Positions 1 to 32,000 of a stretch of DNA of 32,000 nt are shown piece after piece; within the stretch, counting starts at the first letter, position 1, and every line of letters begins with the position of its first letter. A program made the position numbers and the translations under genes. The stretch is from Paracoccus suum (GTDB lineage: Bacteria > Pseudomonadota > Alphaproteobacteria > Rhodobacterales > Rhodobacteraceae), in assembly GCF_003324675.1 (NCBI RefSeq), contig NZ_CP030918.1:2730001-2762000 (forward strand). The letters are read 5' to 3'. The notes beneath the pieces were generated by a model. The model searched no databases, was not told the origin of the DNA, and worked only from the letters and a program-made list of their open reading frames with translations.

Positions 1-70
1 TCCGGTTCCGAGGCAGGAGGGGCCCTCAACTCTCATGCAAAGCGAGGGCCGCCGAGAACTCCGACAGTAC

Positions 71-556
71 TCAGGGACGAACCGCCGTCACCTCGATCTC
101 GACCAGCCAGTTCGGGTTGACGAGCGCGTCTACGATCATGGCCGAGCGGGCCGGCAGGTTCGGTTGTGCCTCAGTCCCGAAAAACTGGGTGTAGCCCTCC
201 ATGAAGCCCGCGAAATCGGCCGCCGCCCCTTCTGGCGCCACCAGGAAGACCTGCATCTTGACGACGTCGCCCATGGTCAGGTCCAAGTCCTTCAGCGCCG
301 CGTCGATGTTGTTCAGAACGCTGACGGTCTGGGCCTTGGTGTCGCCCCAGGCGGCGGCGGTTTTGGAATCGGCATTCTGATCGGCAACCGAAGGAACCAC
401 GCCGCTCAGATAGACCGTGGTTTTCCCCGCTGGCACTTCAACGGCGCGAGAAATGGGAAAATCGGATCCCGGCGTCTTGTGGCGAACAATGTCTTCCGCC
501 TGGGCGATCAGCGGCACGGCTCCGAGCAAAAGGGCGAGTGCGAGTGCGTTCTTCAT
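71..556 (-). CDS. RidA/YjgF-family imine deaminase with N-terminal Sec-type signal peptide (predicted periplasmic)
   Basis: 161-aa ORF. The N-terminus MKNALALALLLGAVPLIAQA/ED looks like a cleavable signal peptide. The body (TVYLSGVV, DLTMGDVVKMQVFL, PARSAMIVDALVNPNWLVEIEVTAV) matches the RidA/L-PSP pattern. A GAGGAA Shine-Dalgarno lies about 8 nt upstream of ATG 556. Confidence 0.8.
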   Translation of the reverse strand: MKNALALALLLGAVPLIAQAEDIVRHKTPGSDFPISRAVEVPAGKTTVYLSGVVPSVADQNADSKTAAAWGDTKAQTVSVLNNIDAALKDLDLTMGDVVKMQVFLVAPEGAAADFAGFMEGYTQFFGTEAQPNLPARSAMIVDALVNPNWLVEIEVTAVRP

Positions 557-615
557 GGTTCGATTTCCTCGTCATTTCCGGGGGTGGATCGGGCCCAAAG
601 GCCCGATCCGAAGCG

Positions 616-1011
616 TCAGCGTACTGCCGCGACGTCTTCCGCAGTTGTATCGCCTTCGAAGCTGTTTCCCAGATCGTGGCGGACGTAGTTCACGACATCA
701 GCGACCTGGGCGTCGTCCATGACGCCGCCCAGCGGCGGCATCGCCTTGTGACCATTCAAGACCCAGGCGATCACCGAATCTGCAGAGTCAACGAACTCGT
801 TGCCAGCCAATGCGGGATAGGCGCCGGCACCCGTGGCGCCTTGGCCGCCGGGCATGTGACAGGCGGAACAGACAGCGTTGTAGATCTCCTTGCCGCCGGT
901 CTGGGGGAGGGTCTGCGCGGTGCTAGTTTGGGCAAAATCCGCGGCGGACGCACCGATGGTCGAAGCGCCCAGAACTGCTGCGAAAACAGCCAGCGCAATA
1001 TTATGTTTCAT
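616..1011 (-). CDS. Monoheme class I c-type cytochrome, Sec signal peptide (periplasmic)
   Basis: 131-aa ORF with signal peptide MKHNIALAVFAAVLGASTIGASA/AD, a single heme motif CSACH and a distal Met candidate in HKAMPPLGG. A GAGGGAAAA SD precedes ATG 1011, which lies 21 nt downstream of the flavoprotein stop. Confidence 0.85.
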   Translation of the reverse strand: MKHNIALAVFAAVLGASTIGASAADFAQTSTAQTLPQTGGKEIYNAVCSACHMPGGQGATGAGAYPALAGNEFVDSADSVIAWVLNGHKAMPPLGGVMDDAQVADVVNYVRHDLGNSFEGDTTAEDVAAVR

Positions 1012-1032
1012 GGCTTTTCCCTCGATCCTGGT

Positions 1033-2625
1033 TCAGGCGCCGGTGACATGCGCGTGCAGACGCTCGATGGCATTCAGCGCGGACAAGATCGCGCCTTCCT
1101 GCCAAGCCGGCAGGTGCGAGATATGCTCGCCCGCCATCAGCGTCCGCTGGTCCATCTTGCAGGCGTTGGCATAGTTGCCTTCCATGTCACGCCATTCACC
1201 GTAGCAGCCCAGAGTCCACGGGACGCGATGCCAAGCCACGGCGACGCCGTTCGAGAATTCGTCGCGGTACTGCGGATGGATCTGCGAGCCGAATTCCAGC
1301 GCCTTCTCGATCCGTTCTTCGGCTGGAACGGCGTTGAACTGATACGAAGCTGCGCCCCAGGAATAGGCCCCCAACAGGACGCCCGGACCATCGCTGAAAA
1401 AGTCGGTCGACGGATAGGAAAGCAGCGTGATCGGCGTGTTGGTGTAGCTGATGCCGCCGTAGATGTGGTCGTCCTGTTCCCAGAAGCGGCGCTTGAATTC
1501 GAGGCCGACCTTGATCGAGCTCGCATAATACACGTCATCGATCGCCGCACTCATCTCGGCACCGAAATTGTTTTCGATCTGGCCAAGAACCGAGAAGGGG
1601 ATCGTGCAGATGCAGTAATCTGCGGATGCGGTTTTTTCTTCAGTCCCGCCGTTCGCATCGACCCATGTGGCGGTGACGCCGCTGTCGCTGCCCTCGATCT
1701 TGGTGACCTTGGCGTTGTAGGTGATGAGGTCCTTGACCTCTTTCTCGAATGCCTGCGCGATCATGTCCATGCCGCCCACGGGCTGGAAGATCGCCGCCTG
1801 GTGGTCGATGGATTCACCGGTGATGAGGTCCTTCCACAGCCGACCCTTGAGGATATCGGCCAGCGAGATGATGTCCGAGGGCTCGCCTGCACTTTGCGTG
1901 CCACCGCCCGGATCGACCTTCCAGCCGCGATAACCCGAGGTCGCGGCGGATTTCACGTATTCCAGCTTGTCGTCCAGAACGCCGTATTTCTTGAGCGATT
2001 CAACCAGCAGAGCGGCATCCTCGTCGGTCACCAACTCGTCCAGCTTTTTCTGGTCGACGGCCTTGGCCAGCAGCTCAGCGATCTGGCCGCGGTAATCGGC
2101 CTGGATTTCCTTGAAGCGCTGGGGCTTACCCTCGAACGCCTCGGTGTTGTGGACAAAGGCGTTGTAGTTGATCTGTATGAACGGCTGCAGCTTGACGCCA
2201 AAGCGTTTGCAATAGTCAAGAACGGCATAGTGGTCGGATGGGATGCGCCACGGACCGGGGTTCAGATAGTTGCCCTCGGCGAATTTCACTTCCTGCTTGA
2301 AGCCGCCGAGTTCGGTGTAGACATCGCCGCCGCGCAGCGTCCAGCAGCGACCGCCGGCTTTTTCGCGGTACTCCAGGATCTGGACCTTGTATCCCGCCTT
2401 GCGAAGTTCATAGGCCGCCGTCATGCCGGCCAGACCTGCGCCAAGAACCAGCACGCTGGTGCCCTTCGGATCCCCCTCAAGCTTGATCGGACCCGTGTAG
2501 TCGGACGTGCCGGCGTAACCCATGCCCGCCATCGCGGAATACATGACGGAGGCACCCGCCGTAATTCCGATCATGGCCAACAGGTCGCGCCGCGACATTC
2601 CAAGTGTGGTGTCTGTCACTGGCAT
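1033..2625 (-). CDS. Tat-exported FAD-dependent amine oxidase-family flavoprotein (bacterial L-amino-acid oxidase-like)
   Basis: 530-aa ORF with twin-arginine motif MSRRDLLAMIGITAGA and FAD dinucleotide fold VLVLGAGLAGMTAAYEL...EYREKAGGRCWT. The C-terminal flavin-amine-oxidase signature is MAGEHISHLPAWQEGAILSA. Overall pattern resembles Rhodococcus-type L-amino-acid oxidase from memory. Confidence 0.9.
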   Translation of the reverse strand: MPVTDTTLGMSRRDLLAMIGITAGASVMYSAMAGMGYAGTSDYTGPIKLEGDPKGTSVLVLGAGLAGMTAAYELRKAGYKVQILEYREKAGGRCWTLRGGDVYTELGGFKQEVKFAEGNYLNPGPWRIPSDHYAVLDYCKRFGVKLQPFIQINYNAFVHNTEAFEGKPQRFKEIQADYRGQIAELLAKAVDQKKLDELVTDEDAALLVESLKKYGVLDDKLEYVKSAATSGYRGWKVDPGGGTQSAGEPSDIISLADILKGRLWKDLITGESIDHQAAIFQPVGGMDMIAQAFEKEVKDLITYNAKVTKIEGSDSGVTATWVDANGGTEEKTASADYCICTIPFSVLGQIENNFGAEMSAAIDDVYYASSIKVGLEFKRRFWEQDDHIYGGISYTNTPITLLSYPSTDFFSDGPGVLLGAYSWGAASYQFNAVPAEERIEKALEFGSQIHPQYRDEFSNGVAVAWHRVPWTLGCYGEWRDMEGNYANACKMDQRTLMAGEHISHLPAWQEGAILSALNAIERLHAHVTGA

Positions 2626-2884
2626 TGCTCCTCGCTAGACTAAGGTCGTAGACAAAATGTCGCACCTAGCAACGGATCGGTATCTCTCGGCAAAGGGGGG
2701 GTCAACCGGCAGAGGACTGAATTTAAAGCCGCAAGGTTGGCGCTCAGTGGAACGGCGATGCGCTCAGCGCGCCGCGACCGAGCGGACGGCGGCCGTCGTC
2801 CGCTCACGGTGGATGGTCGACGTCTCAATCTCCGTCGCTCTCCCCGCCTTTCGACCGGATCGCAGCCCTCTGCCTGCTTCAGCG

Positions 2885-3121
2885 CTCAAGACCATCCTGC
2901 ACGGTCCACATACGGTTCGGTCGGTGGAGGCCTGGGCTGATCTGCGCGCTGCCCGTGCGGTGCGCGAGGTGCCGCGGCCCGAGCAACTGGGCATGGCGCT
3001 GGACGATCTGCTGCAGCCCGACCGCGCCGCCGATTATGCCGCGCGGGCCTGGGCGGTCAGCACCGCCGGGGCCGCCGTCGCGCAACGCATCGCGGCCGCT
3101 GTGCTGGCGGTCATCAACTGA
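2885..3121 (+). pseudogene. Possible 3' remnant of a Kdo transferase (waaA/kdtA-like) gene
   Basis: Only the C-terminal ~80 aa of the 154-aa ORF 2657-3121 look protein-like (ILHGPHT...LDDLLQPDRAADYAARAW...AAVAQRIAAAVLAVI). They resemble the C-terminal end of WaaA (GPHT..F...LL.D...R...) from memory. Upstream there is no room for the ~350 missing residues before the divergent gene at 2625. Confidence 0.35.
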
Positions 3122-3160
3122 CCGGTGGCCGGACCCCTGCGAGGGGATCCGGCCCCCTCC

Positions 3161-4627
3161 TCAGATCGACAGGCAGACGTATTTCAGCTCGAGGAAGTCG
3201 TCGATGCCGTAATGGCTGCCCTCGCGGCCGAGGCCGGACTGCTTGACGCCGCCGAACGGTGCCACCTCGGTCGAGATGACGCCCGTGTTCACGCCGACGA
3301 TGCCGTATTCCAGACCTTCCTGCACGCGGATGATGCGGGCCATGTCGCGGGCGTAAAAATACGACGCGAGCCCGAAGATCGTATCATTGGCCTTGGCCAC
3401 CACCTCTTCCTCGGTCTCGAACCGGAACAGCGGCGCCAGCGGGCCGAAGGTCTCTTCGGTCGCGACCTTCATGCTGTCCTTGACCCCGGTCACGACCGTC
3501 GGCTGGAAGAAGAGGCCGTCGACCCGCTTGCCGCCGGTGACGATCTTGCCGCCGCCGTCCAGCACGTCCTGGATATGCTCCTCGACCTTGTCGACCGCAT
3601 CCTTGTTGATCAGCGGGCCGGTGGTCACCCCGTCCTCGAGGCCGTCGCCGACCCGCAGCTTGTCGACCGCAGCGGCGAGGCGCCCCGCGAAGTCGTCATA
3701 GACGCCCGACTGCACATAGATGCGGTTGGCGCAGACGCAGGTCTGGCCGTTGTTGCGGAACTTGGAGGCCATCGCGCCCTCCACCGCCTTGTCGAGGTCG
3801 GCGTCGTCAAAGACGATGAAGGGCGCGTTGCCGCCCAGTTCCATGCTGCATTTGAGGACCTGGTCGGCGGCCTGGCGCAGCAGGATGCGCCCGACCTCGG
3901 TCGAGCCGGTGAAGGTCAGCTTGCGTACCTGCGGGTTCTCGCAGAACTCCTTGCCGATCTCGGACGAGCGGCTGGAGGTGACGACCGACAGGATGCCCTT
4001 GGGCAGGCCCGCCCGCTCGCCCAGCACCGCCAGTGCCAGCGCCGACAGCGGGGTCTCCGCCGCCGGGCGCGCGACAAAGCCGCAGCCGACGGCCAGGGCC
4101 GGGCCGCATTTGCGGGTGATCATGGCGTTCGGAAAGTTCCACGGCGTGATGCTGGCGACCACACCGATCGGCTGCTTCAGCACGGTGATGCGCTTGTCGG
4201 GCTGGTGGCCGGGGATCGTCTCGCCATAGACCCGCTTGGCTTCCTCGCCGAAGAACTCGATGAAGCTGGCGCCATAGGCGATCTCGCCCTTGGCCTCGGA
4301 CAGCGGCTTGCCCTGTTCGGCGGTCAGGATCTTGCCCAGGTCGTCCTGGTTTTCCATCATCAGGTCGAACCACTTGCGCAGCACCTGCGCGCGCTCTTTC
4401 GCGGTCCGGGCCGCCCAGGCCTTCATCGCCTCGGCGGCCGCCGCGATGGCGCGCGCGGCATCGGCGCGGGTCATGTCGGCAACCTCGGCAATGACATCGC
4501 CGCGGGCCGGGTTCATCACCGGAAACGTGCTCGCCCCCTCAACCCACTCACCGGCGATATAGGCCCGCGTCTGCAGCAGCGACGGGTCGCGCAAAAGGGT
4601 CCGCAGATCAGTCGAATGCTTGGTCAT
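3161..4627 (-). CDS. gabD: Succinate-semialdehyde dehydrogenase (NAD(P)+), GabD-like
   Basis: ALDH superfamily with strong GabD-like pattern: YIAGEWV, VMNPA, ITPWNFPNAMITRK, catalytic Glu in MELGGNAP, catalytic Cys in NNGQTCVCANR, C-terminal GGVKQSGLGREG. ATG 4627 (MTKHSTD...) gives the typical ~488 aa. An alternative GTG at 4678 would form a GTGA overlap with the upstream ALDH stop. Confidence 0.9.
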   Translation of the reverse strand: MTKHSTDLRTLLRDPSLLQTRAYIAGEWVEGASTFPVMNPARGDVIAEVADMTRADAARAIAAAAEAMKAWAARTAKERAQVLRKWFDLMMENQDDLGKILTAEQGKPLSEAKGEIAYGASFIEFFGEEAKRVYGETIPGHQPDKRITVLKQPIGVVASITPWNFPNAMITRKCGPALAVGCGFVARPAAETPLSALALAVLGERAGLPKGILSVVTSSRSSEIGKEFCENPQVRKLTFTGSTEVGRILLRQAADQVLKCSMELGGNAPFIVFDDADLDKAVEGAMASKFRNNGQTCVCANRIYVQSGVYDDFAGRLAAAVDKLRVGDGLEDGVTTGPLINKDAVDKVEEHIQDVLDGGGKIVTGGKRVDGLFFQPTVVTGVKDSMKVATEETFGPLAPLFRFETEEEVVAKANDTIFGLASYFYARDMARIIRVQEGLEYGIVGVNTGVISTEVAPFGGVKQSGLGREGSHYGIDDFLELKYVCLSI

Positions 4628-4674
4628 GGAAAAGGGGTCCTTTGCAACAGAACGGTTGGACGTAGGGATCGGGC

Positions 4675-6132
4675 TCACCCGCTGGCGATCGAAATGGCCT
4701 TGATCTCGGTGTAACTCAGAAGCTCTTCGATCCCTTCTTCGCGCCCTACCCCACTGTTCTTCATCCCTCCGTAGGGGACGCCGACATAGTGCGGGCCGAC
4801 GCAGTTGATCCAGACATACCCGACCCTCAGCCGCCGGCCGAGGCCCAGCGCGGCACCGACGTCGCGGCCCACGATGCTGGCCGTCAGCCCGAGCGAGGAT
4901 GCATCGTCAATGGCGATGAGTTCGCCCTCGTCGCGCCAGCGGAGCACACTCAGAACAGGTCCGAAGAACTCGTCTCGCGCCAGGGCGTTGTTGGCCGTCA
5001 CGCCGCCAAAGAGGGTCGGCTCGACCCAAAATCCCTTGGCGAACATCGCACCGGCGGGGCGGCCCCCGCCCTCCAGGATTTCCGCGCCTGAGGCCCGTCC
5101 GCGCGCGATGGCGGCCGTGATCTTGGCGTGGTGGGCCTCGGAAATGAGGGGCCCCATTCCGGTCGAGGGATCGAAGGGATCGCCGGGACGGATCGCGCGC
5201 ATGCGGGCCCGTACCCGGGCCAGGACGGCATCATGAATGTCCTCATGCAGCGCCAGGATCGAGGTCGAACCACAGGACTGACCTTGCCACTGAAAGTTCA
5301 TTCCCTCGATCGCGAGGCTGGCCGCCTTTTCCACATCCGCATCAGGCAGCACGATCATCATGTTTTTGCCGCCAAGCTCGTGGGTGATATGCTTGACGCC
5401 GACCTCCGCCGCAGAGCGCTGGATGCGTTGGGCGGTTTCAACCGAGCCGATGAACCCGATGCGTTTGATGCGCGGCTCGCGGACGATGGCGTCGCCGCAG
5501 CGCGCGCCGGTGCCGCTGAGAACGGACGCGACCCCCGCTGGCAGGTGCTCGGCGGCAAGCTCCGCCAGAATTCCCCCCGACAGCGGCGCCTGATCAGGGG
5601 TTTTGACGATAACGCAGTTTCCGGTGATCAGCGGTGCCCCCATTCTGGAAAGGGCGAAATAGAATGGATGGTTGAAGGCGACGATGCGGGCTACGACGCC
5701 GAACGGCTCGCGCAGCGAGAGGTGGACGTGGGTGGGCGTCGCAGGATAGGTCGCCCCCATGACGGCATGGCCGAGGCCGGCATAAAATTCCAGCCGGTCG
5801 GCCGCACGCAGGACGTCACTCAACATCGGCGCGAGTAGGTTGCCGGTATCCTGAACCTCGACGCGCGCGATTTCATCTGCACGGCCCCGAACCGCCGCGG
5901 CAAGTTTGCGCATGGCCGCGGCGCGCGCATCCACCGAAAGGCCGGCCCATGCGGGCCAGGCGGCGTGTGCCGCGTCCACCGCACGGCGGATATCCTCGGG
6001 GCCCGCGTCGGGCGCCACGCCCAAGGGACGGCCAGTCGCCGGGTTCACGGTAGGAAGTTCTGCCCCGTCGGCGGCGTCGCAGAGAACGCCGCCAATCAGC
6101 ATTTTCGCGCGGATCATCGAAGACCCGCTCAT
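4675..6132 (-). CDS. Aldehyde dehydrogenase family protein (substrate unknown)
   Basis: 485-aa ORF with TVNPATG, FNHPFYF, catalytic Glu in HELGGKN, catalytic Cys in QGQSCGSTS and GGMKNSGVGREEG. ATGA overlap with the upstream SBP gene at 6129-6132. Confidence 0.9.
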   Translation of the reverse strand: MSGSSMIRAKMLIGGVLCDAADGAELPTVNPATGRPLGVAPDAGPEDIRRAVDAAHAAWPAWAGLSVDARAAAMRKLAAAVRGRADEIARVEVQDTGNLLAPMLSDVLRAADRLEFYAGLGHAVMGATYPATPTHVHLSLREPFGVVARIVAFNHPFYFALSRMGAPLITGNCVIVKTPDQAPLSGGILAELAAEHLPAGVASVLSGTGARCGDAIVREPRIKRIGFIGSVETAQRIQRSAAEVGVKHITHELGGKNMMIVLPDADVEKAASLAIEGMNFQWQGQSCGSTSILALHEDIHDAVLARVRARMRAIRPGDPFDPSTGMGPLISEAHHAKITAAIARGRASGAEILEGGGRPAGAMFAKGFWVEPTLFGGVTANNALARDEFFGPVLSVLRWRDEGELIAIDDASSLGLTASIVGRDVGAALGLGRRLRVGYVWINCVGPHYVGVPYGGMKNSGVGREEGIEELLSYTEIKAISIASG

Positions 6133-7106
6133 TTGCCTACCATAGCGCCGGACGCGGCGAGGGCGGCCGTGTCCGTCATCCCCGCCGGATCGTAGGCTGC
6201 GTCAATGCTTCCGAGCTTCGCGAGCAGATCGCGTTGCCAGATCAGCTTGGCCGGGTCGATCTTGAAATCGCGCGACACGATGCCGAGGGTGACGATCTCG
6301 TCGAAAACTGCCTCCGGTTCGGGGCTTTCCGCCTTCAGATGGGCGATCTTGCGCGTCAGTGCGGTCGTCTCGTCGCGATTGGCCAAGGCGTGGGTGTAGG
6401 CATCACGCTCGGCTGCAAGGAAGGCGGCGGCATCCTCGGGTCGTTCGGCGAGCGTTTTCCCGGTGACGTAGAGGCAACGCCGCATTGCGTCGGGCAGTGC
6501 ATCAACGGCGTTCGCCACTGCATGCGCGCCTACTTCCTTGGCCTTGGCTGAAAACTCACTCGACGCTGGCGCGGCGTCGATGGCACCTGCGGCAAGCGCC
6601 TGGATGCGCTCTGAATCCGAGCCCGCTGTGACGACCGTAACGTCAGCCTCTGTCAGCCCCTCCTTGTCCAGCAGAGCCCGCGCGAACAGGTCTGGCTGCG
6701 AGCCCGGCGCCGAGACCCCGATCTTCTTACCCTTCAGATCGGCGACAGTTTGGATGCCTTCACGGCCCCACATCACGTAGGACAACTTGGGCCAATGGCA
6801 CCCGATGATCTTGATGTCAGCGCCTTTCGAGGCGGCGATCATCGGGCTGCCAATGGCTCCTTCGTAGCTGTCCAATTCACCCGCGATCAACGCCTTGATA
6901 AGAAGGGTGTCGCCCTTCAGCGTCACCATCTCAATGTCGAGGCCGTGCTTGCGGTCAAAGTCCTTTTCTGCCGCCATGAACAGGAAGCCCGCGTCGCCCT
7001 TGGCCTGCACGGTTCCGTGGCGCCATGGCTTCGCGTCCCGGGCGCAGACGGGCGCCGCAACCACGAGCAGTGAAACCGCCGATACTAAGCCAATCCATTT
7101 TTTCAT
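6129..7106 (-). CDS. ABC transporter periplasmic substrate-binding protein, NMT1/THI5-like (NitT/TauT family), paralog 1
   Basis: Start ATG 7106 (MKKWIGLVSAVSLLVVAAPVCA signal peptide) is preceded by a GGGGGGGAAAGA SD. About half the positions match the second SBP at 10582-11547 by eye (WRHGTV.AKGDAG, LDSYEG, PMIAASKG, GCHW, VSAPG). Confidence 0.8.
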   Translation of the reverse strand: MKKWIGLVSAVSLLVVAAPVCARDAKPWRHGTVQAKGDAGFLFMAAEKDFDRKHGLDIEMVTLKGDTLLIKALIAGELDSYEGAIGSPMIAASKGADIKIIGCHWPKLSYVMWGREGIQTVADLKGKKIGVSAPGSQPDLFARALLDKEGLTEADVTVVTAGSDSERIQALAAGAIDAAPASSEFSAKAKEVGAHAVANAVDALPDAMRRCLYVTGKTLAERPEDAAAFLAAERDAYTHALANRDETTALTRKIAHLKAESPEPEAVFDEIVTLGIVSRDFKIDPAKLIWQRDLLAKLGSIDAAYDPAGMTDTAALAASGAMVGK

Positions 7107-7149
7107 TCTTTCCCCCCCAAAGCGTGACACTTGTCGCATCCGCGCGCCG

Positions 7150-8910
7150 TCATTCGACTGCGGTCATTACCTCGACCACCGCGACTTTCCCTGCCCTCGC
7201 CGCGGCCGCGCCCTCGGCAAGAGCGACTGCCAACTCGGCTGGATTGGTGGCGGGCCCAAAGCCCGAAGCGCCCATGCTGCGCGCCATGGCGAGCAGGTCG
7301 ATCGGTGGATCCTCCATTCGTTGACCGACATGCGCATTGCCGACAGGGCGACCACGATGCTGGGCGACCTCGATCTGATGCAGCTCGTCATTTCCCCAGC
7401 TGCGGTTGTTCGCGATGACGATCAACATTGGCGCACCCGTATGGGCAGCGCTCCAAAGCGCGCCGCCTCCCATGACGAAATCGCCGTCGCCGAGGATCCC
7501 GATGACCAGTTTGCCGCTGTCCTTCAGCGCCAACGCCGCGCCCGCGACTGCGCCAGGGCCGTAGCCGACGCCGCCTCCCCCATCGCCGCCGAGGTAATAG
7601 CCCGAACCGGGAAAGTCCCAGATTCCCGCTTGCCAACTGCGGTGATTGCGCACCGCCAGCAACCAATCGTCACCGCGCACCTCGGCGAAGAGCGCCTCGG
7701 TCAGCTTCGCCAGGCTGACAGTTTCATTGTTGCCCGCCTCGCGTCGGTGCCGGCGGCGTGCTGCAACCTCAGCCTTACGGGCCTTCAGCGTCTCGATGCG
7801 GGCCTGGGAATTCACCCGCCGCCCTTCGGTCATCGCCGCCTCGACCGCCGCCAGCAAGGGACCCAGACTCGCGAGGGCGTCGGCATCGACCCGCAGGTCG
7901 GCGGGCGGCGTCGGTCCACCGAAACGGGCCCAGCTGCCGCCGAACTGATCGTTGCGTGAAATGTCGATGATGTAGGGGGCGGCCCTTCCCACTGCGCCGC
8001 TGCCGGAAAGGATCGCGCTGCGATTGCTGCCATAGCCCAGTGTGGCCGCCGTAAGGTCCTGGCAGTCCAGCGCGAGGATGACGTCAGCTTCACCCCGGAT
8101 GGCGCCATCCCCCTCCATGTTCTGCGGATGGGCCGTTGGCATGCAGACGATGTTCCGATCGTCCAGATAGGCCGCCCCCGTGAGTTCGACGAGCGGGGCG
8201 AGCGCGGCCGTCGTCGCAGGATCGGTGCCAAACCGCCCACCGATGATCAGCGGCAAACGCGCCGCGGCCAACACCTCCGCGATCCGGGTCAGTGTGGCGG
8301 GATCGGGAACAGAAGGCGCCGGGGCGGCAAAGCGAGGCAGAGAAGGATCGGGCAGCACAACGTCGGCATCGGCAGGGCTTTCCTGCAGCCCCGCGTCGAG
8401 AGAAACGTAGACTGGTCCGCGGGGCGCCGTGACGGAACGCCTTCGCGCCTCCAGCATCGCGTCGAGGCAGGCCTGCAGTGTTGCGGGCTCCTCCGCCCAT
8501 TTGACGAAGGGCCGAACGATGTCCGGTTGCGTCGATGCGCAGTGCGCCCAATCAATGAACCGGCGTTCTGCCGGATCTGCCGGACCGCTGCCACCGAGGA
8601 TAAGCAGCGGCACCTGATCGCAGAAGGCATTAAAAACGCCCATCGATCCGTTCAGCAACCCGACCAGGTTGTGCAAAATCGCCACCCCCGGCTCGCCGGA
8701 AGCCTTTGCGTAACCATGCGCCATGGAGACCGCGATCATCTCGTGGGTGGTCAGCACCAGCTTGGGATCGCGGTCATCGAGGCAGTTCACGATGGAATCG
8801 TGCAGTCCGCGAAAGCTGGACCCGGGATTGATGAAAGCATGACGGACGCCCATGGACCGCAGCAGCTCGGCCATCAGGTCCGAGCCGTAGACGACATCTG
8901 TCCCGGTCAT
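7150..8910 (-). CDS. Thiamine-pyrophosphate-dependent enzyme (benzoylformate decarboxylase / acetolactate synthase-like 2-keto-acid decarboxylase family)
   Basis: N-terminal TPP-pyrimidine domain (GVRHAFINPGSS...HEMIAVSMAHGYAKASGEPGV...LLNGSMGVFNAFCDQVPLLILGG). C-terminal TPP/Mg motif GDGDFVMGGGALWSAAHTGAPMLIVIANNRSWGN. Start ATG 8910 forms an ATGA overlap with the permease stop. Confidence 0.85.
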   Translation of the reverse strand: MTGTDVVYGSDLMAELLRSMGVRHAFINPGSSFRGLHDSIVNCLDDRDPKLVLTTHEMIAVSMAHGYAKASGEPGVAILHNLVGLLNGSMGVFNAFCDQVPLLILGGSGPADPAERRFIDWAHCASTQPDIVRPFVKWAEEPATLQACLDAMLEARRRSVTAPRGPVYVSLDAGLQESPADADVVLPDPSLPRFAAPAPSVPDPATLTRIAEVLAAARLPLIIGGRFGTDPATTAALAPLVELTGAAYLDDRNIVCMPTAHPQNMEGDGAIRGEADVILALDCQDLTAATLGYGSNRSAILSGSGAVGRAAPYIIDISRNDQFGGSWARFGGPTPPADLRVDADALASLGPLLAAVEAAMTEGRRVNSQARIETLKARKAEVAARRRHRREAGNNETVSLAKLTEALFAEVRGDDWLLAVRNHRSWQAGIWDFPGSGYYLGGDGGGGVGYGPGAVAGAALALKDSGKLVIGILGDGDFVMGGGALWSAAHTGAPMLIVIANNRSWGNDELHQIEVAQHRGRPVGNAHVGQRMEDPPIDLLAMARSMGASGFGPATNPAELAVALAEGAAAARAGKVAVVEVMTAVE

Positions 8911-9734
8911 TGAACGCCGCGCCCGGAGATTTCCACATGCCAGGGGGCGATGCGCCGCTCCAGCCAACCGACCGCAGCCGTCGCGATCACCGCACCAGCC
9001 ATGATGACGATGATCGGCGCCAGCATCCGCGCTGTCTCGAAGTTATTCGACGCCGTCAGGATGACGCCGCCCAACCCGGAGACGGCGGTAAAGAATTCGG
9101 CCACGATGATCGCGATCACCGCCTTGCCGATCGCGAGCCTGATCCCGGCCATGATGTAGGGCACGACGGCGGGCAGCACGATGCGGGTCAGGATGGTGAA
9201 GGGGCTTGCGACGAAGGACTTCCCGACCTCGAGAAGCGATCGGGGCACCGACTTAACTCCTATCCAGGTGTTGATGCAGATCGGAAAGAAGGTCAGCAGG
9301 GTGACGATCGCGGTCTTTACTGCGAACCCCAGTCCGAACCACAGGACCAGCAGCGGAACCAAGGCGATCAATGGCATGGCATATCCGGCGGTAACGTAAA
9401 TGCCGAAGGCGGCCTCGACCCAACGGAAGCGGCCGAGAAGAAGGCCGAAGGGGATGCCCATCACGAGGGCGAGCAGGAAGCCGGCGGCCATCGGGCGGGT
9501 GCTTTCCCATCCCGCCTTCCACAGCGTGCCTTCTTTGGCCATCACCACCAGCTCGCGGGCGATTGCGGTGGGATAGCTGCCAAACAGCGGATTCACATTG
9601 CGGCCGAAATACTCCCACAGCAAAAGCACGATGAGGATCGAGGCGGTCGTTATGGCCGGTGCCGGGACGCTGAAGCGCGCGGGCTGCGCGTCTGACGGAG
9701 CGGTGTCTTCGAGGATCACGGGATTAGAGCTCAT
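8907..9734 (-). CDS. ABC transporter permease (NitT/TauT family)
   Basis: Polytopic membrane protein with about 6 hydrophobic segments and the typical BPD_transp_1-like pattern. Start ATG 9734 (MSSNPVILED) forms an ATGA overlap with the ATPase stop. Confidence 0.85.
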   Translation of the reverse strand: MSSNPVILEDTAPSDAQPARFSVPAPAITTASILIVLLLWEYFGRNVNPLFGSYPTAIARELVVMAKEGTLWKAGWESTRPMAAGFLLALVMGIPFGLLLGRFRWVEAAFGIYVTAGYAMPLIALVPLLVLWFGLGFAVKTAIVTLLTFFPICINTWIGVKSVPRSLLEVGKSFVASPFTILTRIVLPAVVPYIMAGIRLAIGKAVIAIIVAEFFTAVSGLGGVILTASNNFETARMLAPIIVIMAGAVIATAAVGWLERRIAPWHVEISGRGVQ

Positions 9735-10585
9735 CGCAGGCCAACCTCTTGCTTGGTTTCCGGCAGGTGGCGCAGCAACTCCCACAGGTGGACACGGGCA
9801 CGACCGAACTCGGGCCGGGCGCGCATCTCGGCAAGCGGGCCGCGGGGCCGCGGAAGACCGATTTCAATGATGTCCTTCACAGCGCCGCGTTCCATGACGA
9901 CCACGCGGTCGGCCAGCAGGACCGCCTCGTCCAGATCATGGGTGACGATGATGATGGTTTTGCCGGTAGCGGCCTGAATATCCAGCAGCTCTGCCTGGAG
10001 GCTCTCGCGTGTCTGCGCGTCGAGAGCACCGAAGGGTTCGTCCATCAGCAAAACTTCGGGCTCGATCGCCAGGGCACGGGCGATTCCGACGCGTTGCTTC
10101 ATGCCACCCGACAATTGGTGAGGCTTGCGGTCGCGTGCGTTTTGCAGCCCGACCATCGCGAGGAACCGCTCGGCCGTGCGGCGGCGAAGCGGTTGCCGGA
10201 TGCCTTTGGTCATCAACCCGAACTCGATGTTCGCCAACGCGGTGCGCCAAGGCAGAAGTTCGGCGTGCTGAAACACCAAACCCCGATCATATCCGCAGCC
10301 GCGAACCCGCTTGCCCGAAACGCGGACCTCGCCGGCAGTCGCGGTCTCCAAACCCATGATGATGCGAAGCAACGTCGTCTTGCCGCATCCGCTGGCGCCT
10401 GTGACTGCGACGATCTCGCCCTTGCGAACGGCAAAATCTACGCCGCAAAGGGCCGGAATGCGCTTGGATTGACCGGCGATCGTGATCCGGAAATCCTTTC
10501 GAAGGCCGGTGATGGACACATGCGGGGCATCGGCCTCCAGGACCGCGGGCGCGGTCCAGGCATCGCGCTGCAGCGCCGCCATCAT
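9731..10585 (-). CDS. ABC transporter ATP-binding protein (NitT/TauT family)
   Basis: Walker A GASGCGKTTLL, Q-loop, signature LSGGMKQRVGIARAL, Walker B LLMDEPFGALD, H-loop VTHD. ATGA overlap with the upstream SBP gene at 10582-10585. Confidence 0.9.
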   Translation of the reverse strand: MMAALQRDAWTAPAVLEADAPHVSITGLRKDFRITIAGQSKRIPALCGVDFAVRKGEIVAVTGASGCGKTTLLRIIMGLETATAGEVRVSGKRVRGCGYDRGLVFQHAELLPWRTALANIEFGLMTKGIRQPLRRRTAERFLAMVGLQNARDRKPHQLSGGMKQRVGIARALAIEPEVLLMDEPFGALDAQTRESLQAELLDIQAATGKTIIIVTHDLDEAVLLADRVVVMERGAVKDIIEIGLPRPRGPLAEMRARPEFGRARVHLWELLRHLPETKQEVGLR

Positions 10586-11547
10586 TTCGCCGACAACGCG
10601 AGGGCGGCGCGGCGCACCGTGTCATCGACCATCGTTGCCGGATCGAACTTCGCGTCGATGTTGCCCGTTTTCGCCAGAACGTCGCGCAGCCAGTTCAGCT
10701 TTTCGACCGGGACATTGAAATCCATCGCAATGACCCCGGGTTTGCTGGCGAGGTCGTAAGCATAGGCTGCGGTTTCATCGCCATCGGGAAGTTGGGCGAT
10801 CTTCTTGGACAGCGCCAAGGTCTCGTCCTTGTGGGCAAAGGCGTATTTATAAGCTGCCATCTCCGCCGCAATGAATTTGGCCGCGGATTCCTTGGTCGTC
10901 GCGTCTCCGCGCATGACCATGCACAGTCGCATGTAATTGGGTAGCATCGTCTGGCCATCGACGATGGGTTTCAGTCCCAGCTTTTCCGCCTGTGGGGTAA
11001 ACTCGGTCGACGACGGCGCCGCGTCCGCGACGCCGGAGACAACGGCCTTGACGCGGTCCGCGTCCCCTCCGGACGTGACCAAGGTTACCGAGTCGACGGG
11101 AATGCCCTTCTCGATCAGGACCGCCCGCGTGAAAACATCCGGCAATGCCCCCGGCGCCGAAACGGCGACCGTCTTGCCCTGAAGGTCCTCGGCGCTCGCC
11201 AAGGTCTTGGAGAAGATCGAGTATGTAAAGCCCTGCCAGTGGCAGCCGACGATCTTGAGCTTGCCCCCTTTGCTGGCAGCGATCATGGGGCCGGCAGGGT
11301 TGCCCTCGTAGCTGTCGAGCTGGCCAGCCAGCAGCGCCCTCAGGGCCAGCGCGTCGCCCTTGAATTCGCTGACCTGGATGTCGAGACCCTGTTTTTCATC
11401 CATCCCCCCCTCGGCAGCCATGTAGATCAGGCCCGCATCGCCTTTCGCGGCGACCGTCCCGTGCCGCCAGACTTCGAGATCGGCCGCCTGGGCCGCGAAA
11501 GCGGTACAAGCTGCGAGCGCGGCGGTAAGCGTCATTCGGCTTAGCAT
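10582..11547 (-). CDS. ABC transporter periplasmic substrate-binding protein, NMT1/THI5-like, paralog 2 (first gene of the operon)
   Basis: 321-aa ORF with signal peptide MLSRMTLTAALAACTAFAAQA/AD and a strong SD AAGGGGAGA 5 nt upstream of ATG 11547. Paralogous to the product of 6129-7106. Confidence 0.85.
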   Translation of the reverse strand: MLSRMTLTAALAACTAFAAQAADLEVWRHGTVAAKGDAGLIYMAAEGGMDEKQGLDIQVSEFKGDALALRALLAGQLDSYEGNPAGPMIAASKGGKLKIVGCHWQGFTYSIFSKTLASAEDLQGKTVAVSAPGALPDVFTRAVLIEKGIPVDSVTLVTSGGDADRVKAVVSGVADAAPSSTEFTPQAEKLGLKPIVDGQTMLPNYMRLCMVMRGDATTKESAAKFIAAEMAAYKYAFAHKDETLALSKKIAQLPDGDETAAYAYDLASKPGVIAMDFNVPVEKLNWLRDVLAKTGNIDAKFDPATMVDDTVRRAALALSAK

Positions 11548-11600
11548 CGATATCTCCCCTTATCTCTCCCGCCTGCAGAATCCCGCGGGTCCATTCGGCA

Positions 11601-11624
11601 TGTATTATTGTATGACAGAATGAC
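11601..11624. promoter_or_regulatory. Putative GntR/FadR-type operator (core TGTATGACA at 11609-11617)
   Basis: An AT-rich patch tgtattatTGTATGACAgaatgac lies in the 113-nt gap upstream of the ABC/TPP/ALDH operon. The core has the GT-N-AC architecture typical of GntR-family operators. The same 8-mer recurs at 14195 and 17600. Confidence 0.5.
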
Positions 11625-11660
11625 GGCCGTTCTCCCGTCGCGCAAGAACTTTCCGGCGCC

Positions 11661-12899
11661 TTAGTCCAGTTTCATGGCTGCGGCAGTTCGCTGCGCACGC
11701 AACATCGAGCTGCCGAGCAGGAATGCCTTTGCCTTGACGGGATCGGCGGCGATCTGGCGCAGGTTCTCCATGTTCTCGCGCCGGGTCTCAGGGTCGGAAG
11801 CCTCGAGCCGCTTCTTGTTCTCGATGCTCTGCGCCTGGACGAAGTTGATCGAAAGCGAGCGTCTTTGCAGATCGTAAAGGTCCAAAACCTCCTCGCCCGC
11901 ACGGCCGTGCCAGAGGTCCGATAGCTTGGCGACCAGATTGCCCGCGTCCTGGATTCCGCCGTTCAGACCCATCCCGCCGATGGGATTGTTGATATGTGCG
12001 GCGTCGCCCGCGAGCAGAATGCGTCCCTTCCGGAACCGCTCGGCCACCCGTTGATGCACGCGGTAGAGATTGCGGTGAACAATCTCGTGGTCGCGATCGA
12101 GCGGAAAGAATTTCTGCATCTTTGCCTGCACCGCCTCGTCGGACATGATCTCGTCCTCGCTGAGGTCAGTCGAAACCGGGAATACCGTCCGCCACAGGCC
12201 GGGCGGGCCATCCGCGATCACCTTGAAGCAGTTGCACCACTCCTCGGGGTCCGCAAAGTAGCTGCGAAAGCAATACCCCCGCTCTGCTTCGAAATCGAAC
12301 GGGGTGGTTAGAACCAGAAACTGCTCCGGGTAGGTGAAGCCGTCGAAAGGAATTTCCGCGGCCTTCCGGACCAGGCTGCGCCCGCCATCCGCGCCGACCA
12401 GCCAGCTGCCGGTCAGCCGGCTGGGTGCGTCTTGTGACCCTGTCGGGCGAACATCCAGCCAAACGCCGTCGTCGTCCTGGCCTGCGGCGACCACGTCGTA
12501 ACCCATCATGATTTCCGCGTCCGCCTCTCGGCGCAGGTGCGCCAGGGCAATACGCGATGTCTTGAACTGTTCGCACTGCACCACATAGGGAAAGCGCGTT
12601 TCGTCTGCGAGCAGCCCGTGGTCGAACTCGGCTACCAGCTCGCAGGCTGGTCGATCCCAGAACTGAAATACTGGCGCGACCAGACCGGCTGCGCGGACCT
12701 CGCCCTCCAGCCCGAAATCGTCCAGCACTTCCAGCGTGGCTGGATGGGTCGTCGCCGCCCGTGGATCGTCCCTTATCTGGCTTTCACGCTCGACGAGCGT
12801 GACGGGGACTCCCCGGCGGGCGAGCCCCAGCGCGACGAGCAATCCTACGGGGCCGCCGCCTGCGATCAGAACTCGGCCTTGGATATTGTTGTCGGGCAT
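11661..12899 (-). CDS. Class A FAD-dependent monooxygenase (aromatic/heteroaromatic ring hydroxylase family)
   Basis: GxGxxG fold VLIAGGGPVGLLVALGLARRGVPVTLVERE, DG motif VGADGGRSLVRK and GD motif LLAGDAAHINNPIGGMGLNGGIQDAGNL. ATG 12899 is preceded by a GAGGA SD that overlaps the stop of the upstream amidohydrolase. The track start at 12911 is a TTG. Confidence 0.85.
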   Translation of the reverse strand: MPDNNIQGRVLIAGGGPVGLLVALGLARRGVPVTLVERESQIRDDPRAATTHPATLEVLDDFGLEGEVRAAGLVAPVFQFWDRPACELVAEFDHGLLADETRFPYVVQCEQFKTSRIALAHLRREADAEIMMGYDVVAAGQDDDGVWLDVRPTGSQDAPSRLTGSWLVGADGGRSLVRKAAEIPFDGFTYPEQFLVLTTPFDFEAERGYCFRSYFADPEEWCNCFKVIADGPPGLWRTVFPVSTDLSEDEIMSDEAVQAKMQKFFPLDRDHEIVHRNLYRVHQRVAERFRKGRILLAGDAAHINNPIGGMGLNGGIQDAGNLVAKLSDLWHGRAGEEVLDLYDLQRRSLSINFVQAQSIENKKRLEASDPETRRENMENLRQIAADPVKAKAFLLGSSMLRAQRTAAAMKLD

Positions 12900-12907
12900 C
12901 GGAATCC

Positions 12908-14107
12908 TCAATGTGCTGCGGCGCCGGAAAAATCGAATGGCACCCGGTTCTGGGCGACGCGAACCTGGCGCGTGGTGGCTGGCGTATTTCTGCTGCGGCC
13001 TACGAACCGGGGAACGCCGCCCGAGATCACGGCCCCGATGGCGACCGGATCGCCGTTGGAAAGCGACGCCAGCGCATCCTTGCCCGAGCCGCCAAGCGGG
13101 GTGTCGATGAGCGCCAGGTCCGCGTCGCGTCCGGGGGCGATAAAGCCACTATTTCGACGGTAGACGCGGGCATTACTGCCTGTCGCCGCGCAGATCGCGC
13201 GCTCAGGGGCGATGCCGCCCAGGCTCGCGAGGTGGCTGATCGTGTAGATCATCCCCAAAGGCATGATACCGCTGCCAGTCGGGGTGTCGGTCGCGATCAG
13301 CACCCGCTCAAAGCAACCAGCCTCCTCGGCCAGCCTGGCGCATAGAAGGGCGGTGCGAAGATTGCCCGCCGTGCAGATTTGCAGAGCCACGTCGCTTTCA
13401 GCGATGACTTTGGGAAAATCCGCGTCGGGCATGGCGACCGGGCCGCCATTGACATGGAACGACACATCGGGCGCGACGGCGATCACATCGGCACCATGTA
13501 TCGGCGCACTGCCGGGAATGGACGCACCGCCAGTGTGCATTGTCGTGATCATGCCGTGGGCCTTGGCCGCGGCGACCAGCGGGGCGTAGTCGCCTGGACT
13601 TGCCACGGCGCCGAACCCCGCCTTGGCCAACCAGACCCCCTGAGCCGCAAGCTGTGCAAAATCCTCAGCGACGAGGCCGGGCTCCAGGATCACCGAACCC
13701 GCCCAAACCCGCATCCCGCCGGGACGATAGTTGGCAAAGCAGCGTTGCGCCGCCAGTGCCAGGGCTTTCACACCTTCCGGGTCTATAGGGCGGCCGGGCA
13801 CATGGACCTCGGATGCGCTTATGGCAGTCGTCACGCCGCCGTGGAGGTAGCTCTCCAGGTAACCGACCGTTTTTTGCCGCGGCGTGTAATCGCCGAAGGT
13901 GATGTGGACATGACTGTCGATCAGGCCGGGAATCAGAGTGGTGCCGCCAGCGTCGATGACAACGTCACAGCTTTCGACGAGGCCGGGATCTGCGGTCCCG
14001 ACCGAGTGGATCAGCCCACCCTCGGTCACGACCGCGTCGGCGTTGCCGAGAGGCTCGGCCAAATCCCCCGTTACAAGCTGACCGATGTTGGTGATTGCGA
14101 TCCGCAT
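12908..14107 (-). CDS. Metal-dependent amidohydrolase-superfamily hydrolase (enamidase-like subgroup, tentative)
   Basis: 399-aa ORF with the N-terminal composite domain and HxH metal motif PGLIDSHVHITFGDYTPRQKT, then LHGGVTT, MHTGGASIPGS, HVNGGP and a late Asp in IATDTPTGSG. Resemblance to enamidase is from memory only. An AAGGGG SD precedes ATG 14107. Confidence 0.8.
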   Translation of the reverse strand: MRIAITNIGQLVTGDLAEPLGNADAVVTEGGLIHSVGTADPGLVESCDVVIDAGGTTLIPGLIDSHVHITFGDYTPRQKTVGYLESYLHGGVTTAISASEVHVPGRPIDPEGVKALALAAQRCFANYRPGGMRVWAGSVILEPGLVAEDFAQLAAQGVWLAKAGFGAVASPGDYAPLVAAAKAHGMITTMHTGGASIPGSAPIHGADVIAVAPDVSFHVNGGPVAMPDADFPKVIAESDVALQICTAGNLRTALLCARLAEEAGCFERVLIATDTPTGSGIMPLGMIYTISHLASLGGIAPERAICAATGSNARVYRRNSGFIAPGRDADLALIDTPLGGSGKDALASLSNGDPVAIGAVISGGVPRFVGRSRNTPATTRQVRVAQNRVPFDFSGAAAH

Positions 14108-14194
14108 AAGCCGCCCCTTGTGTCTCGGTATCCCGGTCTCCGCTGCGGCCTTCGGCCAACAGAGCTTTCTCTCTGGTGAGACTAGAAAAACTTT

Positions 14195-14219
14195 TGTATG
14201 ACGAGAATACAGTATGTCA
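14195..14219. promoter_or_regulatory. Putative GntR/FadR-type operator pair in the divergent promoter region (TGTATGACG 14195-14203 plus related aGTATGTCA 14212-14219)
   Basis: The sequence ttTGTATGACgagaatacaGTATGTCAa lies between the divergently transcribed amidohydrolase operon (start 14107) and the EthD-like/GntR operon (start 14233). It is the most AT-rich patch of the intergenic region. Confidence 0.5.
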
Positions 14220-14232
14220 ATGGGAGACCGAC

Positions 14233-14886
14233 ATGGCGGGCGCAGTTCTTTTCTCGGAGATGACCCCTTCCCCGGACTGGGAGGGCGAGTTCAATGAGTG
14301 GTACGACAACGAACACATCCCCTTGCGCATGACGGTGCCGGGATTCACGGGCGCCCAACGCTACAAGCGCAATGACCGCGATTACCTCGCTGTCTACGAC
14401 ATGACCGGCACCGACGTCCTGCAAACCCCGGCCTATGTCGAAATCAAGGACAATCCGACGGCCATGACTGCGCGGATGCTCGGTTCCGTAGGCGGATTTA
14501 CCCGCTACATCGGCACCGAGATCGGCTTTCAGTCTAACGTGGCGCTTGACGACGCAATTCCCGCTCCGGTGCTGTATTCCGTACTATTTTCAGTTCCCGG
14601 CGACCGGCTTGGCGACTTTGACGCGTGGTATGACCAGGACCATCTGCCCGCCCTCCTCGAAAACCCCGACTGGCTGGCTTGCCGTCGCTTTTCGCTCGAA
14701 GTCGCGCATCCGCAACCTTTCAACCGCCTCGCGCTTCACTACCTGGCCACTGACGAAGCCTTGGATTCCCCGGCCCGCGAGAAGGCCCGTGCAACGCCCG
14801 GGCGGGCGCGGCTTGCCGCCGAGCCTTGGTTTCAGGCCGATTATAAGGTCTTTTACCTCCACGGCGAACGGTTTAGCGCAAGGTGA
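14233..14886 (+). CDS. Tandem EthD-like / dimeric alpha-beta-barrel domain protein (function unknown)
   Basis: ATG 14233 is preceded by a GGGAGA SD, and the track start GTG 14176 would run through the operator region. There is an internal duplication: EGEFNEWYDNEHIPLRMTVPGFTGAQRY versus LGDFDAWYDQDHLPALLENPDWLACRRF. The F..WY...H.P motif resembles EthD-like domains from memory. Confidence 0.6.
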   Translation: MAGAVLFSEMTPSPDWEGEFNEWYDNEHIPLRMTVPGFTGAQRYKRNDRDYLAVYDMTGTDVLQTPAYVEIKDNPTAMTARMLGSVGGFTRYIGTEIGFQSNVALDDAIPAPVLYSVLFSVPGDRLGDFDAWYDQDHLPALLENPDWLACRRFSLEVAHPQPFNRLALHYLATDEALDSPAREKARATPGRARLAAEPWFQADYKVFYLHGERFSAR

Positions 14887-14895
14887 CGGCGTAAA

Positions 14896-15609
14896 ATGAG
14901 GGCGGTCATGAGTGGAAAGCTTGCCACGAGCAAACCGCAAGCGGGCGTAGCGGCCCTGAGGTCGATCGGAACGCCGGTGCTGGTCCGCGAGCAAGCCTAT
15001 GACGGTTTGCGCGATGCCATCGTGAATGGTCAGCTGCCGCCTGGCACGCGCCTTGTCGAGCGCGAGCTATGCGAGGCGCTCGGGGTCAGCCGCACGTCAC
15101 TGCGCGAGGCGCTGCGGCGCCTCGAGGCGCAACGCCTGATCCAGGTCGAAGGCAGGCGCGGGCCGACGGTGGCCCGCCTCACCCGTGACCAGGCCTCGCA
15201 GATCTACACCCTGCGCAAGTATCTCGAGGGAGAGCTGTTCGACCGCTTGGCCCGCCTGACAGACCCCGCGAACCTGACCGAGCTTACCGCAGCATTCGAC
15301 AGCTTCCACCATGCGGTGAACGATCAGGATGTTGCGCGGGCGGTCGAGGTGATGGTCGAATTCTATGCCGTCGCCACGAGGATGCCCAGCGTCGACGTGA
15401 TCGAGGAAGTCCTGAGCGAGTTGACCGCCCGGGTAAGCTACCTGCGCTATCGCACCATGTCGCGCCCGGGCCGCATGGAGCAATCGCTACGCGAAATCAG
15501 GGCTATCGTCGAGGCCGTAGCCGCAGGCGATCCAGAAAGGGCACGTGCGGCCGCGGTTGAGCATATCGACAAGGCCGCGACGATTGCCCTGAAACTGCTG
15601 GACAACTGA
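14896..15609 (+). CDS. GntR-family transcriptional regulator, FadR subfamily (FCD effector domain)
   Basis: N-terminal winged HTH: AYDGLRDAIVNGQLPPGTRLVERELCEALGVSRTSLREALRRLEAQRLI. The all-helical C-terminal domain is typical of FCD. It lies 9 nt downstream of the EthD-like gene and is probably co-transcribed with it. Confidence 0.9.
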   Translation: MRAVMSGKLATSKPQAGVAALRSIGTPVLVREQAYDGLRDAIVNGQLPPGTRLVERELCEALGVSRTSLREALRRLEAQRLIQVEGRRGPTVARLTRDQASQIYTLRKYLEGELFDRLARLTDPANLTELTAAFDSFHHAVNDQDVARAVEVMVEFYAVATRMPSVDVIEEVLSELTARVSYLRYRTMSRPGRMEQSLREIRAIVEAVAAGDPERARAAAVEHIDKAATIALKLLDN

Positions 15610-15616
15610 TCGGATT

Positions 15617-16987
15617 TTATCGCGACACCATCCAGCGGGCAAAGGCGAACAGGGCTGCATCCTGACCCTGCGCCGCGAGCAGCTGGATACCCAAGGGTAG
15701 ACCTTCGTCCTGCAGGATCGGCAACGAGACTGCGGGCACGCCCAGCAGTGACGCGGGGACGTTGAAGGCTGGATCGCCAGTCGAGTCCGCGCCCACCGGA
15801 GCGGCACCGGTTGCGGCCAAGGTGATGGTCCCATCGTACCGTTGCATCACGTTGTCGAACACGGTTCGGGCTGCGTCCCTTTGACTTAGGGCCTGCGCGT
15901 AGTCTGACTGGGTCATTTCCTCGGCGGTCGAAAGGCGCCTGCGCATGACGGGACTGAGTTTGCTTGCATCCTGTCTCGCGTAGGTCCCGAGGGGCCAGCG
16001 GAACTCCCAAGCATTGATCTTTTGGGTCAGCGGCAATGCATCCGCGATCGCTTGCTCCACACCGGCGAGCGCCGGGTCCGTCGCCTCGTCGACTACATCC
16101 ACGCCACGTCGCCGCAACTCCTCGACGAGAGCATCGAAGGCAGTTCGTGCGCCGGAGGTCGCACGCGGCCAACCCTCCGTGCGCAAAAGTGCGAGCCGCG
16201 TCGGCTGGACGGCAGGCGGCAAATCGTCGGGCCCCGAAAGCCCCGGGTGACCGGGATCCCCGCCCACGCGCTTCGCGATTGTCCGGGCGGCAAGCCACAG
16301 ATCCTCCAACGAGGCGCCAAGCAAACCGACGCAGCTTTGGCTGAGATAATCGTAGCTGCCGCCGCGGTTGAGCGCACCGAAGGTTGGCTTGAAGCCGTAA
16401 CATCCACAGTAGCTTGCCGGCCGCAGTGTCGAGCCGACCACCTGACTGCCAAGCGCAATGGGAACGAACCCAGCACCCACTGCCGCCGCCGATCCGCTGC
16501 TGGAACCCCCCGGCGTCCGAGCAGGATCATGAGGGTTGGTGGTGCGTGCAAAAAGTTCTGTGGTGGCGAACTCGGTCGTCGTCGTTTTTCCGACGATGAC
16601 CGCGCCAGCCTCGCGAAGCGCCTGCACGCTCGCCGCATCGCGTCGCGTCTCGAAACCCTCCCAGAGGGGCGAGCCTTGGCCGGTGGGCATATCGCTTGTC
16701 TCTATGATGTCCTTGACGGCGACCGGAATGCCATCGAGCGGCGACAAGGGGCATCCCGCCGCCCACCGTTGCGCCGACGCTGTCGCGGCCGTGCGGGCAG
16801 CATCCCGCGCCTGGCAAACGAACGCGCCGACACGCGGCTCGTCCCGGTCGATCCTCGCGAACGTCTCCTCCAGAACGCTGACAGGTGAGCTTACGCCTGA
16901 CCGAAATCTTGCCGTTAACGCGGCAGAGGGCGTCAGAGCGCCCTGCCCCGCGTCGCGCTGCAAGTCGTCAACCTCATACAAGGCCAT
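15617..16987 (-). CDS. Amidase-signature (AS) family amidase
   Basis: Catalytic Lys context VAVKDIIETSDMPT and AS signature GGSSSGSAAAVGAGFVPIALGSQVVGSTLRPASYCG. ATG 16987 lies 1 nt after the TAA stop of the upstream gene, so the earlier track start at 17023 is unlikely. It converges on the GntR gene with only 7 nt between the stops. Confidence 0.9.
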   Translation of the reverse strand: MALYEVDDLQRDAGQGALTPSAALTARFRSGVSSPVSVLEETFARIDRDEPRVGAFVCQARDAARTAATASAQRWAAGCPLSPLDGIPVAVKDIIETSDMPTGQGSPLWEGFETRRDAASVQALREAGAVIVGKTTTTEFATTELFARTTNPHDPARTPGGSSSGSAAAVGAGFVPIALGSQVVGSTLRPASYCGCYGFKPTFGALNRGGSYDYLSQSCVGLLGASLEDLWLAARTIAKRVGGDPGHPGLSGPDDLPPAVQPTRLALLRTEGWPRATSGARTAFDALVEELRRRGVDVVDEATDPALAGVEQAIADALPLTQKINAWEFRWPLGTYARQDASKLSPVMRRRLSTAEEMTQSDYAQALSQRDAARTVFDNVMQRYDGTITLAATGAAPVGADSTGDPAFNVPASLLGVPAVSLPILQDEGLPLGIQLLAAQGQDAALFAFARWMVSR

Positions 16988-16988
16988 C

Positions 16989-17567
16989 TTAGCGCGCGCT
17001 CTTGCGGGCCACGACCTCTTCATGTGTCAGGCCGCCCACCCGGGCGTTCAGCCGTCCACCGCTGGCCGCGCAAAAGATGAGCGCGACCTCGTCCGCCCGC
17101 GGGCCGTTGGGCACTGCGATGGTCATGCCGTCGTAGTGCGACCGCACGTAGACCTCGTCCTTGTGGTTCATTGGAATGTCGATGGGCGTGTTCGGTGCGA
17201 CGACCTTCTGGAAGGAGGAGATCCAAGCCTCGCCGCCACCGATCTGCGCGCGGATAGGATCGGCAAAGGCCGTCGTCAGCAGAGCGTTGGCATGCTCTTG
17301 CTCGCCATCCAGACCGACGAGGCCGCCTTTTCCGTAGCTCTGCACCTCGCACCCATCCATCAGATCAACGAGCTTGCGACCCATCTTTTCGCCCAGCGCC
17401 GGGCTCGCGTCGATGAGTTCTCGAAGGTCGGCACCCGAAGTCCCCGCCATCGGGTTTTCCAGCACGAACACCACGGCGGCTTTGCGCAGAGGCTCCTCAA
17501 CACGCGTTGCGCCGTCCTCCCAGACATCTTCTACGAAGGAGAGGACGCGGCGAATGTTCAGATTCAT
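16989..17567 (-). CDS. Amino-acid-synthesis (AA_synth, PF06684-like) family protein of unknown function
   Basis: The ~192-aa product (MNLNIRRVLSFVEDVWEDGA...KAAVVFVLENP...QSYGKGGLVG..GEQEHANALL...) matches my memory of the AA_synth family. ATG 17567 is preceded by a GGAGAG SD. Confidence 0.75.
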   Translation of the reverse strand: MNLNIRRVLSFVEDVWEDGATRVEEPLRKAAVVFVLENPMAGTSGADLRELIDASPALGEKMGRKLVDLMDGCEVQSYGKGGLVGLDGEQEHANALLTTAFADPIRAQIGGGEAWISSFQKVVAPNTPIDIPMNHKDEVYVRSHYDGMTIAVPNGPRADEVALIFCAASGGRLNARVGGLTHEEVVARKSAR

Positions 17568-17599
17568 GTAACTCTCCAGCATGGCTCAGCAGATATTAC

Positions 17600-17616
17600 T
17601 GTATGACAAACTGTCA
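17600..17616. promoter_or_regulatory. Putative GntR/FadR-type operator (TGTATGACA 17600-17608 followed by aacTGTCA)
   Basis: The sequence attacTGTATGACAaacTGTCAg lies 33 nt upstream of the AA_synth start codon. It carries the same 8-mer as at 11609 and 14195. Confidence 0.5.
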
Positions 17617-17946
17617 GTAGACCGGCGGTTTCGTTTAAGCAAGGCTTAGGTGTGTCGCCGGTGCAAACGGCGGGTGTCCGGTGGTGGAAAGCATCGGGGG
17701 AGAGCAGTTGCTGCTGGAGACGGGCAGTACTTAGCTCGAAATCGGTCGCGCCACGGACCGGTGTCTGCGTGGAACAGACCCGTCGTCAAACGGCCGCCGT
17801 CACCCGCAGATGCCATGCCCCGCCGTGCCGCCGCTCCGGCTCCACAAAGATGCGGTTTTGAATCGATTGGCTGAGAGGACGAATTGCGTGCGCACCGCGC
17901 GCCTTGGGCCTCAGTGTACGCTCGCGGCCAAGGCCTCTCGTTGCCC

Positions 17947-19611
17947 TTACGCCCGCTTCGCGGCCGTACGCCGCCGCGCGAACCGCCCGAACGGGATCTC
18001 CGGGGGATCGAAGGTTTCAGCGCTCGCCCGATCCCAACGGTCGTACCAATCCGCGAGTTCGGGGATTTCGTCCGGATCCAGCAGGAAGCCGTCGGGTAGG
18101 TAGGGATAGGCCTCATTGCCGTCGAGGAACTCGTTGTCCTTTTGACGGAACATGAAGTGATAGGGCATGAAATCGCTGGGGTCGCGCAGGCCCGCCGCGC
18201 CGGCGATCTCGCCCAGCGCGTGCATCGTGTTGCGGTGGAAGCGCGCGACCCGTTGGCTCTTGTCAGGCACGTCGACGGCGCGCTGGCGCAGTGAATCCTG
18301 GGTGGCGATACCCACAGGGCACTTGTTCGTATGGCAGGACTGCGCCTGGATGCAGCCAATCGCAAACATGAAGCCGCGGCCGGAGTTGCACCAGTCCGCG
18401 CCGAGGGCCAGCGCGCGGGCGATGTCGAACGCCGAGATGATCTTGCCGGCCGCGCCGATGCGGATCTCGTCGCGGATGCCGGCGCCGCGCAGGGCGTTGT
18501 GAACAAAGGTGAGCCCTTCCAGCATCGGCATACCAACATGGTTCACGAACTCGATCGGCGCGGCGCCGGTGCCGCCCTCGGCCCCGTCGATAACGATGAA
18601 GTCCGGCCGGATGCCGGTCTTGAGCATGGCCTTGACCATGCTGAGGAACTCGCGCCGGTGCCCGATGCAGAGCTTGAAGCCGACAGGCTTGCCGCCTGAC
18701 AGATCGCGCAGTTGCTGGATGAAATGCATCAGGCCGATCGGGGTTGAAAACGTGCTGTGCGCGGGCGGCGAGATGCAGTCGACACCCATCGGGATGCCGC
18801 GCGCCTCGGCGATTTCCGGCGAAATCTTGGCGGCGGGCAGCATGCCGCCATGTCCCGGCTTGGCGCCCTGGCTCAGCTTGATCTCGATCATCTTGATCTG
18901 CGGATCGGCCGCCAGTTCGGCAAACCGCTCGGGCGAGAAGGTGCCGTCGGGGTTGCGGCACGAGAAATAGCCCGAGGCGATCTGGAAGATCAGATCGCCT
19001 CCGCCTGCGCGGTGGTAGCGGCTGATGCTGCCCTCGCCGGTATCTTGCGCAAAACCGGCCAGCTTGGCGCCGCGGTTCAGCGCAAGGATCGCATTGGCCG
19101 ACAGCGCGCCAAAACTCATCGCGGAAATATTGTAGAGGCTGGCCGAATAGGGCTGCTTGCAGGCCGGTCCGCCGACCACGACGCGGAAATCGGAATCGGC
19201 ATTCTTGACCGGCGTCGCGGAATGCGTGAGCCACGTATAGCCCGAGCCATAGACATTCTCGATCGTGCCGAAGGGACGCTTGTCCTCGACCCCCTTCGCA
19301 CGCTGATAAACGAGGGCGCGGGCCTCGCGGCTGAATGGCACTTCGTCGCGGTCGCCTTCGATCAGGTACTGGCGGATCTCGGGGCGGAAGCTTTCGAGGA
19401 TGAAACGCAGGTGACCGATGACCGGATAGTTGCGCAGCACCGCGTGACGGCGCTGGGCCAGGTCGTAAACCCCGACAAGGAACAATAGGCCAAAAATCAG
19501 GGCCGGGACCAGAAACCAGCCTCCGGCGCGCACGGCGCCGATGACGAAGACCAAGGCCAGAAGGCCCAGGATTCCGAATGCAAGGAATCGTTGGAGGGTT
19601 CTCATCGCCAT
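17947..19611 (-). CDS. FMN-binding glutamate synthase-domain family protein with N-terminal membrane anchor
   Basis: 554-aa ORF with two N-terminal hydrophobic helices (FLAFGILGLLALVFVIGAV, WFLVPALIFGLLFLVGVY). The GltB FMN-domain pattern follows: NISAMSFGALS, IKLSQGAKPGHGG.LP, PPAHS, DGAEGGTGAAP, and CHTNKCPVGIATQD for the Fe-S-proximal motif. Confidence 0.9.
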   Translation of the reverse strand: MAMRTLQRFLAFGILGLLALVFVIGAVRAGGWFLVPALIFGLLFLVGVYDLAQRRHAVLRNYPVIGHLRFILESFRPEIRQYLIEGDRDEVPFSREARALVYQRAKGVEDKRPFGTIENVYGSGYTWLTHSATPVKNADSDFRVVVGGPACKQPYSASLYNISAMSFGALSANAILALNRGAKLAGFAQDTGEGSISRYHRAGGGDLIFQIASGYFSCRNPDGTFSPERFAELAADPQIKMIEIKLSQGAKPGHGGMLPAAKISPEIAEARGIPMGVDCISPPAHSTFSTPIGLMHFIQQLRDLSGGKPVGFKLCIGHRREFLSMVKAMLKTGIRPDFIVIDGAEGGTGAAPIEFVNHVGMPMLEGLTFVHNALRGAGIRDEIRIGAAGKIISAFDIARALALGADWCNSGRGFMFAIGCIQAQSCHTNKCPVGIATQDSLRQRAVDVPDKSQRVARFHRNTMHALGEIAGAAGLRDPSDFMPYHFMFRQKDNEFLDGNEAYPYLPDGFLLDPDEIPELADWYDRWDRASAETFDPPEIPFGRFARRRTAAKRA

Positions 19612-19806
19612 GAGTGAGTCACCTACTCGTTTCCGTTAATTTTGGGAAGGACGAGGATGGGTGCCTCGAAAAGCAAAAGGGCCAGCGCCGGCCGGCGGAC
19701 GTTTCGCCGCGGCCTTGCAGGGGTGCAGTCTAAGCGCATTTCGTCTAGACTGGCTGCGCAGGCAGCCCGGCAGCGACGCGCCCGGCGGCCGTGGGAGGCG
19801 AGCGCC

Positions 19807-20529
19807 ATGAGCAACATGCCGGACACTGGCCCTTCGCCGATCCCGGTCCTGTGCCGCGCCTGCGAGGCGCGCCATCGTGGCATATGCGGCGCCCTGCACC
19901 CCGCGCAGCTTTCGCGCTTGGCGCGTACCGCGATCCGGCGGGAATGCCCTTCCGGCTCGAACCTTGCATCCGCAGGCAGCCCGGTAACGTCGCATGCCAA
20001 CATCCTCAGCGGCGTCGTCAAGCTGACCAAGCTCATGCCGGACGGTCGCCAGCAGGTCGTGGGCCTGCAGTTCGCGCCCGATTTCCTCGGCCGGCCCTTC
20101 GCTGAGGTCAGCGACGTCACGGCCGAGGCGGCCGGGACCGTGCGCCTCTGCATTTTCCAGCGCGAGGAGCTGGAGGAGATGGCCGTTGAATCCCCAGGGC
20201 TGTCGCGCCGTCTGCATGCCCAGGCCCTCCGCGAGCTTGATGACGCGCGCGACTGGATGCTGACACTGGGCAAGAAATCCGCCTCAGAACGGGTCGCCTC
20301 GGTCCTGCTGCTGATTGGAACGCACATCGACCCGGAGGCGGAGGGATGCTCGCCCAGCTTCGAATTGCCCTTGCGGCGCAGTGACATCGCCGATTTCCTC
20401 GGCCTGACGATCGAGACTGTCAGCCGCCAGATCACGGCGCTGCGCCGACGCGGCATCATTGCGGTGGACCGCAACCGCTTGATCACCGTGCTCGACCTGC
20501 AGGGGCTGGAGTCTGCCGCGGGCGGTTGA
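19807..20529 (+). CDS. fnrL: Crp/Fnr-family oxygen-responsive transcriptional regulator (FnrL/FnrP-type, [4Fe-4S] Cys cluster)
   Basis: N-terminal Cys motif CRACEARHRGIC (C-x2-C-x7-C, as in Rhodobacter FnrL) plus a central Cys in VRLCIF. cNMP-like beta-roll. The HTH carries the FNR-type recognition motif in GLTIETVSRQITAL. ATG 19807 is preceded by a GGGAGG SD, and the upstream part of the 295-aa track ORF is Arg-rich and not protein-like. Confidence 0.85.
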   Translation: MSNMPDTGPSPIPVLCRACEARHRGICGALHPAQLSRLARTAIRRECPSGSNLASAGSPVTSHANILSGVVKLTKLMPDGRQQVVGLQFAPDFLGRPFAEVSDVTAEAAGTVRLCIFQREELEEMAVESPGLSRRLHAQALRELDDARDWMLTLGKKSASERVASVLLLIGTHIDPEAEGCSPSFELPLRRSDIADFLGLTIETVSRQITALRRRGIIAVDRNRLITVLDLQGLESAAGG

Positions 20530-20572
20530 AGCCAGCGGACCCGCCCGCGACAGCAACTATCGCTCGCAGCAC

Positions 20573-20586
20573 TTGATCTCGATCAA
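20573..20586. promoter_or_regulatory. Perfect FNR/FixK box (anaerobox) TTGAT-CTCG-ATCAA upstream of ccoI
   Basis: Exact match to the consensus TTGAT-N4-ATCAA, 78 nt upstream of ccoI ATG 20664 and 43 nt after the fnrL stop. It is the only perfect copy I found in the window. Confidence 0.8.
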
Positions 20587-20663
20587 ACTATTTCCCACCC
20601 CGAACTGGCCTCATGGGGGGAAAGGCAGGATGGCTCGCGTGACAACCCACACGCGACAAGGCC

Positions 20664-22895
20664 ATGTCCGGTTCAGCCACCCTCACCGCAGCCTCTGCCG
20701 AGCGACGCGCCAGCGTCATGCCGACGCCCGAGGGTCACGGGCAGATCCTGCTGTCCGTGCCCGGCATCCGCTGCGGCGCCTGCGTCGCGTCGGTCGAGCG
20801 TCGGCTGGCAGAATTGCCAGAGGTCGTCTCGGCCCGGGCCAACCTGACCTTGCGCCGTGTGACAGTGACGCTGGCGAACGCCGGCGCCGATCCGCTGCCG
20901 GTGATCGAGAAACTGCAGGCCCTCGGCTACCCGGCATCGCCCATCGACACCTCTGACCTGGGACCACAGGCCGAAAGCGCCCAAAGCCGCCAACTGGTTC
21001 GTGCCATGGCGGTTGCAGGTTTTGGCGCGGCCAACATCATGCTGCTATCGGTGGCGGTCTGGTCGGGCGCCGATGGCGCGACGCGCGAGACGTTCCACCT
21101 GATTTCCGGCCTGATCGCGCTGCCCATCGTCGCCTACTCCGGCCGGCCCTTCTTTGACTCTGCGCTGCGCGCTTTGCGGGCGGGGCGCACGAACATGGAC
21201 GTGCCTATCTCGATCGGTATCCTGCTCGCCGTCGCGCTGAGCGTGGTCGAGACCGTCCAGGGCGGCGCGCATGTCTTTTTCGACGCGGCCGTTACGCTGA
21301 TCTTTTTCCTTCTGGCCGGTCGCTACCTCGACCAGTTGATGCGCGAGAAAGCCCGCAGCGCGATCACCGGCCTCGCCCGTCTGGCCCCCAAGGGCGCCAG
21401 CGTGGAGCGACCGGACGGCACGTCGGAATGGCTGCGTCTCGACGCCGTGGCGCCTGGCATGATCCTGCACATCGGGCCGGGCGAGACGGTGCCGCTGGAT
21501 GTCCGCGTGGTGGAGGGCGCGACGGATATCGATCGCTCGCTCGTCACGGGCGAGTCGATGCCGATTGCGGCAGGCCTCAACGCGACACTGGAGGCTGGAA
21601 CGCGCAACCTGACTGGCACGCTGCGGGCCGAGGTGTTGCGCGCGGCTGACGAGTCATTCCTTGCCCAGATGCAACGCATGCTGGGCGAGGCCGAGGCCGG
21701 GCGCGGGCGCTATGTCCGTATTGCGGATCGCGCGGCGCGCCTCTATGCGCCGGTCGTCCACTCGCTGGCGCTGCTGACCTTCATCGGCTGGGTGCTGGCC
21801 ACGGGCGACTGGCGCGCATCTGCCTTTGTCGCGATCAGCGTGCTGATCATCACCTGTCCCTGCGCGCTGGGCCTAGCCGTGCCGGTCGCCCATGTGGTCG
21901 CCGCCGGCCGGCTGATGCGCGAGGGCGTGCTGATGAAGGACGGGTCCGCCCTCGAACGGCTGGCGCAAATCGACCACGTCGTCTTCGACAAGACAGGCAC
22001 GCTGACGACGGGCCAGCCGAGGGTCAGCGCGGCCCCGACCGATCCCGCACGGAGGGCTGCCGCCCGCGCGCTCGCCGCCGGGTCGGTGCACCCCGCGGCC
22101 TTGGCCATCACCGCGCATCTGCCCGAGTGCGGACCGCCGGCCTCCGACCTGCGCGAGGTGCCGGGTTTCGGCATCGAAGCCGTGGTTTCCGGCCGCCGCG
22201 CACGCCTCGGCCGCTCATCCTGGGTCGCCGAAATCGCGTCGGGCGGGACTGCGCCCGCCGGGCCGGCCTTCGCTTTCGAGCGTGACACCGCCGAAGCTTT
22301 CCATCTGGCCGAGACCCTGCGCGACGGCGCCCGCGAGACAATTGCGGAACTTGAGGCGCGGGGGCTGACGACCGCCATGCTGTCCGGGGACGTGGCAGAG
22401 CGCGCTAAGGCCATGGCCAGCCGGCTGGGCATTGCCGAGGTCCATGACGGTGCGACGCCCGCGGACAAGATCGGCTATCTCAATGCTCTGCAGATCGATG
22501 GACGCCGGGCAATGATGGTCGGCGACGGCCTCAATGATACGGCGGCACTTGCTGCGGCCCATGTGTCGATGGCCCCGTCGAGCGCCTCCGATGCTGGCCG
22601 CAGCGCCGCGGACCTGGTCTTTTTGCGAGACGGTTTGCAGGCGGTGGCCGTGGCGCACGACCTCGCGCGCCGCACCGCCCGGCTGGTGAGCCAGAATATC
22701 GGGCTTGCCGTCGCCTACAACTGCCTCGCCATCCCGCTCGCGATGGCGGGACAGGTCACGCCCTTGATCGCGGCGCTCGCGATGTCCGGCTCGTCGCTGC
22801 TGGTGATCGGCAACGCTCTGCGGCTGAACCGGGCGGGAAAGATGGCCTCGACACCGTCCTTGCCCGCCGCCGAGGGGCTGGAGGTGCCGGCATGA
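20664..22895 (+). CDS. ccoI: Copper-translocating P1B-type ATPase, cbb3 oxidase maturation (CcoI/FixI)
   Basis: N-terminal HMA domain with GIRCGACV, transmembrane CPC motif ITCPCALGLAVP, phosphorylation site DKTGTLT, hinge GDGLNDT. ATGA overlap with ccoS. Confidence 0.9.
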   Translation: MSGSATLTAASAERRASVMPTPEGHGQILLSVPGIRCGACVASVERRLAELPEVVSARANLTLRRVTVTLANAGADPLPVIEKLQALGYPASPIDTSDLGPQAESAQSRQLVRAMAVAGFGAANIMLLSVAVWSGADGATRETFHLISGLIALPIVAYSGRPFFDSALRALRAGRTNMDVPISIGILLAVALSVVETVQGGAHVFFDAAVTLIFFLLAGRYLDQLMREKARSAITGLARLAPKGASVERPDGTSEWLRLDAVAPGMILHIGPGETVPLDVRVVEGATDIDRSLVTGESMPIAAGLNATLEAGTRNLTGTLRAEVLRAADESFLAQMQRMLGEAEAGRGRYVRIADRAARLYAPVVHSLALLTFIGWVLATGDWRASAFVAISVLIITCPCALGLAVPVAHVVAAGRLMREGVLMKDGSALERLAQIDHVVFDKTGTLTTGQPRVSAAPTDPARRAAARALAAGSVHPAALAITAHLPECGPPASDLREVPGFGIEAVVSGRRARLGRSSWVAEIASGGTAPAGPAFAFERDTAEAFHLAETLRDGARETIAELEARGLTTAMLSGDVAERAKAMASRLGIAEVHDGATPADKIGYLNALQIDGRRAMMVGDGLNDTAALAAAHVSMAPSSASDAGRSAADLVFLRDGLQAVAVAHDLARRTARLVSQNIGLAVAYNCLAIPLAMAGQVTPLIAALAMSGSSLLVIGNALRLNRAGKMASTPSLPAAEGLEVPA

Positions 22896-23098
22896 GCATC
22901 CTCTCGCTCCTCATTCCCGTTACCCTCCTCATGGGACTCGTCGGCCTCGCAGCCTTTTTCTGGAACCTGCGCCACAGCCAATACGAGGACCTGCTGGGCG
23001 ATGCCGAACGCATCCTCGACGACGACGACCGCCCGCTTCCCCCGACGACCTGCACGGGCGCCTTCCTGCGCCCTTCTGAGAAAGAGACAGCGCGATGA
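22892..23098 (+). CDS. ccoS: cbb3-type cytochrome oxidase assembly protein CcoS/FixS
   Basis: 68-aa single-TM protein MSILSLLIPVTLLMGLVGLAAFFWNLRHSQYEDLLGDAERILDDDD, the typical CcoS signature. ATGA overlaps on both sides (ccoI stop, ccoN start). Confidence 0.85.
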   Translation: MSILSLLIPVTLLMGLVGLAAFFWNLRHSQYEDLLGDAERILDDDDRPLPPTTCTGAFLRPSEKETAR

Positions 23099-24750
23099 TG
23101 GTGTCACGGCTGACCGAAACCGAAAGAGCGACGGCGATCCTGATCTCGCTGCTTGGCCTCGCCATAGGGTTACTGATGGCGGTCCTTGGCCATGGCGATC
23201 CGATGGGTGCGCATGGCTGGGTGGTGATGGCCTTTTGCGGCGTGATGATCTGGCTTGTCGTCTCGCACCTCTACGACCCCGAGCCCACCGAGGATCGCTC
23301 GGCCTCCTACTACGACGACCCGACGCGCGTCGGCATCATCCTGGCCCTGGTCTGGGGGGTGATCGCGATGGGAATGGGCGTATGGGTCGCAGCCCAACTC
23401 GCATGGCCGAACCTGCGCTTTGACGCCGCCTGGTCCAGCTTTGGCCGGCTGCGTCCGCTGCACACCTCGGGCGTCATCTTCGGCTTTGGCGGCAACGCGC
23501 TGATCGCGACATCGTATCACGTCATGCAACGCACGTCGCGGGCGCGCATCGCCGGCCAGTTGTCGCCGTGGTTCGTGCTGTTCGGCTACAACCTGTTCTG
23601 CATCATCGCCGCGACCGGCTACCTGATGGGCGTCACCCAGTCCAAGGAATACGCCGAGCCGGAATGGTATGCCGACCTGTGGTTGGTTGTCGTCTGGGTG
23701 GTGTATTTCGTCATGTATATCCGTACCCTCCAACGCCGGAACGAGCCGCACATCTACGTCGCCAACTGGTACTACCTCGCCTTCATCCTGGTTGTGGCGA
23801 TGCTACACATCATCAACAACCTCGCGGTGCCCGCCTCGTTCTTTGGCGCGAAAAGCTATTCGCTGTTCTCGGGCGTGCAGGACGCAATGACCCAGTGGTG
23901 GTACGGGCACAACGCGGTAGCGTTCTTCCTGACCTCGGGCTTTCTGGGGATGCTCTACTACTTCCTGCCCCGGCGGGCGGAACGGCCGATTTACTCTTAC
24001 CGTCTGTCCATCCTCAGCTTCTGGGGGATCGTGTTCTTTTACATGTGGGCTGGCTCGCACCACCTGCATTACACCGCCCTGCCCTACTGGGTGCAGACGC
24101 TGGGCATGACATTCTCGGTCATGCTGTTGGTCCCGTCCTGGGCATCGGCGGGGAACGCGCTGATGACGCTGAACGGCGCGTGGCACAAGGTTCGGGACGA
24201 CGCCACGCTGCGCTTCATGATGACCGCAGCCGTGTTTTACGGCCTCTCGACCTTCGAGGGTTCGTTCATGGCAGTCCGTCAGGTCAACGCGCTGTCGCAC
24301 TATACCGACTGGACCGTGGGCCACGTCCACGCCGGCGCGATGGGATGGGTCGCGCTGATCTCTTTCGGGTCGATCTACGCGGTTACACCGCTGCTCTTCC
24401 GCCGCGAGAGGATGTACTCGGCCGCTGCGGTCGAGTGGCACTTCTGGCTCGCCCTGGCGGGTACCGTCATCTACGTCTTTGCGATGTGGAACAGCGGCAT
24501 CATCCAGGGGCTGATGTGGCGGACCTATAACGAAAGCGGCACGCTGCGCTATTCGTTCGTCGACTCTCTGGTCGCGATGCATCCCTACTATATCGCCCGC
24601 GCTTTCGGGGGCCTGCTGTTCCTCATCGGGGCCGCCATCGCGCTGTGGAACGTCGTGATGACGATCCGCCATGTCCCGGCCGAGCGTCGCGCCTTTGACC
24701 ATCCGACCGATTCCGAAGCCCTCGAGCCGGCCGTGCCGGCTGCGGAGTGA
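23095..24750 (+). CDS. ccoN: cbb3-type cytochrome c oxidase subunit I (CcoN)
   Basis: 551-aa polytopic protein with CcoN hallmarks: RPLHTSGVIFGFGGNALIATSYH, WWYGHNAVAFFLT, GSHHLHYT, WTVGHVHAGAMGW. Confidence 0.95.
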   Translation: MMVSRLTETERATAILISLLGLAIGLLMAVLGHGDPMGAHGWVVMAFCGVMIWLVVSHLYDPEPTEDRSASYYDDPTRVGIILALVWGVIAMGMGVWVAAQLAWPNLRFDAAWSSFGRLRPLHTSGVIFGFGGNALIATSYHVMQRTSRARIAGQLSPWFVLFGYNLFCIIAATGYLMGVTQSKEYAEPEWYADLWLVVVWVVYFVMYIRTLQRRNEPHIYVANWYYLAFILVVAMLHIINNLAVPASFFGAKSYSLFSGVQDAMTQWWYGHNAVAFFLTSGFLGMLYYFLPRRAERPIYSYRLSILSFWGIVFFYMWAGSHHLHYTALPYWVQTLGMTFSVMLLVPSWASAGNALMTLNGAWHKVRDDATLRFMMTAAVFYGLSTFEGSFMAVRQVNALSHYTDWTVGHVHAGAMGWVALISFGSIYAVTPLLFRRERMYSAAAVEWHFWLALAGTVIYVFAMWNSGIIQGLMWRTYNESGTLRYSFVDSLVAMHPYYIARAFGGLLFLIGAAIALWNVVMTIRHVPAERRAFDHPTDSEALEPAVPAAE

Positions 24751-24754
24751 AACG

Positions 24755-25540
24755 ATGAACCGCCTTTTCAGAACCTTGCTCAAACCCTTCTCTGCCTTCT
24801 TCGAAGGGCATGCCCGGACGCACTACCGGATGGAGCGTCACTCGATCGCGCTGACGATCGGTATCATCATCGCAGCGGGCGTTGGCGGCTTTGTCGAGAT
24901 CGCCCCCCTGTTCACCATCGACGAGACGGTCGAGAAGGTCTCGGACATGCGCGTCTACACCCCGCTCGAGCAGGCAGGGCGCGACATTTATGTGCGCGAG
25001 GCCTGTTATACCTGCCACAGCCAGATGATCCGTACGCTGCGCGACGAGGTGGAGCGCTATGGCCCCTACTCGCTGGCGGTCGAGAGCAAGTACGATCATC
25101 CCATGCTTTGGGGATCCAAGCGCACCGGCCCCGACCTCGCCCGGCTGGGTGACAAGTTTTCCGACGACTGGCACGTGCGGCACCTCATCGACCCGCGCGA
25201 CGTGGTGCCTGAGTCCGTGATGCCTCAGTATGCCTTCCTAGCGCGCACCTCACTCGAGACCGCGAGCCTGCCGGGTCGTTTGGAGGCGCTTCGGACCGTC
25301 GGCGTGCCCTACACCGACGAGATGATCGCGAACGCCAGCTTGGATGCGCTGGGCCAGACCAGGCCTGACCGCGAGCAGGCCGATGGCGTTGTCGAGCGCT
25401 ATGGCGAGGCAACCCATGTCCGCAATTTCGACGATCAGCCCGACCGACTGACCGAAATGGACGCGCTCGTCGCCTATCTGCAGGTCCTCGGCAAGCTGAC
25501 CACCCTCCCGGACCAGATCAAGATCGTAGCGGAGGAGTGA
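24755..25540 (+). CDS. ccoO: cbb3-type cytochrome c oxidase subunit II, monoheme (CcoO)
   Basis: ATG 24755 lies 7 nt after a GGAG at the ccoN stop. TM anchor, then VEIAPLF and heme motif CYTCHSQMIR, WGSKRTGPDLARLG, HLIDPR. An alternative start is ATG 24830 (MERHS). Confidence 0.9.
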   Translation: MNRLFRTLLKPFSAFFEGHARTHYRMERHSIALTIGIIIAAGVGGFVEIAPLFTIDETVEKVSDMRVYTPLEQAGRDIYVREACYTCHSQMIRTLRDEVERYGPYSLAVESKYDHPMLWGSKRTGPDLARLGDKFSDDWHVRHLIDPRDVVPESVMPQYAFLARTSLETASLPGRLEALRTVGVPYTDEMIANASLDALGQTRPDREQADGVVERYGEATHVRNFDDQPDRLTEMDALVAYLQVLGKLTTLPDQIKIVAEE

Positions 25541-25542
25541 AG

Positions 25543-25713
25543 ATGGACTTTTCGCATGACAGCGTCGTCGCGTTCGCCAAGACCTTCGGCCTGATCTACC
25601 TGGTCGCGCTCTCGGTCGGGATCACCATCTACGCCTTCTGGCCGTCGCTGGGCAAACGCTTCGATAAGGCGGCAAACAGCATTCTGGATGACGAGAATGG
25701 CCCATGTCGGTAA
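25543..25713 (+). CDS. ccoQ: cbb3-type cytochrome c oxidase subunit CcoQ/FixQ (small single-TM subunit, absent from the ORF track)
   Basis: My own translation gives MDFSHDSVVAFAKTFGLIYLVALSVGITIYAFWPSLGKRFDKAANSILDDENGPCR (56 aa). It sits between ccoO and ccoP, 2 nt after the ccoO stop, and overlaps the ccoP start by 10 nt. The ...YAFWP...KRFD.AA motif is CcoQ-like. Confidence 0.7.
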   Translation: MDFSHDSVVAFAKTFGLIYLVALSVGITIYAFWPSLGKRFDKAANSILDDENGPCR

Positions 25714-26570
25714 AAGAACGCGATCCGCTGACCGGTCATCAGACCACCGGTCATGAATGGGACGGCATCACCGAACTGAACACCCGCGTTCCGCGCGCAG
25801 TGTGGTGGGCGGTGGGTCTGACACATCTGTGGGCGGTGATCGTCTGGGTATTGCTGCCCACCTGGCCACTGGTCACGACCTACACCAAGGGCCTGCTGGG
25901 CCTGACGGATCGCGGCGAGGTCGATGCCGCGATCGTTCAGGCCAATGCCGCGCGGGCCGACTGGGCCGACCCGGTCCTGGCGATGCCCGTGGACGAAATC
26001 CGCGCTGACGACGCACTGATCGGGCGCGTACGGCAGACCGGGCATTCGCTGTTTGGTGACAACTGCGCGGGCTGCCACGGTCGCGACGCGCGAGGCGGCC
26101 CCGGCTTTCCGAACCTGATCGACGGCGACTGGCTGTGGGGTGGCGATCCCGACACCATCATCGAGACGCTGAACGTCGGCATAAACTCGACCCACCCCGA
26201 CACGCGCACCTCGCAGATGATGGCTTTTGGCCGGGACGGGATGCTGACACGACCGCAAATACTTTCGGTGATCGGCCACATCCGCGCGCTGTCGCGCACC
26301 GATGCCGCGCCGTCTGCCGACAATCCCGCAGGGGCCGAAATCTACGCCGACAACTGCGCCAGCTGCCACGGCGATGACGGGCGCGGCATGGAGGAAATCG
26401 GCGCCCCGAACCTGACCGACAACCAGTGGATCTACGGCGGCGACGATGATTCCGTCTACCGCACCATCTGGGGCGGGCGGCAGGGCTGGATGCCGTCCTG
26501 GCAGGGTCGGCTCAGCCCTACGGAGATCAAGATCCTGACCACCTATCTGCTCGATGCGGGGGCGCAATGA
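25704..26570 (+). CDS. ccoP: cbb3-type cytochrome c oxidase subunit III, diheme (CcoP)
   Basis: N-terminal HEWDGI.ELN motif, a TM helix and two heme motifs CAGCHG and CASCHG. 288 aa. Confidence 0.9.
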   Translation: MSVKERDPLTGHQTTGHEWDGITELNTRVPRAVWWAVGLTHLWAVIVWVLLPTWPLVTTYTKGLLGLTDRGEVDAAIVQANAARADWADPVLAMPVDEIRADDALIGRVRQTGHSLFGDNCAGCHGRDARGGPGFPNLIDGDWLWGGDPDTIIETLNVGINSTHPDTRTSQMMAFGRDGMLTRPQILSVIGHIRALSRTDAAPSADNPAGAEIYADNCASCHGDDGRGMEEIGAPNLTDNQWIYGGDDDSVYRTIWGGRQGWMPSWQGRLSPTEIKILTTYLLDAGAQ

Positions 26571-26767
26571 GCCTCGCACACATTCCACGGCGCTTCTGGT
26601 CCGGCGCGCGGCTCTTTGCGCTGGCGACATCCGGACTGATCCTCGTCATCTTCATCGCGGCGAACTGGCACCTTGTCGCCATTTCCCTCGCCTCCCACCC
26701 GGATTGCGCGCTTGCCCTTCCGCAGGACATCGCCGGTCCCCTTGCAGCGGCGAAACCATCATGTTGA
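26567..26767 (+). CDS. Small single-TM protein, N-terminal CcoH/FixH-like segment only (hypothetical)
   Basis: 66-aa ORF whose ATG overlaps the ccoP stop (ATGA) and whose TGA overlaps the next gene's start (ATGTTGA). One hydrophobic helix, LFALATSGLILVIFIAANWHLVAISL. The pattern F.G......VIFIAAN......A.SHP resembles the FixH/CcoH N-terminal anchor from memory. It could also be a non-coding overlap artefact. Confidence 0.45.
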   Translation: MSLAHIPRRFWSGARLFALATSGLILVIFIAANWHLVAISLASHPDCALALPQDIAGPLAAAKPSC

Positions 26768-27663
26768 ACGACCCCGTCGACCCCCGCGAGCCCAAGGAAC
26801 TGCCCCCGACAGACAATCCCCATGCCGGCGGGATCGTGATCCCGAAGGTGGTCCCATCGCTGCCGCGCGAGAACCCCTATGTACGCAGCCTTCCCGGCCG
26901 AACCGCACTTTCGTGGCTCGGTCAGGGATGGCGAGACCTCTGGGCGAACTCGCTTCCCAGCCTCCTTTACGGGCTGGGCGTGTTCTGCCTCTCGGCCTGG
27001 ATCGCGTGGCTGCTGTTTCATCTGGAGCTGGACTATGTCCTCTTCCCTGCCCTCGCTGGTTTCCTGGTCCTCGGGCCGCTGGTCGCCAACGGCCTTTACG
27101 AGAAAAGCCGCCGGCTCGAGCTCGGCGAGCGCACCAGTTTTCTACAGATGATCTTCGTCCGGCCCGCCTCGGGCTACCAGGCGCTGTTCATGGGGGTCCT
27201 GCTGCTGGGCCTCTTCCTGCTGTGGCTGCGCGCCGCGGTCATCATTTACGCTCTGTTCTTTGGGGTCGTGGGGTTTCCCGGCATCGAGGACCTCGGGCAG
27301 ATGCTGCTCTTCACCCACAAGGGCTGGGGCTTGCTGATCGCCGGCAGTGCCGTCGGCGCTCTCTTCGCCGCCTTCGGGTTTGCCATCAGCGTCTTCGCGC
27401 TGCCCATGATGCTGGAAGAGCGAACTGATGCCCTTACGGCGCTGGGCATCAGCATGGCCATGACCTGGAACAACCTGCGCGTGATGATCGTCTGGGGCGC
27501 AATCGTCCTGGTGTTGTTCGCGATCTGCGTGGCAAGCCTCTTTATCGGGTTGATCGTGATCTTCCCGCTGCTGGGCCACGCGACATGGCACGCCTATCGT
27601 ACGATCCGCGGAACAAGCCACGCTGGAAAGCCGAGCGAACGGATGTTCATCAGGCCGGCATAA
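26761..27663 (+). CDS. DUF2189-like polytopic integral membrane protein (function unknown)
   Basis: ATG 26761 (MLNDPVDP...) gives about 300 aa with 5-6 hydrophobic segments (LLYGLGVFCLSAWIAWLLF, FPALAGFLVLGPLVANGLY, LFMGVLLLGLFLLWL, etc.). It is translationally coupled to the preceding small ORF. The family call is from memory. Confidence 0.8.
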   Translation: MLNDPVDPREPKELPPTDNPHAGGIVIPKVVPSLPRENPYVRSLPGRTALSWLGQGWRDLWANSLPSLLYGLGVFCLSAWIAWLLFHLELDYVLFPALAGFLVLGPLVANGLYEKSRRLELGERTSFLQMIFVRPASGYQALFMGVLLLGLFLLWLRAAVIIYALFFGVVGFPGIEDLGQMLLFTHKGWGLLIAGSAVGALFAAFGFAISVFALPMMLEERTDALTALGISMAMTWNNLRVMIVWGAIVLVLFAICVASLFIGLIVIFPLLGHATWHAYRTIRGTSHAGKPSERMFIRPA

Positions 27664-27691
27664 GGGGCGGCTGTTTTGGGAAGCGCTCAAA

Positions 27692-27719
27692 GCGCAGTCG
27701 TGATCTCCGACGGCTGCGC
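27692..27719. terminator. Imperfect GC-rich hairpin between convergent genes (possible bidirectional terminator)
   Basis: GCGCAGTCG-tgatctc-CGAcggCTGCGC lies in the 63-nt gap between the DUF2189-like stop (27663) and the cytochrome c stop (27727). There is no clear U-tract. Confidence 0.3.
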
Positions 27720-27726
27720 TGGAAAG

Positions 27727-28239
27727 CTACCTCTCAAGCGTCATGGTGGCCATGGCGTCCATATCAGGCGGCATCTCAGAACCTGACGCCGCATAGCCGT
27801 TCTGCGACAACAGAAATGTGGTGATGTCAGTGTAAGTCTTGTCTGTCAGGGCGCCGGGCCGGTTCGGCGGCATTGCGCTTTGGGTAAAGCTGTAGAGCGC
27901 GTCGACCGTTGTCGGACCCCAATGCTCGTCGAAGTAATTACCCTTCAGCGGCGCACCCCCGAATTCCCCGTTGTTCAACTGATCGCCATGGCAATCCGAG
28001 CAATTGGCCATGTAGGCCTTCCGGCCACGCTCGACCTGCGCGGTAGTGAATTGCGGCGGGCGAAGGTCTTCGTCCACCGCTTTTTCGACGGTCTTGGGTG
28101 CAGCACCGATCGGCGCCGTGGCGTCGAGGCTTGGCATGCCCTTGATCTCGGCAAAACCTGCAGGCGCCAAAATTGCGACGAGGATGGCTGAAACTGCGCC
28201 AGACCGGCAAAATTGGCGAAGTGGCTGTCGGTGCGTCAT
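27727..28239 (-). CDS. Periplasmic monoheme c-type cytochrome (probable electron acceptor of the adjacent PQQ dehydrogenase)
   Basis: ATG 28239 (MTHRQPL...), with the track start 28254 being a GTG. Signal peptide ...AILVAILAPAGFA/E, heme motif CSDCHG, Met ligand candidate in QSAMPPNRPG. Divergent from the PQQ-DH gene. Confidence 0.85.
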   Translation of the reverse strand: MTHRQPLRQFCRSGAVSAILVAILAPAGFAEIKGMPSLDATAPIGAAPKTVEKAVDEDLRPPQFTTAQVERGRKAYMANCSDCHGDQLNNGEFGGAPLKGNYFDEHWGPTTVDALYSFTQSAMPPNRPGALTDKTYTDITTFLLSQNGYAASGSEMPPDMDAMATMTLER

Positions 28240-28325
28240 CGTTCCATCTCTCACATCATGTGGTGCTGAACTGAGCGCTCATCCCGGCTTGACATGGTGG
28301 GACACTGGGAGTGTTCTTTGACTGT

Positions 28326-28341
28326 GGGGATTCTGATCCCC
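28326..28341. repeat. Inverted repeat GGGGAT-tctg-ATCCCC in the 5' region of the PQQ dehydrogenase gene
   Basis: Perfect 6-bp arms with a 4-nt spacer, 73 nt upstream of ATG 28414. Function unknown; it could be a regulator site or a leader hairpin. Confidence 0.3.
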
Positions 28342-28413
28342 TACTGCAAGCCAACGATGGACGGTCACGCCGTTCCCGGCAAGGTCGCCCTCGGTAATTT
28401 GGAGGGTCTCAGC

Positions 28414-30198
28414 ATGACATTCGCGCGTTTGTTAACCTCATCGATGTGGGTCGCACCCCTGTTGGTGCTCGGCAGCGTGGCAGTGGCGCAGGAGAAGGCC
28501 GCGCCGAATCCGCTGGACGCCATCACGCCCGTGACCGACGAGATGCTGAAGAAGCCGGCCGATGGCGACTGGCTGATGTGGCGGCGTACCTATGACGGCT
28601 GGGGCTTCTCGCCGCTCGCGCAGATAGACAAGACGAATGTGAAGAACCTGGAGGTCGCATGGGTGTGGTCGCTGTCGAACGGCGCGACGGAAACGACGCC
28701 CATCGTCCATGACGGGGTCCTGTTCGTCTACAACTACGGCGACAAGATCCAGGCGCTGAACGCCAAGACGGGCGATCTGCTCTGGGAATATCAGCGCGAG
28801 TTGCCGCAGGAATTGATCGACGCCGGTGGCAACAACCTCGCCAAGCGCAACATGGCCATCTACGATGACAAGCTGATCGCAGCGACCTCCGATGCCTTTA
28901 TCATCGCGCTCGACGTCAAGACCGGCCAGGTCGCCTGGGAAAAGCAAACGGCCGACTGGCAAAAGGGCTGGCGCTACACCAGCGGCCCGTTCATCGCCGA
29001 GGGCAAGATCATTCAGGGGATGACTGGCTGCGGCAACGCCCAGCCGGGCGGCTGCTTCGTCACCGGCAACGATCCCAAGACCGGCGAGGAGCTCTGGCGT
29101 GTCTACACCATTGCCCGGCCGGATGACCCGAAAGGCGGAGATACCTGGAACGGGCTGCCGCTGGAGAGCCGGATGGGCGGTTCGGCCTGGATCTCGGGCA
29201 CCTATGACCCCGACCAGAAACTTGTCTTCCAGGGGGTCGGCCAGCCTTACCCCTGGATCGCCGAAATGCGCGGAACGCTGCCGGTGAAGGATGGCAAGAA
29301 CAACGATGCCCTCTACACCGATTCTACCATGGCGATCGACCCGGCCTCGGGCGAGCTGAAATGGTACCACCAGTACCTCAAGGACGACACCTGGGACCTC
29401 GATTACGTCTACGAGCGGCAGCTGATCGACCTTCCGGTCGCCGGTGTGGACAAGAAGATGCTGGTGACCACCGGCAAGCTGGGCATCATCGAGGCGATTG
29501 ATCGCACCAACGGCGATTTCCTGTGGGCGACCGAGACGGTGCCGCAAAACGTCGTCTCTGCCATCGATGAAAAGACAGGCGAAAAGACCATCAACCAGGA
29601 CGCTGTCCCGCATATCGGCAAGACGACGGTGAACTGCCCGGCGGACCCCGGGGGGCGCGGTTGGCCGGCCACGGCCTACAGCCCGAAGACCCAGGCACTA
29701 TACCTGCCGCTGAACGAGTTCTGCTCGAACACGACGCCGCAGCCGCTCGACCCTGGCCAAGTGTACACGGGCGGAGGCAGGGCCACCTATGACCGCGTGC
29801 CGGTGCCGAACAGCGACGGCAATATCGGCCGGATCGATGCGGTCAAGCTGACCGACCAGTCGCAGATGTGGAGCCATCGCCAGCGCTCACCCGTCACCAG
29901 CGCCGTTCTGCCGACCGCAGGCGGGCTCGTCTTCGCGGGCAGTTGGGACCGCTGGTTCCGGGCTTTTGACGACGAGACCGGCGACGTGCTGTGGGAAACG
30001 CGGGTGAACAACGCGATCAACTCGTTCCCGATCAGCTACGAGGTCGACGGCAAGCAGTACATCGCCGTCGCCGTGGGCAATGGGTCCAGCGCCGCACGCT
30101 CTTGGGCGACGCTGACGCCCGAATTGCTGAACCCGGATGGCGGCTCGGCCCTGTGGGTATTTGCCGTTTCGGACGAGAAGAAAACGGCCGCCAACTGA
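28414..30198 (+). CDS. PQQ-dependent dehydrogenase, methanol/ethanol-family beta-propeller, divergent active-site signature
   Basis: ATG 28414 lies 7 nt after a GGAGGG SD, with signal peptide MTFARLLTSSMWVAPLLVLGSVAVA/QE. N-terminal DWLMWRRTYDGWGFSPL, and repeated propeller motifs A(L/I)D..TG...W (ALNAKTGDLLW, ALDVKTGQVAW, AIDPASGELKW, AFDDETGDVLW). No CxxCH, so it is not a quinohemoprotein. Confidence 0.9.
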   Translation: MTFARLLTSSMWVAPLLVLGSVAVAQEKAAPNPLDAITPVTDEMLKKPADGDWLMWRRTYDGWGFSPLAQIDKTNVKNLEVAWVWSLSNGATETTPIVHDGVLFVYNYGDKIQALNAKTGDLLWEYQRELPQELIDAGGNNLAKRNMAIYDDKLIAATSDAFIIALDVKTGQVAWEKQTADWQKGWRYTSGPFIAEGKIIQGMTGCGNAQPGGCFVTGNDPKTGEELWRVYTIARPDDPKGGDTWNGLPLESRMGGSAWISGTYDPDQKLVFQGVGQPYPWIAEMRGTLPVKDGKNNDALYTDSTMAIDPASGELKWYHQYLKDDTWDLDYVYERQLIDLPVAGVDKKMLVTTGKLGIIEAIDRTNGDFLWATETVPQNVVSAIDEKTGEKTINQDAVPHIGKTTVNCPADPGGRGWPATAYSPKTQALYLPLNEFCSNTTPQPLDPGQVYTGGGRATYDRVPVPNSDGNIGRIDAVKLTDQSQMWSHRQRSPVTSAVLPTAGGLVFAGSWDRWFRAFDDETGDVLWETRVNNAINSFPISYEVDGKQYIAVAVGNGSSAARSWATLTPELLNPDGGSALWVFAVSDEKKTAAN

Positions 30199-30214
30199 CG
30201 GTCCACGCAAAAAC

Positions 30215-30249
30215 GAAGGCAGCGGCGGGATGACGGCGCCGCTGCCTTC
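30215..30249 (+). terminator. Perfect 13-bp GC-rich hairpin downstream of the PQQ dehydrogenase gene (terminator or attenuator, no U-tract)
   Basis: GAAGGCAGCGGCG-ggatgacgg-CGCCGCTGCCTTC starts 17 nt after the stop at 30198 and ends 22 nt before the next start. Confidence 0.5.
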
Positions 30250-30270
30250 CTGAACAATCGGGCATGGCGG

Positions 30271-31104
30271 ATGGCACCAGGAATGATCATTCGGGCCTGC
30301 GCGTTGATTTCCGTCGGTCTCATGGGGTTTATGCCCATCGCGGCCCCGGCGCAGGATACGCCCTACATCGCAGAGCCGTGGCGCTACGGTCGAAACGACG
30401 ACAAGAATACCTTGCGCTACTGCATCGACCCGAGGGATTCAGAGTGGAAGATCGCACAGGACATCGCCCAGCAGATCGCCGCGGCCCTGCTGCTGGAACC
30501 CGCGCCCAAGATGATCGAGGACAAGCGGGTCACGGCGGGCTGGGACGTCCTTTACACCCATCTTCTGACGGATTGCGACGTCTACTTCGGCTTCAAGCTG
30601 ATCCCGGGGGTTTATCCCGGTTGGGTGACGCTGACGCGCCCCTACTATGCCTCGACCTACGTGTTCGCCGTCACCGACCCAAGCTGGCAATCTCTCGCGG
30701 ACATTCCGCCAGATCGGCCCATCGCGACGGCAATCGGCACCAGCGCGGATTTCAGCTTCATCAAATACCTGCAAACGCTGCCCCCTGCCCGCCAGTGGCC
30801 ACGCTTTCCAATGGGCACCAACGAAGATGCCCTTGCGGCCCTTTCCAAAGGCACGGCGGCGGCCGCCTTGGTCTGGGGACCCGCCGTCTGGGCCGCGAAG
30901 GAGGCGAACCCGGCCTATGCCGACCTGCGCCTGATTGCGCCCGACCCCTTGCCACCAACCACGCTGAACATGGGCGCAGCCATGCTGGGCAACCAGAGCT
31001 TTTTGCGCAGCAACGTCGACCGCGCCATTTCAGAGCTGACGGCAGACGGGACGATAGCCGCGATCCTGAAGGACCATGCTTTCCCCGCAGAGCCGGTTCC
31101 CTAG
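30271..31104 (+). CDS. MoxJ/XoxJ-like periplasmic solute-binding-fold protein associated with quinoprotein dehydrogenases
   Basis: 277-aa ORF with signal peptide (...GLMGFMPIAAPAQD). Type-3 SBP-like pattern: LRYCIDP......IAQ.IA, CDVYFG, LTRPYYASTYVF. Its position directly after a PQQ-DH matches MoxJ-type context. Confidence 0.7.
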   Translation: MAPGMIIRACALISVGLMGFMPIAAPAQDTPYIAEPWRYGRNDDKNTLRYCIDPRDSEWKIAQDIAQQIAAALLLEPAPKMIEDKRVTAGWDVLYTHLLTDCDVYFGFKLIPGVYPGWVTLTRPYYASTYVFAVTDPSWQSLADIPPDRPIATAIGTSADFSFIKYLQTLPPARQWPRFPMGTNEDALAALSKGTAAAALVWGPAVWAAKEANPAYADLRLIAPDPLPPTTLNMGAAMLGNQSFLRSNVDRAISELTADGTIAAILKDHAFPAEPVP

Positions 31105-31174
31105 CGGCGAAGAGGAACTGCGCCCCCGTGGAGCTGGCGGGCGGCACCATCTGCCCGGCAGCCGGCAACCTGCC

Positions 31175-32000
31175 GTGAAGGGTGGGATCGTTGCCTGCGA
31201 TGTCGGCAAGCGCTTCGGACGGACGCTGGCGCTCGACAAGGTATCCCTGACCGTCCAACCCGGTCAGTTGTTCGCGCTTCTCGGGCCCAACGGCGCGGGC
31301 AAGACTACCCTTGTGCGGATTCTTACTACCCTGCTGCGGGCCGACAGCGGCACTGTTCTGGTGGACGGCAAGGATGTCGTGAAGCAGGCACAAGCCGCAC
31401 GCGCCAGCATCGGAGTGGTTTTTCAGGAGCCGAGCCTTGATGACCGGCTGACGGTGGGCGAGAACCTAGATTTCCACGGCCGGGTATATGGCGTTCCGGG
31501 ACCGCTGCGTCGCAAGCGCATCCACCAGATGCTGGATTTGGTCGAGTTGACCGATCAGCACGATCGACTGGTGCGCACGCTGTCCTCTGGCATGAAACGC
31601 CGCGTCGAGATTGCCCGAGCGCTGATCCACGACACGGCCATCCTGTTCATGGACGAGCCGACGGTGGGGCTCGACGTCCAGAGCCGCGCGCGGATCTGGG
31701 ACTATATCGCGCGCCTGCGTGACGAGCGTGACCTGACAGTGGTGGTGACCACCCACTACATTGAAGAGGTCGCGGGCTGCGACCGCGTTTGTATCATCGA
31801 CCAGGGCAAGGTTCTCGCCGCCGACACGCCCGCGGCTTTGCGGCGCAGGTACGGACAAGTTCTTTTGCGGGTCACACCGCGTGACGAGGAGACCCGGGCC
31901 CAGATCCTTGCCCTGGTCCCCGACGCCGCCCTGGATTCCCAAGGCTCGATCATCCTACCTGTCCCCGAGGAAGGTTTCGTCGACCGCTTTCTGGCGCGGT
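31175..32000 (+). CDS. ABC transporter ATP-binding protein (ABC-2/DrrA-like), 3'-truncated by the window edge
   Basis: Not in the ORF track because no stop occurs before the window end. My translation from GTG 31175 is MKGGIVACDVGKRFGRTLALDKVSLTVQPGQLFALLGPNGAGKTTLVRIL... It carries Walker A GPNGAGKTT, signature LSSGMKRRVEIARAL and Walker B ILFMDEPTVGLD. The start codon is uncertain (weak SD). Confidence 0.85.
   Translation, partial: MKGGIVACDVGKRFGRTLALDKVSLTVQPGQLFALLGPNGAGKTTLVRILTTLLRADSGTVLVDGKDVVKQAQAARASIGVVFQEPSLDDRLTVGENLDFHGRVYGVPGPLRRKRIHQMLDLVELTDQHDRLVRTLSSGMKRRVEIARALIHDTAILFMDEPTVGLDVQSRARIWDYIARLRDERDLTVVVTTHYIEEVAGCDRVCIIDQGKVLAADTPAALRRRYGQVLLRVTPRDEETRAQILALVPDAALDSQGSIILPVPEEGFVDRFLAR

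Follow-up and report, generated by a model that had tools for sequence, protein, structure and literature searches.

The closest described relative of the locus analyzed here is the lao-cccA-ridA operon of the sugarcane bacterium Gluconacetobacter diazotrophicus PAL5 (GDI2456–GDI2454; Rodrigues et al. 2016, PMC5053998). A 38-aa Tat signal was noted in GDI2456, the product Lao was proposed to reside in the periplasm with cytochrome c as its redox partner, and RidA was proposed to be an imine hydrolase. Tn5 insertions in lao abolish the conversion of tryptophan to indole-3-pyruvate/IAA (PMC5053998). The paper also cites work in which mutants in cytochrome c maturation (ccm) have their IAA production cut by about 95%. 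The sole genetic evidence for this operon type concerns tryptophan, in a genus other than the one studied here.

Tat-exported flavoprotein amine oxidoreductases encoded next to a cytochrome c have been found to be cytochrome-c-dependent dehydrogenases, operating at 1e4–1e6 M-1 s-1 (Akram et al. 2025, PMC12224317). The dehydrogenases assayed were found by BLAST from NicA2. According to the same paper, there are Tat-exported relatives that act as oxidases or can use either acceptor; amino acid oxidases and Rid proteins are not mentioned in it. Because the amino acid oxidase clade lies outside that survey, cytochrome c use by the Lao clade is an extrapolation. As for Rid proteins, a paper of 2015 observed that Rid3 genes cluster with those for FAD amine oxidases; the same paper sets out the roles of the Arg, the Glu, and the Ile-for-Tyr replacement as subfamily criteria (PMC4433059). 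PSPTO_3006 and PFL_1385 (also written PSPTO3006 and PFL1385; PDB 9bka, 9bkc) are assigned to Rid3 and are imine deaminases in vitro, hydrolyzing the imino acids made by L-amino acid oxidase and by DauA (Hodge-Hanson & Downs 2017, PMC5619798).

The window, i.e., the whole 32,000-nucleotide stretch of Paracoccus suum DNA that was analyzed (GCF_003324675.1, NZ_CP030918.1:2730001-2762000), carries three genes that, judged by sequence, are the Paracoccus copy of this known, widespread, and well-conserved operon type. The earlier note on this DNA took the arrangement to be undescribed, a claim that the 2016 report on PAL5 (PMC5053998) overturns. [quoted passage not shown] The features are as follows, in order of transcription.

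1033–2625, minus strand: lao gene, flavoprotein of 530 aa (ORF listing and PF01593).
2512–2625, minus strand: predicted Tat signal peptide of Lao, residues 1–38 (sequence reading).
2425–2442, minus strand: FAD-binding GxGxxG of Lao, G62-G64-G67 (alignment).
616–1011, minus strand: cccA-like gene, monoheme class I cytochrome c of 131 aa with predicted Sec export (PF13442, PF00034).
943–1011, minus strand: predicted Sec signal of the cytochrome, residues 1–23, MKHNIALAVFAAVLGASTIGASA followed by AD (ASA/AD) (sequence reading, and hydropathy heuristic on homologues).
856–870, minus strand: heme-binding motif C48-S-A-C-H52, the sole CxxCH (sequence reading).
586–609, minus strand: perfect 10-bp hairpin in the cytochrome–rid spacer (sequence, folding).
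71–556, minus strand: rid gene, Rid3-subfamily imine deaminase homologue of 161 aa with predicted Sec export (PF01042).
497–556, minus strand: predicted Sec signal of Rid, residues 1–20, MKNALALALLLGAVPLIAQA followed by ED (AQA/ED) (sequence reading).
146–148, minus strand: Rid catalytic arginine R137, in a PARS motif (alignment).

The ORF listing agrees with the gene calls made earlier: lao, the cytochrome c gene, and rid follow one another directly on one strand, with spacers of 21 nt (1012–1032) and 59 nt (557–615). Each gene has a GAGG-type ribosome-binding site 5–8 nt 5′ of its start codon. The hairpin in the longer spacer has an MFE of −26.7 kcal/mol and a z-score of −2.4; stems of at least 8 bp occur in this spacer in 10 of 43 related loci, and the hairpin is possibly an intercistronic RNA element. 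A scan of positions 1–3400 found no terminator-like site between the three genes, but promoter and terminator counts over that segment do not exceed those of shuffled sequence, so the scan is uninformative. An Rfam scan of the same segment at E ≤ 1 gives zero matches; hence, the 535-nt spacer upstream of the trio lacks a known riboswitch or leader. As had been said before, no regulator or transporter gene was found abutting the trio, and a cbb3 locus lies in the window, represented by a CcoN-type gene (PF00115) at 23095–24750. A TPP-dependent enzyme and two aldehyde dehydrogenases are encoded just upstream of the trio. A joint function with this island was considered and set aside, as the neighborhood is not kept in Devosia, Halomonas, or Paracoccus aminophilus.

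Lao matches PF01593 (Amino_oxidase) over residues 65–519 (E 9e-55). Its best match among solved structures is 2jae, an L-amino acid oxidase from Rhodococcus opacus (E 1.6e-88, residues 51–527), with 36.4% identity over about 470 residues. Against the G. diazotrophicus Lao (CAP56399, GDI2456), BLASTP gives 261 of 523 residues identical (50%, E = 0), with the CAP56399 sequence machine-read from Suppl. Fig. 2 of PMC5053998, in which a few read errors are possible. These identities, 36% and 50%, bear out the resemblance to bacterial L-amino-acid oxidases that had been noticed. In a homologue search with the Lao of a Belnapia (Acetobacteraceae) as query, the G. diazotrophicus protein is not among the 120 matches listed. 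Similarity along the full length of Lao is found with L-amino acid oxidases (bacterial, ancestral vertebrate, and snake venom) and with L-glutamate oxidase. [quoted passage not shown]

The GxGxxG motif, E85, R127, and Y421 are invariant in all 83 aligned homologues. The aligned 2jae counterparts of R127 and Y421 are the GATRIP Arg and the second Tyr in AYYSSG, residues that we take to be the ligands of the substrate α-carboxylate in the R. opacus enzyme. This conservation bears on the proposal that Lao acts on an amine or other C–N compound, with the Rid protein serving a different imine. Homologues of Lao do carry the source annotations ‘flavin monoamine oxidase’ and ‘tryptophan 2-monooxygenase’, and the cytochrome-c-using members of the superfamily act on nicotine-type amines (PMC12224317). 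Nevertheless, an amine substrate is very improbable given the invariant R127–Y421 pair and the full-length similarity to L-amino acid oxidases: putrescine and monoamine oxidases match Lao only at the FAD-binding N-terminus, and among the best 60 of 99 solved-structure matches, the amine oxidases that are not amino acid oxidases cover only residues ~54–108. The G. diazotrophicus mutant data likewise point to conversion of tryptophan to indole-3-pyruvate, indole-3-acetamide not being detected (PMC5053998).

All three proteins are predicted to be exported, as the earlier note had claimed from the P. suum sequence. Three criteria served to judge the signals: motifs, conservation among homologues, and a home-made hydropathy heuristic, which picks the best-looking start codon. 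In Lao, the twin-arginine motif SRRDLL (S11-R-R-D-L-L16, at 2578–2595) is followed by a hydrophobic stretch ending GYA/GT at residue 38. Upstream of the FAD domain, RRx[FLIVA][LFIV] is present in 76 of 80 Lao homologues, and three more have a KR variant. The cytochrome (PF13442, E 7e-15; PF00034, E 9e-10) is by sequence a class I c-type protein with predicted heme attachment. It has the single CSACH motif that had been described, and Met91, in KAMPP, is the candidate axial ligand. Each cytochrome homologue examined has exactly one CxxCH, and in 78 of 79 this goes together with a signal-like N-terminus. In the Devosia locus, a second cytochrome c is encoded as a fourth gene. In P. suum, such a gene might lie past the left edge of the window; look-ups of the exact Rid and cytochrome sequences returned no record.

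Conservation was assessed in 80 species-representative genomes with a Lao homologue at least 55% identical, a sample that spans alpha-, beta-, and gammaproteobacteria and one Vicinamibacterales assembly; Lao-clade homologues altogether occur in at least ~590 species-representative genomes. In 79 of the 80, the gene directly downstream of lao encodes a cytochrome c. So tight a linkage, across three proteobacterial classes, is hard to explain other than by a direct partnership, and this context speaks against O2 as the physiological acceptor.

Might Lao instead be a genuine H2O2-forming periplasmic L-amino acid oxidase, with the cytochrome c otherwise employed, e.g., in feeding a peroxidase or in general electron transfer? 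The 79/80 adjacency makes this unlikely. In addition, a 10-kDa His/Met class I cytochrome is itself no peroxidase, which also counts against such an arrangement. In G. diazotrophicus, the lao-dependent phenotype is lost in ccm mutants, according to work cited in PMC5053998. The case for an oxidase draws on relatives. The closest solved and characterized homologue, that of R. opacus, is a true O2-using oxidase and in this respect speaks against a cytochrome acceptor; the LAO1/LAO2 system of Chlamydomonas makes H2O2 and has no cytochrome partner; and the Tat-exported relatives include oxidases and dual-acceptor enzymes (PMC12224317).

The Rid protein matches PF01042 (E 5e-19), so that the Pfam assignments proposed at the outset hold for all three proteins. 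Among solved structures it is closest to two Rid3 proteins, PSPTO3006 (E 4.5e-35) and PFL1385 (E 2e-23). R137, the conserved Arg on which the earlier proposal of deaminase activity depended, and E153 are invariant in all 49 aligned sequences, and Ile35, which in Rid3 takes the place of the RidA Tyr, is found in 48 of them. On this evidence, Rid is a member of the Rid3 subfamily and a putative imine deaminase. In the PSPTO3006 PDB chain (144 residues), residue 7 aligns to Rid residue 27; since the alignment starts there, the first ~20 residues of Rid extend beyond the N-terminal end of that chain. The extension recurs: in 43 of the 44 Rid homologues linked to such operons, a signal peptide or lipobox directly precedes a conserved (D/E)V(I/V)RH motif, several of them having a Cys lipobox in place of the signal peptide.

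The Rid gene is less constant than the cytochrome gene. It directly follows the cytochrome gene in 44 of the 80 genomes, and in 32 of the 80 no Rid gene lies within 5 kb of lao. Rid is therefore dispensable for the core reaction, and its gene, to go by these loci, is an accessory part. Accordingly, of the co-conservation that the earlier note foresaw, the pairing with cytochrome c stands (79/80), that with a signal-bearing Rid stands in part (an adjacent Rid in 44/80, of which 43 are exported by prediction), and the idea that an exported Rid is hard-wired to the flavoenzyme fails, about 40% of related loci lacking it within 5 kb. No shared replacement gene was found at the Rid-less loci, where the downstream genes are heterogeneous. 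The trio behaves as a module, as its flanks are unrelated in Devosia, Halomonas, and Paracoccus aminophilus.

The genomic surroundings and the range of carriers bear on whether the operon could be a dedicated auxin module (tryptophan to indole-3-pyruvate to IAA) and not one for general amino-acid deamination and respiration. The only genetic data for the operon type are a Trp-dependent IAA phenotype and a plant-root phenotype (PMC5053998), and plant-associated carriers are numerous, including Bradyrhizobium, Mesorhizobium, Xanthomonas, Azospirillum, and Nitrospirillum. In P. suum, moreover, the TPP enzyme and two aldehyde dehydrogenases could in principle turn a 2-oxo acid into an acid, but these neighbors are not conserved beside the trio elsewhere. 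Other carriers, such as P. suum itself, Alteromonas, Halomonas, Sulfitobacter, and Hyphomonas, are marine or wastewater organisms with no plant link. Genes that recur beside related loci encode TonB-dependent receptors, components of peptide ABC systems, and peptidases of the M20 or S9 type, an indication of general peptide and amino-acid use. The R. opacus homologue, for its part, has a broad substrate range, as cited in PMC5053998. We regard a role confined to auxin as decidedly unlikely, somewhat more so than a peroxide-forming Lao.

The best-supported functional reading of these sequences is thus an exported flavoprotein from the L-amino-acid-oxidase family, a cytochrome c that is its likely acceptor, and an exported Rid imine deaminase. 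We propose the following sequence of events. Lao would take up FAD while folding in the cytoplasm and then be exported by Tat. In the periplasm, it would oxidize an L-amino acid to the 2-imino acid, and its reduced flavin would give up two electrons, one at a time, to the monoheme cytochrome c that is encoded alongside and exported by Sec. From the cytochrome the electrons would go to a terminal oxidase, and therefore little or no H2O2 would be formed. With the help of the Sec-exported Rid3 protein, the imino acid would be hydrolyzed faster, giving the 2-oxo acid and ammonium, so that external amino acids would yield, on balance, ammonium, 2-oxo acids, and respiratory electrons. The model builds on the order of the genes, their domains and motifs, the export signals, the homology to PAL5, and co-conservation. 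Substrate, electron flow, and the role of Rid in vivo are what we infer from these, cytochrome c use being known only from NicA2-related relatives. The model as a whole is probably correct.

Should the cytochrome prove to be the acceptor, the names ‘L-amino acid oxidase’, ‘monoamine oxidase’, or ‘tryptophan 2-monooxygenase’ would be wrong for many database entries, which would be dehydrogenases; the deamination of extracellular amino acids would feed respiration without forming peroxide; and Rid3 would gain a defined role in vivo. With more reserve than for the model itself, we lean towards a broader view, in which the Lao clade adds one more independent lineage to the so-called oxidases that are in fact dehydrogenases, and carries out periplasmic respiratory amino-acid oxidation with Rid3 as a dedicated imino-acid deaminase. 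If this holds, a physiological role and a periplasmic location would be shown for a bacterial Rid3 protein for the first time.

How, then, does the P. suum trio compare with known systems? The three genes of the PAL5 operon correspond to those of P. suum and are arranged and oriented alike, the PAL5 Lao has 533 aa against 530 in P. suum, both with a Tat signal of about 38 aa, and the roles proposed for its products (PMC5053998) are those proposed here. The likeness is one of sequence for Lao, and of gene order for cccA and ridA. PAL5 is a plant endophyte, whereas P. suum belongs to a different genus with a different ecology. A signal peptide of RidA is not mentioned for PAL5 (PMC5053998), while the P. 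suum Rid carries a predicted Sec signal.

The R. opacus L-amino acid oxidase (2jae) shares fold and family with the P. suum Lao and has a twin-arginine-type signal (TRRSF). It differs in being an O2-using, H2O2-forming oxidase of a Gram-positive organism, with neither a cytochrome c nor a Rid partner reported. The P. suum system has the PF01593 domain, the Tat signal, and the operon-borne monoheme class I cytochrome c in common with NicA2/CycN and Pnao of Pseudomonas putida S16 as well as with the enzymes of Akram et al. The substrates of the latter systems, however, are nicotine-type amines, no Rid partner is reported for them, and the similarity to Lao observed among solved structures is limited to the FAD-binding N-terminus.

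The Rid3 proteins PSPTO_3006 and PFL_1385 have the Arg, the Glu, and the Rid3 Ile in common with the P. suum Rid. They were studied as purified proteins without a known physiological partner, and export is not discussed (PMC5619798); the P. suum Rid, in contrast, has a predicted Sec signal and shares an operon with its presumed imine source. The periplasmic LAO1 and RidA-like LAO2 of Chlamydomonas reinhardtii form an extracytoplasmic oxidase/Rid pair in one gene cluster, eukaryotic and O2-using, releasing H2O2 and having no cytochrome c partner, that scavenges nitrogen from external amino acids and makes indole-3-pyruvate and IAA from Trp (PMC10805672). With the P. suum locus, one widespread three-gene system joins the auxin genetics of G. 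diazotrophicus, the NicA2-type flavoenzymes, and the Rid3 deaminases, still in search of a physiological substrate.

Three consecutive minus-strand genes lie at the start of the window, as the earlier note had claimed. The ORF table places them as follows.

1033-2625, minus strand, lao, flavoprotein gene, 530 aa
616-1011, minus strand, cytochrome c gene, 131 aa
71-556, minus strand, rid, 161 aa

The spacers are 21 nt (lao/cytochrome) and 59 nt (cytochrome/rid), and a GAGG-type ribosome-binding site precedes all three start codons. The proposed HMM check was positive throughout: Pfam matches are PF01593 (flavin amine oxidoreductase; residues 65-519, E 9e-55) for Lao, PF13442 and PF00034 (cytochrome c) for the 131-aa product, and PF01042 (Rid/YjgF) for the 161-aa product. 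Export signals were assigned by eye from the sequence rather than with a dedicated signal-peptide predictor, and at this motif level one is readable in every product. Lao has a predicted Tat signal, S11-R-R-D-L-L16, followed by a hydrophobic run to GYA at residue 38, ahead of GT. The predicted signal of the cytochrome is MKHNIALAVFAAVLGASTIGASA, ahead of AD; the protein has one C48SACH52 motif, with Met91 as candidate axial ligand. That of Rid is MKNALALALLLGAVPLIAQA, ahead of ED. Because ORF positions, Pfam domains and readable signals agree, the trio is confirmed. DRW48_13320 of Paracoccus suum has the same sequence as the Rid protein (100% identity).

The cytochrome-rid spacer contains one hairpin.

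586-609, minus strand, perfect 10-bp hairpin, GGAUCGGGCC-UUUG-GGCCCGAUCC, with no U-run after it

Its MFE is -26.7 kcal/mol (z-score -2.4). Stems of at least 8 bp occur at this place at 10 of 43 related loci, and only where the spacer is longer. The hairpin may determine how abundant rid transcript is relative to upstream transcript. On the other side of lao, an unusually long spacer of 535 nt (2626-3160) extends to the upstream aldehyde dehydrogenase gene. It has no Rfam match, its plus-strand ORF at 2657-3121 (154 aa) has no Pfam match, and its sole promoter-like site (3033-3060, minus strand) is within chance expectation. The G+C content of the first 3 kb of the window is 0.60-0.63, slightly below that of the next 3 kb (0.67).

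Among solved structures, the Rhodococcus opacus L-amino acid oxidase (2jae) matches Lao over its whole mature length (residues 51-527, E 1.6e-88, 36.4% identity). Other L-amino acid oxidases and L-glutamate oxidase rank next; similarity to putrescine oxidase, monoamine oxidases and LSD1 is confined to the FAD-binding N-terminus. In the alignment with 2jae, Lao R127 corresponds to the Arg of GATRIP and Y421 to the second Tyr of AYYSSG, positions taken to bind the substrate carboxylate in L-amino acid oxidases. Both residues are invariant among 83 aligned Lao homologues. This homology and these conserved residues point to L-amino acids as the substrate class, and a substrate other than an amino acid is very improbable.

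The best structural matches of Rid are PSPTO3006 (E 4.5e-35) and PFL1385 (E 2e-23), two Rid3 proteins that hydrolyse imino acids from L-amino acid oxidase and DauA in vitro (PMC5619798). The residues that define Rid3 (Arg, Glu, and Ile for Tyr; PMC4433059) are all found. The catalytic R137 (PARS) and E153 are invariant in 49/49 homologues, and Ile35, the substitute for the RidA Tyr, is present in 48/49. Loss of the conserved Arg for imino-acid deaminase activity had been named as a possible refutation; since R137 is present and invariant, that objection falls away.

Relatives of Lao were found at no fewer than 592 loci when one genome per species was scanned. The best 80 of these at least 592 loci (55-73% identity, 5-kb flanks) span alpha-, beta- and gammaproteobacteria plus a single Vicinamibacterales assembly; they were surveyed by tblastn, for which the three proteins of the window were the queries, and N-termini were then inspected. 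A cytochrome c homologue lies immediately 3′ of the flavoprotein gene at 79/80 loci, and 78 of these 79 cytochromes combine an N-terminus resembling a signal with a single CxxCH. The flavoprotein RR motif is present at 76/80, and a KR variant in three more, all sphingomonads (L059, L066, L073; SKRDLL or TKRDLL), in which the rest of the signal is conserved. A Rid homologue immediately 3′ of the cytochrome gene is found at 44/80 loci. Four further loci have one elsewhere within 5 kb, and no common replacement gene was found at Rid-less loci among the 80. Where Rid is linked, a Sec signal or Cys lipobox stands right before the (D/E)V(I/V)RH motif in 43/44. Separate look-ups showed that Devosia, Halomonas and Paracoccus aminophilus also have the trio, with unrelated flanks in each. 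Given the linkage counts and these unrelated flanks, the flavoprotein-cytochrome pair is the core, and the exported Rid is a frequent accessory.

The trio was also recovered from Xanthomonas in the homologue scan, and a Caulobacteraceae assembly has all three genes, with the Rid gene upstream on the opposite strand. In two Alteromonas species (L032, L035), a gammaproteobacterial MAG (L062), Hyphomonas (L020) and Ponticaulis (L038), the linked Rid has a Cys after the hydrophobic signal, then a short linker, which suggests a membrane-anchored lipoprotein rather than a soluble periplasmic protein. In Devosia lacusdianchii (L001, 6509-6892), rid is followed directly by a fourth gene, whose product is another small cytochrome c (PF00034); the P. 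suum window extends just 70 nt beyond rid. In Novosphingobium sediminicola (L073, 3024-4985), a paralogous flavoprotein gene (48% identity to Lao) directly upstream of the main copy and an additional cytochrome-c-like match (3024-3296) look like a tandem duplication of the core pair. At two Xanthomonas loci the trio is followed, roughly 1.3-1.5 kb further downstream, by an azurin-like ORF (L054, 8882-9442; L055, 9029-9595) with a copper-site-like ...FFCSFPGHWAMMKG...; similar ORFs cluster across four loci. The pair in the acidobacterial Vicinamibacterales MAG (L027, 57% identity) suggests either a binning artefact or horizontal spread past Proteobacteria. Genes for TonB-dependent receptors, Opp/Dpp-type ABC components and M20 or S9 peptidases recur in the neighbourhoods, which is only suggestive of peptide and amino-acid acquisition.

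The rest of the window includes the following.

3161-19611, mostly minus strand, big catabolic island: two aldehyde dehydrogenases, two NMT1-type binding proteins, ABC permease and ATPase, TPP-dependent enzyme (7150-8967), FAD monooxygenase, amidohydrolase, GntR/FCD regulator, amidase, PF06684 protein, glutamate-synthase-like protein
20664-24750, heavy-metal P-type ATPase (HMA, E1-E2 ATPase and hydrolase domains; CcoI-like), then a PF00115 gene
23095-24750, CcoN-type haem-copper oxidase subunit I gene (PF00115), subunit assigned at Pfam level

In Devosia, Halomonas and Paracoccus aminophilus, the island was not found beside the trio. The cbb3 oxidase locus reported for the window fits the CcoI-like ATPase and PF00115 gene, the latter a candidate as to subunit type.

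From the observed anatomy, motifs, homology and co-conservation of the trio, the best-supported model, and probably the correct one, has five steps. The flavoprotein would receive FAD in the cytoplasm and be exported by the Tat pathway. In the periplasm it would oxidize an L-amino acid to the imino acid. The reduced flavin would give up its two electrons singly to the cytochrome c (exported by Sec and matured by Ccm), which would deliver them to a terminal oxidase; the window has a CcoN-type gene (23095-24750), though any cytochrome c oxidase would do. The exported Rid3 protein would speed imino-acid hydrolysis, which yields the 2-oxo acid plus ammonium, a role suggested by the in-vitro data on two Rid3 proteins. 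The mechanistic reasoning of the earlier note was sound and its description accurate. Three things make the cytochrome the likely electron acceptor: the linkage of the genes, the precedent of NicA2, and the ccm phenotype of Gluconacetobacter diazotrophicus, in which ccm mutations cost about 95% of IAA production (cited in PMC5053998). As to the precedent, Akram et al. (2025) started from BLAST neighbours of NicA2 and identified over 100 Tat-exported flavoprotein amine oxidoreductases that have a cytochrome c next to them; the representatives tested proved to be cytochrome-c-dependent dehydrogenases (PMC12224317). Neither amino acid oxidases nor Rid proteins are mentioned there. A genuine H2O2-forming oxidase, with another role for the cytochrome, is rather unlikely. 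The 79/80 cytochrome linkage and the 43/44 exported Rid proteins make the periplasmic model sharp and easy to test.

The earlier note regarded the arrangement as undescribed, which is not correct. A lao-cccA-ridA operon is already published for G. diazotrophicus PAL5, where lao (GDI2456) clusters with GDI2455 (cccA, cytochrome c) and GDI2454 (ridA) (PMC5053998, Rodrigues et al. 2016). Two independent Tn5 insertions in lao abolished conversion of Trp to indole-3-pyruvate and IAA, and lao insertion reduced transcripts of all three genes. A dedicated tryptophan-to-auxin module, which overlaps with the periplasmic model, is improbable, as marine and wastewater carriers argue against it. A 38-residue Tat signal was noted on PAL5 Lao, and the authors proposed that Lao works in the periplasm, that the cytochrome is its redox partner and that RidA hydrolyses the imine; the cluster is reported to be conserved in Caulobacter and Xanthomonas (PMC5053998). 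Clustering of RidA and Rid3 genes with FAD amine oxidase genes was noted in 2015 by Niehaus et al. (PMC4433059). The literature found does not point out a signal peptide on operon-linked Rid proteins. P. suum Lao is 50% identical over 523 residues (BLASTP) to PAL5 Lao (CAP56399; full sequence from Supplementary Figure 2 of PMC5053998), well above the 36% with the R. opacus enzyme. The P. suum locus is a further member of this known operon type.

Follow-up and report, generated by a model that had tools for sequence, protein, structure and literature searches.

The enamidase (EC 3.5.2.18) of nicotinate fermentation in Eubacterium barkeri has a full-length homolog in the present locus of Paracoccus suum, with the HxH/His/His/Asp motifs conserved, and the chemistry, hydrolysis of a cyclic enamide and then loss of ammonia to give an aldehyde, is likely the same. 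The partners, however, are here a flavin monooxygenase, an AA_synth protein, an EthD-like tandem protein and a succinate-semialdehyde dehydrogenase (SSADH), and include neither nicotinate dehydrogenase nor 6-hydroxynicotinate reductase; in addition, the host is an aerobe, and a different ring must serve as substrate. In the trigonelline (tgn) pathway of Acinetobacter baylyi ADP1, as reportedly described by Perchat et al. (2018), a flavin enzyme oxidises an N-heterocyclic carboxylate and hydrolytic opening leads to succinate semialdehyde, and this is the likeness to the present locus. The tgn oxygenase, however, is two-component and cleaves the ring directly, the hydrolases are compared here by pathway role, and trigonelline retains its N-methyl group and yields methylamine. 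The SSADH of that pathway, TgnE, is reported to be assisted by TgnF, a protein of the AA_synth/DUF1185 family (PMC7913881).

The closest solved relatives of the monooxygenase are PnpA (4-nitrophenol 4-monooxygenase; 6ain, 1.2e-65) and HspB (6-hydroxy-3-succinoylpyridine 3-monooxygenase; 7da9, 2.5e-56), but these two enzymes form benzoquinone and 2,5-dihydroxypyridine, whose further conversion requires reductases or ring-cleaving dioxygenases, and no such gene was found among those scanned. Aerobic degradation of pyrrole-2-carboxylate (EC 1.14.13.130; Arthrobacter Py1, Rhodococcus), for which we know of no gene sequences, is similar in its flavin hydroxylation to a lactam, hydrolytic opening and ammonia loss; its product is said to be 2-oxoglutarate, in contrast to the SSADH in the present clusters, and a single-component pyrrole-2-carboxylate monooxygenase reportedly also exists in Arthrobacter. 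The two-component enzyme is listed as group D, or HpaB-type (PMC6165268), the type located beside most enamidase homologs. Rut pyrimidine degradation and vitamin B6 degradation (MHPC oxygenase plus 2-(acetamidomethylene)succinate hydrolase) follow the same logic of flavin oxygenase plus hydrolase, the enamine or imine being handled by a small chorismate-mutase-fold protein (RutC/RidA), but employ different families (luciferase-like RutA, isochorismatase RutB, alpha/beta hydrolase), and the ring is opened by the oxygenase itself. The vitamin B6 route also ends in succinate semialdehyde. Finally, homABCDER, a conserved operon for the N-heterocyclic carboxylate homarine that is present in Rhodobacterales, resembles our locus in combining a FAD protein and a regulator with a hydrolase-like and an aldehyde-dehydrogenase-like protein; it yields N-methylglutamate and glutamate, and homA (about 700 nt) and homB (about 1,700 nt) form an adjacent flavin-supplying and oxygenase pair (PMC13236597). 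No homA/homB-like gene pair was found in the present cluster. The initial annotation had matched the cluster to none of the pathways that it considered (nic, pic, kpi, pyr, Rut, vitamin B6 degradation), and a literature search gave no publication characterising such a cluster.

We propose, with a probability of about 0.6, that the region constitutes one GntR/FCD-controlled catabolic regulon of P. suum for an N-heterocyclic carboxylic acid. All 13 genes listed in the initial annotation were found in the window, i.e. the whole 32-kb stretch analysed, by ORF calls and family profile searches. The features are as follows.

3127..3154, minus strand: GC-rich hairpin directly 3' of the gabD stop codon, read from the sequence
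3161..4678, minus strand: GabD-type SSADH (TIGR01780), last gene of its operon
4675..6132, minus strand: aldehyde dehydrogenase ALDH2 (PF00171, 2.9e-131)
6129..7139, minus strand: NMT1/SsuA-like periplasmic binding protein 2, SBP2 (PF09084, 4e-21)
7150..8910, minus strand: TPP-dependent enzyme, 586 aa (PF02776 and PF02775)
8907..9734, minus strand: ABC transporter permease, SsuC/TauC-like, with an ATGA overlap on each side
9731..10585, minus strand: ABC transporter ATPase (NCBIfam nitrate/taurine-type ATPase models, all below cut-off)
10582..11547, minus strand: NMT1/SsuA-like periplasmic binding protein 1, SBP1 (PF09084, 9.9e-13; TIGR01728 below cut-off)
11608..11618, minus strand: operator-like site CTGTCATACAA in the 113-nt gap 5' of the transporter operon
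11661..12899, minus strand: class A FAD-dependent monooxygenase (FMO), 412 aa from ATG 12899 (PF01494, 6e-64)
12908..14107, minus strand: enamidase-like amidohydrolase (Ena), 399 aa, matching PDB 2vun
14194-14204, minus strand: operator-like site TCGTCATACAA in the divergent promoter region
14210-14220, minus strand: weaker operator-like site TTGACATACTG in the divergent promoter region
14233..14886, plus strand: tandem EthD/DUF4286 protein, 217 aa (weak DUF4286 and EthD matches)
14896..15609, plus strand: GntR/FadR-type regulator, HTH plus FCD (PF00392, 1.5e-19; PF07729, 2.4e-20)
15617..16987, minus strand: amidase-signature amidase, 456 aa from ATG 16987 (PF01425, 2.9e-75); an alternative 5' ATG at 17023 is possible
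16989..17582, minus strand: AA_synth/DUF1185 protein, 197 aa (PF06684, 6.2e-61), heading the AA_synth-amidase unit
17599..17609, minus strand: operator-like palindrome TTGTCATACAG 5' of AA_synth

These genes had been described as co-oriented and largely overlapping by 4 nt. The EthD-like and GntR genes are, however, on the plus strand, divergent from the amidohydrolase operon, and only the other 11 genes are on the minus strand. As for the overlaps, the description holds for four exact ATGA junctions (SBP1/ATPase, ATPase/permease, permease/TPP enzyme and SBP2/ALDH2) but not for amidohydrolase/monooxygenase, where the likelier reading is TGA, 8 nt with a GAGGA ribosome-binding site in front of the monooxygenase ATG, nor for AA_synth/amidase, tightly coupled as TAAgATG, nor for TPP enzyme/SBP2, separated by 10 nt. 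The ALDH2/GabD junction reads GTGA or, alternatively, uses an ATG about 50 nt further on. The hairpin at 3127..3154 is without a T tail and was not detected by the terminator scan; it is a possible candidate for the operon end.

A single regulon is indicated by the 8-mer GTCATACA, the core of the palindrome TTGTCATACAA, which occurs exactly three times in the 32 kb against 0.13 expected, a count reached in none of 100 shuffles, and all three copies fall in promoter regions of the cluster. In the counterpart divergent region of orthologous clusters, the palindrome is exact in L090 (Roseitranquillus) and is found as TTGTCGTACAA, with one mismatch, in L089 (Paraburkholderia). Sites equivalent to that at 11608..11618 are located 5' of transporter/decarboxylase operons in L001 (19069), L069 (19203) and L084 (8505), and sites equivalent to that at 17599..17609 directly 5' of AA_synth in L001 (14727) and L009 (7687). 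Taken locus by locus, TTGTCATACAA stands 5' of Ena, AA_synth and the transporter in Devosia L001, 5' of GntR, Ena and a UbiD-transporter operon in L069, 5' of AA_synth in L009, and 5' of ALDH2-TPP-TctC in L084. Since the 8-mer is present at all three promoter regions and the palindrome at the same places in orthologous clusters, the single GntR regulon claimed at the outset is supported, with a predicted shared operator.

The enamidase-like label proved correct: the amidohydrolase matches 2vun (enamidase) over its full length (E 3.7e-103, residues 4-383; 45% identity across 378 residues), and H66 and H68 of the HxH motif, H191, H218 and D274 are conserved in the alignment. Its homologs at E<=1e-30 number more than 7,600. 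The class A monooxygenase call was upheld as well, and FMO orthologs of 47-70% identity adjoin Ena in L001, L009, L014, L025, L036, L047, L069, L084, L086, L089 and L090. We then counted the neighbours within 9 kb at 80 loci around Ena homologs of 67-74% identity, many of which are related Hyphomicrobiales metagenome bins, so that the counts are not independent events: AA_synth was present in 56 and a monooxygenase in 57, of HpaB type in 51 and of class A in 7, one locus carrying both. No dioxygenase was found among the genes scanned around the enamidase homolog, in the window and the compared loci, partly through precomputed annotation. The previously suggested order of ring hydroxylation and then hydrolytic C-N cleavage thus stands as the conserved heart of the system. 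In a neighbour-joining tree, Ena proteins from EthD/GntR-type clusters group on one side of the midpoint root, and inside this group a distant HpaB replaces the class A monooxygenase in L024, L029 and L052, accompanied by a flavin reductase in L024. This exchange for an unrelated enzyme of the same function indicates that hydroxylation itself is what matters.

The SSADH scored above the cut-off of TIGR01780 (712.6 against 646 bits) and below that of the E. coli GabD equivalog NF008415 (765.8 against 828), and its orthologs (55-58% identity) lie directly 3' of the monooxygenase in L001, L086 and L089, in agreement with the GabD-like label. The PDB matches of the AA_synth protein, 2qtp (6.6e-38) and 3byq, are both uncharacterised. 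The EthD-like protein was rightly called tandem, since its N- and C-terminal halves are homologous to one another (E 2e-8). Its product from ATG 14233 is identical in length and sequence to database entry P0241, and the start at GTG 14176 was rejected. The AF2 model (pLDDT 96.3) gave best PDB folds of TM 0.55-0.70 at 10-15% identity, including 5f9p (anthrone-oxidase-like), cofactor-free monooxygenases, bacterial chalcone isomerase and coproheme decarboxylase; the protein joins two ferredoxin-like alpha+beta barrel domains in one chain, a modelled fold equally compatible with oxygenase, isomerase or decarboxylase function. Its gene and GntR form a pair divergent from the AA_synth/Ena operon in L009, L014, L024, L029, L052, L089 and L090.

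The neighbourhood comparison that had been called for recovered a conserved core, consisting of the EthD-tandem/GntR pair divergent from AA_synth, Ena, FMO and SSADH, together with a transporter. In Paraburkholderia L089, EthD followed by GntR diverges from AA_synth, Ena, FMO, GabD (58%), an MFS transporter and a porin, in this order; Roseitranquillus L090 has the same arrangement without GabD and with a TRAP-TAXI transporter. The cluster also occurs in other soil and marine bacteria. Orthologous clusters carry TTT, TRAP-TAXI or MFS transporters instead of the NMT1-type ABC system, and the closest solved binding proteins in the PDB are uninformative on the SBP ligand; the remark that NMT1-type proteins often bind pyridine or pyrimidine ligands therefore finds no support. 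TTT and TRAP systems carry carboxylates, and their presence indicates an anionic substrate.

Amidase, TPP enzyme and ALDH2 are missing from the compact clusters L089 and L090, and hence the linear order proposed earlier, in which amide hydrolysis, decarboxylation of a 2-keto acid and an initial aldehyde oxidation are obligatory steps downstream, is not supported; these genes are accessories that vary between clusters, for which a feeder role is the simpler reading. Alternatively, the TPP enzyme and ALDH2 could act downstream as first proposed, since both share an operon with the transporter and the SSADH. The TPP enzyme, equal in length to database entry P0121, reached no NCBIfam cut-off, and its PDB matches (about 1e-26) suggest a distant resemblance to benzoylformate decarboxylase (BFDC) and benzaldehyde lyase. 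For ALDH2, the best NCBIfam model, betaine-aldehyde dehydrogenase, gave 387 bits, below the cut-off of 593. TPP orthologs (57-60% identity) are always preceded by an ALDH2 ortholog, and ALDH2 orthologs (65-67% identity) are immediately 5' of the TPP ortholog in L084, L086 and L088. In sister clusters an analogous place is held by UbiD decarboxylases, which adjoin the transporter or the cluster in L047, L069 and L036; that of L047 is closest to HmfF (6h6x, 1e-39), listed among the UbiD enzymes with heteroaromatic substrates.

One may ask whether the transporter-TPP-ALDH2 operon has a substrate of its own, for instance an aryl-glyoxylate or other 2-oxo acid processed along the lines of the mandelate route, and merely lies beside the enamidase/monooxygenase module. 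The TPP enzyme is indeed present in none of the 80 genome loci around Ena homologs, the TPP-ALDH2 pair is found without Ena inside 10 kb in L087 and L088, and the compact core clusters do without it. However, the same predicted operator precedes this operon (11608-11618) and ALDH2-TPP-TctC in L084, the pair shares contigs with Ena, FMO and GabD in L084 and L086, and the SSADH, elsewhere 3' of the monooxygenase, here ends this very operon, so that we consider such a mosaic unlikely. A second alternative is a route for a non-aromatic lactam or cyclic imide, in which the amidohydrolase would act as imidase or lactamase, its ring substrate being saturated or oxidised and similar to succinimide or maleimide, the amidase would strip the remaining amide nitrogen, and the monooxygenase would act elsewhere in the pathway. 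Imidases belong to the amidohydrolase superfamily, and the amidase, which reached the cut-off of no NCBIfam model, is closest to malonamidase E2 (1ock, 2.3e-59, full length), an enzyme acting on a small carboxy-amide; in the window the amidase gene shows translational coupling with AA_synth, and in L001 the two overlap. Amidase orthologs are, however, limited among the loci around Ena homologs to L001 (59%) and L047 (52%), pointing to an accessory gene, the hydrolase is a full-length enamidase homolog with only weak, partial PDB matches to isoaspartyl dipeptidases and hydantoinases, and the gene most tightly linked to it is the monooxygenase; this route thus appears quite improbable. The classical nicotinate route, with a true enamidase acting on 1,4,5,6-tetrahydro-6-oxonicotinate as in E. 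barkeri or Azorhizobium, is very improbable despite the strong similarity to the E. barkeri enzyme and the JGI annotation "enamidase" of many homologs, because the scanned window proteins include neither a molybdenum hydroxylase nor an iron-sulfur reductase for turning nicotinate into the enamidase substrate, it is a flavin monooxygenase that is conserved as partner, and the end enzyme is an SSADH and not a 2-formylglutarate- or glutarate-handling enzyme.

For the preferred reading, a single regulon for an N-heterocyclic carboxylic acid, we infer every chemical step from family membership and synteny. The ABC system would import the substrate, and the class A monooxygenase would hydroxylate the ring; PnpA and HspB attack a ring carbon that bears a substituent, which is expelled on hydroxylation. 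The hydroxy-heterocycle would become a cyclic enamide (lactam) by tautomerisation, for which the tandem alpha+beta-barrel protein may act as isomerase or tautomerase. The enamidase homolog would hydrolyse the lactam and then the resulting enamine, giving ammonia and an aldehyde, either succinate semialdehyde itself or a precursor that yields it by decarboxylation, and the SSADH would convert the semialdehyde to succinate, with the AA_synth protein helping as TgnF helps TgnE. Since a single hydroxylation and a single hydrolysis turn a five-membered pyrrole-carboxylate ring into a C4 aldehyde, the pyrrole-carboxylate type would be the best-fitting substrate class. GabD-type enzymes also oxidise glutarate semialdehyde, and the product may therefore be a C5 compound from a six-membered ring.

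The core set is kept across Alpha- and Betaproteobacteria and makes up the entire catabolic cluster in Paraburkholderia and Roseitranquillus. The additions specific to the P. suum genome, a malonamidase-like amidase and the TPP enzyme with ALDH2 (2-oxo acid to aldehyde to acid), would, on the simplest view, make the core substrate from related compounds, for example from those with an amide or with a side chain of the 2-oxo-acid type.

The window belongs to the chromosome of Paracoccus suum, and three of its proteins match database entries of this species at 100% identity. Its catabolic cluster, whose core contains two functionally uncharacterised families, consists of 13 genes within positions 3161-17582 of the window, 11 on the minus strand and 2 on the plus strand:

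16989-17582, minus strand: DUF1185 protein (AA_synth)
15617-16987, minus strand: amidase-signature amidase
14896-15609, plus strand: GntR/FCD regulator
14233-14886, plus strand: tandem EthD/DUF4286 protein (EthD-tandem protein)
12908-14107, minus strand: enamidase-like amidohydrolase (Ena)
11661-12899, minus strand: class A FAD monooxygenase (FMO)
10582-11547, minus strand: NMT1-type binding protein 1
9731-10585, minus strand: ABC ATPase
8907-9734, minus strand: permease
7150-8910, minus strand: TPP enzyme
6129-7139, minus strand: NMT1-type binding protein 2
4675-6132, minus strand: aldehyde dehydrogenase (ALDH2)
3161-4678, minus strand: GabD-type dehydrogenase

Analysis of the reading frames together with family searches recovered all 13 gene families named in the initial annotation, so that its account of the gene content stands, while the strand of its fourth unit, some of the junctions and one start codon were corrected. 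Its description of this unit as co-oriented is wrong, because the EthD and GntR genes both lie on the plus strand, divergent from the Ena gene. Four gene junctions are exact ATGA overlaps and one is GTGA, the remainder being gaps of 1-10 nt. Directly 3' of the gabD stop codon is located a GC-rich hairpin, GGCCGGATCCCCT-CGC-AGGGGTCCGGCC (window 3127-3154, minus strand), which lacks a T tail and did not come up in the terminator scan. Simple scans of the window gave 5 matches for sigma-70 promoters (1.9 expected) and 15 for intrinsic terminators (10.5 expected), none of them at the expected places. The ABC system with its NMT1-type binding proteins could be read as a thiamine-precursor transporter of ThiXYZ type, but no TPP riboswitch was found in the window and no family reached the gathering score in an Rfam search of its whole length, and this reading was rejected; for binding protein 2, the PDB search gave no relative informative on the ligand.

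On one side of the cluster (window 71-2625, minus strand) lie the genes for a flavin amine oxidase (PF01593) with an N-terminal twin-arginine motif, SRRDLL, and for a RidA-like protein that bears a Sec-type signal peptide; the two are suggestive of an exported oxidase of amines or amino acids working with an imine deaminase. As this pair is not conserved beside any related locus, it was rejected as a feeder of the cluster and is treated as a mere neighbour. On the other side, directly upstream of the AA_synth promoter region, positions 17947-19611 (minus strand) encode a 554-aa protein whose N-terminus has hydrophobic segments and which carries a glutamate-synthase FMN domain (PF01645, 1.2e-85). 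Beyond it, 19642-30198 is occupied by respiration genes that have no relation to the cluster, namely those for an FnrL/FixK-type regulator, a FixI-like P-type ATPase, a DUF2189 membrane protein, a COX1-family oxidase subunit (23095-24750), a cytochrome c (27727-28254) and a PQQ dehydrogenase (28294-30198).

The regulator carries an N-terminal HTH domain (PF00392, 1.5e-19) and a C-terminal FCD domain (PF07729, 2.4e-20). A common motif was detected in three promoter regions of the cluster: between the divergent Ena and EthD genes, in the 113 nt that precede the transporter operon, and upstream of AA_synth. Exactly three copies of the 8-mer GTCATACA are present in the 32-kb window, one per promoter region, where 0.13 would be expected by chance; fewer than three copies were counted in every one of 100 shuffles. 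The larger palindrome TTGTCATACAA has this 8-mer as its core. The operator-like sites of the window are as follows:

11608-11618, operator-like site
14194-14220, operator-like site
17599-17609, operator-like site

The same palindrome stands before the Ena, AA_synth and binding-protein genes of Devosia nitrariae (comparison locus L001), before GntR, Ena and a UbiD-transporter operon in L069, before AA_synth in L009 and before ALDH2-TPP-TctC in the metagenomic contig L084. In the divergent region it is exact in Roseitranquillus sediminis (L090) and carries one mismatch in Paraburkholderia sp. Ac-20336 (L089), while exact copies of TGTCATACA occur at a mean of 0.03 per locus in the other 70 loci. 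This recurring palindrome is the phylogenetic footprint of a single operator, the putative GntR site.

Ena itself is homologous over its full length to the enamidase of Eubacterium barkeri, a member of the amidohydrolase superfamily (EC 3.5.2.18; PDB 2vun, E 3.7e-103, residues 4-383), with 45% identity over 378 residues; the metal-binding motifs (HxH, His, His and Asp) are kept, and H66, H68, H191, H218 and D274 are conserved. Nicotinate dehydrogenase and 6-hydroxynicotinate reductase families were absent among the window proteins scanned, the partners of Ena being the flavin monooxygenase and AA_synth. More than 7,600 homologs of Ena were obtained at E<=1e-30 in a protein collection search, and these are labelled 'amidohydrolase' only or, misleadingly, 'enamidase'. 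For comparison of gene neighbourhoods, all the window proteins were compared with 80 genome loci carrying Ena homologs of 67-74% identity, many of which are related metagenome bins and in which genes were called with a simple GC3 filter. Within 9 kb of Ena, AA_synth was found in 56 of the 80 loci, an HpaB-type two-component oxygenase in 51, a MarR regulator in 39, the GntR ortholog in 10, the EthD-tandem protein in 8, the class A monooxygenase in 7, and the amidase and a split TPP pair in 2 each; the 586-aa TPP enzyme was found in none (0/80). A flavin reductase family is present in 22 loci at a distance of up to 7 kb from Ena, and a bare Ena-AA_synth pair is present in L081.

In a midpoint-rooted neighbour-joining tree of Ena, the EthD/GntR-type clusters, including that of the window, split from a large HpaB/MarR-type group. 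The latter side of the root holds a commoner sister cluster, also uncharacterised, of about 50 of the 80 loci (L006-L080, e.g. L010:4981-12343, L013, L056), composed of a Liv-type ABC transporter, MarR, AA_synth, the HpaB-type oxygenase, Ena, a small cupin, flavin reductase and DUF2848. Minimal forms of the cluster are found in two relatives. Paraburkholderia L089 reads GntR and EthD divergent from AA_synth, Ena (64%), FMO (49%), a GabD-like enzyme (58%), an MFS transporter and a porin, and Roseitranquillus L090 keeps this layout except that the dehydrogenase is missing and the genes that come next encode a TRAP-TAXI transporter and an alpha/beta hydrolase. A GabD ortholog is located directly 3' of the monooxygenase gene in L001 and in the metagenomic contig L086, the place held by the GabD-like enzyme in L089; in L084 an aldehyde dehydrogenase gene, incomplete at the locus end, occupies it. 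From these compact clusters and this GabD placement, five proteins and a transporter would appear to suffice for a route into central metabolism. The transporters of the orthologous clusters are of TTT, TRAP-TAXI and MFS types, and since carboxylates are the cargo of TTT and TRAP systems, an anionic substrate is indicated. The comparison shows that Ena homologs of Alpha- and Betaproteobacteria are part of a conserved module, predicted to be oxidative-hydrolytic, for which a regulator and an operator are defined.

The monooxygenase of this module is a single polypeptide with a full-length FAD_binding_3 domain (PF01494, 6e-64, residues 13-358) and reached no NCBIfam equivalog cut-off; its nearest solved relatives are PnpA (1.2e-65) and HspB (2.5e-56), both of which hydroxylate a substituted ring carbon with expulsion of the substituent. 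In the EthD/GntR-type clusters L024, L029 and L052 the class A enzyme is replaced by a distant HpaB oxygenase, together with a flavin reductase in L024. That the same slot is filled by two unrelated monooxygenase families argues that hydroxylation is the step coupled to hydrolysis by Ena. Since no ring-cleaving dioxygenase was detected among the neighbour genes scanned or those with precomputed Pfam annotation, ring opening must be hydrolytic, which calls for an N-heterocycle forming a lactam.

The GabD-like protein passes the SSADH (succinate-semialdehyde dehydrogenase) subfamily cut-off (TIGR01780, 712.6 against 646.35 bits), but is not an equivalog of the NADP-dependent GabD of E. coli (NF008415, 765.8 bits against a cut-off of 828). 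The exit point of the cluster appears to be an aldehyde handled by a GabD-type enzyme. Its partner AA_synth, a full-length PF06684 protein (205 bits, cut-off 27; residues 10-183), matched only uncharacterised structures in PDB (2qtp, 6.6e-38), and the structure paper proposed no function beyond 'amino-acid metabolism' (PMC2954203). In the window, L001, L086 and L089 an SSADH gene belongs to the regulon or operon of AA_synth; most Ena/AA_synth loci carry no SSADH nearby. A GabD-type exit fits the one functional report on DUF1185, in which the DUF1185 protein TgnF assists the SSADH TgnE in the trigonelline pathway (PMC7913881).

The EthD-like protein is a true internal duplication, its halves matching each other at E 2e-8, and is predicted with high model confidence (pLDDT 96.3) to form a fused pair of ferredoxin-like alpha+beta barrels. 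No match was found in PDB by sequence; by fold, the matches were cofactor-free oxygenases, bacterial chalcone isomerase and coproheme decarboxylase, with 10-15% identity, which defines a broad superfamily only. A second conserved context of the tandem protein, with a LysR regulator nearby, consists of an FAD_binding_3 monooxygenase (417 aa), a DHDPS-family enzyme, in part an HbpS-like protein, and the EthD-like protein (L036:14248-16872 and L088:17697-20977, both minus strand). A TauE/SafE-family (TSUP) membrane protein, absent from the window, is encoded directly 3' of the GabD ortholog in L001 (13958-14707) and L086 (21174-21785).

The remaining enzymes, ALDH2, the TPP enzyme and the amidase, reached no curated cut-off. 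Among solved structures, the TPP enzyme comes closest to benzaldehyde lyase and benzoylformate decarboxylase (about 1e-26), and the amidase to malonamidase E2 (2.3e-59). TPP-enzyme orthologs (57-60% identity) are always located directly 3' of an ALDH2 ortholog (65-67%); the pair shares one contig with Ena, FMO and GabD in L084 and L086, where a TctABC transporter takes the place of the ABC system, and is found without Ena within 10 kb in L087 and L088. A UbiD-family decarboxylase stands beside the transporter or cluster in L047, L069 and L036; that of L047 is closest to the furandicarboxylate decarboxylase HmfF (1e-39) and also matches the pyrrole-2-carboxylate decarboxylase PA0254/HudA (7e-27), both of which are among the UbiD enzymes listed with heteroaromatic substrates. 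Such decarboxylases recur near monooxygenase-type clusters or TPP-ALDH modules (L047:14648-16393; L069:17439-19184, minus strand; L036:1523-3148, minus strand; L087:21468-21776). A recent precedent for a thiamin-dependent decarboxylase of a heteroaromatic acid is LumK/LumL (PMC12746152). In L010 (11158-12343) and L006 (about +1.2 to +2.4 kb from Ena), a TPP enzyme divided between an N-domain gene of 194 aa and a C-domain gene of 198 aa stands directly after Ena, and these sizes resemble those of LumK/LumL, the heterocycle decarboxylase of riboflavin catabolism. The split enzyme was rejected as part of the conserved core, since it is present in only 2 of the 80 loci.

As the core is self-sufficient elsewhere, we read the amidase, the TPP-ALDH2 pair and UbiD as alternative feeder modules, which would turn compounds related to the substrate (an amide, a 2-oxo-acid side chain or a dicarboxylate) into the core substrate itself. 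The initial annotation had instead placed the amidase, the TPP enzyme and the first aldehyde dehydrogenase within a linear N-heterocycle or lactam route; this order is not retained, because the core manages elsewhere without them, although in P. suum they may possibly serve as downstream steps in the way it proposed. Three other parts of its interpretation are supported by the comparative evidence: a single GntR regulon, by the footprint of one operator shared among the promoters and conserved in orthologous clusters; hydroxylation with hydrolytic C-N cleavage; and an end in succinate semialdehyde, since the core with a transporter appears sufficient and the GabD-type enzyme is present in the minimal cluster of L089.

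The cluster resembles the oxidative-hydrolytic N-heterocycle routes of tgn (trigonelline), vitamin B6, Rut and the nicotinate enamidase step, but does not appear to be a member of any of them. The gene context of nicotinate fermentation is absent here, and the comparison with tgn covered the DUF1185/SSADH parallel. Maleamate-type pathways, such as nic, pic and nicotine degradation, employ 2,5-dihydroxypyridine dioxygenase, deformylase, maleamate amidase and maleate isomerase, whereas none of the 13 cluster genes encodes a dioxygenase, an isochorismatase or an Asp/Glu-racemase-type protein. Genes of this kind adjoin the TPP/Ena clusters of L084 (17646-20783) and L086 (1070-5442), including isochorismatase-family, Amdase/Asp-Glu-racemase-family and further FAD_binding_3 monooxygenase genes, and in L086 a polysaccharide-deacetylase-family gene. 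Identity with the homarine hom operon was rejected since gene sizes, architecture and products differ, no pair like the adjacent homA (~700 nt, FAD) and homB (~1,700 nt) (PMC13236597) being present in the window. Literature searches retrieved no paper characterising this gene set.

Under the mechanism proposed, an N-heterocyclic carboxylate would be taken up and hydroxylated by the flavin monooxygenase at or next to the alpha-carbon of the ring nitrogen, possibly with loss of CO2 as in the ipso-substituting relatives. The product would tautomerise to a cyclic enamide, a step in which the EthD-tandem protein may serve as isomerase or tautomerase; the enamidase homolog would then hydrolyse lactam and enamine to yield ammonia and succinate semialdehyde, and SSADH with AA_synth would oxidise the latter to succinate. 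A five-membered ring fits best as the substrate, because a single hydroxylation of pyrrole leads directly to a non-aromatic lactam and the carbon count leads to a C4 aldehyde. Hydroxypyridines remain aromatic, and a reduction or a dioxygenase is normally required; a six-membered ring is nevertheless possible, since GabD-type enzymes also oxidise glutarate semialdehyde. For the five-membered ring, we tentatively propose, with a probability of about one in four, that the cluster family encodes aerobic catabolism of pyrrole carboxylates such as pyrrole-2-carboxylate, in both its EthD-tandem/GntR and its larger HpaB/MarR forms. The HpaB-type group is known to include pyrrole-2-carboxylate monooxygenase activity (PMC6165268).

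A vague annotation is thereby turned into a testable pathway with few candidate substrates and succinate semialdehyde as the predicted end product, the regulator-operator pair could act as a biosensor for discovery of the inducer, and DUF1185 and the DUF4286/EthD tandem, families without known function, are placed in a concrete biochemical setting. If the pyrrole reading is true, enzymatic roles would be assigned for the first time to two uncharacterised domains: DUF1185/AA_synth would assist the ring-opening hydrolase and SSADH by handling an enamine or aldehyde, and tandem DUF4286/EthD would act as a pyrrolinone isomerase, tautomerase or decarboxylase. We know of no gene assigned to pyrrole-2-carboxylate monooxygenase (EC 1.14.13.130), which would gain genes if the substrate is a pyrrole acid, and in aerobes the enamidase fold would then emerge as a general means of opening the rings of hydroxylated N-heterocycles.

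What the first reader, a model, noticed from the sequence alone, without database searches (positions are those of the whole stretch)
28414..30198. PQQ dehydrogenase lacking the vicinal Cys-Cys ring and with an altered metal-binding sphere but a lanthanide-type D-x-D motif
The protein aligns by eye with MxaF/XoxF/ExaA-type propellers but differs at hallmark positions. (a) Where those enzymes have CCD.VNRG (the vicinal disulfide next to PQQ), this one has GGNNLAKRNMA, with no Cys pair. (b) The loop G.SGAE.GVRG that supplies the metal-ligand Glu is replaced by GMTGCGNAQPGGCFVTG, which lacks the Glu and instead has a C-x7-C pair. (c) The Asn ligand in GTGNP.PW is Gln (GVGQPYPW). (d) The catalytic-Asp region reads DTWDLDY. 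That places an Asp two residues after the catalytic Asp, the feature that distinguishes lanthanide-dependent XoxF/PedH/ExaF from Ca enzymes (WDYA). This combination suggests an uncharacterised clade with a different metal site and possibly a different electron-transfer route to its cytochrome c. All comparisons are from remembered motifs, not a computed alignment.
Basis: partly seen in the sequence, partly recalled or inferred. Interest (0 to 1): 0.65.

Follow-up and report, generated by a model that had tools for sequence, protein, structure and literature searches.

The report
Disulfide-less PQQ dehydrogenase with partner cytochrome

Summary
All four sequence observations hold in a computed alignment against validated PDB sequences. 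MxaF C103-C104 aligns to G139-N140, E177 to G207 (inside a C206-x7-C214 loop), N261 to Q277, D303 to D328, and A305 to D330.

The combination is not new. The nearest solved structures are Pseudogluconobacter PQQ-ADH (4CVB), DepA (7WMD) and sorbose dehydrogenase (4MH1), at E about 1e-100, TM 0.82-0.88 and 34-37% identity. 4CVB and 7WMD, whose sequences were aligned here, also lack the Cys-Cys ring, the Glu and the Asn. Both are recorded as Ca2+ enzymes and carry Glu at the +2 position.

D-x-D is found in 81 of 86 disulfide-less cluster representatives. Two papers had already noted it together with the missing Cys-Cys: Aylward 2020, and Voutsinos 2025, which predicts lanthanide use. Neither tested it experimentally.

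The protein belongs to a large uncharacterised alpha/betaproteobacterial family. It sits in a xoxFGJ-like module with a class I cytochrome c, a MoxJ/XoxJ-like binding protein and an ABC-2 transporter. Homologues of that cytochrome are fused to many relatives.

One new detail emerged. Loop position 210 switches between Glu and Gln at least 16 times within the family; this protein has the less charged Gln form.

The metal cannot be decided from sequence. Interest is modest.

The parts
28414..30198 (+). PQQ-dependent dehydrogenase, 594 aa, of the disulfide-ring-less branch. Residues 1-25 look like a signal peptide. Key residues: E93, R145, T189, T204, W259 (PQQ-binding equivalents); C206-x7-C214 loop carrying Q210; Q277; catalytic D328; D330; K355; C408/C437.
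   Evidence: Pfam PF01011 at 203 bits; TIGR03075 at 399 bits, below its 480 cutoff. PDB 4CVB E 2e-103. Alignment. AF2 model pLDDT 80, pTM 0.86. Foldseek TM 0.82-0.88 to 22VI/4CVB/9M2C.
28401..28405 (+). Shine-Dalgarno GGAGG, 8 nt upstream of the ATG at 28414. It supports the shorter start over the ATG at 28294.
   Evidence: Sequence read; homologue N-termini.
27727..28254 (-). Divergently transcribed monohaem class I cytochrome c (CSDCH at residue 85; the true start is probably the ATG at 28239). Proposed electron acceptor.
   Evidence: Pfam PF13442. It is 30-42% identical (E 1e-22 to 1e-10) to cytochrome c domains fused to the N- or C-terminus of about 40 representative relatives. A homologue lies within 6 kb of the dehydrogenase in 47 of 80 loci.
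30271..31104 (+). Periplasmic MoxJ/XoxJ-like substrate-binding-fold protein.
   Evidence: All 16 aligned orthologues hit TIGR03871 weakly (36 bits for the window copy, far below the 212 cutoff) and 8 hit MoxJ TIGR03870. The best PDB profile hit is XoxJ 6ONP, E 7e-5. It lies directly downstream in 44 of 80 loci.
31175..32000 (+). ABC-2 type transporter ATP-binding protein. The start is approximate and the gene runs off the window end. Relatives continue with an ABC-2 permease.
   Evidence: Translation. DrrA TIGR01188 at 289 bits; TIGR03864 'PQQ-dependent alcohol dehydrogenase system' ATPase at 237 bits, below its 302 cutoff. Pfam ABC_tran. The permease in L010 and L002 matches TIGR01247, TIGR03861 and ABC2_membrane.

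Best explanation
The gene encodes a periplasmic, PQQ-dependent alcohol or sugar dehydrogenase of the disulfide-ring-less branch of eight-bladed quinoproteins. That branch already includes Pseudogluconobacter PQQ-ADH, DepA and sorbose dehydrogenase.

Shown by alignment: the catalytic Asp (D328) and most PQQ-binding positions are kept, and the protein has no vicinal Cys-Cys.

Inferred mechanism: the substrate is oxidised at PQQ, and reduced PQQ passes electrons directly to the divergently encoded class I cytochrome c. That protein exists as a fused domain in many relatives. The MoxJ/XoxJ-like protein and the ABC-2 transporter downstream complete a xoxFGJ-like module.

Inferred metal site: D328, D330 and Q277, and probably Q210 at the tip of a disulfide-stapled C206-x7-C214 loop that replaces the classical Glu loop.

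The Asp at +2 is a near-universal feature of this branch, probably compensating for the lost Glu, and is not a marker of lanthanide use. This protein offers two carboxylates and two amides, the same protein carboxylate count (two) as MxaF (Glu, Asp). I therefore rate Ca2+ slightly more likely than a lanthanide (about 0.45 against 0.4). The substrate is unknown.
For: Family and fold.

Residue mapping.

Membership of the disulfide-less, Lys355 branch: the NJ tree and the C-x(n)-C loop, present in 69 of 104 CC-less sequences and 0 of 18 CC-containing ones.

Cytochrome partner: fusions in relatives and conserved linkage.

J-like protein and ABC-2 transporter.

D-x-D is branch-wide: 81 of 86 representatives and 190 of 190 family members.

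PsADH and SDH are listed as calcium enzymes, and PsADH and DepA have Glu at +2.

E. coli mGDH carries D-x-D yet works with Ca, Mg and other metals (PMC11996626).

Position 210 is restricted to E or Q and position 277 to Q or E, as expected for oxygen-donor ligands.
Against: No coordinates of the model were available, so the proximity of Q210 and Q277 to the metal is inferred from alignment and loop topology only. I could not read the 4CVB paper, so the actual Ca2+ ligands of the closest structure are not confirmed here. Every experimentally tested methanol- or ethanol-type PQQ dehydrogenase with Asp at +2 is lanthanide-dependent. D-x-E in the Ca2+-bound PsADH branch could itself be the derived Ca adaptation. 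There is no substrate evidence. TIGR03075 scores below its curated cutoff. PQQ biosynthesis genes are not in the window.
Confidence: 0.5

Rival explanations
1. It is the same enzyme and module, but truly lanthanide-dependent. D330 would act as the extra carboxylate that binds Ln3+, as in XoxF, PedH and ExaF. for D-x-D clades related to sorbose dehydrogenase.
For: D328-x-D330 is invariant in 190 of 190 family members. Most orthologues have E210/Q277/D328/D330, chemically the same set as XoxF Glu/Asn/Asp/Asp. The hosts are soil and aquatic Hyphomicrobiales, Beijerinckiaceae and Acetobacteraceae. An ABC-2 transporter with a binding protein, distantly related to the PedA1BC lanthanide importer families, is linked. 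PMC11996626 predicts lanthanide binding for such clades.
Against: No member of the disulfide-less branch has been shown to use lanthanides. The members with a recorded metal are Ca2+ enzymes, and the two aligned here have an acidic +2 residue. This protein has Gln, not Glu, at 210, leaving only two carboxylates. mGDH has D-x-D but uses Ca/Mg. The transporter proteins score well below the curated cutoffs of the Ped families, and the YVTN propeller PedA2 is missing. No lanM, lutH or other lanthanide genes are in the window.
Confidence: 0.35
2. It is a non-catalytic or PQQ-free beta-propeller, in the manner of the 'acido-empty quinoprotein' families, that merely resembles PQQ dehydrogenases.
For: It scores 287 bits against TIGR04528 'acido-empty-quinoprotein group A' and falls below the cutoff for TIGR03075. 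The Cys-Cys, the Glu ligand and the Arg331 equivalent are all changed.
Against: The TIGR04528 score is far below its 650 cutoff. The catalytic Asp, the stacking Trp (W259) and E93, R145, T189 and T204 are conserved. K355 matches the Lys in active PsADH and DepA. A dedicated cytochrome c is linked or fused throughout the clade. The closest structures are active PQQ enzymes.
Confidence: 0.05
3. It is an ordinary XoxF/ExaF-type enzyme whose Cys-Cys, Glu and Asn are present but were missed by eye.
For: None after alignment.
Against: The protein has only four cysteines and none are adjacent. The computed alignment places Gly-Asn, Gly and Gln at the three positions. Identity to XoxF, PedH and MxaF is only 28-29%, and to ExaA 33%.
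Confidence: 0.01

Closest known systems
Pseudogluconobacter saccharoketogenes PQQ-ADH (PDB 4CVB/4CVC), Devosia DepA (7WMD/7WMK), Ketogulonicigenium sorbose dehydrogenase (4MH1), and the related 9M2C and 22VI entries
   Same: Eight-bladed soluble PQQ dehydrogenases and the best sequence and fold matches (E 1e-96 to 1e-103; TM 0.82-0.88). For 4CVB and 7WMD, which I aligned: no vicinal Cys-Cys; a C-x(n)-C loop where MDH has the Glu177 loop; Lys in place of Arg331; the second structural Cys pair kept; an acidic residue two positions after the catalytic Asp.
   Different: Only 34-37% identical and on a separate sub-branch. PsADH and DepA have D-x-E where this protein has D-x-D. At the Asn261 position they have Gly (GSTGAGP) where this protein has Gln in a GxGQPYPW motif like that of MDH. 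They have Asp in GGRDW where this protein has Gly416. The loop is C-x6-C with Gln next to the first Cys, against C-x7-C with Gln/Glu in the middle. Their substrates (sugars, alcohols, deoxynivalenol) and Ca2+ are established; nothing is known for this family.
Lanthanide-dependent XoxF (4MAE, 6OC5), PedH (6ZCW) and ExaF
   Same: Asp two residues after the catalytic Asp. A periplasmic PQQ propeller with a dedicated cytochrome c and a J-type binding protein (xoxFGJ-like module).
   Different: 26-29% identity. XoxF and PedH keep Cys-Cys, Glu172, Asn256 and Arg. Their cytochrome is of another type (cL/XoxG for XoxF, from my own knowledge); the cytochrome here is class I, resembling c6/CcoP.
Putative lanthanide-dependent 'sorbose dehydrogenase' clades of Voutsinos et al. 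2025 (PMC11996626), and the Cys-Cys-less DXD quinoproteins of heterotrophic Thaumarchaea (PMC7300363)
   Same: The same combination of features (relatives of 4CVB with D-x-D; no Cys-Cys plus DXD), reported from sequence and AlphaFold models only.
   Different: Those sets come from ocean metagenomes (mostly Acidobacteria and Gammaproteobacteria) or from archaea. Whether this alphaproteobacterial family falls inside their third clade was not tested. Those papers do not describe the E/Q switching at positions 210 and 277.
Ca2+-dependent MxaF (1H4I) and ExaA (1FLG)
   Same: Fold, catalytic Asp, stacking Trp, several PQQ contacts, the C386-C415-type Cys pair (MxaF), and two protein carboxylates at the metal site.
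   Different: 28-33% identity. They have Cys-Cys, Glu177, Asn261 and Arg331, and Ala or Ser at +2.

Membership tests
Eight-bladed PQQ dehydrogenase superfamily (Pfam PF01011) | Significant match to the PQQ beta-propeller profile, and an eight-bladed fold | tested here: met
   PF01011 at 202.8 bits against a cutoff of 26.7. AF2 model pTM 0.86, with TM 0.8-0.88 to 30 solved PQQ dehydrogenases.
Eight-bladed PQQ dehydrogenase superfamily (Pfam PF01011) | Catalytic Asp and core PQQ-binding residues (MxaF E55, R109, T159, S174, W243, D303) | tested here: met
   E93, R145, T189, T204, W259 and D328 align to them. R331 is replaced by K355 and N394 by G416.
NCBIfam TIGR03075, PQQ-dependent dehydrogenase of the methanol/ethanol family | Score above the curated cutoff of 480 bits | tested here: not met
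   398.8 bits.
Classical MDH/EDH type (MxaF, XoxF, ExaA, PedE/H) | Vicinal Cys-Cys disulfide ring over PQQ | tested here: not met
   G139-N140 at that position; no adjacent cysteines anywhere in the protein.
Classical MDH/EDH type (MxaF, XoxF, ExaA, PedE/H) | Glu (MxaF 177) and Asn (MxaF 261) metal ligands | tested here: not met
   G207 and Q277. The nearest possible substitute for the Glu is Q210, which is Glu in about 72-83% of the family.
Lanthanide-dependent PQQ alcohol dehydrogenases | Asp two residues after the catalytic Asp (D-x-D) | tested here: met
   D328-L-D330; invariant in 190 of 190 family members.
Lanthanide-dependent PQQ alcohol dehydrogenases | Activity or metal content that depends on Ln3+ | not testable with these tools
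   Needs biochemistry. No member of the disulfide-less branch has been tested with lanthanides in the papers I could read.
Lanthanide-dependent PQQ alcohol dehydrogenases | Lanthanide uptake or sensing genes (lanM, lutH, PedA1A2BC orthologues) in the genome | tested here: inconclusive
   None in the 32 kb window. The linked binding protein and ABC-2 transporter match the Ped-associated families only below cutoff. The rest of the genome was not available.
Disulfide-less PsADH/DepA/SDH-type quinoproteins | No vicinal Cys-Cys; a C-x(n)-C loop in place of the Glu loop; Lys at the Arg331 position | tested here: met
   C206-x7-C214 and K355 are shared with 4CVB and 7WMD.
Disulfide-less PsADH/DepA/SDH-type quinoproteins | The same metal ligand set as 4CVB (D-x-E, Asp in GGRDW, Gly at the Asn261 position), and close sequence relationship | tested here: not met
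   D-x-D, G416 and Q277; 37% identity; separate sub-branch. The actual 4CVB ligands could not be checked because the paper is not held.
xoxFGJ / mxaFJG-type gene module | Dehydrogenase gene linked to a dedicated cytochrome c and a MoxJ/XoxJ-like periplasmic protein | tested here: met
   Cytochrome c within 6 kb in 47 of 80 loci and the J-like protein directly downstream in 44 of 80. XoxJ is the best PDB profile hit. The cytochrome is not of the cL type.

The most novel reading that the evidence does not exclude
Within this single orthologous family the predicted metal sphere forms a natural charge series. Position 210 is restricted to Glu or Gln and switched at least 16 times. Position 277 is Gln or Glu. 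D328 and D330 are invariant. Together these give two, three or four carboxylates. If 210 and 277 really are ligands, the Glu210 forms (the same Glu/amide/Asp/Asp chemistry as XoxF) could be lanthanide enzymes and the Gln210 forms, such as this one, their calcium counterparts. That would be a calcium/lanthanide switch operating at the Glu position rather than at the +2 Asp, in a branch that also lacks the disulfide ring. It would show that D-x-D alone misclassifies metal use in a large share of environmental PQQ dehydrogenases.
Probability: 0.15. Interest if true: 0.7.

Novelty: new member of a known kind. Interest (0 to 1): 0.3.

Why it matters
Surveys now count every D-x-D PQQ dehydrogenase as lanthanide-dependent and draw biogeochemical conclusions from those counts. 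This family is abundant in soil and aquatic Alpha- and Betaproteobacteria: hundreds of sequence clusters, with several paralogues per genome. It combines D-x-D with loss of the other classical ligands, and it sits next to structurally solved Ca2+ enzymes that have an acidic +2 residue. Testing one Gln210 member and one Glu210 member with Ca2+ and La3+ would show whether the motif can be trusted outside the XoxF/ExaF clades. For this window alone, the finding is a routine annotation: an uncharacterised cytochrome-c-linked quinoprotein dehydrogenase module.

Tried and rejected
1. I tried to read Rozeboom et al. 2015 (PMC4815231) for the real Ca2+ ligands of 4CVB, but it is not held. Searches for other papers that list those ligands found nothing usable. 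One search was a wasted query.

2. Keltjens et al. 2014 (the clade nomenclature paper) is not held, so I could not assign a 'PQQ-ADH type' number.

3. An exact look-up of the window protein's contig failed. The rest of the source genome, including pqq, xoxF and lanthanide genes, could not be inspected. The species-representative genome scan has no identical locus; the best is 80%.

4. The cbb3 oxidase operon just upstream (ccoNOP) looked like a possible terminal acceptor. No ccoN, ccoP or DUF2189 homologue lies near the dehydrogenase in any of 80 related loci, so I treat the adjacency as coincidental.

5. ORF 31466..31942 (-) appeared conserved in 33 loci. It is the antisense shadow of a + strand ABC ATPase gene.

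6. Cluster-member names for ten distant representatives gave only generic labels. A search on polyvinyl-alcohol dehydrogenase gave nothing useful. From memory, PVADH has an N-terminal haem c domain like many relatives here, but I did not test that link.

7. The structure tool returns no coordinates, so ligand distances in the AF2 model could not be measured.

8. The NJ tree has no bootstrap support values. It is used only for coarse placement.
Full report
**The observation**

The ORF at 28414..30198 (+) encodes 594 aa. A longer reading from the ATG at 28294 is possible. However, a GGAGG Shine-Dalgarno sits 8 nt before the ATG at 28414, and homologues from 80 genomes align from residues 1-5 of the short form. 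Residues 1-25 look like a Sec signal peptide, and the AF2 model has pLDDT below 50 for residues 1-28.

The protein has only four cysteines: 206, 214, 408 and 437.

**Computed alignment**

I validated the reference sequences against the PDB. My MxaF equals 1H4I over 599/599 residues, and ExaA equals 1FLG over 582/582. XoxF-SolV equals 4MAE after three corrections. PedH (6ZCW), PsADH (4CVB) and DepA (7WMD) were transcribed from HMMER output.

A MAFFT L-INS-i alignment of 122 sequences gives this mapping:

| MxaF position | This protein |
|---|---|
| C103-C104 | G139-N140 |
| E177 | G207 |
| N261 | Q277 |
| D303 | D328 |
| A305 | D330 |
| R331 | K355 |

PQQ-contact equivalents E93, R145, T189 and T204 and the stacking Trp W259 are kept.

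**What the protein is**

Pfam PF01011 matches strongly. NCBIfam TIGR03075 (methanol/ethanol family) scores 399 bits, below its 480 cutoff.

The best PDB sequence hits are 4CVB, 7WMD, 9M2C, 22VI and 4MH1 (E 1e-96 to 1e-103). ExaA, quinohaemoprotein ADHs, XoxF and MxaF follow far behind (1e-41 to 1e-66).

An AF2 model built from a 61-sequence alignment has pLDDT 80.3 and pTM 0.86. Foldseek ranks the same group first, at TM 0.82-0.88 and 34-35% identity.

In the alignment, PsADH and DepA have Ser-Leu for Cys-Cys, Gln for Glu177, Gly for Asn261, Lys for Arg331, and D-x-E at the catalytic strand. So the missing disulfide ring and the rebuilt metal sphere already exist in solved, active enzymes. A published compilation records 4CVB and 4MH1 as calcium enzymes (supplement of PMC11996626). 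From memory, the abstract of Rozeboom et al. 2015 says that three of the four Ca2+ ligands differ, that there is no vicinal disulfide, and that a cytochrome c may approach PQQ directly. I could not open that paper.

**Position in the wider family**

An exhaustive search of 1.84 billion cluster representatives found 1248 with E <= 1e-30. The protein is 37% identical to PsADH, 33% to ExaA and 28% to MxaF.

On an NJ tree, its family lies inside a large branch that lacks Cys-Cys and has Lys at position 355. PsADH and DepA form a different sub-branch of that same branch (no bootstrap).

Among 86 disulfide-less representatives, 81 have Asp and 3 have Glu at the +2 position. D-x-D is therefore the rule in this branch, not a distinguishing feature.

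A C-x(n)-C loop at the place of the Glu177 loop occurs in 69 of 104 disulfide-less sequences and in none of 18 Cys-Cys-containing ones. The second pair, C408/C437, aligns with MxaF C386/C415.

**The close family**

The protein's own family is large and uncharacterised:

- The top 120 of 3695 hits are all 68-82% identical, with generic names only.
- 199 loci were found in species-representative genomes. They come from Hyphomicrobiales (Propylenella binzhouense at 79%, Chelativorans, Devosia, Pelagibacterium, Xanthobacteraceae, Beijerinckiaceae), Acetobacteraceae, Rhodobacteraceae and some Betaproteobacteria.
- Some MAGs carry up to three paralogues.

**Gene neighbourhood**

- **Cytochrome c.** The gene at 27727..28254 (-) encodes a 175-aa monohaem class I cytochrome c. 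About 40 representative relatives carry a single-haem cytochrome c domain fused at the N- or C-terminus. The stand-alone window protein is 30-42% identical to those domains, with E down to 3e-22. A homologue lies within 6 kb of the dehydrogenase in 47 of 80 loci. This Rosetta-stone evidence makes it the likely electron acceptor.
- **J-like protein.** Directly downstream (30271..31104) is a periplasmic binding-fold protein. All 16 aligned orthologues hit the 'quinoprotein dehydrogenase-associated' TIGR03871 weakly, and 8 hit MoxJ. XoxJ (6ONP) is the best PDB profile hit.
- **ABC transporter.** Next comes an ABC-2 ATPase that runs off the window (31175 onward). In relatives it is followed by an ABC-2 permease. 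These resemble the Ped-cluster families TIGR03864 and TIGR03861 but score below their cutoffs. PedA1A2BC is a lanthanide importer in P. putida (PMC6839425), but orthology is not established here and the PedA2 propeller is absent.
- **cbb3 oxidase.** The ccoNOP genes upstream are never linked to the dehydrogenase in the 80 related loci.
- **Cofactor and metal genes.** No pqq or known lanthanide genes occur in the window.

**The metal question**

Two published studies already report this combination. Aylward and Santoro 2020 noted thaumarchaeal quinoproteins that lack Cys-Cys but keep DYD or DXD. Voutsinos et al. 2025 described clades related to sorbose dehydrogenase that consist only of D-x-D sequences, modelled one on 4CVB, and predicted lanthanide binding. 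Neither study tested this experimentally. The same paper notes that E. coli mGDH has D-x-D yet works with Ca, Mg and other metals.

New in this analysis:

- The loop reads CGNA[E/Q]PGGC in the close family, with Glu in 99 of 120 sequences and Gln in 19, including this protein.
- Over 190 family members, position 210 is E in 137, Q in 51 and something else in 2. There are at least 16 switches on an NJ tree.
- Position 277 is Q in 183 and E in 7.
- D328 and D330 are invariant.

Restriction to the isosteric E/Q pair at two positions that correspond to the classical Glu loop and the Asn ligand fits oxygen-donor ligands whose charge is free to vary. The majority form (Glu, Gln, Asp, Asp) copies the XoxF chemistry. 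This protein (Gln, Gln, Asp, Asp) offers only two carboxylates, as MxaF does with its Glu and Asp.

I could not measure distances, so the ligand role of 210 is an inference. My estimates are Ca2+ about 0.45, lanthanide about 0.4, and other or none about 0.15.

**Verdict**

But the key features are already documented in solved structures and in two sequence surveys, and D-x-D cannot be read as a lanthanide signature in this branch.

I file it as a new member of a known kind, of modest interest. The one testable lead is the E/Q charge series at the predicted metal site.

Noticed in passing
window 28414-30198, residue 210 (codon at 29041-29043); loci L001-L080: Position 210, in the C-x7-C loop, is almost only Glu (137) or Gln (51) across 190 family members and switches at least 16 times on an NJ tree. 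Position 277 is Gln (183) or Glu (7). The window protein is the Gln/Gln form, while its closest named relative (Propylenella, L002) is Glu/Gln.
   Followed up: partly
alignment of 122 PQQ dehydrogenases (query residues 205-215): A C-x(n)-C loop at the site of the classical Glu177 loop and the vicinal Cys-Cys ring are mutually exclusive: 69 of 104 sequences without Cys-Cys have the loop, and 0 of 18 with Cys-Cys do. This suggests a disulfide-stapled loop is the structural replacement in this branch.
   Followed up: partly
representatives P0121-P0269: Roughly 40 relatives are natural fusions with a monohaem cytochrome c domain, either N-terminal (about 150-210 extra residues) or C-terminal (about 140-180). 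Both are homologous to the stand-alone cytochrome next to the window gene.
   Followed up: yes
window 31466-31942 (-) and 31175-32000 (+): The 158-aa minus-strand ORF, which looks conserved in 33 related loci, is an antisense shadow of a plus-strand ABC-2 ATPase gene that runs off the window end.
   Followed up: yes
loci L001-L080: Gln210-type genes usually have the cytochrome c gene immediately adjacent (11 of 14 scored). Glu210-type genes have it about 4-5 kb downstream, behind the binding protein and ABC-2 transporter, or not within 6 kb (39 of 41). This probably reflects sub-clades rather than function.
   Followed up: partly
window 19642-27663: A Crp/FNR-type regulator (19642-20529), a heavy-metal P-type ATPase with an HMA domain (20664-22895, possibly CcoI-like), the cbb3 oxidase genes ccoN (23095-24750), ccoO (within 24671-25540) and ccoP (25704-26570), and a DUF2189 membrane protein (26761-27663). 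None of these is linked to the dehydrogenase in related genomes.
   Followed up: partly
window 71-19611: A catabolic region on mixed strands. It contains RidA (71-556), a flavin amine oxidase (1033-2625), two aldehyde dehydrogenases (3161-4678, 4675-6132), NMT1-type binding proteins with an ABC transporter (6129-7139, 8907-11547), a TPP enzyme (7150-8967), an FAD monooxygenase (11661-12911), an amidohydrolase (12908-14107), a GntR regulator (14896-15609), an amidase (15617-17023), an AA_synth protein (16989-17582) and a glutamate-synthase-like protein (17947-19611). It was not examined further.
   Followed up: no
loci L003/L021/L052, L019/L035/L044 and others: Single MAGs carry two or three paralogues of this dehydrogenase on different contigs. 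One MAG (MFD01716.bin.1.171) has both Glu210 and Gln210 forms.
   Followed up: no
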